From positions 14,322,001 to 14,386,000 of the forward strand of contig NC_092674.1 of NCBI RefSeq assembly GCF_964355755.1: a stretch of 64,000 nucleotides of DNA, in the 5' to 3' direction. Position 1 is the first letter of the stretch. Every line of letters begins with the position of its first letter. Shown here one piece after another: positions 1 through 64,000 of this stretch. A model generated the notes under the pieces. It saw nothing but the letters and a program-made list of their open reading frames with translations. It did no database searches and was not told the DNA's origin. Both the position numbers and the translations under genes were made by a program. Source of the DNA: Antedon mediterranea. Its lineage: Eukaryota > Animalia > Echinodermata.

Positions 1-1980
1 TATGGTAAAAGCATTTCCTAATAAGTATAATTGAATAACCAATCGGTTTTCTTCAAAGAAACCGAAGCTAATACAATACATTCGGCGACTGAAGTCGGGA
101 CTCGTGAAATTTATAAATGTGGTACGATTTGACTACTGTTTTGTTGTCCATTTTCTGAATAGTCGGAGGTGCATCCCAACAAATTAAAAAAATTGTAATC
201 AATTGTTTTATCAAGAATAATATTAGTTTAATCGAGTATGATATATTTCTATCCTGTTCAAAATGTGTTGGTGTATTCTCAGGCCTCGAAAGGTAGGTAC
301 ATTTTCTAGCTGTGAGCGTGGTTTCGGCAACGCGAGACACGTGTGTCAGTATAGGCGATAGCGAGACGTGTGTTGGTACTGTGTTGATGCTGATCCGATA
401 GTCGTTAAGTTGTACTGATTACGAGTATCATTGGTCCTGGCCGGCCTAGCCTGGTGATCTGATCCCCCCCCAAAAAATACTTTTTTTCAATCAGTATTAA
501 TATTATTATTTTATTTTTCATTTATTATTTGATTTATTAGGCTCAATAGATGCCTAGCTAGGCTACTAGTAGGCCTAGATTATATAAATAATAATAGTAA
601 ATACTGTAATTTAATTAATAAAAATACAGCTTCCATTTGCCTTACTTTTATGTCATCATATAATATTATAATTATATATACAACCAGACATTAACATTTT
701 TTTTAAATAATATTTATTATTTTTTCTGACACTTTCAGGAATCGTTGATGATGCAGAGTTCTTTGTCTTTGTGACTTCAAACTGAGAGTGAAGTGGATAA
801 AAAGATGACACCTGTACCTACCGACATTGTCATACCCAAACTATAATTTAATTATTTAAAACAAAATGTTGAATTACAAATATATATGTATGTTGCAGAG
901 GATTTAGATGAATTACAATACAAATATTTATGTTGAATGCAAACCTACTACACTATACTCTGTAAATGATGTTATTGTCATGTGGTAGACCTTAAAAATT
1001 GAATATTTATTGTATGTTAGGCCTATTTTATATTTTATTAATACTGTATTAGTTTAATATTACTATTAATTTATATTATACAGTACTAGGCCCCTAGGCC
1101 TAGTTTGTACATGTTTTTACCCCAAAAAAATGAATAAATAATTTGTTATTCAATCTAATTGCTTGTTTGTTCATCAATAACAAAACAATTGTAAGCAAGT
1201 ATATAACAGTTCTTGTTAGCCGCTTATTTCAGGTCATATTATTAATATTAGCTAGGCCCGACGCGCCCGATCACAACGTCACTAAGTGACTTTCCGCCCC
1301 TGGAACAATCGCTCGCTAATAGGGCTAGGCCTCGGACTTGTATAAAAGCTATTATAATAGTTATGATAAATATTCCTCAACTAAAATGTTTACTGTGATA
1401 AATAAACAAGTAATAATATACGTTGTATTGGAATGTATTTATTTATATGAATTCTTATACGCGGACAATTATAAACATCGCGTATATCGTTCGCTATAAA
1501 TAAATTCATAAACACGATGACGATGTGTTTACAAAATGGCGGTTTCGCTAGTTTTCGATGGAACAAATAGTGGTACCTTTAGTTTGAATAGTCGGAGCTG
1601 CATCCCAACCACCGAATTTTGTATCTTAATATCGTATTCTGTAGATTATTAATTTTTCTAACAGGGATTTTAAATTCAGGACTGTTCAATTTTTCTAAAT
1701 ATTTTATTTTAATGATTTTCTAGGGTACAATTTCGGAAAAAAGACATTGGTTGATTTTGCCGTTAAATTACAGATTATCGTTTTGTTCAAATACATTTAA
1801 TTTTACATGACAATATATTAAAACCATTTATGAATTTATTTCACTAACAAAATTTTTCCGATAATCAACTAAATTTACAAATATTGTGTTTTTCCAACAC
1901 CCTAAAATTTAGCCATTTTGAACTAAACTAGAAAAGTAGGGCGCCCTCTCCGAGTCGAAATTTGACACGATTTGTCGACT
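1..1980. mobile_element. Probable non-coding DNA-transposon segment truncating the Gypsy pol on its 5' side
   Basis: 25-bp direct repeat TGAATAGTCGGAG(G/C)TGCATCCCAAC at 156-180 and 1585-1609; Gypsy homology starts abruptly near 1980; the other end is outside the window. Confidence 0.35.
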
Positions 1981-4900
1981 GGCTGTCCCACTGTAGTGAC
2001 ACATGAAATTAAGACTAGTGGTGAAATGCCTATAAGGCATAGGGCATATAGAACGCCCCAAGCATTAAAGGGTAAATTGAAAGAGGAATTAGATAGTATG
2101 TTGGCTATGGGTATAATAGAACCTACTGTTAGTGCCTATGCTGCACCTATTATTGCCCTGAAGAAAGGCCAGAATCAAATTAGAATGGTGACAGATTTTA
2201 GATCACTAAATAAGACTACACAATTTGACCCTTATGTTATGCCTCGCATAGACGAAATGTTGGATGAGGTATCATCCGCAATATACATAACTACGTTAGA
2301 TCTAACTAAAGGATTTTACCAGGTGCCTCTGGATCCTAAGACCAAAGACAAATCAGCATTTATTACACAATTTGGACAGTATTGTTACAATGTACTTCCA
2401 TTTGGTATGCAAAATAGCTCTAGTACTTTCCAAAGATTAATGGATAAGGTATTACAAGGTACTGAGGGATATGCTAAGGCATATATAGATGACATATGTA
2501 TTTATAGTCAAACTTGGAAAGATCATATTTTTCATTTGAATGATGTATTAGAAAGATTAAGTAGTGCTGGATTGACAGCAAAGCCTTTGAAATGTAAAAT
2601 TGCCTATGCACAGGTAGAATTTCTGGGGCATAAGATTGGTAATGGAGAAATTAGACCCATGATTGATAAGGTTGAGGCTGTGGAAAAGTTCCCCAGACCT
2701 TTGTCTAAGAAACAAGTCCGATCATTTCTCGGATTAACTGGCTATTACAGAAAATTTGTACAGAACTATGCCGATATTGCTAAGCCATTGATTGATTTAA
2801 CTTTAAAGAGTAAAAGTAATACCTTTAAGTGGAATGAACAATGTGAAGGGCAATTCCATGGTCACTCGCATTACACATTACAGTCATTTTTGTTAGTCTA
2901 GGATTTGTACTTTCTATACTAATTGGATTTTTAAGTCAATGTTTTATATGAACATACTTTAGGTGCAAGTCTTTAATAAAATACTATAAAAAAAATTGTA
3001 TGTCTTTTACTTCGACAATGACGCCATTGCGAAATTCTGTCACACGCATTACACAAAAAGGACACAACAAAAATTTGATTAGATTTGATAAGAACGTGTC
3101 CTTAAACTAAAAATATATAAATCAAAAGATCTTATATTTTTAATTACTGTACTTTTAAAGTATAAAATAGGATAATAAAAAAATTCAACATTACATAGAT
3201 TTTAAAAATATTTTACATTTTAACAAAAAAGTCCCGTCACTCGCATTACTGTCACTCGCATTCCCGTAAGAAGTGAACTTAGTATTTACTAAGCAAAGCA
3301 GAAAGAAAAGTAGACAATAATTAAATAATGCAACATTAAACCACTCAAAGAATGTTATATCAATTTTCAAGTAAAAACTTTTATTTCAACTCATTTGGAT
3401 GAAGTTCTAGAGGACATCATCTATTTTTAACACTAACAGAATATCTTGATTTTTTACAAACACAGTAACAGAACACTTATACGGTCACTAAAAATGAAAA
3501 TAGAAAATTCAAACAGCCATTTTACAAATTATGGAACTCAAAGTTCTTCGCAAACCAGCATCAAGCATTCTTTTTGCCCTGGTAGTGGCTTTAGCAAAGC
3601 CATAGCACTTCTAAAAGGTGATGGTCCGTCTGATGCCAAAGCAGCCTTCTTTGCTCTGAACTAATAGCCACACGTTTTCTATTAGCAACTTTAAGAGCAT
3701 CAATCTTCTGCTTCTTCAAAGCTGGTGGCAGAGCTAGAATTTTCTCTTTTCTTTTACTTTTTTACTTCTTTTCGAAATTTTATTTTGTTTGTTTCTGTAT
3801 GAGGTGTATTTTCCCTCGGCTTTCAGTTTTTCTAGGTACTTTCTCTGTCGTTTGGCCATTTCTAAAGGCAGGATGCAAATGTGAATGATATTTTAAAATT
3901 ATTTTTAAATAATAAGCAATTATATATTTTGTTTTTAAAACTACAATGCTTTAGACCTGGTGATGTAAAATATGCCTAGTAAATAATAATATATAAATAA
4001 TAATATATAAATTACTTATTATAGCCTAGGCCTATGCGGTGTTTTCAAATTATAGAATTTGAAATAATTAACACTAACAATATAAGAAAAAAAATTTTGA
4101 TTAAATATAAATGTATACTTATTCTTACCTTCCTTCTTATCTTCACAAAAAATTGTACCAAATTTGTTAAATCTCACCAGATTTAGTGTTTTTTATTTAA
4201 TGAGCTCTTATAATGATTGATTTTTCAAATGATTTAACTGCAAAAAGGTCGTTGCTAGGGATTGTGCCCTCAACAAACCTAATGCTATAATTATTATACT
4301 GTAGTGCCTCCAAATAAGGGCCAAATTACACATTGTATTATGAAATTAATGTATATACTAATTCTGGGACTAATTCATAACTAATGATAGATTAATTACT
4401 ATTTTACTTTACAAAAAAAAGAGTTGTGGTAATGTCACTCGCATTACATTGTCCATTTTTGAACGTCACTCGCATTACATGTCACTCGCATTTCACTTTT
4501 CAATGTCTCAACAATTTTGTATTTACGTGGATTTTTTATTTGTCAAATTTTAATTGTTCAAAGTAGTATAGCTAAATTATAAAATTTCATTAAAAAAAAT
4601 TATCATCATGATGGTATAAAAAAAAAAAATCATTTTTTTTGTCACTCGCATTACATACCCTAATATATAACAGAATATACACAGCACTCCTATATGGGAT
4701 ATTCAACATTTGTAGTTATATCATATTTTCCATACATCTTAAGTGTACTATTACTTAGACATGTTACTTTATAAATATTGCTTTGTTGGGAAAATAATAA
4801 TCAGTTAACGTAATTACCTATTTTTCACACCTAAAAAAAAATATATATTCAACATTGAATAAACGTAATTTTTTGGCTGCAAAAAGTCATAAATGAATTG

Positions 4901-5455
4901 AAAAAGTTAAAAACCTAGTTCCCACATATTCAAAGAGTAACATAAACACAAATTTTGAGCTGACTAATTAATTTGAATTTTTTTGGTCATGTCCATGTTT
5001 GCATGGAATTGCCCAGAAAATGCCTTTGTAACTTTAAAGAAACGTCTTACTGATGATAATGTATAAAAGCCCCACATTTTGATAAGATGTTTATATTGCA
5101 AACCGATGCCTCAAATTATGGCATAGGTGCAGTGCTGAGCCAAATAGATGGTGAGGGTAATGATTATCCTATTGTGTACTTAAGTAGAAAGTTATCTGTA
5201 CATGAGCAGAGATATTCTGTGCCAGAAAAAGAGTGCCTCTCTATTGTTTGGGCTATCAATAAACTTAAGTATTATCTGTATGGTTGTGAATTTCAAGTTC
5301 ATACTGACCACCAGGCATTGAGATGGATGGACTTAATGAAGGGTGCCAATGTTAGACTTATGAGATGGGCTCTGTTTTTACAAGGATATAAATTTAAAGT
5401 TATTTACAAGAAAGGATCACTAAATGGAAATGCAGATGGATTAAGCCGTGCATAA
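1981..5455 (+). mobile_element. Ty3/Gypsy LTR retrotransposon pol remnant (RT + RNase H), Gmr1-like domain order, interrupted at 2848-5014
   Basis: RT motifs LDLTKGFYQ, LPFGMQNS, YIDDI; RNase H motifs LQTDAS, EKECLSIVWA, TDHQAL, NADGLSRA*; removing the insert restores QCENAFVTLKKRL; 1-nt frameshift near 5063. Confidence 0.92.
2848..5014 (-). mobile_element. Sola2-like DNA transposon derivative inserted in the Gypsy RT-RNase H linker
   Basis: 13-bp perfect TIR GGGCAATTCCATG (2848-2860 / 5002-5014); 4-bp flanks TGAA/AGAA (1 mismatch); about 8 internal GTCACTCGCATT motifs; K-rich broken minus-strand ORF at about 3530-3860. The superfamily is inferred from GRG termini and a 4-bp TSD. Confidence 0.75.
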
Positions 5456-5556
5456 TAATATTATAGAGGTGTTATTAGTAGATAGTTTAAAGTAAAATGG
5501 TTTTAAATGTTAAATTTTTGGAAAGATTGACACAATCTTTTTCCCAAAAAGGGGAA

Positions 5557-5957
5557 TGTCATATTATTGATGTTGTGATTCTCTGTGTTTAGAGAAGGAT
5601 GCTTTAGACCAGGTCCGCCTTATTATTAGCCAATCAAAATTGTATAATTTTTGGAGGGAAAATGTTATCCTCCTCTGAAGCCTAAAATTTGCATATCCAG
5701 TATAAAAGTAGAATGTAATAGATATTAAGAAAAGAGAGAATAAGATCAAAGTAATTAAACGGAAAGATGATAAAGAGAATATTAAGGCTTGACTGGTAGT
5801 GGTAGAAAGATGTATTAATCGAATTACAAGGACTAAAAGTTCTAGTTGAGTTAAATATACTTTTTGTATGAGTTATCATTCAGTGACAGCTGTGTACGTT
5901 GCGTGGAAATATATACGCCTGAGAAAGCTCGGAACCAACTAAGATAAATTCACTACA
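5557..5957 (+). mobile_element. 3' LTR of the Gypsy element, preceded by a polypurine tract
   Basis: PPT AAAAAGGGGAA at 5546-5556 directly followed by TG; plausible end ...CACTACA at 5957 (right boundary approximate). Confidence 0.65.
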
Positions 5958-6250
5958 ATGAGAAAAAGCCGCCCCAACCCAGCTATCAATAAAGCTACAG
6001 TATAAACAGAATGAATAGACCATTATTGTAACCGGTCTGGGTATAGCATAGACCTACAGTACTCTACTCTAGGCCTAGTAAGATTAGCTAGAAGGATACA
6101 GGTCAACACGTACCCATGCCAACAACGTACCCAAATTTTGGTTTACTCATACCCAAAATGTTGGCCCACTCCTGCACATCATGGGCTGGCTCGTACTCAT
6201 CATGGGCTGGCCTGTACCCATGTTTAATGCTATTAAAAGTATATTTATAT

Positions 6251-7037
6251 TATGCGCGATTTAAACGATTTGCGCAATTTGAAATTGCGCAAAAAAATCC
6301 TTGCGCAATTTGAAATTGCGCAAAGAATTCTTGCGCAATTTAAAATTGCGCAAGGATTTTTTTGCGCAATTTCAAATTGCGCAATCAACTTGCGCAATTT
6401 CAAATTGCGCAAGAAAATCTTTGCGCAATTTTAAATTGCGCTGCACAATTTGTAAATTGCGCAAGATAGTTCTTGCGCAATATGACACCTTTGCGCAATT
6501 TGAAAAAACGAACTGTAAATTTTCCCATACATGGCTAGGCTAGGCCTAGGCAGAGGAGTTTAAAATTTAGTATTTTATTATATAAATAAGACCATTTCAA
6601 TGAAGATAATGTTTAATACTCACTTTTTAAGTTTTTAATATTAGTTTAAGCTAGGCCATGTAACCTAGTCAGTATCAGTAGTCCAGACCCTAGCTAGGCT
6701 AGAGTAGTATAGCCGGCCGCCCGCGCCGCGCCCGCCTGGTGGAACACCACCGCTTCGTTTTCCTTCGTCGGTTCTTCGACGGTATGCTAACTTATAACAA
6801 TATTTGCACTACTAAAATAAGGAAATGCGATATTTATCTTTAATTTTGAATCATTCTTAGAAATTACTATAAAAATATGGGTGTGCATGATTTCATAATC
6901 TGTCGAAAAACCTTGCGCAATTTGCAGATTACTTGCGCAATTTAATACGTTGCTTGCGCAATTTGAAACACATGTTTCAATTCAAATTTTTTTTGCGCAA
7001 TTTTCTAATTGCGCAAATCGTTCAAATCGCGCATAAC
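6251..7037. mobile_element. Foldback/MITE-like element built from TTGCGCAA palindromes
   Basis: About 30-bp TIR TATGCGCGATTT(A/G)AACGATTTGCGCAATT; flanking direct repeat ATTTATAT(T) at 6243 and 7038; nested in an older CAACTCGTACC-repeat element (about 6100-7150). Confidence 0.75.
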
Positions 7038-8076
7038 ATTTATATTACATACGGGTTGGTTTGGGTACGGGTTGACCAGGACACCCTAGCTAGAATACGG
7101 GTCAACTCGTACCAATGGCTGCCAACTCGTACCCATCAGGCATCATGGATGGGCTAGAATACTACTTACAAGTTAGGTTAGCCTATCTGGGCTAACCTAC
7201 CTCACCTCTCACATGTCCTGAAAGGTAGGCCGAAAATGCGACCGAAATTACTGAAGCCCAGCAACCAACCAACCAGGCCTACTTCATTTAAAATTAACTC
7301 TATAGGCCTAGGCTAGCTAGCCCTAGATAGATTAATTAGTGATCCGTAGTAGTGGGCTAACACCTTTGGCTCTACTACGAGGCCTTTTTATGCTCATAGG
7401 ATAGCTTTTTTGCGGCGTACCTAATCTAGGCCTATGCCTATCTAGGTCAGATTTCCCATTCTCGCAGGACTATAGCCTGTATGCTCTAGTAGGGCTAGTG
7501 GGTGTACCCGGGTCGACTCGTACCCATGCCAACTCGTACTTAACTTCCTACCCACCCCCTCATACCACCCAAATAATTGGTTGATTTCACGCTAGTAGGC
7601 CTAGCCTAGCTACGATATTCATTATACCCTGCTAAAAAGGTAGATGAGCTACTAAACTAATTACGTAATTCGTACAATAATTGACTAGGCCTAGGCCTTT
7701 CTTGCATGGCAACACCATAACCTGCTACTATTCTGGTTGCCGAGTGGATTTTATATTGAATATAGCCTATAACGTTACAAATTGTCTCCAGATAGGAACC
7801 TAATGACACAGCGATATCGTGTATTAAAAGTACTTAATACAGTCAGATAGGTCTCTGGTAGACTGTCGACAGTCTTTCACGTTGAGTGTACTAACAGCTA
7901 CAGAATCGGGTGTGAAAACTCTTACAGATACAATAACATTTCACTATAAATCTTTGATATCATGTGTATATAAACAACACTGGATGTGTTTACAATTGTC
8001 ATGTTACGGGAATACGGTTGAGTTTAATAGGAAACAAAGTTATAGGCGTCACTTTACTGATATCGTTTTTCTTTAA

Positions 8077-8553
8077 GATTTTCTTCAATTCTAATATAAT
8101 TAATACTGACAATTTATTTAATATTCGTAATCCACAACGTGTTACTCGTAGCTCTTCTTCTGTTGATACTCTTTTTGATATTCGTCGCTGCAGAACTGAA
8201 TCTTCTTTTTAATCATAATATCCCACGTGTTACCAGAATTTGGAATAACTTACACAGTGAAATCCGATCAACTTAAATATTTCTGTTAGTTCTTTTAAAA
8301 CCAAATTACTTAATTATCTCAATATTTAGTTTTTAAATAATTTTGATATTGAAAATGTGTGTAGTTGGTCGCTTTCTTGTAGATGCTTTAATTGTAGAAC
8401 GTATTTTTTTTTTTTTTTCTTATATTTTTCTGTTCTGGGTTGACCAACTAGCATAGGTGTTTAGCACCTGTTTGGTCTTTCCGTGCTTCCTTTTATAATG
8501 TTTTTATCTTCTTTGTTATGTATGTCAGAAATTTAATAAATAAATAAATAAAT
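8077..8553 (+). mobile_element. 5'-truncated CR1/L2-group LINE 3' end
   Basis: Degenerate C-terminus (...RRCRTES...VTRIWNNL...SFKTKL) and (TAAA)n tail at 8535-8553. Confidence 0.65.
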
Positions 8554-9651
8554 ACACAGTATGTATTCAATTATCTCAACACAAATACCAATTAAAATTC
8601 AACATTACTTAGTTTATCAATATTGGGGTTGTATATTCATATGAAGTAATAATATTAACCACATTTTCTGGAAAAAAGCAATGGATTTGATACTGCATGA
8701 CATTTTTTTCTGTTATTAACCATAATAATTAATAGGAAATAAAAATAAAATGTCAACTATTGCTATATTTTGGGGTTAAAGGTCACCAAATACAGGCCAA
8801 AAATACAAAAAAAATCATATTTTTAAAATAAAACCATTATAATAGTTTAGATTCACGGTGATTCTAGAAACAGCAGCGAATTTATCAAAACTGTTGTTTT
8901 TGCTCTTTTAAATTGAAATTTCCCAGTTTCCATGGTTACAAGACACTATTAAAATTTACCAAACATAACATTATTAGTCGATTTATATTTAAGATGTCTT
9001 CTTCCTAAACAATATTAAAAAGTTTGGATTGCCAAATTTACAATTTTTGAACTTTTGGCACGAATTGATTCTGTCCCACTGTGCCATGGGCCAAGAGCTA
9101 TTCCTTTATTATTCTATTTTTTTTAATCGGTAATCGTGACCCTTTATAACTTGTTGTTGTATATGATGTGCCAGCGGGCTACGTTCTAGACATTGGAATA
9201 GTAAACAACTAAATAAAAGTGACATTGGGTAGACTTGTAAATGGTAGTTGCGAATGAATTGCCGTTTCTTACAAAGGGAGCATACCGCCTCTCCAAACTA
9301 CGTATTTTGGTACCTGGATGTGTATAGCATAGCCCCCGGATGTCGACTCGTGAACTGGGCCAACTTCTAAATATATTTACTCTATAAATATTTCTTACAG
9401 AGGGACACCGCCAGATTAAGTGCGTCCTATCACTAATAAGTAACTTGATTCAGATTTTGGTACTTCTAACTACAGGACAGATATTGACGCGTAAACCACA
9501 ATGAAAATGAGTTTTACTGTAATATTAAATATATTTGTTACTAGAAATTAATTTGATAAAACATATTCTACAAAATTAGTAGACCTAATCGTTTTCCCCT
9601 AATAAATTAAGGGGATGGGGACAAGTGTTTGTTTATTAGTGAATCAATAAG

Positions 9652-9851
9652 GCATTTAGTTAAAATGCAGACCGTCTTAAATTACTTGACATGTTCCGAT
9701 AAATATATTCTCATCATCAGAACTGTAATCTAAGCCTAGAGTACTTGTATACGTACAAAGTTGCGTTTAAATGAGTCAATAATTAGCATGAGCATAGATT
9801 TATAGAAACATGTCACGTAATTTTAAGACGGTCCACATTTTCATTAAGTGC
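9652..9851. mobile_element. Small MITE-like inverted-repeat element
   Basis: About 45-bp imperfect TIRs (AAAATG..GACCGTCTTAAATTAC.TGACATGTT). Confidence 0.55.
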
Positions 9852-11769
9852 ATTATGATATTATTGATTATCAATTGTAATTTGGTGGTATTATACATGA
9901 TGTGCCTGTTTATGTACAGTGAAATAGCTTATTTTAGTATCCTATAGTAATATTATTTTCTATATAAGAGAATATGGTATTTCAAATCAGGTACAAAAGC
10001 CGACGATCCAAGCGAATTACATGTTTAACAAAAAACTCATTTGTTATTTTCAAAACACATTGCAAATCGGCGAGGTCCGATGGCATTCGTGACTTCCGGA
10101 ACAAGGCAACACAAATGAAAAACGAAAATGGCATGTTGTGTTTTCTGTAGGCCTATACAGTAATTAGTTTCTCAGAAACCACCATTGACAGTAGCAGAAT
10201 TGGGTGTTTATTTCAAGCTCACATAAACGGGCAAAGAAATCCTCGTTATTAAAAAAACCCCATTATTTAAGCTTATTCACTATAGTATATTTAAATTATC
10301 TACTTATTAATGTATTTATATATTGTTTTCTCTTTTTACTTGGTTAGATAAAACATGTTACCGAGAAACGGAAAACATTCTAGTTGAAATTGTTGTTTAT
10401 GTTAATTATACCCACAGATTAAACTTGCATTTTCTTTATACTTAATTAGGTACTCTTTTCGTACTGTTGGGAATTGATAAATATTTCAGTTCAATTATTT
10501 TCCAAAATAGTGGTACACAACAATGAAAGAAAATGAGAAAACAACATTTTTGTTACGTTCTTGTCATTAGAAATATTATAGCGACTGAAGTGAACTTCGA
10601 AAATGCCGGTCAGATATACAAAAAAAGTTACAAGGAATAAATTAGCAATTGTCAACTGCATACTCATCCATCAAACTAGCCGCCATCGAGAAAATATTCA
10701 ATTCCATGAATCTTATGAGGGTTATTTTTTTAGGAACAATGGTACGTGTTTTATTTGTTTTGGCAATTAATGCAATTAAAGCGTAATTAATTCGTCATAT
10801 TCCATTTGGAATACTACGTCCTGTAAAATGAATGTAGAATGTTCAGATTTGTTAATTTAAAATTATATTATATACAGAATTGTATATTATTAAAAATGTT
10901 CGGGTGGCTTCCATGCATGCGGCTTTTGGCCTTAATGAAAGTCCTTTTGTATATTTTTTGCCTTGTATTATTTTTGTATGGATCAAATAAACTGACTTGT
11001 GTGACTGGTATCTCGCCGCCTTTCCACGTATCATTTTATCGCATTCCATCATATTACTATTGAAACCGAATTTAAACATTTTAACAAGCTTTTTGTGATG
11101 GTCACAAAATGCTAAGATACATTAAAAGAACGCTCATCGCCAGATCTATGTATAGTAATCAGAAATATTCAAACAAAAATGATGTTGTTGTGATGTTGGT
11201 GGTGGGTGTTAGTAGGTGTGGCGGCGTTCATTCGGGGAGGCATTTGTTGGTAACATTTTGTAATAAAATGATTCCCCTAGATATGAACAAGTACAACACC
11301 GTATTTGATATTATCAAGAAGTGATAACAGCTAAAAGTTGTATGAAAATGCTTGGTAAATAAATATGATATAGCAGTCAATGAATTATTCAACAAGTATA
11401 ATTGTGTTTGTTTATAATACAATATTGTGTGTATAAATGTACGGCGGGGCGTTTATTAGAGGGTGGAGGCTTGATATTTCAAAGATGTTTTTTTGGGGAG
11501 GGGGCTTTTATTCAAATAAATGCGGTAGGCTTAATTGGTATAATCAATACATTATTTAGTTCAAATCAAACACCAAATAATGAAAATCATCAGTGAACTG
11601 TTTCGGCATAAGGAAAACGTTCTAAACGGCTTGCAACATTGGTTAAACCACACCGTGTCTCAATGGCGATACAGTACATGCAGAGTATCAGAACGTACCA
11701 GTTCCAGAAACGGATGAAATACGAATTTAATTAAGTATTAAAGCAAACATAACAACGGACGATGATTAA

Positions 11770-12512
11770 TTGATAGTTGTCCCACTACACAAATACAAGG
11801 ACCGGGAAAATCCAGCAAACTATCGCCCAATTACTCTATTAACCATTTTTGTTAAAATATTTGAAAGAGATTGGGTAGAATAAAAGAATGGGTAGAAATG
11901 AAACAAATTATATCAGAGGAACGGGCGGGCTTTAGGAATAAGTATAGTACGATTGATAATGCTTTTATACTTCAAACTATAATCAATAAAGCATTACAAA
12001 AAAAAAGGAAAACGCTATAGTGTGTTTGTAGATTTTAAACAGGCTTTTGATCGTGTGGATAGATCAATTTTAATAAATTAAATAAGTTAAACCTTCTTGT
12101 AAATTTAATTGAACTCTTGATATCTATGTACACGAACACTGAAATAAAAATGAAAACGCTGCATGGTTTAACAGATGCAATATAATGTAGTATAGGATTA
12201 AACCAAGGATGTCTCCTCTCTCCACTTCTTTTCACTTTTTTTATATGATTTTAAAGACATTTTAAAGACGAAAAATAAACACTACTGTTTAATAGATAAC
12301 AATGTACTTTCACACCTATTATTTGCAGATGATCTAGTTTTGTTTTCCTATTCTAAAGTTGGTCAACAAAAGCAAATAAATTGTCTTGTAAAATATTGCA
12401 ATGCAATGCAATGTAAATAAGTTAGAAATAAATAAGTTAAAAACTAAAGCGTATGGTGTTCCGAAATGGTGGGGATGAAAAATTGTACATAAATGATGTC
12501 AATATAGAAATA
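11770..12512 (+). mobile_element. Degenerate non-LTR RT fragment (RTEX-like), copy 1
   Basis: NYRPITLL, GFRNKYSTIDN, FVDFKQAFD, QGCLLSPLLF and LFADDL motifs across frameshifts; near-identical to 20590-21330. Confidence 0.75.
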
Positions 12513-12544
12513 GTATAACTATAATATATATATATATATATAAC

Positions 12545-13010
12545 TCAAATAAATTACAGAGAATAATAAAAATGGCTAAGAAGGTAATAGGTGCAAACGT
12601 CCCATCTATCCATGATATATGCGATAAGGTTATGGAGAAAAAAACTAAAATGTATAATTAACGACCAGTCTCATCCTCTTTTTAACTTTATAAATTTCAG
12701 TAGATCCGGAAGGATGATTCCTTCAATTAAGAAGACTGAGCGTCATAATAAATCATTTCTTCCGTGTGCAATCAGGCAATACAACAAGCAATTTAAAAGA
12801 TAACTTGAGACATTTTATATTTTATTCTTTATAAAGTATTTTAATATTTATACTGTTCATAATGTTTTATACATAGCATATTTTCTTATATATTATCTTA
12901 TCCATTGTATAGTATTGTATGTTGTTATTTTTATTGTAATTTGAACCTTGGAAGGCAAATTTCATTTACTGTGTATTTGACAATAAATTTTAACTTGAAC
13001 TTGAACTTGA
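12545..13010 (+). mobile_element. Rex1/Babar-like LINE 3' end inserted about 30 bp from the E1 donor
   Basis: IINDQSHPLF...SGR...KTERHNKSFLPCAIR C-terminus; AATAAA followed by (AACTTG)3 tail. Confidence 0.75.
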
Positions 13011-13039
13011 ATATTATTATTAATGTGTGTAACACTTAC

Positions 13040-13138
13040 TTTGGCCTGAAGATCCAATTTAGCACCTTCCTTGAGCAAAATAGTGCAAACATCTGTGTGG
13101 CCGTTTTGTGCAGCCAAATGTAAATGTGACCACCCATC
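13040..13138 (-). CDS. Single-ankyrin-repeat exon E1, the most 3' found (DGWSHLHLAAQNGHTDVCTILLKEGAKLDLQAK)
   Basis: 99 bp with canonical AG/GT boundaries, phase 0-0; lies inside ORF 12962..13156(-); 4 nt differences from E4. Confidence 0.88.
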
Positions 13139-13395
13139 CTGAAATATTACAAACATTATGTTATAGTAATTTTTCTCTAAACAAACTATTATAATATTGT
13201 CCTGAAATCAATACGATGTGATCAATTAAAAATGACGTTATAGATTTAAATAATGCTACATTATTAAATTAAATACGTATACATTTGTCTTTCTTGTATA
13301 ATATTTTTATATAAGTGCTTTATAAATGTATAAAACAAATAAGTGGGGTTTTTTTTGCCTAAAAAGTAAACACTTCATCCGATAGTGCTAACTAG

Positions 13396-15044
13396 ACTGT
13401 CCAAATTAACAACCATTTGGAAAAAAAAAGGCAGTCCACTTGATCCATCAATGTATAGAGGAATATCAATTGGGTCTACATTTTCAAAGATACTTATGGT
13501 TATCATTCTTTCACGTTTTTCCATCTTTTATGAAAGTCAACTTCTACGCACACAGTTTGGATTCAGGTCAAACAGAGGGTGCAATGAGGCTATATATGTA
13601 ATCAAGCAGATCCAGGAAATTGCGTATCGCTTAAATCGCAAACTCTATACATGCTTCATTGATTTAACAGCAGCATTCGACCATGTGAATCGTAATCTTC
13701 TTTTCCTAAGCGTTCGTAATAGGTTTCACTTAAACCAGTCTACTACTATGATTGACATTATACAATCACTGTACAGCTCAACGAAAGCACACCTTGCTGA
13801 CGACGATCCGAGTGATGATAAGTTCGAAACATCTTCTGGGGTGCGACAGGATGGTATTGAGAGTACCAGCATGTTTAACCAATATTTTGATTACGTTATT
13901 AGAGTGTTCAAACAACGCTGTAAAGATGCTAGTTTGGATGGCCTAATGATACAATACCTAATTCCTATTGAAGCTACAAATCGTGCTCAAAGATGTAAAG
14001 CACCATCAAGGGGTATCTATGACGACTTTGAAAATGGCTATGCTGACGACTTTGCTGTAAGCTCCTGGTCACAAGAAGAACTGCAAACCATTGTGAACAT
14101 CTTGAATAAAGTTTGTCTGGAATTTGGTCTAAGAATTAGTGCCCCCAAAACAGAAACCATTATATGGAACTGGAAAGAGGAAGTTGAAGAATACCCAAGA
14201 TGCATCATACAAATTGGCGGCGTACACATTAACAACGTAACACACTTTAGATACCTTGGTGTATGGGCTACCTACAATGATGTTCATATTGGAGATCAAG
14301 AAGTAAAATACAGAATCAATTCAGCCAAAGGAGCATTTGCATAGAATAGGGCATTGCTTACCAACAGAACGATCCACCTACAAACAAGAATGATGTTTCT
14401 TAATGGTCTAGTTAGGAGTAGACTCACCTATGGTTGCCATGCTTGGAGGGCAACAGGAAGTGAAATGTCCAAACTTAGCACAACATACAAAACCTTCCTA
14501 AGAAGAATGCTAGTGAATGGCTTTCAAAGAGTCTGCCCACCAAACCATGTAGACATATCCTCAGATGAAGAAACAGATGAAAACTATATAGACTGGCGTT
14601 ACGTAATTGATAATGACGATCTCTACAAAATTACTGGCTGTCAACCGCTAGAAGAATATGTCTACAAGCAACAATTCAACTGGATTGGACATGTAATTAG
14701 AAAAGAAAATGAAGATCCTACAAAAATTCTTACTTTTCACACAACACAAAGTAAACGAAGAGGTCGGAAGATACCATCAGTACTTGATAGAGTTGTACAA
14801 CAAAGTCAACTTACTAGATGCAACTTCATTAGAGCCTGCTTCAACAGAAATTTATAATTCCCAGCAATGTTTTAACTGTATATATGAACTGTTTTATAAG
14901 TTGTTTTGTGACTGTGTAATTTGGTAGTAGTCACTCTCATACTGTAGGCCTACATTTAAAAGTAACACATCCAAATGCCAACTTCAAGTCAATGGCTACC
15001 AGATGTCTCTGTGAGACGGTTATTTGAACCAGTACCAGTACCAG
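13396..15044 (+). mobile_element. RTE-clade LINE, 5'-truncated, one in-frame stop at 14342-14344
   Basis: ORFs 13385..14344 and 14354..14857 (YRGISIG, QFGFR, FIDLTAAFD, GVRQ, YADD, FRYLG, WIGHVIR); (ACCAGT)n tail; empty site AACTAG|TCTGAG in the paralog at about 39206. Confidence 0.9.
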
Positions 15045-16116
15045 TCCGAGTGTAAATTATGATAAAGGGGCGTTTGAACTGGCAGTTACAGCTAAAATAT
15101 CCAGGATTCAAATTTTGTTCAGGTAACACATTGTGACTGCTAAATTCTTACCATTCATGGTTTCATTTTACCGTTACTTGGAGGGGATATGTTTTTTTAA
15201 TGTTTTATAAAATCAAATGAAAATATCGATTCATATCTATTTATTGTATCATTTTGCATAAAATACAGTGTTGCTCTACAGTACCATCCAAAAACAGAAA
15301 ACTGAAAAAAACCACGAAATATCATTCTCTAACATTCAGTGCCCTAAAGGCATATGGTAACAATGATTACAGAATATATTACGAGAGGTGATGGACCTTT
15401 TCTTTGAACGTCAAAATAGTGCATTGGATATGTTGGGTCCTCAGTAAAGTCTCTTATAAAAATGAGTAATGTAGTCCTATACGTGATGCATAACTAACAA
15501 TACGTTCCAGCTAATTCCTACATGTGGTCTCGGTAAACTATAAAACAAGGAATAATGAGAATACTTTCAATGACAGATTTATAAAAAAGATGTATGCCTA
15601 ATGTGACTTGTTTTATTGTTAGGCCTAAATAACTATGTAACTATGCATTTTTTGATAGGGATGTAATGGGATAAAACGATCATCATTACATTCCCTTTCC
15701 GATGGATGGTTGGTTCAGTGTGGAATGTCGGCCATTTTAAAATACAAATGGCACCTAACTCTTTTGAATTCAGCAACTCAAGAATAACAAAGTTAGCCAA
15801 TAAAATCTATTTTGGCACACACATCCAGCTGGAGCTAGTTTTCCTTACATATATGTGACTGTTTTATACCGTATCATAATGTAGTATATTTTAAATTTTG
15901 ACATGACATAATAAACATTGAAAGTTCTTTCTAACATATTTTTTCTCGGGGTACGCGCCGCCGTCTTCTTTATATCTTTACATAGATTGTATATTGTTTT
16001 CAATAAGCCGTGCGGATGATTCAGGTAATGTCTCTTAGTATTAACAGGGAAGAGTTAAATTACGTAAATTAACTCTTCTCTGGTATTAAAGGGTAACACC
16101 GCGGCTTTAAAATGTA

Positions 16117-16268
16117 TATTATGAATATAGATTGCTGAACCACCACTCATTCGTCCAAGACGGGAATCATTTATTAAGTTGTAATTTTCAAGATCTATTA
16201 TATTCGATTTATTGTCGTCAAACCATGTCTCTGACATTACAATTACTGTAAATGTATGACTTAATGAC
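16117..16268 (-). mobile_element. APE-endonuclease fragment of a CR1/L2-group LINE
   Basis: VIVMSETWF...NYNLIN..R...SGGSAIYIH motif. Confidence 0.7.
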
Positions 16269-16685
16269 GTTATTATTACAGTTGTAGACTATGTATAAAT
16301 ATTATAATGTACCGCGATGGTAAGCCGACTCGCAATAAAATTAATAATATTACAAGTAATATTTATTATTAATTTATAAAGATTAAACAAGTTATTACAA
16401 AGTGTGACATCAGTTGTTCAAAAACCTTGATTAATCTGACTTTACAATATCAAGATTAACCTTGACGAGGCAGCGGTGTTCCGAACCATGTTAGGGGTAC
16501 AACCGTGCAGTTCTCAACAATTTAGTCATCCTCGCAAAAAAAAATGATCTGTAATATGACCCGCGATGCTGTTGCTTCATTTAGGTATGCTATTACTGGC
16601 ACGCCCTTTAAATTGTAAAATTAAACACTCTTTTAATCACACTTAATTATTTAGTAATATTATTATTAATTTTTGTAACACTTAC

Positions 16686-16784
16686 TTTCTCATAAAGATC
16701 CAATTTAGCACCTGCCTTGAGCAAAACAGTGCAAACATCTGTGTGGCCGTTTTCTGCAGCCACATTTAAAGGTGACGCTCCGAT
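16686..16784 (-). CDS. Single-ankyrin-repeat exon E2 (IGASPLNVAAENGHTDVCTVLLKAGAKLDLYEK)
   Basis: 99 bp with canonical AG/GT boundaries, phase 0-0; lies inside ORF 16647..16859(-). Confidence 0.9.
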
Positions 16785-17583
16785 CTGAAATATTACAAAC
16801 ATTATATTATAGTATTTTCTCTCTCTAAACAAAGTATTATAATATTGTTCTGGAATCAATACGATGTGATCATTTAAAAATGACGTTATAGATTTAAATT
16901 ATGCTACATAGTTAAATTAAATAAAGAGTATTAACCCTTTTCTTTAAGATAATGTATTGTATTGTATACATATACATTTTTTGTCTTTCTTGTAGGCCTA
17001 TAACATTTTTTTACAGTGTTTTATAAATTTATAAAACAAATAAGTGTTTTTTTTTTTTTGGCCTGAAAAGTAAACACTTCATCCGATAGTGCTAACTAGT
17101 CTGAATGTAAACTGACAGTTACAGCTAAAAATATATCTAGGCTCCAAATTATGTTCAGGTAACATGACACTTTGACTGCAAAATTCTTACAATAATTACG
17201 GAATCTATTACGAGAGGTGATGGACTTTTGCTTTGAACGTCAAAATAGAGCATTGGATAGGTTGGGTCTTGCAAAATTTAATGTGCTTCCTCAATAAAGT
17301 CTCTTATAAAAATGAATCAAATTGAGATCTGCTTAATTATAACTACTGTAAGTGAAGCACAACTAAAAATACGTTCCAGCTAATTCTTACATGGTGAATA
17401 ATGATAATATTTTTAATGACAGATTTATAAAAAAAGACTTAGGCCTATGAGAGGTTTAACTACACAAGATTTAAGTCTACGGAAAAGTAAAGTATATTTG
17501 ATACTCTCATTAATGAGGTCGTGCCATTTAGGATCACTACGGTAGTGATTTATTTGCAATCTCAACTTCAGATTGGGTACCGT

Positions 17584-18005
17584 ACCGTATTTCATGATTT
17601 AGGTGATTTTCCTATTTTTGTTGGTTACTTTGGGTGGAATATACTGTATGGTACTGCAAATAAGTCAATCTATAATAATAACCCACTATTCTTAAAGTCA
17701 CAAAAACTTATGATAGGCCTACAGCTGTATTTTGAAAATAAGGAGATGATGCAGGTTGATCTTGGGAGTGGGGGAGGATTGAGTGTTTTTGAGTTCAAAC
17801 AAATTTGTTTATTCGTACTGTTTTATTATTTTGCTATGAGTTGCTGACCAGAAAAGTTTGGGTGGGTTACTATTTTCAGGTGCCTAATTTAAGATTAGTA
17901 ATAGTAACTCATTACTCTAATAGTAACCCCCTTTCCAATAGTAACTCACCCTAAAAAACAATCAAAGAATAATAACCCAGGGTTACAATTAGAAGATTTA
18001 CGGTA
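17584..18005. mobile_element. Tc1/pogo-like MITE (TACCGTA...TACGGTA ends)
   Basis: Short terminal inverted TACCGTA; internal TAATAGTAAC repeats near the right end. Confidence 0.4.
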
Positions 18006-18287
18006 TATAGAGTACTGCTAACCATAATAGTAGGTAACATTTGTTTTATTTGACATAACAAAGCATGTGAACTCCCCAAAAATGTACCGTATTATAATGT
18101 AGTATATTTTAAATGTTGACATAATAAACATTGAAAGTTCTTTCTAACAGAGTTTTTTCTCGGGGTACTCGGATGTTGTACTTAATCTTTGTTTTATTTA
18201 TTCTAATGCGCCGTGTTCTTTATTTATCTTTGATTTTATATTGTTTTTCAATAAGCCGTGCGGAGGATTCAGGTAATATCTCTTTAA

Positions 18288-19883
18288 AGGGGGATTCTGG
18301 GTTTAAAATTGCTTTTAAATATCGTTTATTTATTAAATAAAAAATATTATAAAAACATAGACATGTCAGAATGAAGAAATAATAACGAGAAATAAAAAAA
18401 ATAAAATTTCATATACATTTTAGGGTAAATTCATGGAAAGTCTGTTTTTCAGCAGCTTAGGAAAGCTCATTAATATTCATGAGATATTCACAAAACACGT
18501 CATCAGTGGATTCCAAACGCGCGACGTCATGTACGTTGTGTTTTTCAATCTCCCCTGTCAAACGACGACCACCCGATCATTGTGAAATACATTATTTGTA
18601 GGTTTTCTAAGCTAGGCCTAAAGTGTAATAATAACAGTAGTAGCATATATTTATTTGACATTTAATAAAATACAAAATTTAGTACAGATTACGGAGTCAT
18701 AAATTATATACTATTTTTATACCTCGAATAGTACAGATCGTACTATCGGCTTCACCATGGAGTAAAGAATATTCTTTACTCCATGGCTTCACGTACTAGG
18801 CTAGGCCTAGCCTAAATCATTTTTTTTTCATGGGTGAGAGCCATTCTGACTAGAGATTAAAACGCTAAAACATTGGGGCCCATCATGGGCCTAGCTAGCC
18901 TACTACTAAACGATTGGCCCACTACTAAACGATTGGCCCATAAATAACAAAACTCAGTGGATTCCAAAACCATCCTATCAACCAAACTCCTAAACAATCT
19001 AAACCTAAAACATTCTACAAAATCGGCTGTAAATATCGCCGTCCGCACGTATGATGTCCCGATCGTCTAAGTAGGCCTAAAATAGGCCTAGTTTAGCCTA
19101 CTCTCCAAAAAAGCGGATACTACTGCATCAAGCAAGTAGACCAGTAGTAGGAAGGAGACCTAGCCGATCCGGCCCAGTTAAAAATTGAGCTAGCTAGTGT
19201 AGTAGACCCTATGCGAATTGATACTACCAGGCCTTTTACTAGGCTACACTTCTTAAAATTAGCAATACTTATGTTTACAAATATTCCAACTCTCTCATTC
19301 GAGCTATATTATCTATACCATTCCGGTAGGTCGAGTCGACCTTCAATCAAATACTGTACATCGTTCATATTGTAATTATAGACGGGGTATACTCGACCCG
19401 ACCAGTTTGGTATTGTATACTGTATCTGCTTATCATTTGACGATGCCAGGCATGGGTAGATAGAGCACGTGTATCGTCGTCTCGCTCTCAGCATGCAGGA
19501 ATGTATACGTTACGCTTCATTGATTTTGAAGGCTTTCCCTAAGTCAGTGCGAAAATCGGCAAACGTAAAGTGCAAACATATCTAATTTTTCACTGTTTTT
19601 ATAAATGGGAAGACCGACTAAAATTACATCAGATAAGTATAATTTTACAAAAGTAATTGATATGGTTAATGATAACGAGTCGTCGGAAGATTGACCATTT
19701 CACGAATTTCCTATTCTGTAACACAGTGTCATATCGCCGTAGCTGCACTTGTAATCTGGCCTCATTTCACAGCCTTCGTTCTGCTTCACTGGGCGCTTAT
19801 ATAAATTGAAACTTTTACCGTTCAAGAGACAAACAAATATATTTTACATTTTTTACTATTCATTTTAAACCCGGAACCCCCCT
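18288..19883. mobile_element. Kolobok-like non-autonomous DNA transposon
   Basis: TTAA TSD (18284-18287, 19884-19887); 22-bp TIR AGGGGG(A/G)TTC(T/C)GGGTTTAAAAT with RR termini; flanks join as in the paralog at 16020-16115. Confidence 0.85.
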
Positions 19884-19924
19884 TTAAAGGGTAACACCGC
19901 GGCTTTAAAATGTATATTACTTAT

Positions 19925-20115
19925 TATACAAATATTGCTTACTTAGAGGTGAAATATAAGATTTGACAAGGGAATGATATTATGTTCGAGGGAATATATA
20001 ATATTTCCCGAAGCGTAGCTGAGGGAAATATATAATTCCTTGAGAACATAATATCATCCCGAGAGGGTGTTAAATCTTATATTTTACCGATATAAAAGGC
20101 GATATCTGTTATGTA
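19925..20115. repeat. About 190-bp hairpin element centred on CCCGAAGCGTAGCTGAGGG
   Basis: Nested inverted arms AATATAAGATTT/AAATCTTATATT, ATGATATTATGTTC/GAACATAATATCAT and ATATTTCCC/GGGAAATAT; resembles palindromic non-autonomous DNA elements (family uncertain). Confidence 0.7.
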
Positions 20116-20589
20116 TTACATAGCTAACAACAAGTAGAATATCTGCACGGTCGAGTAGCTAGACTAGGCCTCATTTTTGTATTGTATGTAAATGTAAAAT
20201 TATTCAACAAGTATAATTGTGTTTGTTTATAATACAATATTGTGTGTATACATGTACGTGGCGGGGCGTTTATTAGAGGGTGGAGGCTTGATATTTCAAA
20301 GATGTTTTTTTGGGGAGGGGGCGTTTATTCAAATAAATGCGGTAGGCTTAATTGGTATAATCAATACATTATTTAGTTCAAATCAAACACCAAATAATGA
20401 AAATCATCAGTGAACTGTTTCGGCATAAGGAAAACGTTCTAAACGGCTTGCAACATTGGTTAAAGCACTCCGTGTCTCAATGGCGATACAGTACATGCAG
20501 AGTATCAGAACGTACCAGTTCCAGAAACGGATGAAATACGAATTTAATTAAGTATTAAAGCAAACATAACAACGGACGATGATTAATTG

Positions 20590-21745
20590 ATAGTTGTTCC
20601 ACTACACAAATACAAGGACCGGGAAAATCCAGCAAACTATCGCCCAATTACTCTATTATCCATTTTTTGTTAAAATATTTGAAAGAGATTGGGTAGAATA
20701 AGAGAAAGGGTAGAAATGAAACAAATTATATCAGAGGAACAGGCGGGCTTTAGGAATAAGTATAGTACGATTGATAATGCTTTTATACTTCAAACTATAA
20801 TCAATAAAGCATTACAAAAAAAGAGGAAAACGCTATAGTGTGTTTGTAGATTTTAAACAGGCTTTTGATCGTGTGGATAGATCAATTTTAATAAATTAAA
20901 TAAGTTAAACCTTCTTGTAAACTTAATTGAACTCTTGATATCTATGTACACGAACACTGAAATAAAAATGAAAACGCTGCATGGTTTAACAGATGCAATA
21001 GAATGTAGTATAGGATTAAAGCAAGGATGTCTCCTCTCTCCACTTCTTTTCACTCTTTTTATATGATTTTAAAGACATTTTAAAGACGAAAAATAACCAC
21101 TACTGTTTAATAGATAACAATGTAATTTCACACTTATTATTTGCAGATGATCTAGTTTTGTTTTTCTATTCTAAAGTTGGTCAACAAAAGCAAATAAATT
21201 GTCTTGTAAAATATTGCAATGTAAATAAGTTAGAAATAAATAAGTTAAAAACTAAAGCGTATGGTGTTCCGAAATGGTGGGGATGAAAAATGGTACATAA
21301 ATGATGTCAATATAGAAATAGTAAAATAATATAAATATTTAGGTTTTTATTTTAATAATAAGGGGATTGAAACACGATGAAAATTAAACAGGCGGAAAAT
21401 CACGCTTTACATTATCGTGACATGATCTGCAACATTTAAAAATTAACCGAGAGTCTAGAATATGCATGTTTTGTGATCAATTAAGTTTAGAAGATGAAAA
21501 ACATTTTCTTTTTTACTGTCTTTTTTATAAAAACATTAGAAAAAAATATATGTCTGATTTAAATGTATAGGCTACATTAAAAAAAATATACATATAAACA
21601 ATGAAACCCAAAAAAATTAAGTCTTTGCAACCTATTTATGTAAAGCTTATGAAAAGAGAAAAACCTGTAATTCCAAAAATAATATAGATTTTATTATGTG
21701 AAATGGGCCGGAGGCCACTGTTTATTGAAATAAAAAGAAAGAATG
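20590..21745 (+). mobile_element. Degenerate RTEX-like LINE, copy 2, with 3' end
   Basis: Same RT motifs as 11770-12512 plus C-terminal RICMFC...EDEKHFLFYC zinc motif and an AATAAA/A-rich tail. Confidence 0.75.
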
Positions 21746-21759
21746 AAAGTTGGTCTATA

Positions 21760-22995
21760 CATCAGCGTAGTACAGAAACGGCGTTGTTAAAAGTCAAAGC
21801 ATATATTCTCCACAACTTTGCCACAGGTCGCGTGGTTATAAGCAATAATTGATACGTGTCATCCGTGTTCGACACAGTGGACCATACAATTTTAATTAAT
21901 ATATTATCTAATGAGTTTGAGTATCCAATTTGGTGCTATAAATTGGATTGAATCATATTTAGACCACCGATGTTACAAGGTCAAATTGTTGGGTTGTGAA
22001 TCTGTAAACAAAAATTAAAGTCGGTGTCCCACAGGGGTCAACAATTAGCCCGGCATTTTTTACAGCGTATACTAGACCTATTGCCGATATTATAAAGTTT
22101 CATAATGTTGGGTATCATCTATATGCTGATGATGCCCAACTTTATTCAAACTTTGATCCTAAAATAGCCGGTGACTTAGAAGTGTCTATTTTTTAGATTA
22201 ATAATCTGTATCAAAAAACTTAAAATATGGATGTGTAAAACAAACTTACGTACGCTTAATCAGCAAAAGACAGAACTTTTAGTTTTGGTTCCACAAAAGG
22301 TTAATATTAATGATACTTAATATTGGTGGTGACATTCGGAAACCATCAGATACCGTTACGAATCTTTGATACAGACCTTAGCATGACAACTCATATTAAT
22401 ATGATTTGTCGCACTGTTAACTGGTATCAAAGAGGTCTACGTAGAATAAGAAATTCTTAGATAATTATACATGCGCTGAGGCGACTATGTCCCTTGTTCT
22501 CTCTAGATTGGACTATTACAATTCGCCGTTTGTTGGTATATCTATTAAAGACACAGACAGCGATTGCAAAGACTACAAAACCGAGTATTTTAGGTGCCTT
22601 TGAATGTAAGAGCAGAACCTCTTCTCAACGAGCTTCATTGGCTTTTCATTCATTGTAGAATCCAAAGTAAGGTACTTTTGCATGTTTATAATTGTCTCGC
22701 AAACCTAGCACCAGATTACCTTCAAGATTTTTCAAGTATGAACCTGTGTTCTTGAATGCTCTTCCAGCACAAATTAGAATGGCTGAATCGATTGTTTTGT
22801 TTAAACGCCTTTCTTAAAACGTATTTATTTCCCAAGTAGTTTTTATATCTGAGACTTCTATATTTTTATATATTTATATTTTCCAATATGTCATTTTTCA
22901 TTGAGATCTCTATTTTTATATCTTAAAATTGTAACAAAATATGTTAAACGCTATGATCAACTATATCGCTATAAAAGCAATTATTATTAATTATT
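21760..22995 (+). mobile_element. Degenerate L2-clade LINE
   Basis: STETALLKV, FDTVDH, VPQGS, HLYADD, SRLDYYNS, LQRLQN, LHWL and LAPDYL motifs across frameshifts; (ATT)n tail. Confidence 0.8.
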
Positions 22996-23535
22996 ATCAC
23001 TAGATAGTACGCGAGCGAAGCGAGCGTACCTTCTAGGTCGTGTTCACAGATGGTTCTCAAATACACAGTAATTCCAGCGTAAAAAAACTGGCGATTTTAA
23101 ATGTACTTACCGAAGGACTATAAATACATTGTCGTTTTCCGAAACGAATAAATAGACACGATGATTAATGTAGTCAACTAAAATTAACACCCATGGAATT
23201 AGGCCTACTTCCGAAGGAGAAACTTGTCTTAAAAATGACTCCAAGTTTTTTATTTTAACTCATTTAAACAAACCCAATTTGTGTTTTGTATATACATTAG
23301 AGTTGAGGGATGGGGAAGAGAATGGGAAGATCAATTTTTAAACAAATTCTTTATCCACTCAGTAACGAAATATAGTTTTAAATGTTTTATAGGCCTATCA
23401 ATAATATACCACTAAACAAAGTAAAACATTTACGATTTAATACTTTTTTAAAACTGTCCCTTTTATAGTCGATTGAAATAGTAAAGTACATGTAACGATA
23501 CACCACTACGACGTTTATATTTTTATAATTATAAT

Positions 23536-23897
23536 TATACGGCTTTACCACGTTGAAACACCGGTTCTCGTCAGATCACCGAAGTTAAGCAACGTTGGGC
23601 TTGGATGGGAGACCATCTGGGAATAGCGGGTGCTGTATACAGAGCTGGGGTCCCGTTAGGCATTTGAAATCAGCACTGCTGACTCTTATGGCAGCCCCTG
23701 CATCTAGTATCTGCCTCAGACCTCTGGTCAAGGTGGGCACTGGACGAGAGAAGCCCTTGATCAATGTCAGGACCAATCAAGGTGCTTTAAACTCTCCTGG
23801 CTTTGTTTGTATCAAACCTGTTAGTGGCGGTAATTATCGCTGTTGGTTTCGATTGAATAAAATAAAATAAAATAAAATAAAATAAAATAAAATAAAA
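23536..23897 (+). mobile_element. 5S rRNA-derived SINE (SINE3-type)
   Basis: 23536-23640 matches animal 5S rRNA (TACCACGTTGAAACACCGGTTCTCGTCAGATCACCGAAGTTAAGCAACG...TGGATGGGAGACC..TGGGAATA) with about 10 nt deleted; about 210-bp body; (AAAAT)n tail; absent from the inverted paralog at about 42220. Confidence 0.85.
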
Positions 23898-26261
23898 TTA
23901 TTAATTAATACAAACGTTGAGAAGCAACTCTCAGTAATACAGTTTTTATTTGTGTATTATGTGTTTATATATCCAGCAGTAGAGCCTACCCACAGTCACA
24001 GTAATAAATGTTCTTTGTATATGTGTTTATATATCTAACAGTAACCACATTCACAGTAAAAAAATCGATTCTAATGGAGACCAAAAATGGGTAATACGTA
24101 TTTACAATATTTCTAAAGTATTGCAATACTATGTCTCAGTTTTAAGTTTATTTTATTTTATTTTATTTTATTTTATTCAAACTCATTCCACAGCGGGAAA
24201 CCCGCCCCTTACAGAATGGAATAAACTATACCATATAAAAATATATATAAATCTTAAAATCTACAATACAAAATTATACAATTTTACTAATTTTATTACA
24301 AAAACAATTATAACTGTCAAAAAAGAGATCAATAGAATTATCTTTAAGAACACAATTATTAAAAAGAAGACAAATACGTGAAATAAGGGTCCATACATTT
24401 ACCTACAAATTGGGAGTCTGAGAGATTGGAATGTTCTATTCATCGCAAATCAATACATGTGTATAAACGTATATTAAATCTAACAAAATAGTATTTTTTA
24501 AAGAAAATCGGCCTGTCTTCAACATTATGAGACTGTACTCGAGCTGTTCAACCGGTTTTCAGCTATTAAAGCTCAGGTACAGGCATGAATTTTAAATATA
24601 ATATCTGGTTATGTACATAAATGAAATATTTGTAACAGAAATCAAGACAAAAATACATGAATTTCCCTTAATATGGTCGAATACAAAATATGGCAAAATT
24701 CTGCCATAAAAACCACGAAGACTTTTTTTCAGTAGTTAGGTCTTGATAGATTCGTAACGGACGCATATTCAAATGAACCAAATTCACTAGAATTTAGTAA
24801 TGAAGCAAGTTTTAGTTTCGTCCTAAAAAAATCATATCATCGCATCCCATCCTATTACTATTGAAACCGAATTGAAACATTTTAACAAGCTTTTTATGAT
24901 GGTCACACACATCGTCAGATCTATGTATAGTAATGAGAAATATACAAACAATGATGTTGTTGTGATGTCGGGGTGGGTGTTTGGGAAGGTATTTGTTGGT
25001 AACATTAATTTCATAATAAAATAAATTCCCCTATATGAACAAGTACAACACTGTATTTCGTATTATCAAGAAGTGATAACAGTAAACAATTGTATGAAAA
25101 TAATTGTTAAATAGATATAACAGTTAATCAATTATTCAACATAATATAATTATATTTGTGTTATAATACAGAATTGTGTGTATAAATATATGTGGGTGGC
25201 GTGGCGTTTATTAGAGGGTGGAGGTTGAATATACCAAAGATGTTTTATGGGGGAGAGGGCGTTCGTATCTCGGGTCTCAACGGCGATAAATGCAGATAGC
25301 GCGCAACCTGTTCAAATCTAACATCAACTCAACAACTCGGCTACCATTCGGCTATATCGAGATTTTACCTGATTTGAAATACATCTATGATTATAGCTAT
25401 AATCAGTTCTCCCGATGTAGGCATAGACCCCGTTTATGATATTTAAAATTGTATATACTGATTTTAAAATTTACCCGCAATATAATTCGATGATGTTTTA
25501 ATATAATTGATTTGTTGATCGTTTTTTTGCACAAACAAAAATGTGATGTACCCATATATGGACATGATGATGTCATATAATTACCATATTTGGGCACACT
25601 AATGTTGGAATGTTACGCGTGGCCGTAAAAAAAGCAAAACAAACATTGGAGGGGAACAAAAACTCGGAAGTCGCAAAATAGTATTAGTGAAACGCGTAAT
25701 AACATTGCAGTAATATTTATTAATTCATAAAGTTTATGAAATAATCAAATTAAAATAATTATTACAAAGTGCGACAGACAGTTATTACAAAGTGCGACAG
25801 CTCGATTACTACAAGTGCGACACAGTACAAACGGGGTTTACAGATAGTAATTATATGCGATGTGTCTTTTTTTAAGACAGTACTTATCAGGAATGGACCC
25901 TATTTGTGTCCTTTCTTGCGTTTCGGGATCATTAATTTGAAAATAATATTACGTTCTGTGGTGAGATCTTACTTGGAGATTCAGGGCTTTAAATGACCGC
26001 GACTTAAAAACTGTCTTTGATTTGTCTTACTTCCCAATTTCAAGATTAACATTGATGAGGCAGCGTTGTTCCGAATTACGTGAGGGGTACCGTACAGTTC
26101 TCGACAATACAGTCATCCTCACTACAAAGAGGCCTAAGTTGGTTCATTTAGGTATGTTATTACTGATACGCCCTTTAAAAATTGTAAAATTAGCACTTTG
26201 TTTTAATCACACTGAATTATATACTGTAGTACATATTATTATTAATGTTTGTAGCACTTAC

Positions 26262-26360
26262 ATTCTGCTGAAGATCCAAATTAGCACCTGCCTTGAGCAA
26301 AATAGTGCAAACATCCGTTTGGCCCTTTAGTGCAGCCACATATAAAGGTGACGCTCCATT
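26262..26360 (-). CDS. Single-ankyrin-repeat exon E3 (NGASPLYVAALKGQTDVCTILLKAGANLDLQQN)
   Basis: 99 bp, TGTTTGTAATATTTCAG acceptor, GTAAGTGCTACA donor, phase 0-0. Confidence 0.9.
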
Positions 26361-27159
26361 CTGAAATATTACAAACATTATGTTATAGTATTTTTTACTC
26401 TAAACAAAGTATTATAATATTGTCCTGCAATCAATACGATGTAATCAATTAAAAATAACGTTATAGATTTAAATAATGCTAATAATAGAGGGCTAAAATC
26501 ACGCATTATGGCTATGCACGATATTTTTTGGCGTTCCAGATAATTTTATTTTATTGTTTACGTGTTTTAATATTATTTATGATTTTCAGACAAATTTTAA
26601 AAGCTTATTATGCATGAAAATAGTATAGTTTTCTCATCTTCTAAATCAAATGTCAACTGTATACGTGAAGCATAATTTCATTGGATTGTTATTGTATTGT
26701 ATTATATTGTTAAAACAATACATTTCAGTTCCAACTTATCCTTACATACATAAACTTGGTTCTTAATTGATATGACAATCCTTATTGCAGCTTAAAAGAA
26801 GCTATACTGGTATTGAGCGCAGTAACATCTGACAAACGGCGGGCTTTGATAACTGCTGTAAAATCAACAGGGGCTAAATTTGAACCAGAACACTGGCTTA
26901 ACCCGATATTATATTAATCACGAAAGATGCCCTGGATTATTTATCATCATGTTTTAAATCAGATGTAATTAGAATTCTATAAACCTCAGCTTCATCCCTA
27001 TTTCTAGATAAATGCCATTCATACTCATTGAGAGTTGGCTGGTTTATTTAGCAGAAACCAGATATCCTTTAACTTGCATCAGCTTAAACTTATTATAGTT
27101 TGACCAAAATTATGCAAAAATCCCTCCAACTCCCCTTGGGAGTTTTCTGCCGCTAGTTA

Positions 27160-27695
27160 GACCTCCTCCAAGGCAATTATTGTTATTGATTATACGAATT
27201 ACGTAATTAGTTAGCTTAGAAATGATCTATGCCTCAAAAGCTCGGACGAGTTAGAATTTGAGGGGAAAGGTCATAGGTCAAGGTCACAACTAACAAAAAA
27301 CTATTTTACTGCCTAGAGACCAAAGTTTTTATCCAATTCTCACTAAATTTAGCCACAATGATCAATGATTCATCATATAATTGTGGTTACATTTTGAAGA
27401 GTCAGGGTCAAAGATCAAGGTCCACAAAAAACAAAAACAAAAAGAAATTAAAAAAATAATTAAAAAAAAACGTCGGTGGGACTTGAACCTGCGACCTCAA
27501 CTGTGAGAGGCTGGATACATAATCAATACACCAAACTTTCATCTACAACTTTGCAGTGTGCAGTTAGCCTATTTACACTTAGAACTAATAAAAAAAAATT
27601 AAAAAAATATATATATATATTTTTTCCAGAGACATTTTATGTAGGGGAATTTTACAGTAGGCGGAGGTTTGTACTCTCAGAGTACCCTCTAGTTG
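27160..27695 (+). mobile_element. Helitron/Helentron-type non-autonomous element
   Basis: Sub-terminal inverted ACCTCC(T)CC / GGCGGAGGT; GGTCA(A)GGTCA repeats; 3' hairpin GTACTCTCAGAGTAC then CTAGT; contains an antisense tRNA-like stretch at about 27470-27535. Confidence 0.55.
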
Positions 27696-29934
27696 GAACT
27701 GTTATTTGTAATAGTACAGGCCTAATTTAAATGCAGAAGCTCACAGTAAGTTTACGTCGTTGTACCATTGTTTCCTGATAATTGGAATGTAATCAGTTTT
27801 TATTATAGTGATTTCTGATTTGACAAATTAAATTTGTCAAAATCAGAAATCACTATGTATGACTGATGAGTTCAAGTTCAATCTGAAAACATCACTGATG
27901 ACACAAATTATAGCTAAACATTAATTATTATTGTATTGTCAACATAATCGAGTTGAAGGTATTGCTGTATATGCACGTAAATATCATAGTATAGCATACT
28001 GACAAAAAACGTTACATAAGGTAATTAGTCTATTTTCGTATACTAAGCGACTTACATTTTCTATACCTGAAATAATTATTTGAAGTATGTATATCCCAAT
28101 ATATTTGGTTGGTGTCATAATATGCGATTTTAAACTCACATAAACATCCAATGAAATCCTCGTTATTGAAAAAAAAAATCTATTTATTAATATTAATTTA
28201 TTGTTTTCTCTTTTTACTTGGTTAGATAAAACATGTTACTAAGAAACGGCAAACATTCTAGTTTAAATTCTTTATGTTAAGTACCCACAGATTGCACTAT
28301 TTTCTGTAAGCTTAAATAGGTTCTCTTTTTGTTTATGTGTTGGGAATAGAAAATATTTCTCTTCAAACAGTTTCCAAAATATTGGTACACAACAATGAAA
28401 AAAAAATGTGTGTTACGTTCTCGGTTACGGTCACTAGAACCATTCTTGCGACTGAGTTGAACTTCGAAAATGCCAGTCAGGTGTAAAAACAAGTTAAAAA
28501 GAATAAATTAGCAATTGTCACTGCATACTCATCCTTCAAACTAGCCGCCATCAAGCAAACACTCAATGCACACTCATTCAGATAAACCAAAAAATGCACT
28601 TATTTTCGAATGATTTTTTTCCTACTTATTTTGTGTATTGTTTTATATTAATGTACATCGTTTTCTTTTTAATATTATGACTCCAATTATATATTGGAAA
28701 TAAGGATTTGATCGAGTCGAATTTAGATTTACAAGTAACAGAGAAGCATTTCTCTTGTCCGTTGTCAGATGGTTATTGAATCTTTGTTGATGATTTCTCT
28801 AATACTCATATGTAATTAACCGCTTTACGTCAATCTGTGTAGTAGGTACTAACAATATGTATATTACGTCATGAGGTAATTTCCCGATTGATCGTAATCA
28901 AAACGGTACTGGGTTTGGTCTACTAGCGTTCCTGCTCCCAACCAGTACATCCATTAGAAGCCTTAATGAAGTAAGCCTACCTGGTGGTGGCCATAGAACG
29001 GTCCCGAGATAACGACTATACTTCGGCTTTAGTCGATAGAAGATTGAATAAATTGTTAGAGATAGAGTATACGATGTTATGATTATGTGTAGATATGTGA
29101 TTTGTTCTTTTTATTCAAATGATGTTATGTATTTAATAAATTTGTTATATCAATTAATTTAATTATCGCATTGCATATTATGTGATGAATATTATTTAAT
29201 AGATTTTTGATATATTATTATTATTATATTAATAAAAAAGATATTTGTTAGTATAAATTAAAAAATAGTGATAAGGGGGGTGGGGGGTGGTGGTGTGATG
29301 GTTTGTGATGTCATTTTTTGCTAGGGCTCGGGGTTGTAGGCTATCGAATTGTAAAATTATACTACAAAAGTTTTACAGTATTTTAATTATCCTCAGCAAG
29401 GCGTTTGGAGAAATATAGATATAGATATACATATACATATAATATCACTAAATTATTATCTTAAATGAAAGTTGAATTGAATTTGAATTGCTTGTTTATT
29501 GTATTAACCATTGTCTGTAATGTTAGTATTAATTTCTTTAAAATGAATCTTATGAGCGTTAGTTTTACAGCAACAATAGTACTTTATTTAACATTTTATA
29601 ATAACAATAAATTACCCTAGATATGAATAAGTACAACACCGTGTTTGATATTATCAAGAAGTGATAGCAGTAAACAATTGTATGAATATGCTTGATAAAT
29701 AAATAGACATAGCATTCAATGAATTATTCAACAATTAGTATAATTGTGTTTGTTTTAGAATACAATATTGTGTGTATAAATGTATGTGGCGGAGCGTTTA
29801 TTAGAAGGTGGAGGTTGGATATTCCAAAGATGTTTTATTGGCGAGGGGCGTTTATTCAAATATTTGCGGTAGGCCTAATTGGTATAATCAATATATTATT
29901 TAGTTTAAATCAAACACCAAATAATGACAATCAT

Positions 29935-32900
29935 TACCCAAAAAGAAAATTTGAATATTTAATAATAATAAGCCTTGGCTCACAAAAGATGTAAAAAAGG
30001 AATTACTTAAGAAATATATTGCATCCAAAAACATATGCAACGAGATGGAAAAGAACAAGATTCAAAAATGTGTAAATAAGAAAATCAAAGCATGTAAAAA
30101 AGAATATGGAGAAAAAATTGAGAACAAATTCAAGTGCCGGGACACCCGTCAGGCCTGGAATGGAGTTAGGAAAATTACAGATATGGAGAAGAAAAATAAT
30201 GAAATTGAACACAGTTTTAAACCAAATGATTTTAATATTTTTTATTCTAGATTTAATGAAATAAATTTTAAATGTGAAATGACTGTATCTGCTGAAGGGT
30301 TTAAAAATAAAATGAATGATAAAAGTGCAATAAAAATTGATGTAGATGATGTTAAGAAATATATGGAAAGGGTGAATGTTAGTAAAGCAAAGGGTCCGGA
30401 TGGTGTATCAGGGCGTTTGATTAGATCATGTGCATCTCAGCTTTCACCAATAATAAGCCAGCTTTTCCAGTGTTCACTGAACACGGGGGTGGTACCTGAT
30501 CTATGGAAGGTCTCTTAGATTATACCTGTTCCGAAAATGTGTAGCCCTAAAATCATTAACGACTTCAGACCAGTGGCATTAACATCTATTATAATGAAGA
30601 TCCTTGAGAAAATTGTTAGAAGTCAACTAATGTCTGAATGTAGTGATTTTATGGATAATAACCAATTTGCATATCAATGTAATAGAGGGGTCGATGATGC
30701 TATTATAACCTTGTTAGACCTGGTGGTTTCACATTTAGATAAGAAGGGGACCTAAGCTCGAGGGCTATTCATAGACTTTTCATCTGCATTTAATTTGATG
30801 CAGCCTCATATTTTATTGAATAAAATGTCTGAATGGAAGGGTAATCCTTACCTTGCTCTATGGGTTGGCAACAGTATGTTAAAGTTGGTAAATCTATCTC
30901 AGAGATTAGAAGGATCAACACTGGTGCACCCCAGGGGTGTTGTCTGTCACCAAATTTATTTACAATATATACTAGTGAATGTCGATCTTCATGTAGCATT
31001 GTGTCATATAATCAAATACGCAGATGACATGGTACTGATTGGTCTATTGAAAAATGCTGACGATCATGTGTATAAGGACGAATATGTTAAATTAATGTTA
31101 TGGTGCAATGACAATTACCTTAAGATTAATTTTAATAAAACTAAAGAAATTATATGGGATTTTAGGAAAAAGAAAAATGAAAAAAGTTATTTGATAGTTA
31201 ATGATCAGACAATTGAACGTGTTCATGAAACCAAATATCTTGGTACACATATTGATGATCAACTTAGTTTTGAAAAAAATACGGCCGAGATAATTAAGAA
31301 AGGTCACCAAAGGTTATATTTCCTAAGAAAGCTAAATAAATGTAATGTTAGCTGTGGTACTCTAAAATTATTCTATGAAACCGTTATTCAATCAGTACTA
31401 GTTATCTATGTTATTGCTTGGTTCGGTAATTTAAATGAAACACACAAGAAAGGTCTCATTAGAATTACTAAGATAGCATCAAATATAATTGGTTGTACGG
31501 TTAATGATTTAATATATCTTTATGAAAAACAGGTCCTAAGTAAATTAAGTAAAATTTTAGAAGATAAGAAACATCCATTACATATGAGATTTTTTAAGAA
31601 CAATTCAGGCTGGTTACGGGCTCCTAGAGCTGATACGTCAAAAAACCGACTGTCTTTTGTACCAAATTCAACTCATATAGACTAGGCTATGAATGAGGTA
31701 GGTGCCACCCGGAGAGGTAGAAATTCTCATGACTTTTCTAGACTAGTTTTTTCTGGGGAATCCAAATATATTGGGTAAACGGGCTGTAACCTGAGAACTT
31801 TCGCGTGAGGGCGCTTTTTTCAAAATGGCTGCCAGTTACAGTAGACTATGATATCTTGGCAACCACTGGTCATAGAGAGTTGATTTTGGTGTCAAATTGT
31901 TCGGAATGTACATGTTCCTATTTGATGTAATAGAACATTTTGTCAGAAAATGGCCGGAAATATCTCTATTGACCTTTGACCCAATATCTAACAGATATCA
32001 TATCTCCGTAACTACTCGACACAGAAAGTTGTAATAGGTGTCAAACTCTCCTGAATATAGATGTTTATATTCAAACTAATAGAACATTATCTGTAAAAAG
32101 ACATTTCTCCCATCTGATCACGTTAATCTTGTCAATTAATTCATTTTGTGCCAATTGGAGGTTGACATTCTCATATTATTTTCTGGACCAGTTTTTCATG
32201 TGCAATCCGAATATATGAGATAAATAAGCCATAACAAGGCCAAGAATTTAATTCTTTTACTACATACATGCTTCCCTTTAGTGTTTCAGTCTGTATGTCG
32301 TGTATTAATCTTCAAGATCGCTCACATCACTGCAATCTGAAAAGTCTTCATATTCATTATGTGTAAACAGTTCCTGGACATCAGTGGGAATCACTGTCTC
32401 AATCCATTTAGGCTCCATTTGTTCGTTCCATCCATTGTGTGTACTGTTGTTGACAAAATCATTGACGTCTGCTGATTGCCATTCTTTAGTAATGAAGTTT
32501 GCTCTAAGTATATGAAACTCAAGGGTCTGCTGACATATGTGGCAGTAATGATATATCTGTAATCTTGTTGTGTCTGGAAAACTTTCTGTTGAAGGTATCA
32601 TATCTTGCTTGATTTACACTTTTCCCCTTCACTCCATACAAAAGTGAAACATACTCTTCAAATTCCTCATACAACTCTTTTGATGGAACATCTGACACTC
32701 CAAGGTTGCAGAATGTGTCAACAAATTTTGCTTTTGATTCCAGAAGCTTCCAGCAGGTACGTTTTCCTTTCCGAAAGAAAGCGGAGTTATAATCGTTACC
32801 TGTGAAAGCATGGAATCCAATAAGGGATGATTTCTGCGCTTTTGTTAAATCAATGTCACTCAATTTCAGTACCTTTTTTTAGTCATAGTCATTTTTTTTA

Positions 32901-35750
32901 ATCATATATACTTTATTGTCCATTTAAAAAAAAACAGAAATGTGATTTGAAAACTGGCTTGTTGTATCAATAATTACCCTCTGCCCATCATCTATGAAAT
33001 GAGATAGTGCAATGACTGGAATATCAATGTCTCCAGAATGGGAACGAATTATTGCTACGCCTTGATTGTTATTTGTTAAAGCATGCTTTGCATGCAGGAT
33101 GACTTTCGTGTAGGCTTGCTCTTCCGGCTACTATTAAGCTCCGGAACCAATACAACATCTCAGTTAGTAACGTAGATGCATTCTTTGTACGATGAAAAGT
33201 AGGTAACATCACTCCTCATATCTGTTAGAATACTTTCTTTCTTTGACATTAGTACACAGCGAATAAGCTCAATCAATCTGGTCTTGTTCTCGCCGTTGGC
33301 AAGAAAATTGTTGAAATCACGGGCCAACTTTGATATTGTTGAGCTTACAATTACTTTTGGTGCAATACCGCGTATGTTTCTCTCAACAGACTTAATGCTT
33401 TTTGGCAGGTATGCACTTGTATCCTTTAGGGATGCTATTGAAAACCTTTGCTACAAAATCCTCGTACGTATCAGGGTAAGATGTAAATGTTCTGATTAAT
33501 GCCATCAAGTCAACAACATAGGCAATGACAGTAGCCTTTGCTGGCAGTGCCCGACCAGGATCTATAACATCTGTTGAACTTTCGATGAGAATTTCTATTA
33601 GGACACTTTTCTGAGTTGTTCGTCTTGTCCCATCTGCATTAGCAAGGCTTAGCGGGACAGGGGTAAGTGGATACTCAAAGGCTTTCTTAAAGTCAATTAT
33701 TCTACCATGCTTTGTTGAGGTGGCAAGAAGCTTTCCTAAAACATCCCGATTAGCTTATATTACTTTTACTTTCCCATTTGCCTTGATTTCAAGTTTCTTC
33801 CCACTATTCGAAAATAAAGTGAGATGATGTTATGGATCCTGGTCGAGCACTGCGAGAAACAGACGCGGTATTGCACCAAAAGTAATTGTAAGCTCAAAAA
33901 TATCAAAGTTGCCCCGTGATTTCAACAATTTCCTTGCCAACGGCGAGAACAAGACCAGATTGATTGAGCTTATTCGCTGTGTACTAGTGTCAAAGAAAGA
34001 AAGCATTCTAACAGATATGAGGAGTGATGTTACCTACTTTTCATCGTACAAATAATGCATCTACGTTACTAACTGAGATGTTGTATTGGTTCCGGAGCTT
34101 AATAGTAGCCAAGAAGAAGCCGACACGAACGTCATCCTGCATGCAAAGCATGCTTTAACAAATAACAATCAAGGCGTAGCAATAATTCGTTCCCATTCTG
34201 GAGACATTGACATTCCAGTCATTTCACTATCTCATTTCATAGATGATGGGCAGAGGGTAATTATTGATACAAACACTGGGAAATACCGAAATGTACTGAA
34301 ATTGAGTGACATTGATTTAACAAAAGCGCAGAAATCATCCCTTATTGGATTCCATGCTTTCACAGGTAACGAGTATAACTCCGCTTTCGTTCGGAAAGGA
34401 AAACGTACCTGCTGGAAGCTTCTGGAATCAAAAGCAAAATTTGTTGACACATTCTGCAACCTTGGAGTGTCAGATGTTCCATCAAAAGAGTTGTATGAGG
34501 AACTTGAAGAGTATGTTTCACCATTGTATGGAGTGAAGAGGAAAAGTGAAAATCAAGCAAGATATCTTCAACAGAAAGTTTTCCAGACACAACAAGATTA
34601 CAGATATATCATTACTGCCACTATGTCAGCAGACCCTTGAGTTTCATATACTTAGAGCAAACTTCATTACTAAAGAATGGCAATCAGCAGACGTCAATGA
34701 TTTTGTCAACAACAGTACACACAATGGATGGAACGAACAAATGGAGCCTAAATGGATTGAGACAGTGATTCCCACTGATGTCCAGGAACTGTTTACACAT
34801 AATGAATATGAAGACTTTTCAGATTGCAGTGATGTGAGCGATCTTGAAGATTAATACACGACATACAGACTGAAACACTAAAGGGAAGCATGTATGTAGT
34901 AAAAGAATTAAATTCTTGGCCTTGTTATGGCTTATTTATCTCATATATTCGGATTGCACATGAAAAACTGGTCCAGAAAATAATATGAGAATGTCAACCT
35001 CCAATTGGCACAAAATGAATTAATTGACAGGATTAACGTGATCAGATAGGAGAAATGTCTTGCATTTTGGGTCAAAGGTCAGTAACGTTATTTCCGGTCA
35101 TTTTTACAGATAATGTTCTATTAGTTTGAATATAAACATCTATATTCTGGAGAGTTTGACACCAATTACAACTTTCTGTGTCGATTAGTTACGGAGATAT
35201 GATATCTGTTAGATATTGGGTCAAAGGTCAATAGAGGTATTTCCGGCCATTTTCTGACAAAATTTTCTATTACATCAAATAGGAACATGTACATTCCAAA
35301 CAATTTGACACCAAAATCAACTCTCTATGACCAGTGGTTGCCAAGATATCATAGTCTACTGTAACTGCCAGCCATTTTGAAAAAAGCGCCCTCACGCGAA
35401 AGTTCTCAGGTTACAGCCCGTTTACCCAATATATTTGGATTCCCCAGAAAAAACTGGTCTAGAAAAGTTATATGAGAATTTCTACCTCTCCGGGTGGCAC
35501 CTACCTCATTCATAGCCTAGTCTAATATTTTTAACTCAAAGATTGTTAGATCATAATAGCGCACATGCAATATATATTTTAAAGTTTTACTGTTGATGGA
35601 TGTTTTAATTAATGTTTTTAAATTGTAAATTTGTTCTATGTATGATGTAATTATGAATGTTTTACCATATTTTTCTGTCGAGGAAAACAATTTTTCCATG
35701 TACAATTTAGTATATATGGAACGAATAAAGATTTGATTTGATTTGATTTG
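29935..35750 (+). mobile_element. Rex1/Babar-like LINE (degenerate ORF2) split by the Academ palindrome
   Basis: NNKPW, KAKGPDGV, FRPVALTS, QFAY, FIDFSSAFN, KYADD, KYLG motifs; removing the insert gives ...FVPNSTHIFNSKIVRS*; (ATTTG)n tail; ATCAT TSD at 29930 and 35751. Confidence 0.88.
31678..35524. mobile_element. Palindromic Academ-derived DNA transposon (two inverted 3' halves)
   Basis: TAG...CTA termini, 3-bp TSD ATA; arms 31678-33373 and 33863-35524; both arms encode an XPG/FEN-like transposase C-terminus (QEEADT..ILHA, SGDID, LIGFHAFTGND, KGK..CW). Confidence 0.88.
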
Positions 35751-38700
35751 ATCATCAGTGGTACCGTTAATAAGAAACACGTTTTAAACGGCTTGCAGCA
35801 TGAACCAAAGGATCCCTGGTCTCAATGACCTGCAGTACATACAGATAGCGCGCAGTCTGTTCAAACATAACAGCAACTCAACAACTCGGCTACCATTTGG
35901 CTATATCGATTTCTGATATAATTTTATATACTGATTTTACAATTTTCCCTGCAAAATACCTCGATGATGTTTTAATATGCTGGACTTTTTTTTTGCAGTA
36001 TAATTTCATTTTGTTTAAACTACAGGCGTTGCCCGTGAAAAAAACCCCTGCCGATGAAATTAGAAATGTTGTTTTAAAACTTTCTATAATATCTGCCTAA
36101 GAGAGAAATATTATAAAATCTACGTTTCGCAGTACATCTGAAATAGGAAAGGTAGGTATGCAAGGTGGAAACTCAGAAATAACCATACTTTATATATAGA
36201 CACGCTAACATTGACCTCGTGGAGCACATCGTAGTATCATACACGTGCACATATAGCTCATCGCGTTGGTAAGTCACAAACATATTGGTGATTTTTTTTA
36301 ATTATTATAGTATTATGTCAATGAGGCTTAGTAGTATGCCACATGCAATATGAATTGAGAAAAAGAAAAATAACGACAATTTTATTATTACTGTGACCGA
36401 ATTAACGCTTTAAAAAAGCCTTATTAAATACATACCGATAGGTCTATGTGAACGGCCGATACTAACCACGATACATTACATTTAATTACTCTTTGTAGGC
36501 CTACATCTAGTCTTTGATCACTACATTGGATGCGTTATTATGTTGCTTGTAAACAGTCATTCTACATGCTTTAGATCATAGAAATAATTACTTTGTTAGG
36601 AATAACTGTACATTTAATGTACGATGATACTAAACAATCGCAATTGACATACTAAAAATAATGTAAACCAATATTGCTATAGTTTAATTAAAGCAAAGGT
36701 TTCTTTTATGTTGGAATGCAATTATATTTAGCTAGACTTATTGTTGTATTAATTTAGATACACAAATACAAATATGAAATCATAAGAAGAAACATTCGGG
36801 AATTACCAATCGTGATCTTAGAAATTATATTCATGACTAATGTGTCTATTTTAATATTTGAAGTAATCTTTTCTTTATATTATGTCATTTGAACAATTGA
36901 ATAGAACATGAACTCAGTACTTATGGATTTTAACCCACGAAGCCTCTGCAATCGAACATTTTACCGGCACAAACGAAGCAAATTGAAAAAGTCAACATGT
37001 TGCTGATCTGGTAGATACCATTGAAATGTTAGCGAAACAATACGCCATGTGTCTTAGAAAAGATAGTATTAAGGTTTTTTTATTTTCTGATGTTATCGGT
37101 AGACTTTTAACGGCGGTAAAGTTACTTCCGAGTTCGTTATCACTTTGCGATGTCCGGGTTGCAACTACAACTTCGCTGTAGTCACAATAAAACCTCTGTA
37201 CGAAACTCGTGCAGCTGTCCCACATGTGAACGTGACATGTACATTTGATATACATTTGAGTCAAAATATTCCATATTTCTCTCTTTAAACAAACTAAAAA
37301 AAATGAACTAATTTATATTAATTATACTGTATATGGTTTGGCTATTTAATATTATTGTAACTCAGACTGTTTAAAACTTAATGAAGAAATAGCTCATAAT
37401 GTTTAATATGTTATAAATTGTGTATACACTACGATACGACGTGACGTTATTATTACAGTAGTAGACAATGTATAAATATTATAATGTACCGATGATAAGC
37501 CGACTCGCAATAAAATTAATAATATTACAAGTAATCTATATAAATTATGGTTAATTCTGACATAGGCGAGCACAATGCAAACACTTCGGTACAAATCTCC
37601 GCCTTGGATACCTACCTTATCTATCTCAGATGTACCGCGAAACGTAGATTTGATAACATTAGTTTTCACATCGATGCTATTGTTTCATATTTCAATCTTA
37701 GGAATATATTATAAAGGGTTTTATAAGAAATTTTCTGATTTCAATCGGTAAATTTTACCTCTGCGCGCGGTAGAAGTAATTTCCGGGTTCACGGTAAGGT
37801 GTTGGTTTCAACCAGGGAGTTGTAAAACAACTACCTGTTTCAAGTGCTTGGTGGCGATAGCCATTTTGTGTTTTTGTTTATTTTCGGACCGCGCGTGTGA
37901 AGGTATATAATAGTAGTACATAAACCCCGATAGCCGAGTTGTTGAGTAAGCTGTCAAGACTTTATGTATAATGTGCGCTATCTGTGTCCTGTCAGGACCC
38001 TGGAATACTTCTGCCCATGTTGCAAGCCGTCTAAAACGTCTTTCTTCTTAGGCCACTGTGTCGCGGAATAATGTATTAATTATACCAATTAGGATGGCAT
38101 TTATTTGAATAAACTCCCGGAACACCTCCCCAATAAAACATCAATTAAAATAATTATCTCGCTACCAACCCCACCCCAAATACATCCATTAAACGCCCAT
38201 CCACAATATTATATTTATAACCCAATTATACTATTTTTAGTAGATTTCTTCAGACTATTATCTACAATTTACCAAGCATTTGTTATTCTTTCTTACCACT
38301 TTTCATATCTACAATAAACACTATACGCCTAAAACGCTATTAATCATCTAAGACACTTAGGTTAGTGAGTACGTTTAGTTTTACGAATATCAAAAGCATA
38401 GTAACCGACCGAAATTGTCCAGGCCAGAATGTCCATCTAAAACTGTTTACGACCCGAGTCATTATCATTCCGAGAACCATCGTCTACACTTCCTAGAGGG
38501 GGAGCGAGAGAAGCGAGCTCACCCTCTAGTAATTATTATTAATATTTATAAAGATTAAACAAGTTATTACAAAGTGTGACACCAGTTGTTACAAAACCTT
38601 GATTAATCTGACTTTCCAATTTCAAGGTTAACCTTGACGAGGCAGCGGTGTTCCGAACCATGTGAGGGGTACAACCGTGCAGTTCTCGACAATTTAGTTG

Positions 38701-38850
38701 CAACAAAAATGATCTGTAATATGACCCGCGATGTGGTTGCTTCATTTAGGTATGTTATTACTGGCACGCCCTTTAAATTGTAAAATTAAACACTTTTTAA
38801 ATCACACTTAATTATATAGTAATATTATTATTAATGTGTGTAACACTTAC

Positions 38851-38949
38851 ATTGGTCTGAAGATCCAATTTAGCACCTTCCTTGAGCAAAATAGTGCAAA
38901 CATCTGTGTGGCCGTTTTGTGCAGCCAAATGTAAAGGTGACCACCCATT
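38851..38949 (-). CDS. Single-ankyrin-repeat exon E4 (NGWSPLHLAAQNGHTDVCTILLKEGAKLDLQTN)
   Basis: 99 bp, TGTTTGTAATATTTCAG acceptor, GTAAGTGTTACA donor, phase 0-0. Confidence 0.92.
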
Positions 38950-39784
38950 CTGAAATATTACAAACATTATGTTATAGTAATTTTTCTCTAAACAAACTAT
39001 TATAATATTGTCCTGAAATCAATACGATGTGATCAATTAAAAATGACGTTATAGATTTAAATAATGCTACATTATTAAATTAAATACGTATACATTTGTC
39101 TTTCTTGTATAATATTTTTTATATAAGTGCTTTATAAATGTATAAAGCAAATAAGTGGGGTTTTTTTGTCTAAAAAGTAAACACTTCATCCGATAGTGCT
39201 AACTAGTCTGAGTGTAAATTATGATAAAGGGGCGTTTGAACTGGCAGTTACAGCTAAAATATCCAGGATTCAAATTTTGTTCAGGTAACACATTTTGACT
39301 GCTAAATTCTTACCATTCATGGTTTCATGTTACCGTTACTTGGAGGGGATATGTTTTTTTAAATGTTTTATAAAATCAAATAAAAATCTCGATTCATATC
39401 TATTTATTGTATCATTTTGCATAAAATACAGTGTTGCTCTACAGTACCATCCAAAAACAGAAAACTGAAAAAAAAACACGAAATATCATTCTCTAACATT
39501 CAGTGCCCTAAAGGCATATGGTAATGATTACAGAATCTATTACGAGAGGTGATAGACCATTTCTTTGAACGTCAAAATAGTGCATTGGATAGGTTGGGTC
39601 CTCAGTAAAGTCTCTTATAAAAAATGAGTACTGTAGTTCTATCGTGATGCATAACTAACAATACGTTCCAGCAAATTCCTACATGTGGTCTCGGTAAACT
39701 ATAAAACAATGAATAATGAGAATACTTTCAATGACAGATTCATAAAAAAAGATGTATGCCTAATGTGACTTGTTTTATTGTTAA

Positions 39785-40773
39785 ATAACTATGTAACTAT
39801 GCATTTTTTGATAGGGATGTAATTAGATAAAATGATCAGCATTACATTCCCTTTCCGATAATACCATGGATGGTTCAGTGTGGAATGTCGGCCATTTTAA
39901 AATACAAATGGCACCTAACTCTTTTGAATTCAGCAACTCCAGAATAACAAATTTAGCCAATAAAATCTATTTTGGCACACATTTCTTCTTTAAAAAGGGA
40001 AGTTCTATAAGACAATACCACAGTACGCGTGTGAAGTGGAACTAATTCGCCTTTAAAAATATCATAGGCCTAATTAAACTCAACTTTTTAAATATCTGAT
40101 AATTAGAGCTGTGAGCGCGTGCAAATTAACAATATAAATTAATATTTATTTACTAAAGCTAACATTATGTTTCCTATTCGAGAAACGATGTTGTTATAGT
40201 GACCACACTAAGTGGTTTGTGTAACTTCACACTAACGATTTGTTGAAACATTATTATTAACATTTTTTAAATTTTATATATAACTATGTAACTATGCATT
40301 TTTTGATAGGGATGTAATTAGATAAAATGATCAGCATTACATTCCCTTTCCGATAATACCATAGATGGTTCAGTGTGGAATGTCGGCCATTTTAAAATAC
40401 AAATGGCACCTAACTCTTTTGAATTCAGCAACTCCAGAATAACAAATTTAGCCAATAAAATCTATTTTGGCACACATTTCTTCTTTAAAAAAGGAAGTTC
40501 TATAAGACAATACCACAGTACGCGTGTGAAGTGGAACTAATTTGCCTTTAAAAATATCATAGGCCTAATTAAACTCAACTTTTTAAATATCTGATAATTA
40601 GAGCTGTGCGCGCGTGCAAATTAACAATATAAATTAATATTTATTTACTAAAGCTAACATTATGTTTCCTATTCGAGAAACGATGTTGTTATAGTGACCA
40701 CACTAAGTGGTTTGTGTAACTTCACACTAACGATTTGTTGAAACATTATTATTAACATTTTTTAAGTTTTATA
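39785..40773 (+). repeat. Tandem direct duplication, period 495 bp
   Basis: TAACTATGTAACTATGC at 39786 and 40281; the copies differ by only a few substitutions. Confidence 0.95.
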
Positions 40774-41418
40774 GAATACAAATACTGGTATACGTAATGT
40801 CCCACACTCCACACTAAACATGGCCATGCATTTAATTAATCTATATATAAATTTACGTAAGGACAAAATTCGGTAAATCGCGCTTTACTTCTAGAATTTT
40901 TACTCGATGGTATATAAAGTTGGTTCGTACTTTCGGTACTGATTTTAACCACCTGATGTAACCCTGTTTACTAATTAAATTAAGTTAGATAATTAGTTAT
41001 TGACGATTAAAACGAATTTAGGTTCAACGATTTGCCCCAAATAGGGGTGTTTTCCGATCGTGGTATACACTGTCTAATGGATGTCCATCTTGAAAAATAC
41101 CCGCCACAAAAATGCGAGGAGGCTTCGCATTTTCCTATCTCCTCCTACGATAATTGTTTTTAATAGCTGAAAACCGGTTGAACAGCTAGAGTACAGCATC
41201 ATAATGTTGAAGACAGGCCGATTTTCTTAAAAAAATACTATTTTGATGGATTTAATATACGATTATACAAATGTATTGATTTGCGATGAATGGAACATCC
41301 CAATCTCTCAGTCTGCCAGAGTTTGGTTTAACACAAGTAGGTAGATTTATGAGCCCTTGGTTTAACACATACGGTAGGTAAATATATGGGGGCCCTTTGA
41401 GAATAAACTTGCAATACT

Positions 41419-41995
41419 TTGACAATAGTGTATGTAGGTGCGGTACGACCAGTTTTAGAATATGCGGTACCCATTTGGAATGGTGGTCTTACAATTGATC
41501 ACATTAATGCAATCGAACGGGTCCAGAAACGTGCCTGTAGAATTGTTTTGGGTAGGAATTATACTGGTTATGACGATGCTTTGGTCACGTTGCGCCTGGA
41601 TGGTCTGAGTCACAGGCGTCGGGACCAATGTATTGCCTTTGCTAAATCCATCTTGAATCCTCAGTCTAAATTGTTCTCACTTCTTCCTTCCAGGGGTAAT
41701 GTTGTGCACAAATACAACACCCGCAATGCCGACAGGATTCGCAATGTCAATTGTAATACAGTGCGTCATAGTAACAGTCCTCTACCTTATTTGATTAACT
41801 TAATCAACGAATTTAATTTGTGAGTTGCGCCCTTCGATCCTTTTTTTTCTCTTTTTTTAAATTGTAATCACTTATTTTAATGTTATCATGAAATGCAATT
41901 CAGCTTGGGACGCATGCGTCCCTATATACTGCTATATTTTATGAATTTCTTTTTTTGTAAATTTGTTGTTTTCATTTTTGAATAAAGATATACCA
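41419..41995 (+). mobile_element. CR1/L2-group LINE 3' fragment
   Basis: ORF with VRPVLEYAVPIW, IERVQKRACRI and LSHRR; AATAAA end; absent from the inverted paralog (24130-24390). Confidence 0.8.
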
Positions 41996-42892
41996 GTCAA
42001 TAAATAATACTGTAAATACCTATTAACTATTTTTGGTCCTCATTTGAATCAAACATTTCTTACTGTGAATGTTCGTACTGTTAGATGTAATATAAAAATA
42101 TATACAAATAAACTTTATTACTGAGATTTTGGTTAGGCTCTATTGTTAGATATATAAACACATTATTATATACAAATAAACTTTATACTGGCAGTTCCTT
42201 CTCAACGTTTGTATTAATTAATAATTACCAATAATATAAACGTCGTAGTGGTGTATCGTGACATTTAACAAAGTATTAAATCGCAAATGTTTTACTGTAT
42301 TTAGAGGTATATTATTTATAGGCCTATAAAACATGAACAAAATATTTCGTTACTGAGTGGATAAAGAATATATTTAAAAAATTGTTCCTCTTTGTACCTA
42401 TCCGCTTTCCCATCCCTCAACCCTAATGTTACATACAAAACACAAATTGGGTTTCTTTAAATGAGTCCAAATCAAAAATTTGGACTTATTTTGTGATAAG
42501 TTTCTCCTTCGAAAGTAATTCCCAGGGTGCTAATTTTAGTTGACTACATAAATCATCGTGTCTATTTATTCGTTTCTGTAAACGAAAATGTATTATATAA
42601 TAGTACATTTGAAATCGCCAGTTTTGTTACGCTGAAATTACTGTGTATTCGAGAACCATCTGTGGGCACGACCTAGATCTCTAGTTTAATTTAATTTAGC
42701 CTAACAGTTTGTGATTTTACGGATTTTAGCACCGTGACCTCTGACTGCAGTTGATACAAATTGTTGCTCATTGTTTTATTTAGCTTAGATATTATCCTAT
42801 TATATGCCTAGAAGAATAGGAGTTAGGCCATGTTATATTATATAGGCCAGGAACTTTGTTAACGTCTGTGTTTTGTATGGTAAATACACATA

Positions 42893-43957
42893 CGCCCGTA
42901 TTCTTAAACCGGACTTTAGTCGTAGTTCGAGCTAAAACTTGATGAATGACATCATTTTAATTCATAAACAAAACTTCAACCAAATCGGCGACAAAATCAG
43001 ACCAACCTTCACTAAATCGAGACGGATTTTGATCGATGGGGCAGGCTAAATCGCCGACTAAATGGTATTTAATCGAGGTTTATAAAAAATATAACAGTCC
43101 TTGAGTTGTTATATTGGCCAGATATTGAAGAATGAAATATCTATTTTTATATTAGTTGAATTAAATATGCATTGGTATAATGTTGATGCAAATCATGTTT
43201 ATTTACAACCGTATACAAATTACATAATTTTCTTCGCGCAAGTCCGCGATGGAACATTTATAGCGTTTTCTTGTCACGCTATGAAGTACGTGATTCGTCG
43301 CGATCTTACTTTGTTGGAGGCCTATAAAATATGGAAGTTTTTGTTTGTTGTTAATGAAAAGTACTTTAATTTTAAATTAATACTGATCTTCTTTCTATAA
43401 TAAACGATTAAGATTATTTTTCATGTATAGTCCTGATGCGTAAAAAGTTTTGTTATAACAAAATGGAAAGTGATATTAATTCGCAAAATGTCGTCTTTTA
43501 TCATTGGCCAATTTTAATTTATAATATTTATTAAAATAGCCTTTCTTACCCAGACGTGTGAAACTCGACTAAAGCTCGACTTCATTAAGTCAAACTGCAA
43601 ACTTGGACTACTTCGTTTATGAATCGAATTTTTTTATTTTTTTTTATTTTATTTATTTTGTTTAACCATATTTAATGAGGGTGATCCATCCAGCTATTGC
43701 TGATCATTAGGGACCCTCAGAGGTTCACAAGACAAACATATACACAAGATGCTCTACATAAACAAAGTCTTATTACAAGTCTTTGGGAGTGGAGTAATTT
43801 GGTCCTTAGAAAAAATCCTGACATGTGACGGGACTTGAACCCAGGACCTTTAGAGTGGTAGCCAAGCATCATAACCACCAAGCCACAACTCCACTCCAAG
43901 TACTTTTGAAGTCGAAGTTCGAACTACGACAAAATTTCGGTTTAAGAATAACGGTCG
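42893..43957. mobile_element. PIF/Harbinger-like non-autonomous element (copy at 57920-58983)
   Basis: About 40-bp imperfect TIR CG(C/A)CCGT(T)ATTCTTAAACCG....GTCGTAGTTCGA; ATA/TAA flanks. Confidence 0.55.
43629..43897 (-). mobile_element. tRNA-derived SINE (copy at about 58655-58923)
   Basis: A box TGGCTTGGTGG and B box GGTTCAAGTCC on the minus strand; A-rich tail. Confidence 0.75.
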
Positions 43958-45539
43958 TAAATGGCTATTTAAATTATATAGAGTAGGGAAATATATTATA
44001 AAGAGCGTTTACCTTGGCAATAAGCAATTCAAAGTTGAATATTTTAAATGTGAACGTACCCCCCCCCCCCCTCCCAACTTCATCAAATGTGCCATGACAA
44101 GGACAGTAATCGGTGATACCATACAAAACACACATTTGACATTGATTAAATTTAATTCAATAGTTTGGAGTCATTTTATAACAAGTAATTTCCAGGGTTC
44201 GAATTGTATTCGATTAATAATTCAACGTGTCTGTATTATTTGTTCATGTCGATATGTATACTGCTGTACACACAGCCTTCCCTACACTTATTTATTTACG
44301 CCGAAACTGCACAACAGTTCAGTAGAACCTCTCCTTTAGAACACTCTATTCAGGGAACGAGAACTCCGAATGCCAAAAGAAACAACACTACAAAAGCAAA
44401 CAGAAAAATGACTAAATAATTATATTCATCATTATTCGAACCCTTGCCGATGTTGTTGGCTCTTTACCATCAGACACGTGAATGAACCTGTCATTTCTTC
44501 TGAAGGATCTGTCTGAGCAGGACAGCGAAACTCCCAAGCAGGTTAGTTTCACTAATTTTTTTTTTTCGAAAATAATTAATAAATTTCACATGCCTTACCG
44601 TTACATAAAATGCAGAGTGTAAATAATCTCCGCGAAGCAATAGAAATTATGTCATTAACATGCATACTAGTCTGGAACAAAAATCTGAAAAGAGGCCTAG
44701 AAATCAAGATAGGGGAAGTGGAATGCTACAGGCAGTAAACATAGCCAGATATCAATCCCTTCTGATCACTCTAAGCTTTGTTGACACAATGTTTTGCCTA
44801 GTCTATACATCACTTCAAGTAGTCTTCTAATACTAATATCGGTATGTGTAATTTTCAAATGATATCACGATTTTCAGCTAGACAACATCGACCAAATTTG
44901 CTTCACTCGTAACATCTCATCCCCTCCCCTTAAAACTCATGTCTACTATTCTGTTGTACCATATCATGATACATTTCAAACATTTTTGTTTTGAAGATGT
45001 CGATATCTTGTCGTCTCTGCTTATCATTACTGTCTCAAAATCCACGTCAACATTGGCGAATGGTGGGGTACCGCAGGTTTTGACTTATTTTTCTCTTTTC
45101 CATTTATATTTAATAAGAGTTTGCTCCGTTTATCCAGTAGGATCACTCAGCTTTGTTGGCATGATACTTCTATCACTGTGACCATACTTGAAATGAGTAT
45201 CTTGAATAACAAAATCAGCAATAGTTGGTTCCATAGAAATGAAAATTGGTTGCTTTTTGTCGGCTGGAATTATATTGCTTTTATAGCCACAAAAATTGTC
45301 AGTACTCTGGTTTTCAGTGTCAACCACAAAAACATGTGAGAGGTACGACCGCCGTGCAGTTATCGACAGTACAGTCATCCTCGCTACAAATTACAGTATC
45401 TATAATATGACCCGCATTGTGGTTGGTTCATTTACCTATATTATTACCGGCACGCCCATTAAATTGTACAATTATTATTATTTTTTTAATCACACTGAAT
45501 TGTATAGCACCTGTTATTAATACCATTTGTAACACTTAC

Positions 45540-45638
45540 ACTGTTTGGAAGATCCACTTTAGCACCTGCCTTGAGCAAAATAGTGCAAACGTCTTTGTGG
45601 CCCTTTTCTGCAGCCCTATTTAAAGGTGACCATCCCTT
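45540..45638 (-). CDS. Single-ankyrin-repeat exon E5 (KGWSPLNRAAEKGHKDVCTILLKAGAKVDLPNS)
   Basis: 99 bp, TTTCAG acceptor and GTAAGT donor, phase 0-0; 3 nt differences from E6. Confidence 0.9.
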
Positions 45639-46016
45639 CTGAAATAATTACAAACATCATGTTATTGTAGTCTTCTACAAAAAGCTAATTAATATTGTAT
45701 TGAAATCAATTCTATGTGATCAAGAAAGATTATCTTAAAGGCCAGATGAGGGGAAAGAATTCCTATTAATCTTACATTCCAATATCTATATTTTCCCCTA
45801 AGTTTCATAGTTTATGGAATTCTATTTGTAATTTGTCAGATGTTTTGCTCTACTCTGACGTAATTTGTTCTTCATATTAACATTATTGAGAACACTTTCG
45901 CATTCCAAGTAGTTCTCGGGTGGGGCTTGAACCCACGACCTCCAGATCGCAGATCTTTCGCTGATGGCTAGTGGTTAGATTCGAGCCCAAAGTAAGCAGC
46001 GGGTACTGTACCAACA

Positions 46017-46108
46017 GGGTTGTAATTGTATTAATCTACTGTGGAGAGTAGGGCAAAACTCCATGACGCAAAGCTACTCCACAGTAGTTTAATACAATTA
46101 CAACCCCC
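46017..46108. repeat. 30-bp-arm hairpin next to an antisense tRNA-like fragment (copy at about 61048-61139)
   Basis: GGGTTGTAATTGTATTAA.CTACTGTGGAG / CTCCACAGTAG.TTAATACAATTACAACCC; B-box-like GGGTTCAAGCCC on the minus strand at about 45923-45934. Confidence 0.6.
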
Positions 46109-46943
46109 GATTTAATTTGTGTTACACAAGATTGTTGAAAATAAGCACTTTATTATCAGTCAAATTACACAATAAAATATCTATTCTTTTGTACACAAAT
46201 GTTGTAAATAGAGAGGCATTTTAATTTATTGATGATAACAAGTTTATTATTACTGTAACCGAATTAGTCATGATATACGATGAATTTAAATCAGTTTTTG
46301 CATCATGAGGTAAATATAAATACTGGTTCGTAATGTCCAACACTCCACACTAAACATGGCCATGCATTTAATACTAAACATTGTATTACAATGAAATGTC
46401 AAAATGTTATAATGTACTTGGTATCAAAACTATACTAAATGACCAAAAGGTGACATACACTTTTGTCAAATCATCTCCTGTTTTGTATCGTTGGATAGAT
46501 TTTAACTATGAAACTATTTTAACAATAATATTGTTTGTACACTATACGTATGATGTAGTAATTGTTTGTTTGTCATTGAAAGTAATGGTAAATGTATAAT
46601 TTGTTTAGTGTCCCATATCGTTTATGAACGCGTTATAATTTTGATTCTGTTCTGGTTTTATGTGTAAAAGTGAAGATCAAAATAATTAAAATATTAGAAG
46701 TAATCGTGATCTTTGAAATTATAATCATGAATATTGTCTCCATGTTAATAATTTAAAGTAATATTTTTTTAAATTTTATATGTCATTTGACCCAGGCCTA
46801 AATAATATGAAAAAAAAAATCTTTTAAAAAACAATAGTACATATATATAATCCGAATGTGCATGTATATTGCTATGATATACATATTTAAATAACTTTCT
46901 CTCTGGCCTTCCGATTTAGGTGAAGTAGACATTATTTTATTAT

Positions 46944-49900
46944 TCGTTTCGTTTCGTTTATTTATTTTTTCCACTCACTTATATATATATATATATATAT
47001 CATTTACATTTACATAACATAACATATATTAAATGTGGGTGGATGGAAGTCACAGTAAGTTCACTGAACTTTAAGTCGTGACTCCCGTATGCCTAAGTAT
47101 ACTAACATTGCTACAGAGTAGACTAAAATATAAATATATAATAGTGAAAGTACATAAAATAAAGAAATAAAAAAAAATTTAAATTATAGAAGTTAAGATA
47201 AACCAGGCAATTATATAATATATGATAAAAGGGATAATGATAACAATTAGAGTACAATATGAAATATAATTAAATATGGTATAATAACAAGTATAACGAT
47301 ACAATGTAGCGGAGATTATTGAATACCAGGGTGAAGGATTTAATGCCATGTATCACCACCAAATAAATAAGGATAAAAGATCGGCGAAAATTTATGTAGC
47401 ATATTCTGACACCATTTTGTGTTTGAAATTAGATTTAAAACTAGAAAAGGAAGATTTCTGTTTAAGTTCATTTGAGAGTGAAGTCCAAAGTTTGGGACCA
47501 AAATAATACATAGAAAATCGTCGAGCCTTAACATTTAAATTATCAAGGATATAATTGTTAACAGAGGATCGGGTTTTATAGGAATGGCGTTCGTCAATTC
47601 TTGTAAATAAAGCATTAAAATGTGAAGGCAGTAAATTGTTAGATAAACGGTACATAAATGAGGCAACTTGTAATTTATTTAAATCATAAATGTTTAAAAC
47701 GTTAAATCTTTTAAAAAGTAATTTTGTATGGGCTCTAAATGATTCTCCCGCGCAAATCCGAAGTGCACGTTTTTGTAGTTTAAAAAGGCGGTCAATTTGA
47801 GTTTTCTCTAGACTTGTCCAGGGGCATAACGTATTAAATTTATCTAGAGTAATTGCCCAACATATATTGGCATAAGAAAGGTAAGGCAAAACTAAAGTAT
47901 TATAAAGGGTTAATAAGGTTTTTTGAGGGAAGATATGTTTTAATTTGTTCAATATTCCAACATTTCTAGAAACTAGATTACTGATTTTATTTATATGTAG
48001 TTTCCAAGTCAGAGAGGCATCTATGGTTACTCCTAAAAATTGGGGTTCATTAACTCGTTTGATCATTTTATTATCAATGTATATTTGTTCATTTAAAGAA
48101 TTTGAAATTTTACATAGATGACAAATTTCGTTTTTGTAAAAGCACAAGTTAACGGAGTACTTACTCGAACGTTTCGATCTCTATCAGAGATCCTTCTCAA
48201 CTGACTGCGGAGTGTTAATGCAGCTTGGTCATTCTTGACGTCATCTGTTGATGACGTTGTACGCCTCCGGTTGTAGGTTGGAGGTTGTGCGGGGCTCGGC
48301 CAGGTGATGTGTCTATCAAATCATTGTACAAATGCGAGAGTTCGTGGGCTCCAGTGTCCCGGTTCATGGTCTTCTCTTTATTTCTCCTTATATGTAATGA
48401 TTCTCTAATCTGTCTGTCTTTGCGTTTAGGCTCTTTGGTTAAGATGGTAGCCTCCCAGTTCGGTACATGATTGTGTTTTATGACATGTTCTGTAATGGCA
48501 GATTTGTGTATGATCGAAGATGTGGATGTTCTGGAGGCCCTAGTCATTACTCCCCCCGTGTTTGTTGTAACATCTTTTTTGTGATCATTGATTCGTGTTT
48601 GTAATGCCCTCCCTGTTTCCCCAATGTAAACTTGTGGACAGTTGCGGCAGGTGACTTCGTAGATTACTCCACATGTATCCATCTTCTCGATTTTATCTTT
48701 TGGGTGGACGAGGCTATTCTTGATTTTATTTTGGGGTAGGAAATAGGTTCCGACATTGTGATAGGAGAGAGTGCGTCGTATTCTTTCTGCCATTCCTTTT
48801 ACATAGGGGATTCCTATGCTACCTCGCATCTTGATCTTTTCCTTCTGTGGTTCGTGTCCTTTGTTCTTTTTCCTTTTTCGGTTTTCCATAACTCTCTGGA
48901 AGGACCACTCTGGATACTGGCAGTTGTGTAACGCTTTCTTGATGTTATCCATCTCAACTTTCCTCAAATCCATATCTCCCACTACCTTCTCAGCTCTGTC
49001 CACAAGCGTGTTTATAAGCCAGTTTGTGTTCGAGTGGATGATGTGAGTTGAAATGTAAATATTGGTCTGTGTGAGTGGGCTTCCGATAGACTGAGGTGGT
49101 AACTGTTCCATTGTCATTGAGTGTGATGAGCATGTCCAGGAAAGGTATTGTGTTGTTTGTCATCGATTCTGTGGTGAACTTGATATTGTCAGTTATATCG
49201 ATGTTATTAAGATGTGTGTTAAATGTATGTACTGTACCTATGGGGATGATAGCTAATACATCATCAACGTATCGTTTCCAATACACAGGCTTGATGTTAG
49301 TGGGTGCCGTGTTTATGGCTTGATGTTCGAGCCACTCTAGATACAAGTTCGCCAATATAGGACTTATTGGGCTTCCCATAGCAATGCCTTGTATTTGCCT
49401 ATAAATGTTACCATTGAACGAGAAATAGGTTTTGTTCACAATTAAACCGAGGAGCTCCATTATGTCTGTCACATGTAGTTTAGTTCTATCCAGAAGTGTC
49501 GGATCTGTTGTTAGGCGATTTTCGACAACTTTGAGGGCCTCTTCTACTGGTGTTTTTGTAAACAGAGATACTACGTCAAACGAGACAAATGTTTCACTTG
49601 GTTTGACTATTATTTCTTTTAGTTCACTCGCCAACTCTCCTGAGTAAGTTACATGATGTTCTGTGTTTCCGACAAGCGGACCCAGGATTTTGGTGAGGAA
49701 TTGTGCAACGGTGTAAAAAACGGTGTTGATGTTATCTACTATAGGTCTTAATGGCCAATTTGGTTTATGTATCTTCGGAAGACAATACAACCTAGGTACA
49801 ATTTCAGCCGTGGGAAACAGCCATTCTTTCTCTCTGTAGTTGATTTTCTTTTCTTTGAACAACCTGCCTATGATGTTGACCACTTTTCGTTTATAGTTTT

Positions 49901-51083
49901 GTGTTGGATTACGTTTTAGCAGTTCGTAAACATTAGTGTCGCTCACCATGGTTCCCACTTTATCTTTGTAATCATTAGTATTTAGGATGACAGTAGATCT
50001 ACCTTTATCCGCTGGGAGAATAAGAATAGATTTATCTTTCTTCAAGTTGTTTATGGCCTTTCGTTCTTTGGGGGTTAAATTTGAAGGTGGTAGAGTGGTA
50101 GATTTTACAATAGCTACAATTTTACTGCGAACGAGAATGACCATCATCAAGAATGACCAAGATGCATTAACACTCCGCAGTCAGTTGAGAAGGATCTCTG
50201 ATAGAGATCGAAACGTTCGAGTAAGTACTCCGTTAACTTGTGCTTTTACAAAAACGAAATTTGTCATCTATACAAAATCGAAGCTAAATGAAATTCTTTC
50301 AAGATTGAAATTTTACGTTTAGAAAATATTATATAGTTCGTTTTGAATGTATTAAGAGTTAATTTATTGTGTTTGAGCCAATTTGAAACTTTAAGTAACT
50401 CATCATTGACAATTTTAAACAAGGTATTTAATTTAGGATGAGAGAAAAAAATATTTGTGTCGTCAGCAAATAAGATAAAATTTAGTAATTTAGAGCTGTT
50501 TGGTATATCGTTAACAAAAATCAGGAATAAGAGTGGTCCAAGAATCGATCCTTGGGGAACACCACAGGTTAAACGGGAATAGGAAGAGGTAAAACTATTT
50601 AAGGAAGTAAACTGAACACGATTGGAAAGGTAGCTTTTAATTAGTTTTAAAGGAAGGCCTCTGATACCGTAATTTGAAAGTTTATGAATTAAAATATCGT
50701 GGTTAATAGTATCGAAGGCCTTAGATAAATCAAGGAAAATGCCAACAGAAAACTCATTTTTACTCAGGGCATTTGTAATTTTGTCAAAAATATCTAATAA
50801 AGCAAGATCTGTTGAATACTTTTTCCTGAAACCATATTGGCCTTTAAATAAAATGTTATGTTTAGTTAAAAAGGAAGAAATTCGATTATGCATTATTTTT
50901 TCAATTAATTTTGAGAAACAAGGAAGTAGGGAGATTGGTCTGTAGTTATTGAAATGATGAGGATCTTCTTTCTTGTAGATAGGGATGACTTTAGCTATTT
51001 TAAAAGAATCAGGAAAAATACCGGTTTGAAAAGAAGTATTAAAAATGTGAGTTAAGGGTTTGCATATAAAATTAGAGAATAAC
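46944..51083 (-). mobile_element. L2/Crack-like LINE, 5'-truncated, split by a Penelope-like element
   Basis: ORFs 50264..51085 and 47392..48147 join in frame (FSKRKISNSLNEQ) once the PLE is removed; NYRPISLL, FLDLSKAFD, GVPQGSILGP, FADD; ATTAT TSD; empty site at about 61970. Confidence 0.92.
48114..50304 (-). mobile_element. Penelope/Poseidon-type PLE (RT + C-terminal GIY-YIG) with inverted pLTR
   Basis: PADKG, LYCLPKIHK, SFDVVSLFT, GIAMGSPISP, RYVDD, VYRKPTHTD; GVIYEVTC..C..VYIGETGR; one frameshift; about 125-bp inverted repeats (48114-48238 / 50147-50271); 12-bp TSD TTGAAATTTTAC (48102-48113, 50305-50316). Confidence 0.93.
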
Positions 51084-51550
51084 ATTATGACATACAGTAG
51101 TAACGTTCTACCGCTATTTTGTATTGAAGATAATCATGTTCCTTTGTATTCAGTGCTACTAATCACCAACATCATTGATAGAGAACCAGATGTAAACAAC
51201 AGACGCATCAGAGGTAATTTAAATCGGACGACGAGGAACCCAAATCATCAACAGAGACAAAGGCGTCCACCAACTCACATTGGCTCCCTAGAGGTATGTC
51301 AGTTTAAAAACATATTTTATTCTAAAGGAGCTGTCTAAGCAGGACTGCCAAGCAGGTTAGTTTCGCTAATTGTTTTTTTTTTCGAAAAGAATTAATAATT
51401 CACATGTCGTATCGTTACGTAAAATACAGAATGTACATAATCTCCGCGAAGCCATAACACTTATTTCATTACCATGTATATCTCACATCAAGTCGTCTTC
51501 AATACCGGTACGTGTCATTTTTAATTCAGCTTGACCACATTATTCGCTTT

Positions 51551-52869
51551 GAGACCCGTTGCACTCACGTCTGTCGCGATGAAAATATTGGAACGTATTA
51601 TTTTAAAAATTATGCAACCTTATGCTGAAAAGGTGTTAGACCCGTTGCAATTTGCTTACCGATCACTCCGTAGTACCAGTGATGCGATTTATTTTAAATT
51701 ACATAAATTGTATTCACATCTAGATAATGTAAAGAAAGGCCACTCGGCGGCACGTATTATGTATTTTGATTTTCAATCTGCGTTTAATACCATACAACCC
51801 CATATCTTAGCAGACAAAATGTTGAATATGGAGTTTCCCCGTCCGATTGTTCGTTTAGTTTTAAATTTCATTTGTGATAGAAAACAATTTGTTAATATTA
51901 ATGGTGTTAAGTCAGAAATCGTAACCTCTGACACCGGTGTTCCTCAGGGTACTGTCAACGCACCTAAATTATATTCCTTGTATACGCCGGATTACAGATC
52001 TTTAAATGATGAGCTTTGCCCCGTTGTTAAATTCGCTGATGACACTAGTACTATTGGTCTCATAGTTTCAAACAATGATGAAAATTATCGTAGCGAAATA
52101 CAAAGATTTGTTAAATTTTGTGACGATAATTATCTCCAAATAAATGCATCAAAAACAAAGGAGATGATCATTGATTTTAGGACTAAACATAAATTTAATT
52201 TTCAACCAATCACTATCAAAGGTAAAGAAATTGAAATTGTTGACCAGTACAAGTATCTAGGAATTGTTTTCAATGATAAACTGAGTTGGGGAGACCATAT
52301 AGACTTCATCAGCAAAAAATTAAGTCCCAGAATGTATTGTATGAGAACTTTATATAAATTTAACTCCTATGATTTGATGTTACTTTCGTTCTATAGATCC
52401 ATTATATGTAGTGTTTGGACGTATTGCCTCTCCTGTTGGGCTGGTAATGTTACCGGAGGGAATAAAGGACGCCTTGAAACTTTCATCCGTCGGGCTGGTA
52501 AAATGATTGGTCTGGAACTGCCTTCCTTTACCGATGTGCACCTAGAACACCTCCAGAAAGATTTCGAACGCATTGAGTCGGATGCCTCTCATCCTCTCCA
52601 CAAAGTGATCATAGACCAACTTAATCCAAGTGGTAGATTGAGGCTCCTCAGTGTGAAAACAAATCGATTTGCTAAATCCTTTATTCCCTCCGGTATCATC
52701 CAGTACGACAGGAAGTCAAGAAGATAATTTTATATTGTAATTTTTTAGATGTTTTTATATGAATGGTTTTATGCTATATTTGTTTTTATAGTGTTTTCTT
52801 TGTTATTATGACGAGCAATGAATTTCCTTTTTGAGGATCAATAAAAGTTATCTTATCTTATCTTATCTT
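51551..52869 (+). mobile_element. Rex1/Babar-like LINE, 5'-truncated, open RT ORF to 52727
   Basis: RPVALTS, DPLQFAY, YFDFQSAFNTIQP, GVPQG, KFADD, YKYLG, SHPLH; (TCTTA)n tail; empty site at about 62432. Confidence 0.92.
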
Positions 52870-54249
52870 ACACTCAACGTTTCATCCCCTCTTTTTAAAA
52901 ATCTACAATTCTGTTGTACAATTTCAAACATTCTTGTTTTGAAGATTTCGATATCTTGTCGCCCTTGCTTTAATCATTACTGCCTCGACTCTGTTATCTA
53001 AAACTTCAGTGTCATCCAAAAAACATGTACTTTTGCACGCTTACTTTACGCGGAAAATATTCGGACGGTTAGTTTAACACCTATTTCCCGTTTAAAAGTC
53101 GAAACTCATCTCATTGTAAGCTTTAATATCATGTACATAAACAACACTGAATGTGTTTCACACTTGCTATATCACTGCATCTCGAACATCTTGACCTGGA
53201 GAGGTTCGTCAGAATCCTGTTTGAGCAGAACGATTTATAACAATGACGTCACATATAATAGGACACCGGTTTTTGTAGAGAGTTCGAAATAGAAATGGTT
53301 AGGTTAGTCAGTGTGTGCTCTAAATTGAGCTGTTTTTACTTCACAATATCAAATACCTCAATTTGTTTGAAATCTATTAATTTTTTGCGATCATTGATTG
53401 TCTTCAATTTTTAATAGTGGTTCTGATTTTTAAACCATCTTGAGAACAATGTGAGCAGAGTTTGGATTTGATTTACGCATTATCTTTCTGAGCTTAATTG
53501 TTGAATCACGTACAGCTATTACTGCATCTGAAAATTTTGCATATTAAAGTTTAACTAAAATACACCATAGTACCCTGTGTTATCGGAGAAATATTCGAGA
53601 AAATATTACACACCTGTAAGTGTAAGTGCGCACTCATATTGCTTATAATAACTTTGAAAGCACGCTTCGGTATTGCCAATCGCAATGGTTTAGAGCAGGA
53701 CGCCAAACTGTAGGATATAGCTTTAGGATTGGGTGCAGGTAGTGGTGGTAACTGCTGTAACATCAACAGGGCTTAATTTTAACGAGAACACGGGGTAACG
53801 ACACATTTATCAAGAAAGATGCTCTTGATCATCATTTTTTAAATACGATGTATTTATAATTATATGGACCTCAACAAAATCCATCTAAAGTACCAGCAGC
53901 ATTGGTTGACAAACCCTTAATCTTCGATCACATACTGACCGTCATTAAGCTTTATAACCAGTCACATCAATGAGGAACTTAATTACACACTGCATTGTTT
54001 GCAAACTGGTAAGTAATACAACCCAACAACACTGTCATGATGTAATTAGGAAAAGAAGAAACAAAATGACTTCTTTCATTGAAACATCAATTTTAATTGA
54101 TGTTTCAATAAAAATACATACAGGAGCTATTTTGGCTTGGTATTATGTACAAAAGCCCTAGAAAACATCTTATTTTATTGTTTTAGTTTTCTTCAGAAAT
54201 ATAACTTTTGATTTCATTTTTTAAACACGATATTTGTATTCGAGTATTA

Positions 54250-54635
54250 TCTTACTTGAATCTTACTTGAATCTTCGGGCTCTTGATTAAGGCAAATGCC
54301 TTTTAAACGCCCTCCATTTCTTCTGTATTTATCTAGAATTGGTAGCAAAATTTATCTCCCATTGCTCTGTCTTTGTTTAGTTGATCCTTGAATGCATTTA
54401 TGTTTTCTGCTTGTACTGTAGTGTGGTATAGATTGTTCCATGTGTTGACGATTCTACATGAAAAGGAGTGGCTTCTGATTTTCAGTCGGGCTCTTGGCTT
54501 TCTTAATTTGAATTGATGGCCCCTTGTTCTACTGTCCTCTCTAAAGTCAAAAAAGGTTTCGGCTTCAATATCATCCAAGCCCTTGATAATTTTAAACACT
54601 TGTATAATGTCCGCTCTCCTTCTTCTGTAATTCAA
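54250..54635 (-). mobile_element. CR1-clade LINE 3' end
   Basis: LNYRRRRADIIQVFKI...RTRGHQFKL...FS.RIVNTWN.L; tandem AAGATTCAAGT tail. Confidence 0.82.
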
Positions 54636-54977
54636 ATTCCCCTTACAGCGAGAGGTTGCAGGTTCGAATCCAGCCAGAGACATTTTTTCATACAACTAAA
54701 AAATATGGAACTTTCGCCAATGAGCTATGCTCGACGCGATTATGAGATCATGTTCCGAATATGAGCACTGTTTCTATAATTTACAGTATGATTTATATAT
54801 AATTTACACAGTGCTACGCAACATCATTGATTTACATATACACAATATTATTTAAAAAACCGTTGCGAATTAAAGTTGGAATTTATTCTGACTTGTTAAG
54901 CCTCCACTGATTGTGAGGGCGTTTGTTGTATGAGAGAATGTATCTGGTGGGTGAAAATCTGTGATAATACCATACAT

Positions 54978-55048
54978 GGCTCTGTGGTCTAGTGGTATGA
55001 TACTCGCCCTGTAAGCGAGAGGTTGCAGGTTCGAATCCAGCCAGAGAC
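54978..55048 (+). pseudogene. tRNA-Pro-like head with altered anticodon loop inside a partial-tandem repeat element (54647-55168)
   Basis: GGCTCTGTGGTCTAGTGGTATGATACTCGC-CCTGTAA-GCGAGAGGTTGCAGGTTCGAATCC; lacks U33; imperfect T and acceptor stems; 3' part duplicated 367 bp upstream. Confidence 0.65.
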
Positions 55049-55157
55049 ATTTTTTCATACAACTAAAAAATATGGAACTTTCGCCAATGAGCTATGCTCG
55101 ACGCGATTATGAGATCATGTTCCGAATATGAGCACTGTTTCTATAATTTACCGTATG

Positions 55158-55160
<3 letters not shown>

Positions 55161-55241
<81 letters not shown>
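55161..55241. repeat. (TA)n microsatellite
   Basis: About 40 perfect TA units. Confidence 0.98.
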
Positions 55242-55247
<6 letters not shown>

Positions 55248-55299
55248 ACAGCAGAAAACTTGGTTACTTCATTGTTTTAATCACTACAAAATTTACAGC

Positions 55300-56810
55300 T
55301 TGGTGCAAAAGGAACACTACATTCGATGTTACTATGGGTAGCTACGACGGTGCTGAAACATGCGAGTTAATTGGTCTGTTTCTGCTAGCCAAACTGGAGC
55401 CCAAGTACGGTAATAACATAGGATTGTACAGGGATGACGGACTCGCGGCATTTAATGAAACTCCTCATGTTATTGAAAAAATAAAAAAAGATCTCTGCAG
55501 CACATTCAAAGAACATAATCTAAAGATAACGATCGAAGCGAATAAGAAAATTATAAACTACCTAGATGTAACGCTTAATCTCAACGATGGAAGCTATAAG
55601 CCTTATTTAAAGGAAAACAACAAACCACGCTATGTTCATTGCAAAAGTAATCATCCAGCATCAATAATTAAGAACATCCCTGAAGGCATAAACAAAAGAT
55701 TATCAAACATTTCTTCGAATGAAACTGTTTTCAATGAATCAAAGAAACCGTACCAAGAAGCCTTGTATGAAAGTGGATACGACCACAATCTGAAGTACAA
55801 CCCGACCAATACCAGCGAACAAAATAATGTGAAGAAGACAAGGAAAAGAAATATCATCTGGTTCAACCCGCCTTACAGTGCCAACGTGAAAACCAAAATA
55901 GGGCACGAGTTCTTAAAGACTGTAGATGAATGTTTTCCACATAACCATGAGCTAAGAAAAATATTTAATAGAAACACCATTAAAATCAGCTATAGTTGTA
56001 TGCCTAATATAGGGTCTGTAATATCGGCCCACAACAAAAATGTATTACGTAATGATATGCCCTGTGATAACATCAAGCAATGCAACTGTCGACATGAATG
56101 CCCATTAGATGGGAAATGCCTAACCAGTGGTGTTGTTTATCAGGCAACAGTAACAACAAATGATGATGATAAAGTTGAAACATATGTCGGACTAACCGAA
56201 AACACATTTAAATGCAGATATAACGCACACAATAGTTCATTCCGTAATGTTAAATACAAAAACAGCACAACGCTTAGCCAGTACATCTGGAAGCTAAAAG
56301 ATGGTAACATAAAGTATAACATTAAATGGCGAATAATAAAGAAGTGTAAACCATATTCCAATGTTAACAAACGGTGTAATCTATGCTTACAAGAGAAGTA
56401 TTATATTATATGCAAGCCTGAAACCAGCTCACTTAACCATAGGAACGAATTAGTCAGTGCATGTAGACATAGGAGAAAGTTTCTACTAAAGTATCAGTTA
56501 TTTAGATAATAAGAATTTGGTTAACAATAGACTGTCCAGGAAATAGAGATGTGTTGTACTTGCTAATTAGCATACTATTGTTCACATAAACAGTTTGCCT
56601 TAAGACTTCATTATAGCTTTTTGTATTCACTTGTGACTATCATTCAGAGCCAAGCACCTGAAGATTGAGTTCATACTCATGAAACAGCCTGTAGTGCAAT
56701 AAAATGTTCAGTTGGTAATTTACTAGCGTCTTTCATTTATTTATATTTGGCTCTACATTTTGTATCGAGCACTTTCGCTTTCATGGTCTGCGTTAAATTC
56801 ACCACGATTT
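55300..56810 (+). mobile_element. Penelope-like element of a second lineage (probably Hydra clade), 5'-truncated, (TA)n-flanked
   Basis: ORF 55334..56509: [28 protein letters not shown]...CPLDGKC, VVYQATV...YVGLT (GIY-YIG-like), CNLC; (TA)n on both sides. The clade name is from memory, not a search. Confidence 0.82.
56654..56697 (+). ncRNA. Type I minimal hammerhead ribozyme in the PLE 3' region
   Basis: GCAC-CUGAAGA-U-UGAGU(UCAU)ACUCA-U-GAA-ACAG(C)CUGU-A-GUGC: intact core, stems I, II and III, GUA cleavage triplet. Confidence 0.85.
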
Positions 56811-57269
56811 ATATATATATATATCTCACAGGATGGATCTTTTTCATTTTGGAGGAGATGGTAATAACAGTCGTTTCAGCAAAGACATCTCCGAGTCGGA
56901 ATAAGAAAAAACAAAACATATACATAAATTGCACTGTTTTACGATGAAGTTATGTGGAGAAACCACTGTGATCTACTGTAGGTAAAGTAAACGATATTAG
57001 CTTCGATGGTTCACTATGGCAAGAAGCATTTCCGTTTTTGATGATCAACTTTAGATAGCATGGTAACCAACCTGGTGATGTTGCAACATGTTAAGATGCA
57101 TAGCCCTTAATGATTTATATGAAGTAGAATTTTCTAAAAAGAAATAATTCAATAAAGAGTCATAATACTGTAGGTTGAAGCCTTGCGACTACCAAAACAA
57201 AACTTTACTGGAATTTCATCAAGTCCACAAGATATAATAGTGTTTGGAGTATCAACCTTGACTTCAACT

Positions 57270-57700
57270 AATGGATGTGCTGTCTATAACGCAAAATCTA
57301 AAGAGACCTATCATCCAACGTCATCTCTAAAGTGAAACTATTTGCCAATTATTGCATTCATAACACAATTCTAAGTACTGAAGACGCTGGAAATTGCAAA
57401 CAGACTTTGTAAGCGAACGAGAAAAAGGTGTTAAAATGCTAAATGCTTCTCCGTGAGAGTTAAACACAGGAAAACACCAATCATATACGAACACAATCCT
57501 TTCTAGTATTTGAACTCAGTCAAGTTAGATTGGTCAACCCATATAAACTAAATCACCAATAAAGCAAACAGAATACTAAGATTGCGCAACATAAATCTCT
57601 ATAGTACAATTGTAGTAGGAATATTAAACTATAGCGTATAACTATCTTATTCGACCTTTAAGCTTGAGTAATGTTTTGACGCTTGGCCAAATCACGAATC
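57270..57700 (+). mobile_element. Highly decayed CR1-like RT fragment
   Basis: KVKLFA, ITNKANR and LIRP remnants across frameshifts. Confidence 0.45.
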
Positions 57701-57771
57701 GGACATGTACATGCTAATATTTGCAGCTAAACACATAGCACAATAATATGAGGATGCTTCGATGCAACCGT

Positions 57772-60700
57772 TAGCCTAACAGTTTTGTGATTTTACGGAT
57801 TTTAGCACCGTGACCTCTGACTGCAGTTGATACAAATTGTTGCTCATTGTTTTATTTAGCTTAGATATTATCCTATTATATGCCTAGAAGAAGTGTGTTT
57901 TGTATGGTAAATACACATACGCCCGTATTCTTAAACCGGACTTTAGTCGTAGTTCGAGCTAAAACTTGATGAATGACATCATTTTAATTCATAAACAAAA
58001 CTTCAACTAAATCGGGGACAAAATCAGGCCAACCTCGACTAAATCGAGACGGATTTTGATCGATGAGGCAGGCTAAATCGCCGACTAAATGGTATTTAAT
58101 CAAGGTTTATAAAAAATATAACAGTCCTTGAGTTGTTATATTGGCCAGATATTGAAGAATGAAATATCTATTTTTATATTAGTTGAATTAAATATGCATT
58201 GGTATAATGTTGATGCAAATCATGTTTATTTACAACCGTATACAAATTACATAATTTTCTTCGCGCAAGTCCGCGATGGAACGTTTATAGCGTTTTCTTG
58301 TCACGCTATGAAGTACGTGATTCGTCGCGATCTTACTTTGTTGGAGGCCTATAAAATATGGAAGTTTTTGTTTGTTGTTAATGACAAGTACTTTACTTTT
58401 AAATTAATACTGATCTTGTTTCTATAATAAACGATTAAGATTATTTTTCATGTATAGTCCTGATGCGTAAAAAGTTTTGTTATAACAAAATGGAAAGTGA
58501 TATTAATTCGCAAAATGTCGTCTTTTATCATTGGCCAATTTTAATTTATAATATTTATTAAAATAGCCTTTCTTACCCAGACGTGTGAAACTCGACTAAA
58601 GCTCGACTTCATTAAGTCAAACTGCAAACTTGGACTACTTCGTTTATGAATCGAATTTTTTTATTTTTTTTTATTTTTTTTTTTTTTTTTACCATATTTA
58701 ATGAGGGTGATCCATCCAGCTATTGCTGATCATTAGGGACCCTCAGAGGTTCACAAGACAAACATATACACAAGATGCTCTACATAAACAAAGTCTTATT
58801 ACAAGTCTTTGGGAGTGGAGTAATTTGGTCCTTAGAAAAAATCCTGACATGTGACGGGACTTGAACCCAGGACCTTTAGAGTGGTAGCCAAGCATCATAA
58901 CCACCAAGCCACAACTCCACTCCAAGTACTTTTGAAGTCGAAGTTCGAACTACGACAAAATTTCGGTTTAAGAATAACGGTCGTAAATGGCTATTTAAAT
59001 TATATAGAGTAGGGAAATATATTATAAAGAGCGTTTACCTTGGCAATAAGCAATTCAAAGTTGAATATTTTAAATGTGAACGTACCCCCCCCCCCCTCCC
59101 CCAACTTCATCAAATGTGCCATGACAAGGACAGTAATCGGTGATACCATACAAAACACACATTTGACATTGATTAAATTTAATTCAATAGTTTGGAGTCA
59201 TTTTATAACAAGTAATTTCCAGGGTTCGAATTGTATTCGATTAATAATTCAACGTGTCTGTATTATTTGTTCATGTCGATATGTATACTGCTGTACACAC
59301 AGCCTTGCCTACACTTATTTATTTACGCCGAAACTTCACAACAGTTCAGTAGAACCTCTCCTTTAGAACACCCTATTCAGGGAACGCGAACTCCGAATGC
59401 CTAAAGAAACAACACTACAAAAGCAAACAGAAAAATGACTAAATAATTATATTCATCATTATTCGAACCCTTGCCGATGTTGTTGGCTCTTTACCATCAG
59501 ACACGTGAATGAACCTGTCATTTCTTCTGAAGGATCTGTCTGAGCAGGACAGCGAAACTCCCAAGCAGGTTAGTTTCACTAATTTTTTTTTTTTTTGAAA
59601 ATAATTAATAAATTTCACATGCCTTACCGTTACATAAAATGCAGAGTGTAAATAATCTCCGCGAAGCAATAGTAATTATGTCATTAACATGCATACTAGT
59701 CTGGAACAAAAATCTGAAAAGAGGCCTAGAAATCAAGATAGGGGAAGTGGAATGCTACAGGCAGTAAACATAGCCAGATATCAATCCCTTCTGATCACTC
59801 TAAGCTTTGTTGACACAATGTTTTGCCTAGTCTATACATCACTTCAAGTAGTCTTCTAATACTAATATCGGTATGTGTAATTTTCAAATGATATCACGAT
59901 TTTCAGCTAGACAACATCGACCAAATTTGCTTCACTCGTAACATCTCATCCCCTCCCCTTAAAACTCATGTCTACTATTCTGTTGTACCATACCATGATA
60001 CATTTCAAACATTCTTGTTTTGAAGATGTCGATATCTTGTCGTCTCTGCTTATCATTACAGTCTCAAAATCCACGTCAACATTGGCAAATGGTGGGGTAC
60101 CGCAGGTTGTGACTTATTTTTCTCTTTTCCATTTATATTTAATCAGAGTTTGCTCCGTTTATCCAGTAGGATTCACTCAGCTTTGTTGGCATGATACTTC
60201 TATCACTGTGACCATACTTGAAATGAGTATCTTGAATAACGAAATCAGCAATAGTTGGTCCCATAGAAATGAAAATTGGTTGCTTTTTGTCGGCTGGAAT
60301 TATATTGCTTTTATAGCCACAAAAATTGTCAGTACTCTGGTTTTCAGTGTCAACCACAAAAACATGTGAGAGGTACGACCGCCGTGCAGTTATCGACAGT
60401 ACAGTCATCCTCGCTACAAATTACAGTATCTATAATATGACCCGCATTGTGGTTGGTTCATTTACCTATATTATTACCGGCACGCCCATTAAATTGTACA
60501 ATTATTATTTTTTTTTTTAATCACACTGAATTATATAGCACCTGTTATTAATAACATTTGTAACACTTACATTGTTTGGAAGATCCACTTTAGCACCTGC
60601 CTCGAGCAAAATAGTGCAAACGTCTTTGTGGCCCTTTTCTGCAGCCCTATTTAAAGGTGACCATCCATTCTGAAAGAATTACAAACATCATGTTATTGTA

Positions 60701-63700
60701 GTCTTCTACAAAAAGCTAATTAATATTGTATTGAAATCAATTCTATGTGATCAAGAAAGATTATCTTAAAGGCCAGATGAGGGGAAAGAATTCCTATTAA
60801 TCTTACATTCCAATATCTATATTTTCCCCTAAGTTTCATAGTTTATGGGATTTTATTTGTAATTTGTCAGATGTTTTGCTCTACTCTGACGTAATTTGTT
60901 CTTCATATTAACATTATTGAGAACACTTTCGCATTCCAAGTAGTTCTCGGGTGGGGCTTGAACCCACGACCTCCAGATCACAGATCTTTCGCTGATGGCT
61001 AGTGGTTAGATTCGAGCCCAAAGTAAGCAGCGGGTACTGTACCAACAGGGTTGTAATTGTATTAATCTACTGTGGAGAGTAGGGCAAAACTCCATGACGC
61101 AAAGCTACTCCACAGTAGTTTAATACAATTACAACCCCCGATTTAATTTGTGTTACACAAGATTGTTGAAAATAAGCACTTTATTATCAGTCAAATTACA
61201 CAATAAAATATCTATTCTTTTGTACACAAATGTTGTAAATAGAGAGGCATTTTAATTTATTGATGATAAAAAGTTTATTATTACTGTAACCGAATTAGTC
61301 ATGATATACGATGAATTTAAATCAGTTTTTGCATCATGAGGTAAATATAAATACTGGTTCGTAATGTCCAACACTCCACACTAAACATGGCCATGCATTT
61401 AATACTAAACATTGTATTACATTGAAATGTCAGAATGTTATAATGTACTTGGTATCAAAACTATACTAATGGACCAAAAGGTGACATACACTTTTGTCAA
61501 ATCATCTCCTGTTTTGTATCGTTGGATAGATTTTAACTATGAAACTATTTTAACAATAATATTGTTTGTACACTATACGTATGATGTAGTAATTGTTTGT
61601 TTGTCATTGAAAGTAATGGTAAATGTATAATTTGTTTAGTGTCCCATATCGTTTATGAACGCGTTATAATTTTGATTCTGTTCTGGTTTTATGTGTAAAA
61701 GTGAAGATCAAAATAATTAAAATATTAGAAGTAATCGTGATCTTTGAAATTATAATCATGAATATTGTCTCCATGTTAATAATTTAAAGTAATATTTTTT
61801 TAAATTTTATGTAATTTACCCAGGCCTAAATAATATGAAAAAAAAAATCTTTTAAAAAACAATAGTACATATATATAATCCAAATGTGCATGTATATTGC
61901 TATGATATACATAATTAAATAACTTTCTCTCTGGCCTTCTGATTTAGGTGAAGTAGACATTATTTTATTATGACATACAGTAGTAACGTTCTACCGCTAT
62001 TTTGTATTTAAGATAATCATGTTCCTTTGTATTCAGTGCTACTAATCACCAACATCATTGATAGAGAACCAGATGTAAACAACAGACGCATCAGAGGTAA
62101 TTTAAATCGGACGACGAGGAACCCAAATCATCAACAGAGACAAAGGCGTCCACCAACTCACATTGGCTCCCTAGAGGTATGTCAGTTTAAAAACATATCT
62201 TATTCTGAAGGAGCTGTCTAAGCAGGACTGCCAAGCAGGTTAGTTTCGCTAATTGTTTTTTTTTCGAAAAGAATTAATAATTCACATGTCGTATCGTTAC
62301 GTAAAATACAGAATGTACATAATCTCCGCGAAGCCATAACACTTATTTCATTACCATGTATATCTCACATCAAGTCGTCTTCAATACCGGTACGTGTCAT
62401 TTTTAATTCCGCTTGACCACATTATTCGCTTTACACTCAACGTTTCATTCCCTCTTCTTAAAAATCTACAATTATGTTGTACAATTTCAAACATTCTTGT
62501 TTTGAAGATGTCGATATCTTGTCGCCCTTGCTTTAATCATTACTGCCTCGACTGTCAGTACTCTGTTATCTAAAACTTCAGTGTCATCCAAAAAACATGT
62601 ACTTTTGCACGCTTACTTTACGCGGAAAATATTCGGACGGTTAGTTTAACACCTATTTCCCGTTTAAAAGTCGAAACTCATCTCATTGTAAGCTTTAATA
62701 TCATGTACATAAACAACACTGAATGTGTTTCACACTTGCTATATCACTGCATCTCGAACATCTTGACCTGGAGAGGTTCGTCAGAATCCTGTTTGAGCAG
62801 AACGATTTATAACAATGACGTCACATATAATAGGACACCGGTTTTTGTAGAGAGTTCGAAATAGAAATGGTTAGGTTAGTCAGTGTGTGCTCTAAATTGA
62901 GCTGTTTTTACTTCACAATATCAAATACCTCAATTTGTTTGAAATCTATTAATTTTTTGCGATCATTGATCGTCTTCAATTTTTAATAGTGGTTCTGATT
63001 TTTAAACCATCTTGAGAACAATGTGAGCAGAGTTTGGATTTGATTTACGCATTATCTTTCTGAGCTTAATTGTTGAATCACGTACAGCTATTACTGCATC
63101 TGAAAATTTTGCATATTAAAGTTTAACTAAAATACACCATAGTACCCTGTGTTATCGGAGAAATATTCGAGAAAATATTACACACCTGTAAGTGTAAGTG
63201 CGCACTCATATTGCTTATAATAACTTTGAAAGCACGCTTCGGTATTGTCAATCGCAATGGTTTAGAGCAGGACGCCAAACTGTAGGATATAGCTTTAGGA
63301 TTGGGTGCAGGTAGTGGTGGTAACTGCTGTAACATCAACATGGCTTAATTTTAACGAGAACACGGGGTAACGACACATTTATCAAGAAAGATGCTCTTGA
63401 TCATCATTTTTTAAATACGATGTATTTATAATTATATGGACCTCAACAAAATCCATCTAAAGTACCAGCAGCATTGGTTGACAAACCCTTAATCTTCGAT
63501 CACATACTGACCGTCATTAAGCTTTATAACCAGTCACATCAATTAGGAACTTAATTACACACTACATTGTTTGCAAACTGGTAAGTAATACAACCCAACA
63601 ACACTGTCATGATGTAATTAGGAAAAGAAGGAACAAAATGACTTCTTTCATTGAAACATCAATTTTAATTGATGTTTCAATAAAAATACATACAGGAGCT

Positions 63701-63820
63701 ATTTTGGCTTGGTATTATGTACAAAAGCCCTAGAAAACATCTTATTTTATTGTTTTAGTTTTCTTCAGAAATATAACTTTTGATTTCATATTTTAAATAC
63801 GATATTTGTATTCGAGTATT
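57772..63820 (+). repeat. Segmental duplication copy B (contains E6)
   Basis: Matches 42697-46943 + 51089-51550 + 52870-54250. Confidence 0.95.
60571..60669 (-). CDS. Single-ankyrin-repeat exon E6, the most 5' in the window (NGWSPLNRAAEKGHKDVCTILLEAGAKVDLPNN)
   Basis: 99 bp open frame between acceptor TGTTTGTAATTCTTTCAG and donor GTAAGTGTTACA; phase 0-0; fits the ankyrin consensus G-x-S/T-P-L-x-x-A-A-x-x-G-H...L-L-x-x-G-A. Confidence 0.9.
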
Positions 63821-64000
63821 ATAATACAGTATGTATAATTTTTCAATACAGGTAGTTTTTTTTTTTTTTGTCTACTTGCTTAATTTCTGTTGCAAAACGC
63901 TGTGATGGAAATGTTGCTTTCCACGTAAACGTACTGCAAGTGCAGATATTAGAGAGGTTTCGCAATCTTACGAATACGATAACGAAAACCTGCTGGAGTT

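What the first reader, a model, noticed from the sequence alone, without database searches (positions are those of the whole stretch)
13040..60669. One-repeat-per-exon ankyrin cassette array: candidate natural DARPin-like variable receptor
Seen: six 99-bp phase 0-0 exons on the same strand, each one ankyrin repeat, separated by introns of 14932, 6590, 12490, 9477 and 3547 bp. They have near-identical splice signals and no other host exon is visible between them. Any subset can be spliced, gained or lost in frame; together they give a stop-free 198-aa array. Known: canonical ankyrin genes also have 99-bp exons, but their repeats are anciently diverged, whereas these are recent paralogous cassettes. 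One-repeat-per-exon shuffling is described for LRR and TPR exons of candidate pathogen receptors in the brown alga Ectocarpus. Inference: this may be an ankyrin-based animal analogue, perhaps an immune or allorecognition receptor whose other domains lie outside the window.
Basis: partly seen in the sequence, partly recalled or inferred. Interest (0 to 1): 0.9.

Follow-up and report, generated by a model that had tools for sequence, protein, structure and literature searches.

The report
Fast-evolving ankyrin cassettes of feather-star ROCO
Six tiny exons, each coding one ankyrin repeat that varies mainly on its predicted binding face, likely form the sensor end of a feather-star GTPase (ROCO) gene, an animal parallel to the exon-shuffled candidate immune receptors of brown algae; mix-and-match use of the exons is untested.

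Summary
Confirmed: six 99-bp phase-0 exons on the minus strand, one ankyrin repeat each, made by recent copying of an exon-plus-intron unit. Public contigs show many more cassettes of this family. Two runs that behave like RNA join them head to tail in frame; two DNA-like runs show no such joins. Changes concentrate on the predicted binding face, exceed flanking-intron divergence and fit positive selection. The closest protein is a fragmentary feather-star (Antedon) model: three such cassettes, a capping repeat and the start of a Roc GTPase. The window gene is therefore likely an ankyrin-Roc-COR (ROCO) sensor whose ends lie outside the window; no Roc sequence is in the window. This parallels brown-algal LRR-ROCO exon shuffling, with ankyrin in place of LRR. 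I found no paper on it in seven searches. The scan noted similar arrays before in a mussel and a choanoflagellate. Combinatorial splicing, exon-number polymorphism and immune function are not shown.

The parts
60571..60669 (-). E1, 99-bp phase-0 ankyrin exon (most 5' in the window)
   Evidence: 25 of 25 letters of an X5 loose end match its 3' end
45540..45638 (-). E2, ankyrin exon, recent copy of E1 (3 differences, all amino-acid changing)
38851..38949 (-). E3, ankyrin exon, closest to the Antedon protein repeats (26 of 33 aa)
26262..26360 (-). E4, ankyrin exon
16686..16784 (-). E5, ankyrin exon
13040..13138 (-). E6, ankyrin exon, recent copy of the E3 type (4 differences, all amino-acid changing, one replacing the conserved Pro5); the shared 3' flank stops about 30 bp after the donor
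42696..54250 (.). Copy 2 of the duplicated unit (holds E2), swollen by two insertions at about 46943-51084 and 51550-52868 that carry LINE or Penelope ORFs
57771..63822 (.). Copy 1 of the duplicated unit (holds E1); 66 mismatches in 6113 aligned bases to copy 2
13010..15821 (.). E6 unit, matching 38821-39981 (E3 unit) at 95-98%, with a 1.65-kb LINE fragment inserted at about 13393-15043
16357..17193 (.). E5 exon plus conserved intron flanks, matching the E3 (38527-39316) and E4 (26017-26481) flanks at about 81-83%

Best explanation
The six exons are recently duplicated one-repeat ankyrin cassettes of a multicopy family, and they likely make up the fast-evolving sensor domain of a feather-star ankyrin-Roc-COR (ROCO) GTPase gene whose two ends lie outside the window. 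Shown: phase-0 cassettes copied with their intron flanks and then spread apart by transposon insertions; in-frame head-to-tail joins of family members in two RNA-like runs; excess amino-acid change on helix 1 and the inter-repeat loop, with a stable helix 2. Inferred: unequal crossing-over and conversion between the similar flanks add, drop and mix cassettes in the germline without breaking the frame. Selection then tunes the binding surface, and the spliced repeats stack into a cytosolic solenoid that would regulate a Roc-COR switch on binding a variable, probably foreign, ligand.
For: (1) Anatomy and copying. (2) Splicing at family level: X11 covers only 38853-38948, the exon. Exon-peak to acceptor-flank depth is about 42x in X5, against about 2x in X1 and 0.4x in X6. 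All 5 joints listed have a 99-nt period and come from X5 or X11, none from X1 or X6. (3) Diversification: at the six DARPin-equivalent codons 10 of 18 sites vary among E3-E5, against 57 of 331 flank sites (p=0.0004). My own M1a/M2a test gives p=0.002-0.026 on 3 of 3 trees, with sites 3, 8, 31 and 32 picked on all three. 25 of 30 variant rows in the contigs change the amino acid; no indels are listed. (4) Host: P0247 (Antedon mediterranea XP_071950050.1) has three cassettes up to 26 of 33 aa identical, the next best of 264 proteins being 21 of 33. Its first residues equal the translated acceptor flank of the window exons. Its C-terminal part matches Pfam Roc at E 1.8e-5 and is 51% identical over 102 aa to a Roc-COR module of Antedon P0282, which passes the Roc and COR-A cut-offs.
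Against: No Roc, COR, capping repeat or start exon is in the window. The ROCO link rests on one fragmentary gene model from another locus, whose Roc score (25.4 bits) is under the cut-off of 27 and which ends before COR; its fold there is unresolved (pLDDT under 50 for 173-324). That X5 and X11 are RNA is my inference; neither is on record as RNA, and X5 also covers introns at depth about 20. No join is unique to this locus. Framework codons are only weakly constrained against flanks (6 of 72 vs 57 of 331, p=0.07), and conversion between copies can inflate the selection test (exon and flank trees disagree). E6 has lost Pro5. There are no functional or infection data.
Confidence: 0.62

Rival explanations
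1. The same cassette family, but this locus carries another effector or is an ankyrin-only adaptor.
For: Homogenised ankyrin arrays sit on nSTAND3, Macro or death domains in other search hits (P0004, P0134, P0002, P0148). The window shows neither gene end.
Against: The only close relative of the cassette found, 1 of 264 proteins, leads into a Roc start. Loose ends in X11 run from cassette ends into divergent repeats resembling the capping repeat of P0247 (read by hand).
Confidence: 0.15
2. An orphan or decaying array: a silent reservoir or pseudogene of a transcribed family.
For: 13 kb after E6 hold no recognisable next exon but a gypsy-type RT fragment. E6 has lost Pro5 and its usual 3' flank. 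Non-coding repeat exons occur in Ectocarpus ROCO loci (PMC3341825, section 15).
Against: All 6 of 6 exons keep frame and both splice sites, while the flanks carry gaps. Introns within the array already reach 15 kb. An X5 loose end equals the E1 end in 25 of 25 letters.
Confidence: 0.13
3. Dscam-like or somatic combinatorial use: one locus yields many receptors by alternative splicing or somatic rearrangement.
For: Any subset is in frame. In X5 one exon-end type (PNN) is followed by at least three different exon starts (read by hand). Algal ROCOs show alternative splicing of repeat exons (PMC11378527, abstract and passages).
Against: Contigs from a multicopy family cannot separate isoforms from paralogues and alleles. 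There are only six cassettes here, and no inverted cassette in the window.
Confidence: 0.07
4. Neutral repeat growth in a housekeeping ankyrin, with E1/E2 partly an assembly duplication of two haplotypes.
For: The E1 and E2 units differ by 1.1%, no more than the window differs from X1 contigs in four low-depth intron pieces (4-7 letters in 258-380). Variable ankyrin positions are tolerant by nature.
Against: The window has no gap. The two units differ by two large insertions. The other exons differ by 14-19%. Binding-face codons exceed intron divergence. The listed ankyrin-2 proteins reach at most 63% local identity, and the three measured have repeats about 39% alike.
Confidence: 0.03

Closest known systems
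Brown-algal LRR-ROCO candidate immune receptors (PMC3341825; PMC11378527)
   Same: One repeat per exon, frame-preserving cassettes, recent duplication, diversifying selection on the binding face; likely the same Roc-COR core.
   Different: Ankyrin 99-bp phase-0 exons instead of LRR 72-bp exons; an animal; introns of 3-15 kb full of transposons; no inverted cassettes seen; alternative splicing not shown here.
Antedon mediterranea models XP_071950050.1 (P0247) and P0282
   Same: P0247 has the same cassette family and the same acceptor flank; P0282 supplies the related Roc-COR.
   Different: Both are uncharacterised database models. P0247 has three cassettes, none identical to the window's, and appears cut at both ends. 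P0282 has two Roc-COR modules and only divergent ankyrin repeats.
Animal ROCO proteins (DAPK1, LRRK1/2, MFHAS1, the Trichoplax expansion; PMC4104024 section 5, part 1)
   Same: Repeat sensor placed before Roc-COR; lineage expansions are known.
   Different: No kinase seen. The repeats are young and mutually about 60-90% identical. The section read describes repeat-exon shuffling only for Ectocarpus.
DARPins (engineered)
   Same: 33-aa self-compatible repeat with a fixed framework and variable surface; many DARPin chains are among the PDB hits.
   Different: An analogy only. Six randomised positions per repeat are confirmed by PMC6796971 (passages); their numbering is recalled. Codons 7, 8 and 32 also vary here.
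Canonical ankyrins (ANK1-3)
   Different: Their repeats are about 39% alike (three proteins); no ZU5 or death exon in the window.

Membership tests
Ankyrin repeat (PF00023) | 33-aa helix-loop-helix repeat above the Pfam cut-off | tested here: met
   6 of 6 exons; two helices per repeat in the P0247 model
ROCO GTPases | Roc domain in the same polypeptide | tested here: inconclusive
   Absent from the window; Roc start in relative P0247, sub-threshold but 51% identical to a clear Roc
ROCO GTPases | COR domain following Roc | tested here: inconclusive
   Seen only in P0282; P0247 ends earlier
ROCO GTPases | GTP binding and hydrolysis | not testable with these tools
   needs biochemistry
Exon-shuffled candidate receptors (brown-algal type) | One repeat per frame-preserving exon | tested here: met
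Exon-shuffled candidate receptors (brown-algal type) | Diversifying selection on the binding face | tested here: met
   six sequences, own codon-model code, recombination not modelled
Exon-shuffled candidate receptors (brown-algal type) | Multicopy family with varying repeat content | tested here: met
   161, 67, 83 and 8 contigs laid on one exon, with join types absent from the window; three cassettes in P0247 against six or more here
Exon-shuffled candidate receptors (brown-algal type) | Inverted or non-coding repeat exons in introns | tested here: not met
   All six copies are on one strand and intact; window only
Exon-shuffled candidate receptors (brown-algal type) | Alternative splicing of repeat exons | tested here: inconclusive
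   Several join types in X5, but paralogues and alleles are not separable
Canonical ankyrins (ANK1-3) | Anciently diverged repeats | tested here: not met
   Repeats 20-30 of 33 aa identical against about 39% in ankyrin-2
Allorecognition receptors (Hydractinia Alr type) | Signal peptide, extracellular Ig-like domains and transmembrane helix (recalled) | not testable with these tools
   Gene ends lie outside the window; nothing seen points that way

The most novel reading that the evidence does not exclude
Feather stars carry a natural DARPin library: a family of ankyrin-ROCO immune sensors whose one-repeat exons are exchanged between loci and combined by splicing, giving each animal its own intracellular receptor repertoire. 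With brown algae (LRR) and possibly mussels (ankyrin), this would mean the Roc-COR switch has repeatedly been coupled to shuffled repeat cassettes.
Probability: 0.2. Interest if true: 0.85.

Novelty: new variant of a known kind. Interest (0 to 1): 0.62.

Why it matters
The papers I found describe exon-per-repeat diversification of ROCO sensors only in brown algae. An animal version built from ankyrin repeats would give a testable candidate for variable intracellular recognition in echinoderms and a natural comparison for DARPin design. The one database model of this family is a fragment that starts in an intron, so such genes are easy to miss in annotation.

Tried and rejected
No whole genome is held, so no locus count or gene walk. 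No RNA holder was listed; this blank says nothing on expression. The exact cassette motif gave 0 hits in metagenome contigs. The profile search of longer proteins was swamped by many-repeat proteins; the 83-aa frame around E5 found nothing. Atlas hits for P0247 130-324 scored 0.75-0.76, under the 0.9 bar, so they are leads only. The P0247 model is unusable beyond residue 173, so no fold search was run. I did not use the absence of flank variants: window copies differ there, so the laying probably misses them. I did not treat summed contig depth as copy number. I rejected reading the X5 loose end as proof of E2 skipping: the downstream exon could be of E1 type or a paralogue. The 7 of 7 amino-acid-changing differences in the two young pairs are not significant alone (about 0.18 by hand). 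The paper for DARPin position numbers was not held. Look-ups of earlier notes by place and sequence were empty.

Full report
Observation. The six exons, their coordinates, intron lengths, splice signals and the stop-free 198-aa reading are all as stated. Each passes the Pfam Ank cut-off. The window is 33% GC without gaps. Most long ORFs tested are transposon remnants: 8 of 17 match RVT_1, RNase H or GIY-YIG, one has a weak unrelated hit and 8 match nothing. No other host exon was recognised in 130 plus 141 minus-strand frames (26 of 167 frames left out).

How the array grew. Identity extends into the introns, so the copied unit is exon plus intron. E1 and E2 lie in two copies of a unit of about 6 kb that differ at 66 of 6113 aligned bases and by two large insertions. 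E6 is a non-adjacent young copy of the E3 type, with a 1.65-kb LINE fragment in its 5' intron; the uninterrupted form exists at E3 and in X1 and X5 contigs. Without that fragment the E5-E6 spacing is about 2 kb, so the basic unit was probably small and was later swollen by transposons (inference). The exon tree groups E4 with E5, while both flank trees do not, which suggests conversion between cassettes or convergence.

Family size and splicing. No genome is held, so I used public contigs. Runs under four organism labels hold parts of the region, none more than 0.48 of the words. On the E3 exon with 40-bp flanks, 161 contigs were laid in X1, 67 in X5, 83 in X6 and 8 in X11. In one search the three cassette bins of X1 were about 17-30 times deeper than two unique intron bins. 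The tool warns that this is no copy number, and the E6 bin also holds a probable LINE tail, so I conclude only that there are many more cassettes. X11 covers the exon alone. X5 is about 42 times deeper in the exon than in the acceptor flank, against about 2 times in X1 and 0.4 times in X6. All 5 joints listed go back by exactly one 99-nt period and come from X5 (3) or X11 (2). I therefore read X5 and X11 as RNA, although neither is on record as such and X5 also covers introns. One X5 loose end starts at the exact exon boundary and equals the end of E1 in 25 of 25 letters (E2: 24). Another joint resembles E5 to E6 (read by hand). None is proven to come from this locus.

Diversification. E3-E6 exons of different type differ by 14-17%, while their 100-bp 5' flanks differ by 5-9%. 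At the six codons equivalent to DARPin randomised positions (codons 1, 3, 11, 12, 31, 33; numbering recalled), 10 of 18 sites vary among E3-E5 against 57 of 331 flank sites, p=0.0004. The whole exon does not differ from the flank (21 of 99, p=0.37). M2a beats M1a on 3 of 3 trees (p=0.0016, 0.026, 0.0019; own code, six sequences, no recombination model). In the contigs 25 of 30 variant rows change the amino acid when read singly against E3. They hit 11 of 45 possible changes at the six codons against 14 of 172 elsewhere, p=0.006; these rows are not independent of the window copies. Codons 7, 8 and 32 also vary, a post hoc addition. In the P0247 model helix 1 spans cassette positions 5-12 and helix 2 positions 15-23. 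The variable sites thus lie on helix 1 and the inter-repeat loop, the usual ankyrin binding face (established knowledge; PMC8229355 passages).

Host gene. A profile of the six exons against 1.84 billion representatives gave one outlier among the 150 listed: P0247, 203 bits from four repeats. It is an uncharacterised Antedon mediterranea model. It holds three cassettes, a divergent fourth repeat, a linker and a P-loop with a sub-threshold Roc match, and it starts with the translated acceptor flank. Its C-terminal part found 6 longer proteins; only Antedon P0282 matched the GTPase part, and P0282 has Roc and COR-A above cut-off. The organism is therefore probably a feather star, Antedon or near, and the cassette family probably feeds ankyrin-Roc-COR genes (inference). 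None of the non-cassette parts of P0247 is in the window.

Mechanism. Shown: frame-neutral cassettes, recent copying, family-level splicing, variation on the binding face. Inferred: germline gain, loss and exchange of cassettes; a cytosolic solenoid regulating a Roc-COR switch; a non-self ligand. I put this at 0.62. Rivals are another effector (0.15), a silent array (0.13), combinatorial or somatic use as the main mechanism (0.07) and neutral growth or artefact (0.03).

Literature. PMC3341825 (abstract, section 15, passages) and PMC11378527 (abstract, passages) describe one-LRR-per-exon ROCO genes in brown algae with shuffling, diversifying selection and alternative splicing. PMC4104024 (section 5 part 1, passages) reviews ROCO expansions and says ROC is invariably followed by COR. 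PMC8683736, PMC8229355 and PMC6796971 (passages) cover DARPin design. Seven searches listed no paper, by title or abstract start, on ankyrin-exon cassettes in animal ROCO genes or on crinoid ankyrin genes. Where more papers matched, only the top rows were seen, subscription journals are largely missing, and I read no supplements; the 2024 algal paper's survey of animal ROCO domain combinations may include ankyrin-ROCO. Earlier notes of this scan describe similar arrays in a mussel (probably ROCO) and a choanoflagellate; I did not check them.

Verdict. A real feature and a new variant of a known kind: interest 0.62. The bold reading of a combinatorial natural DARPin repertoire has probability 0.2.

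Noticed in passing
P0282 (Antedon mediterranea, 1681 aa): Model with short ankyrin repeats, two tandem Roc-COR modules, an acidic repeat insertion in the second Roc and a hydrophobic C-terminus that may span a membrane.
   Followed up: partly
window 31678-35524: Inverted duplication at 94-96% identity carrying ORFs with no convincing Pfam match (32522-32878, 33395-33754, 34077-34637); probably a DNA-transposon remnant.
   Followed up: no
window 6100-7700: GC-richer island (38-43%) rich in CTAG-type motifs, with inverted ends at 6241-6297 and 6988-7045 and a short tandem array; nested small transposons or a promoter region.
   Followed up: no
window 1966-5455: Gypsy-type RT and RNase H ORFs on the plus strand, about 2 kb apart.
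   Followed up: no
window 48218-50180 and 55244-56509: Penelope-like ORFs; RT and a GIY-YIG match in the first, the second judged by resemblance only.
   Followed up: no
window 13370-15043: LINE fragment matching a 3584-bp contig of run X9 (organism C) at about 99%, so a young element shared between organism labels.
   Followed up: no
window 39785-40773: Two tandem copies of a 495-bp unit, 98% alike, in the E2-E3 intron.
   Followed up: no
loose ends at 38913: A more divergent cassette type appears in X5 and X6 that shares the second half of the exon but has a different helix 1.
   Followed up: no
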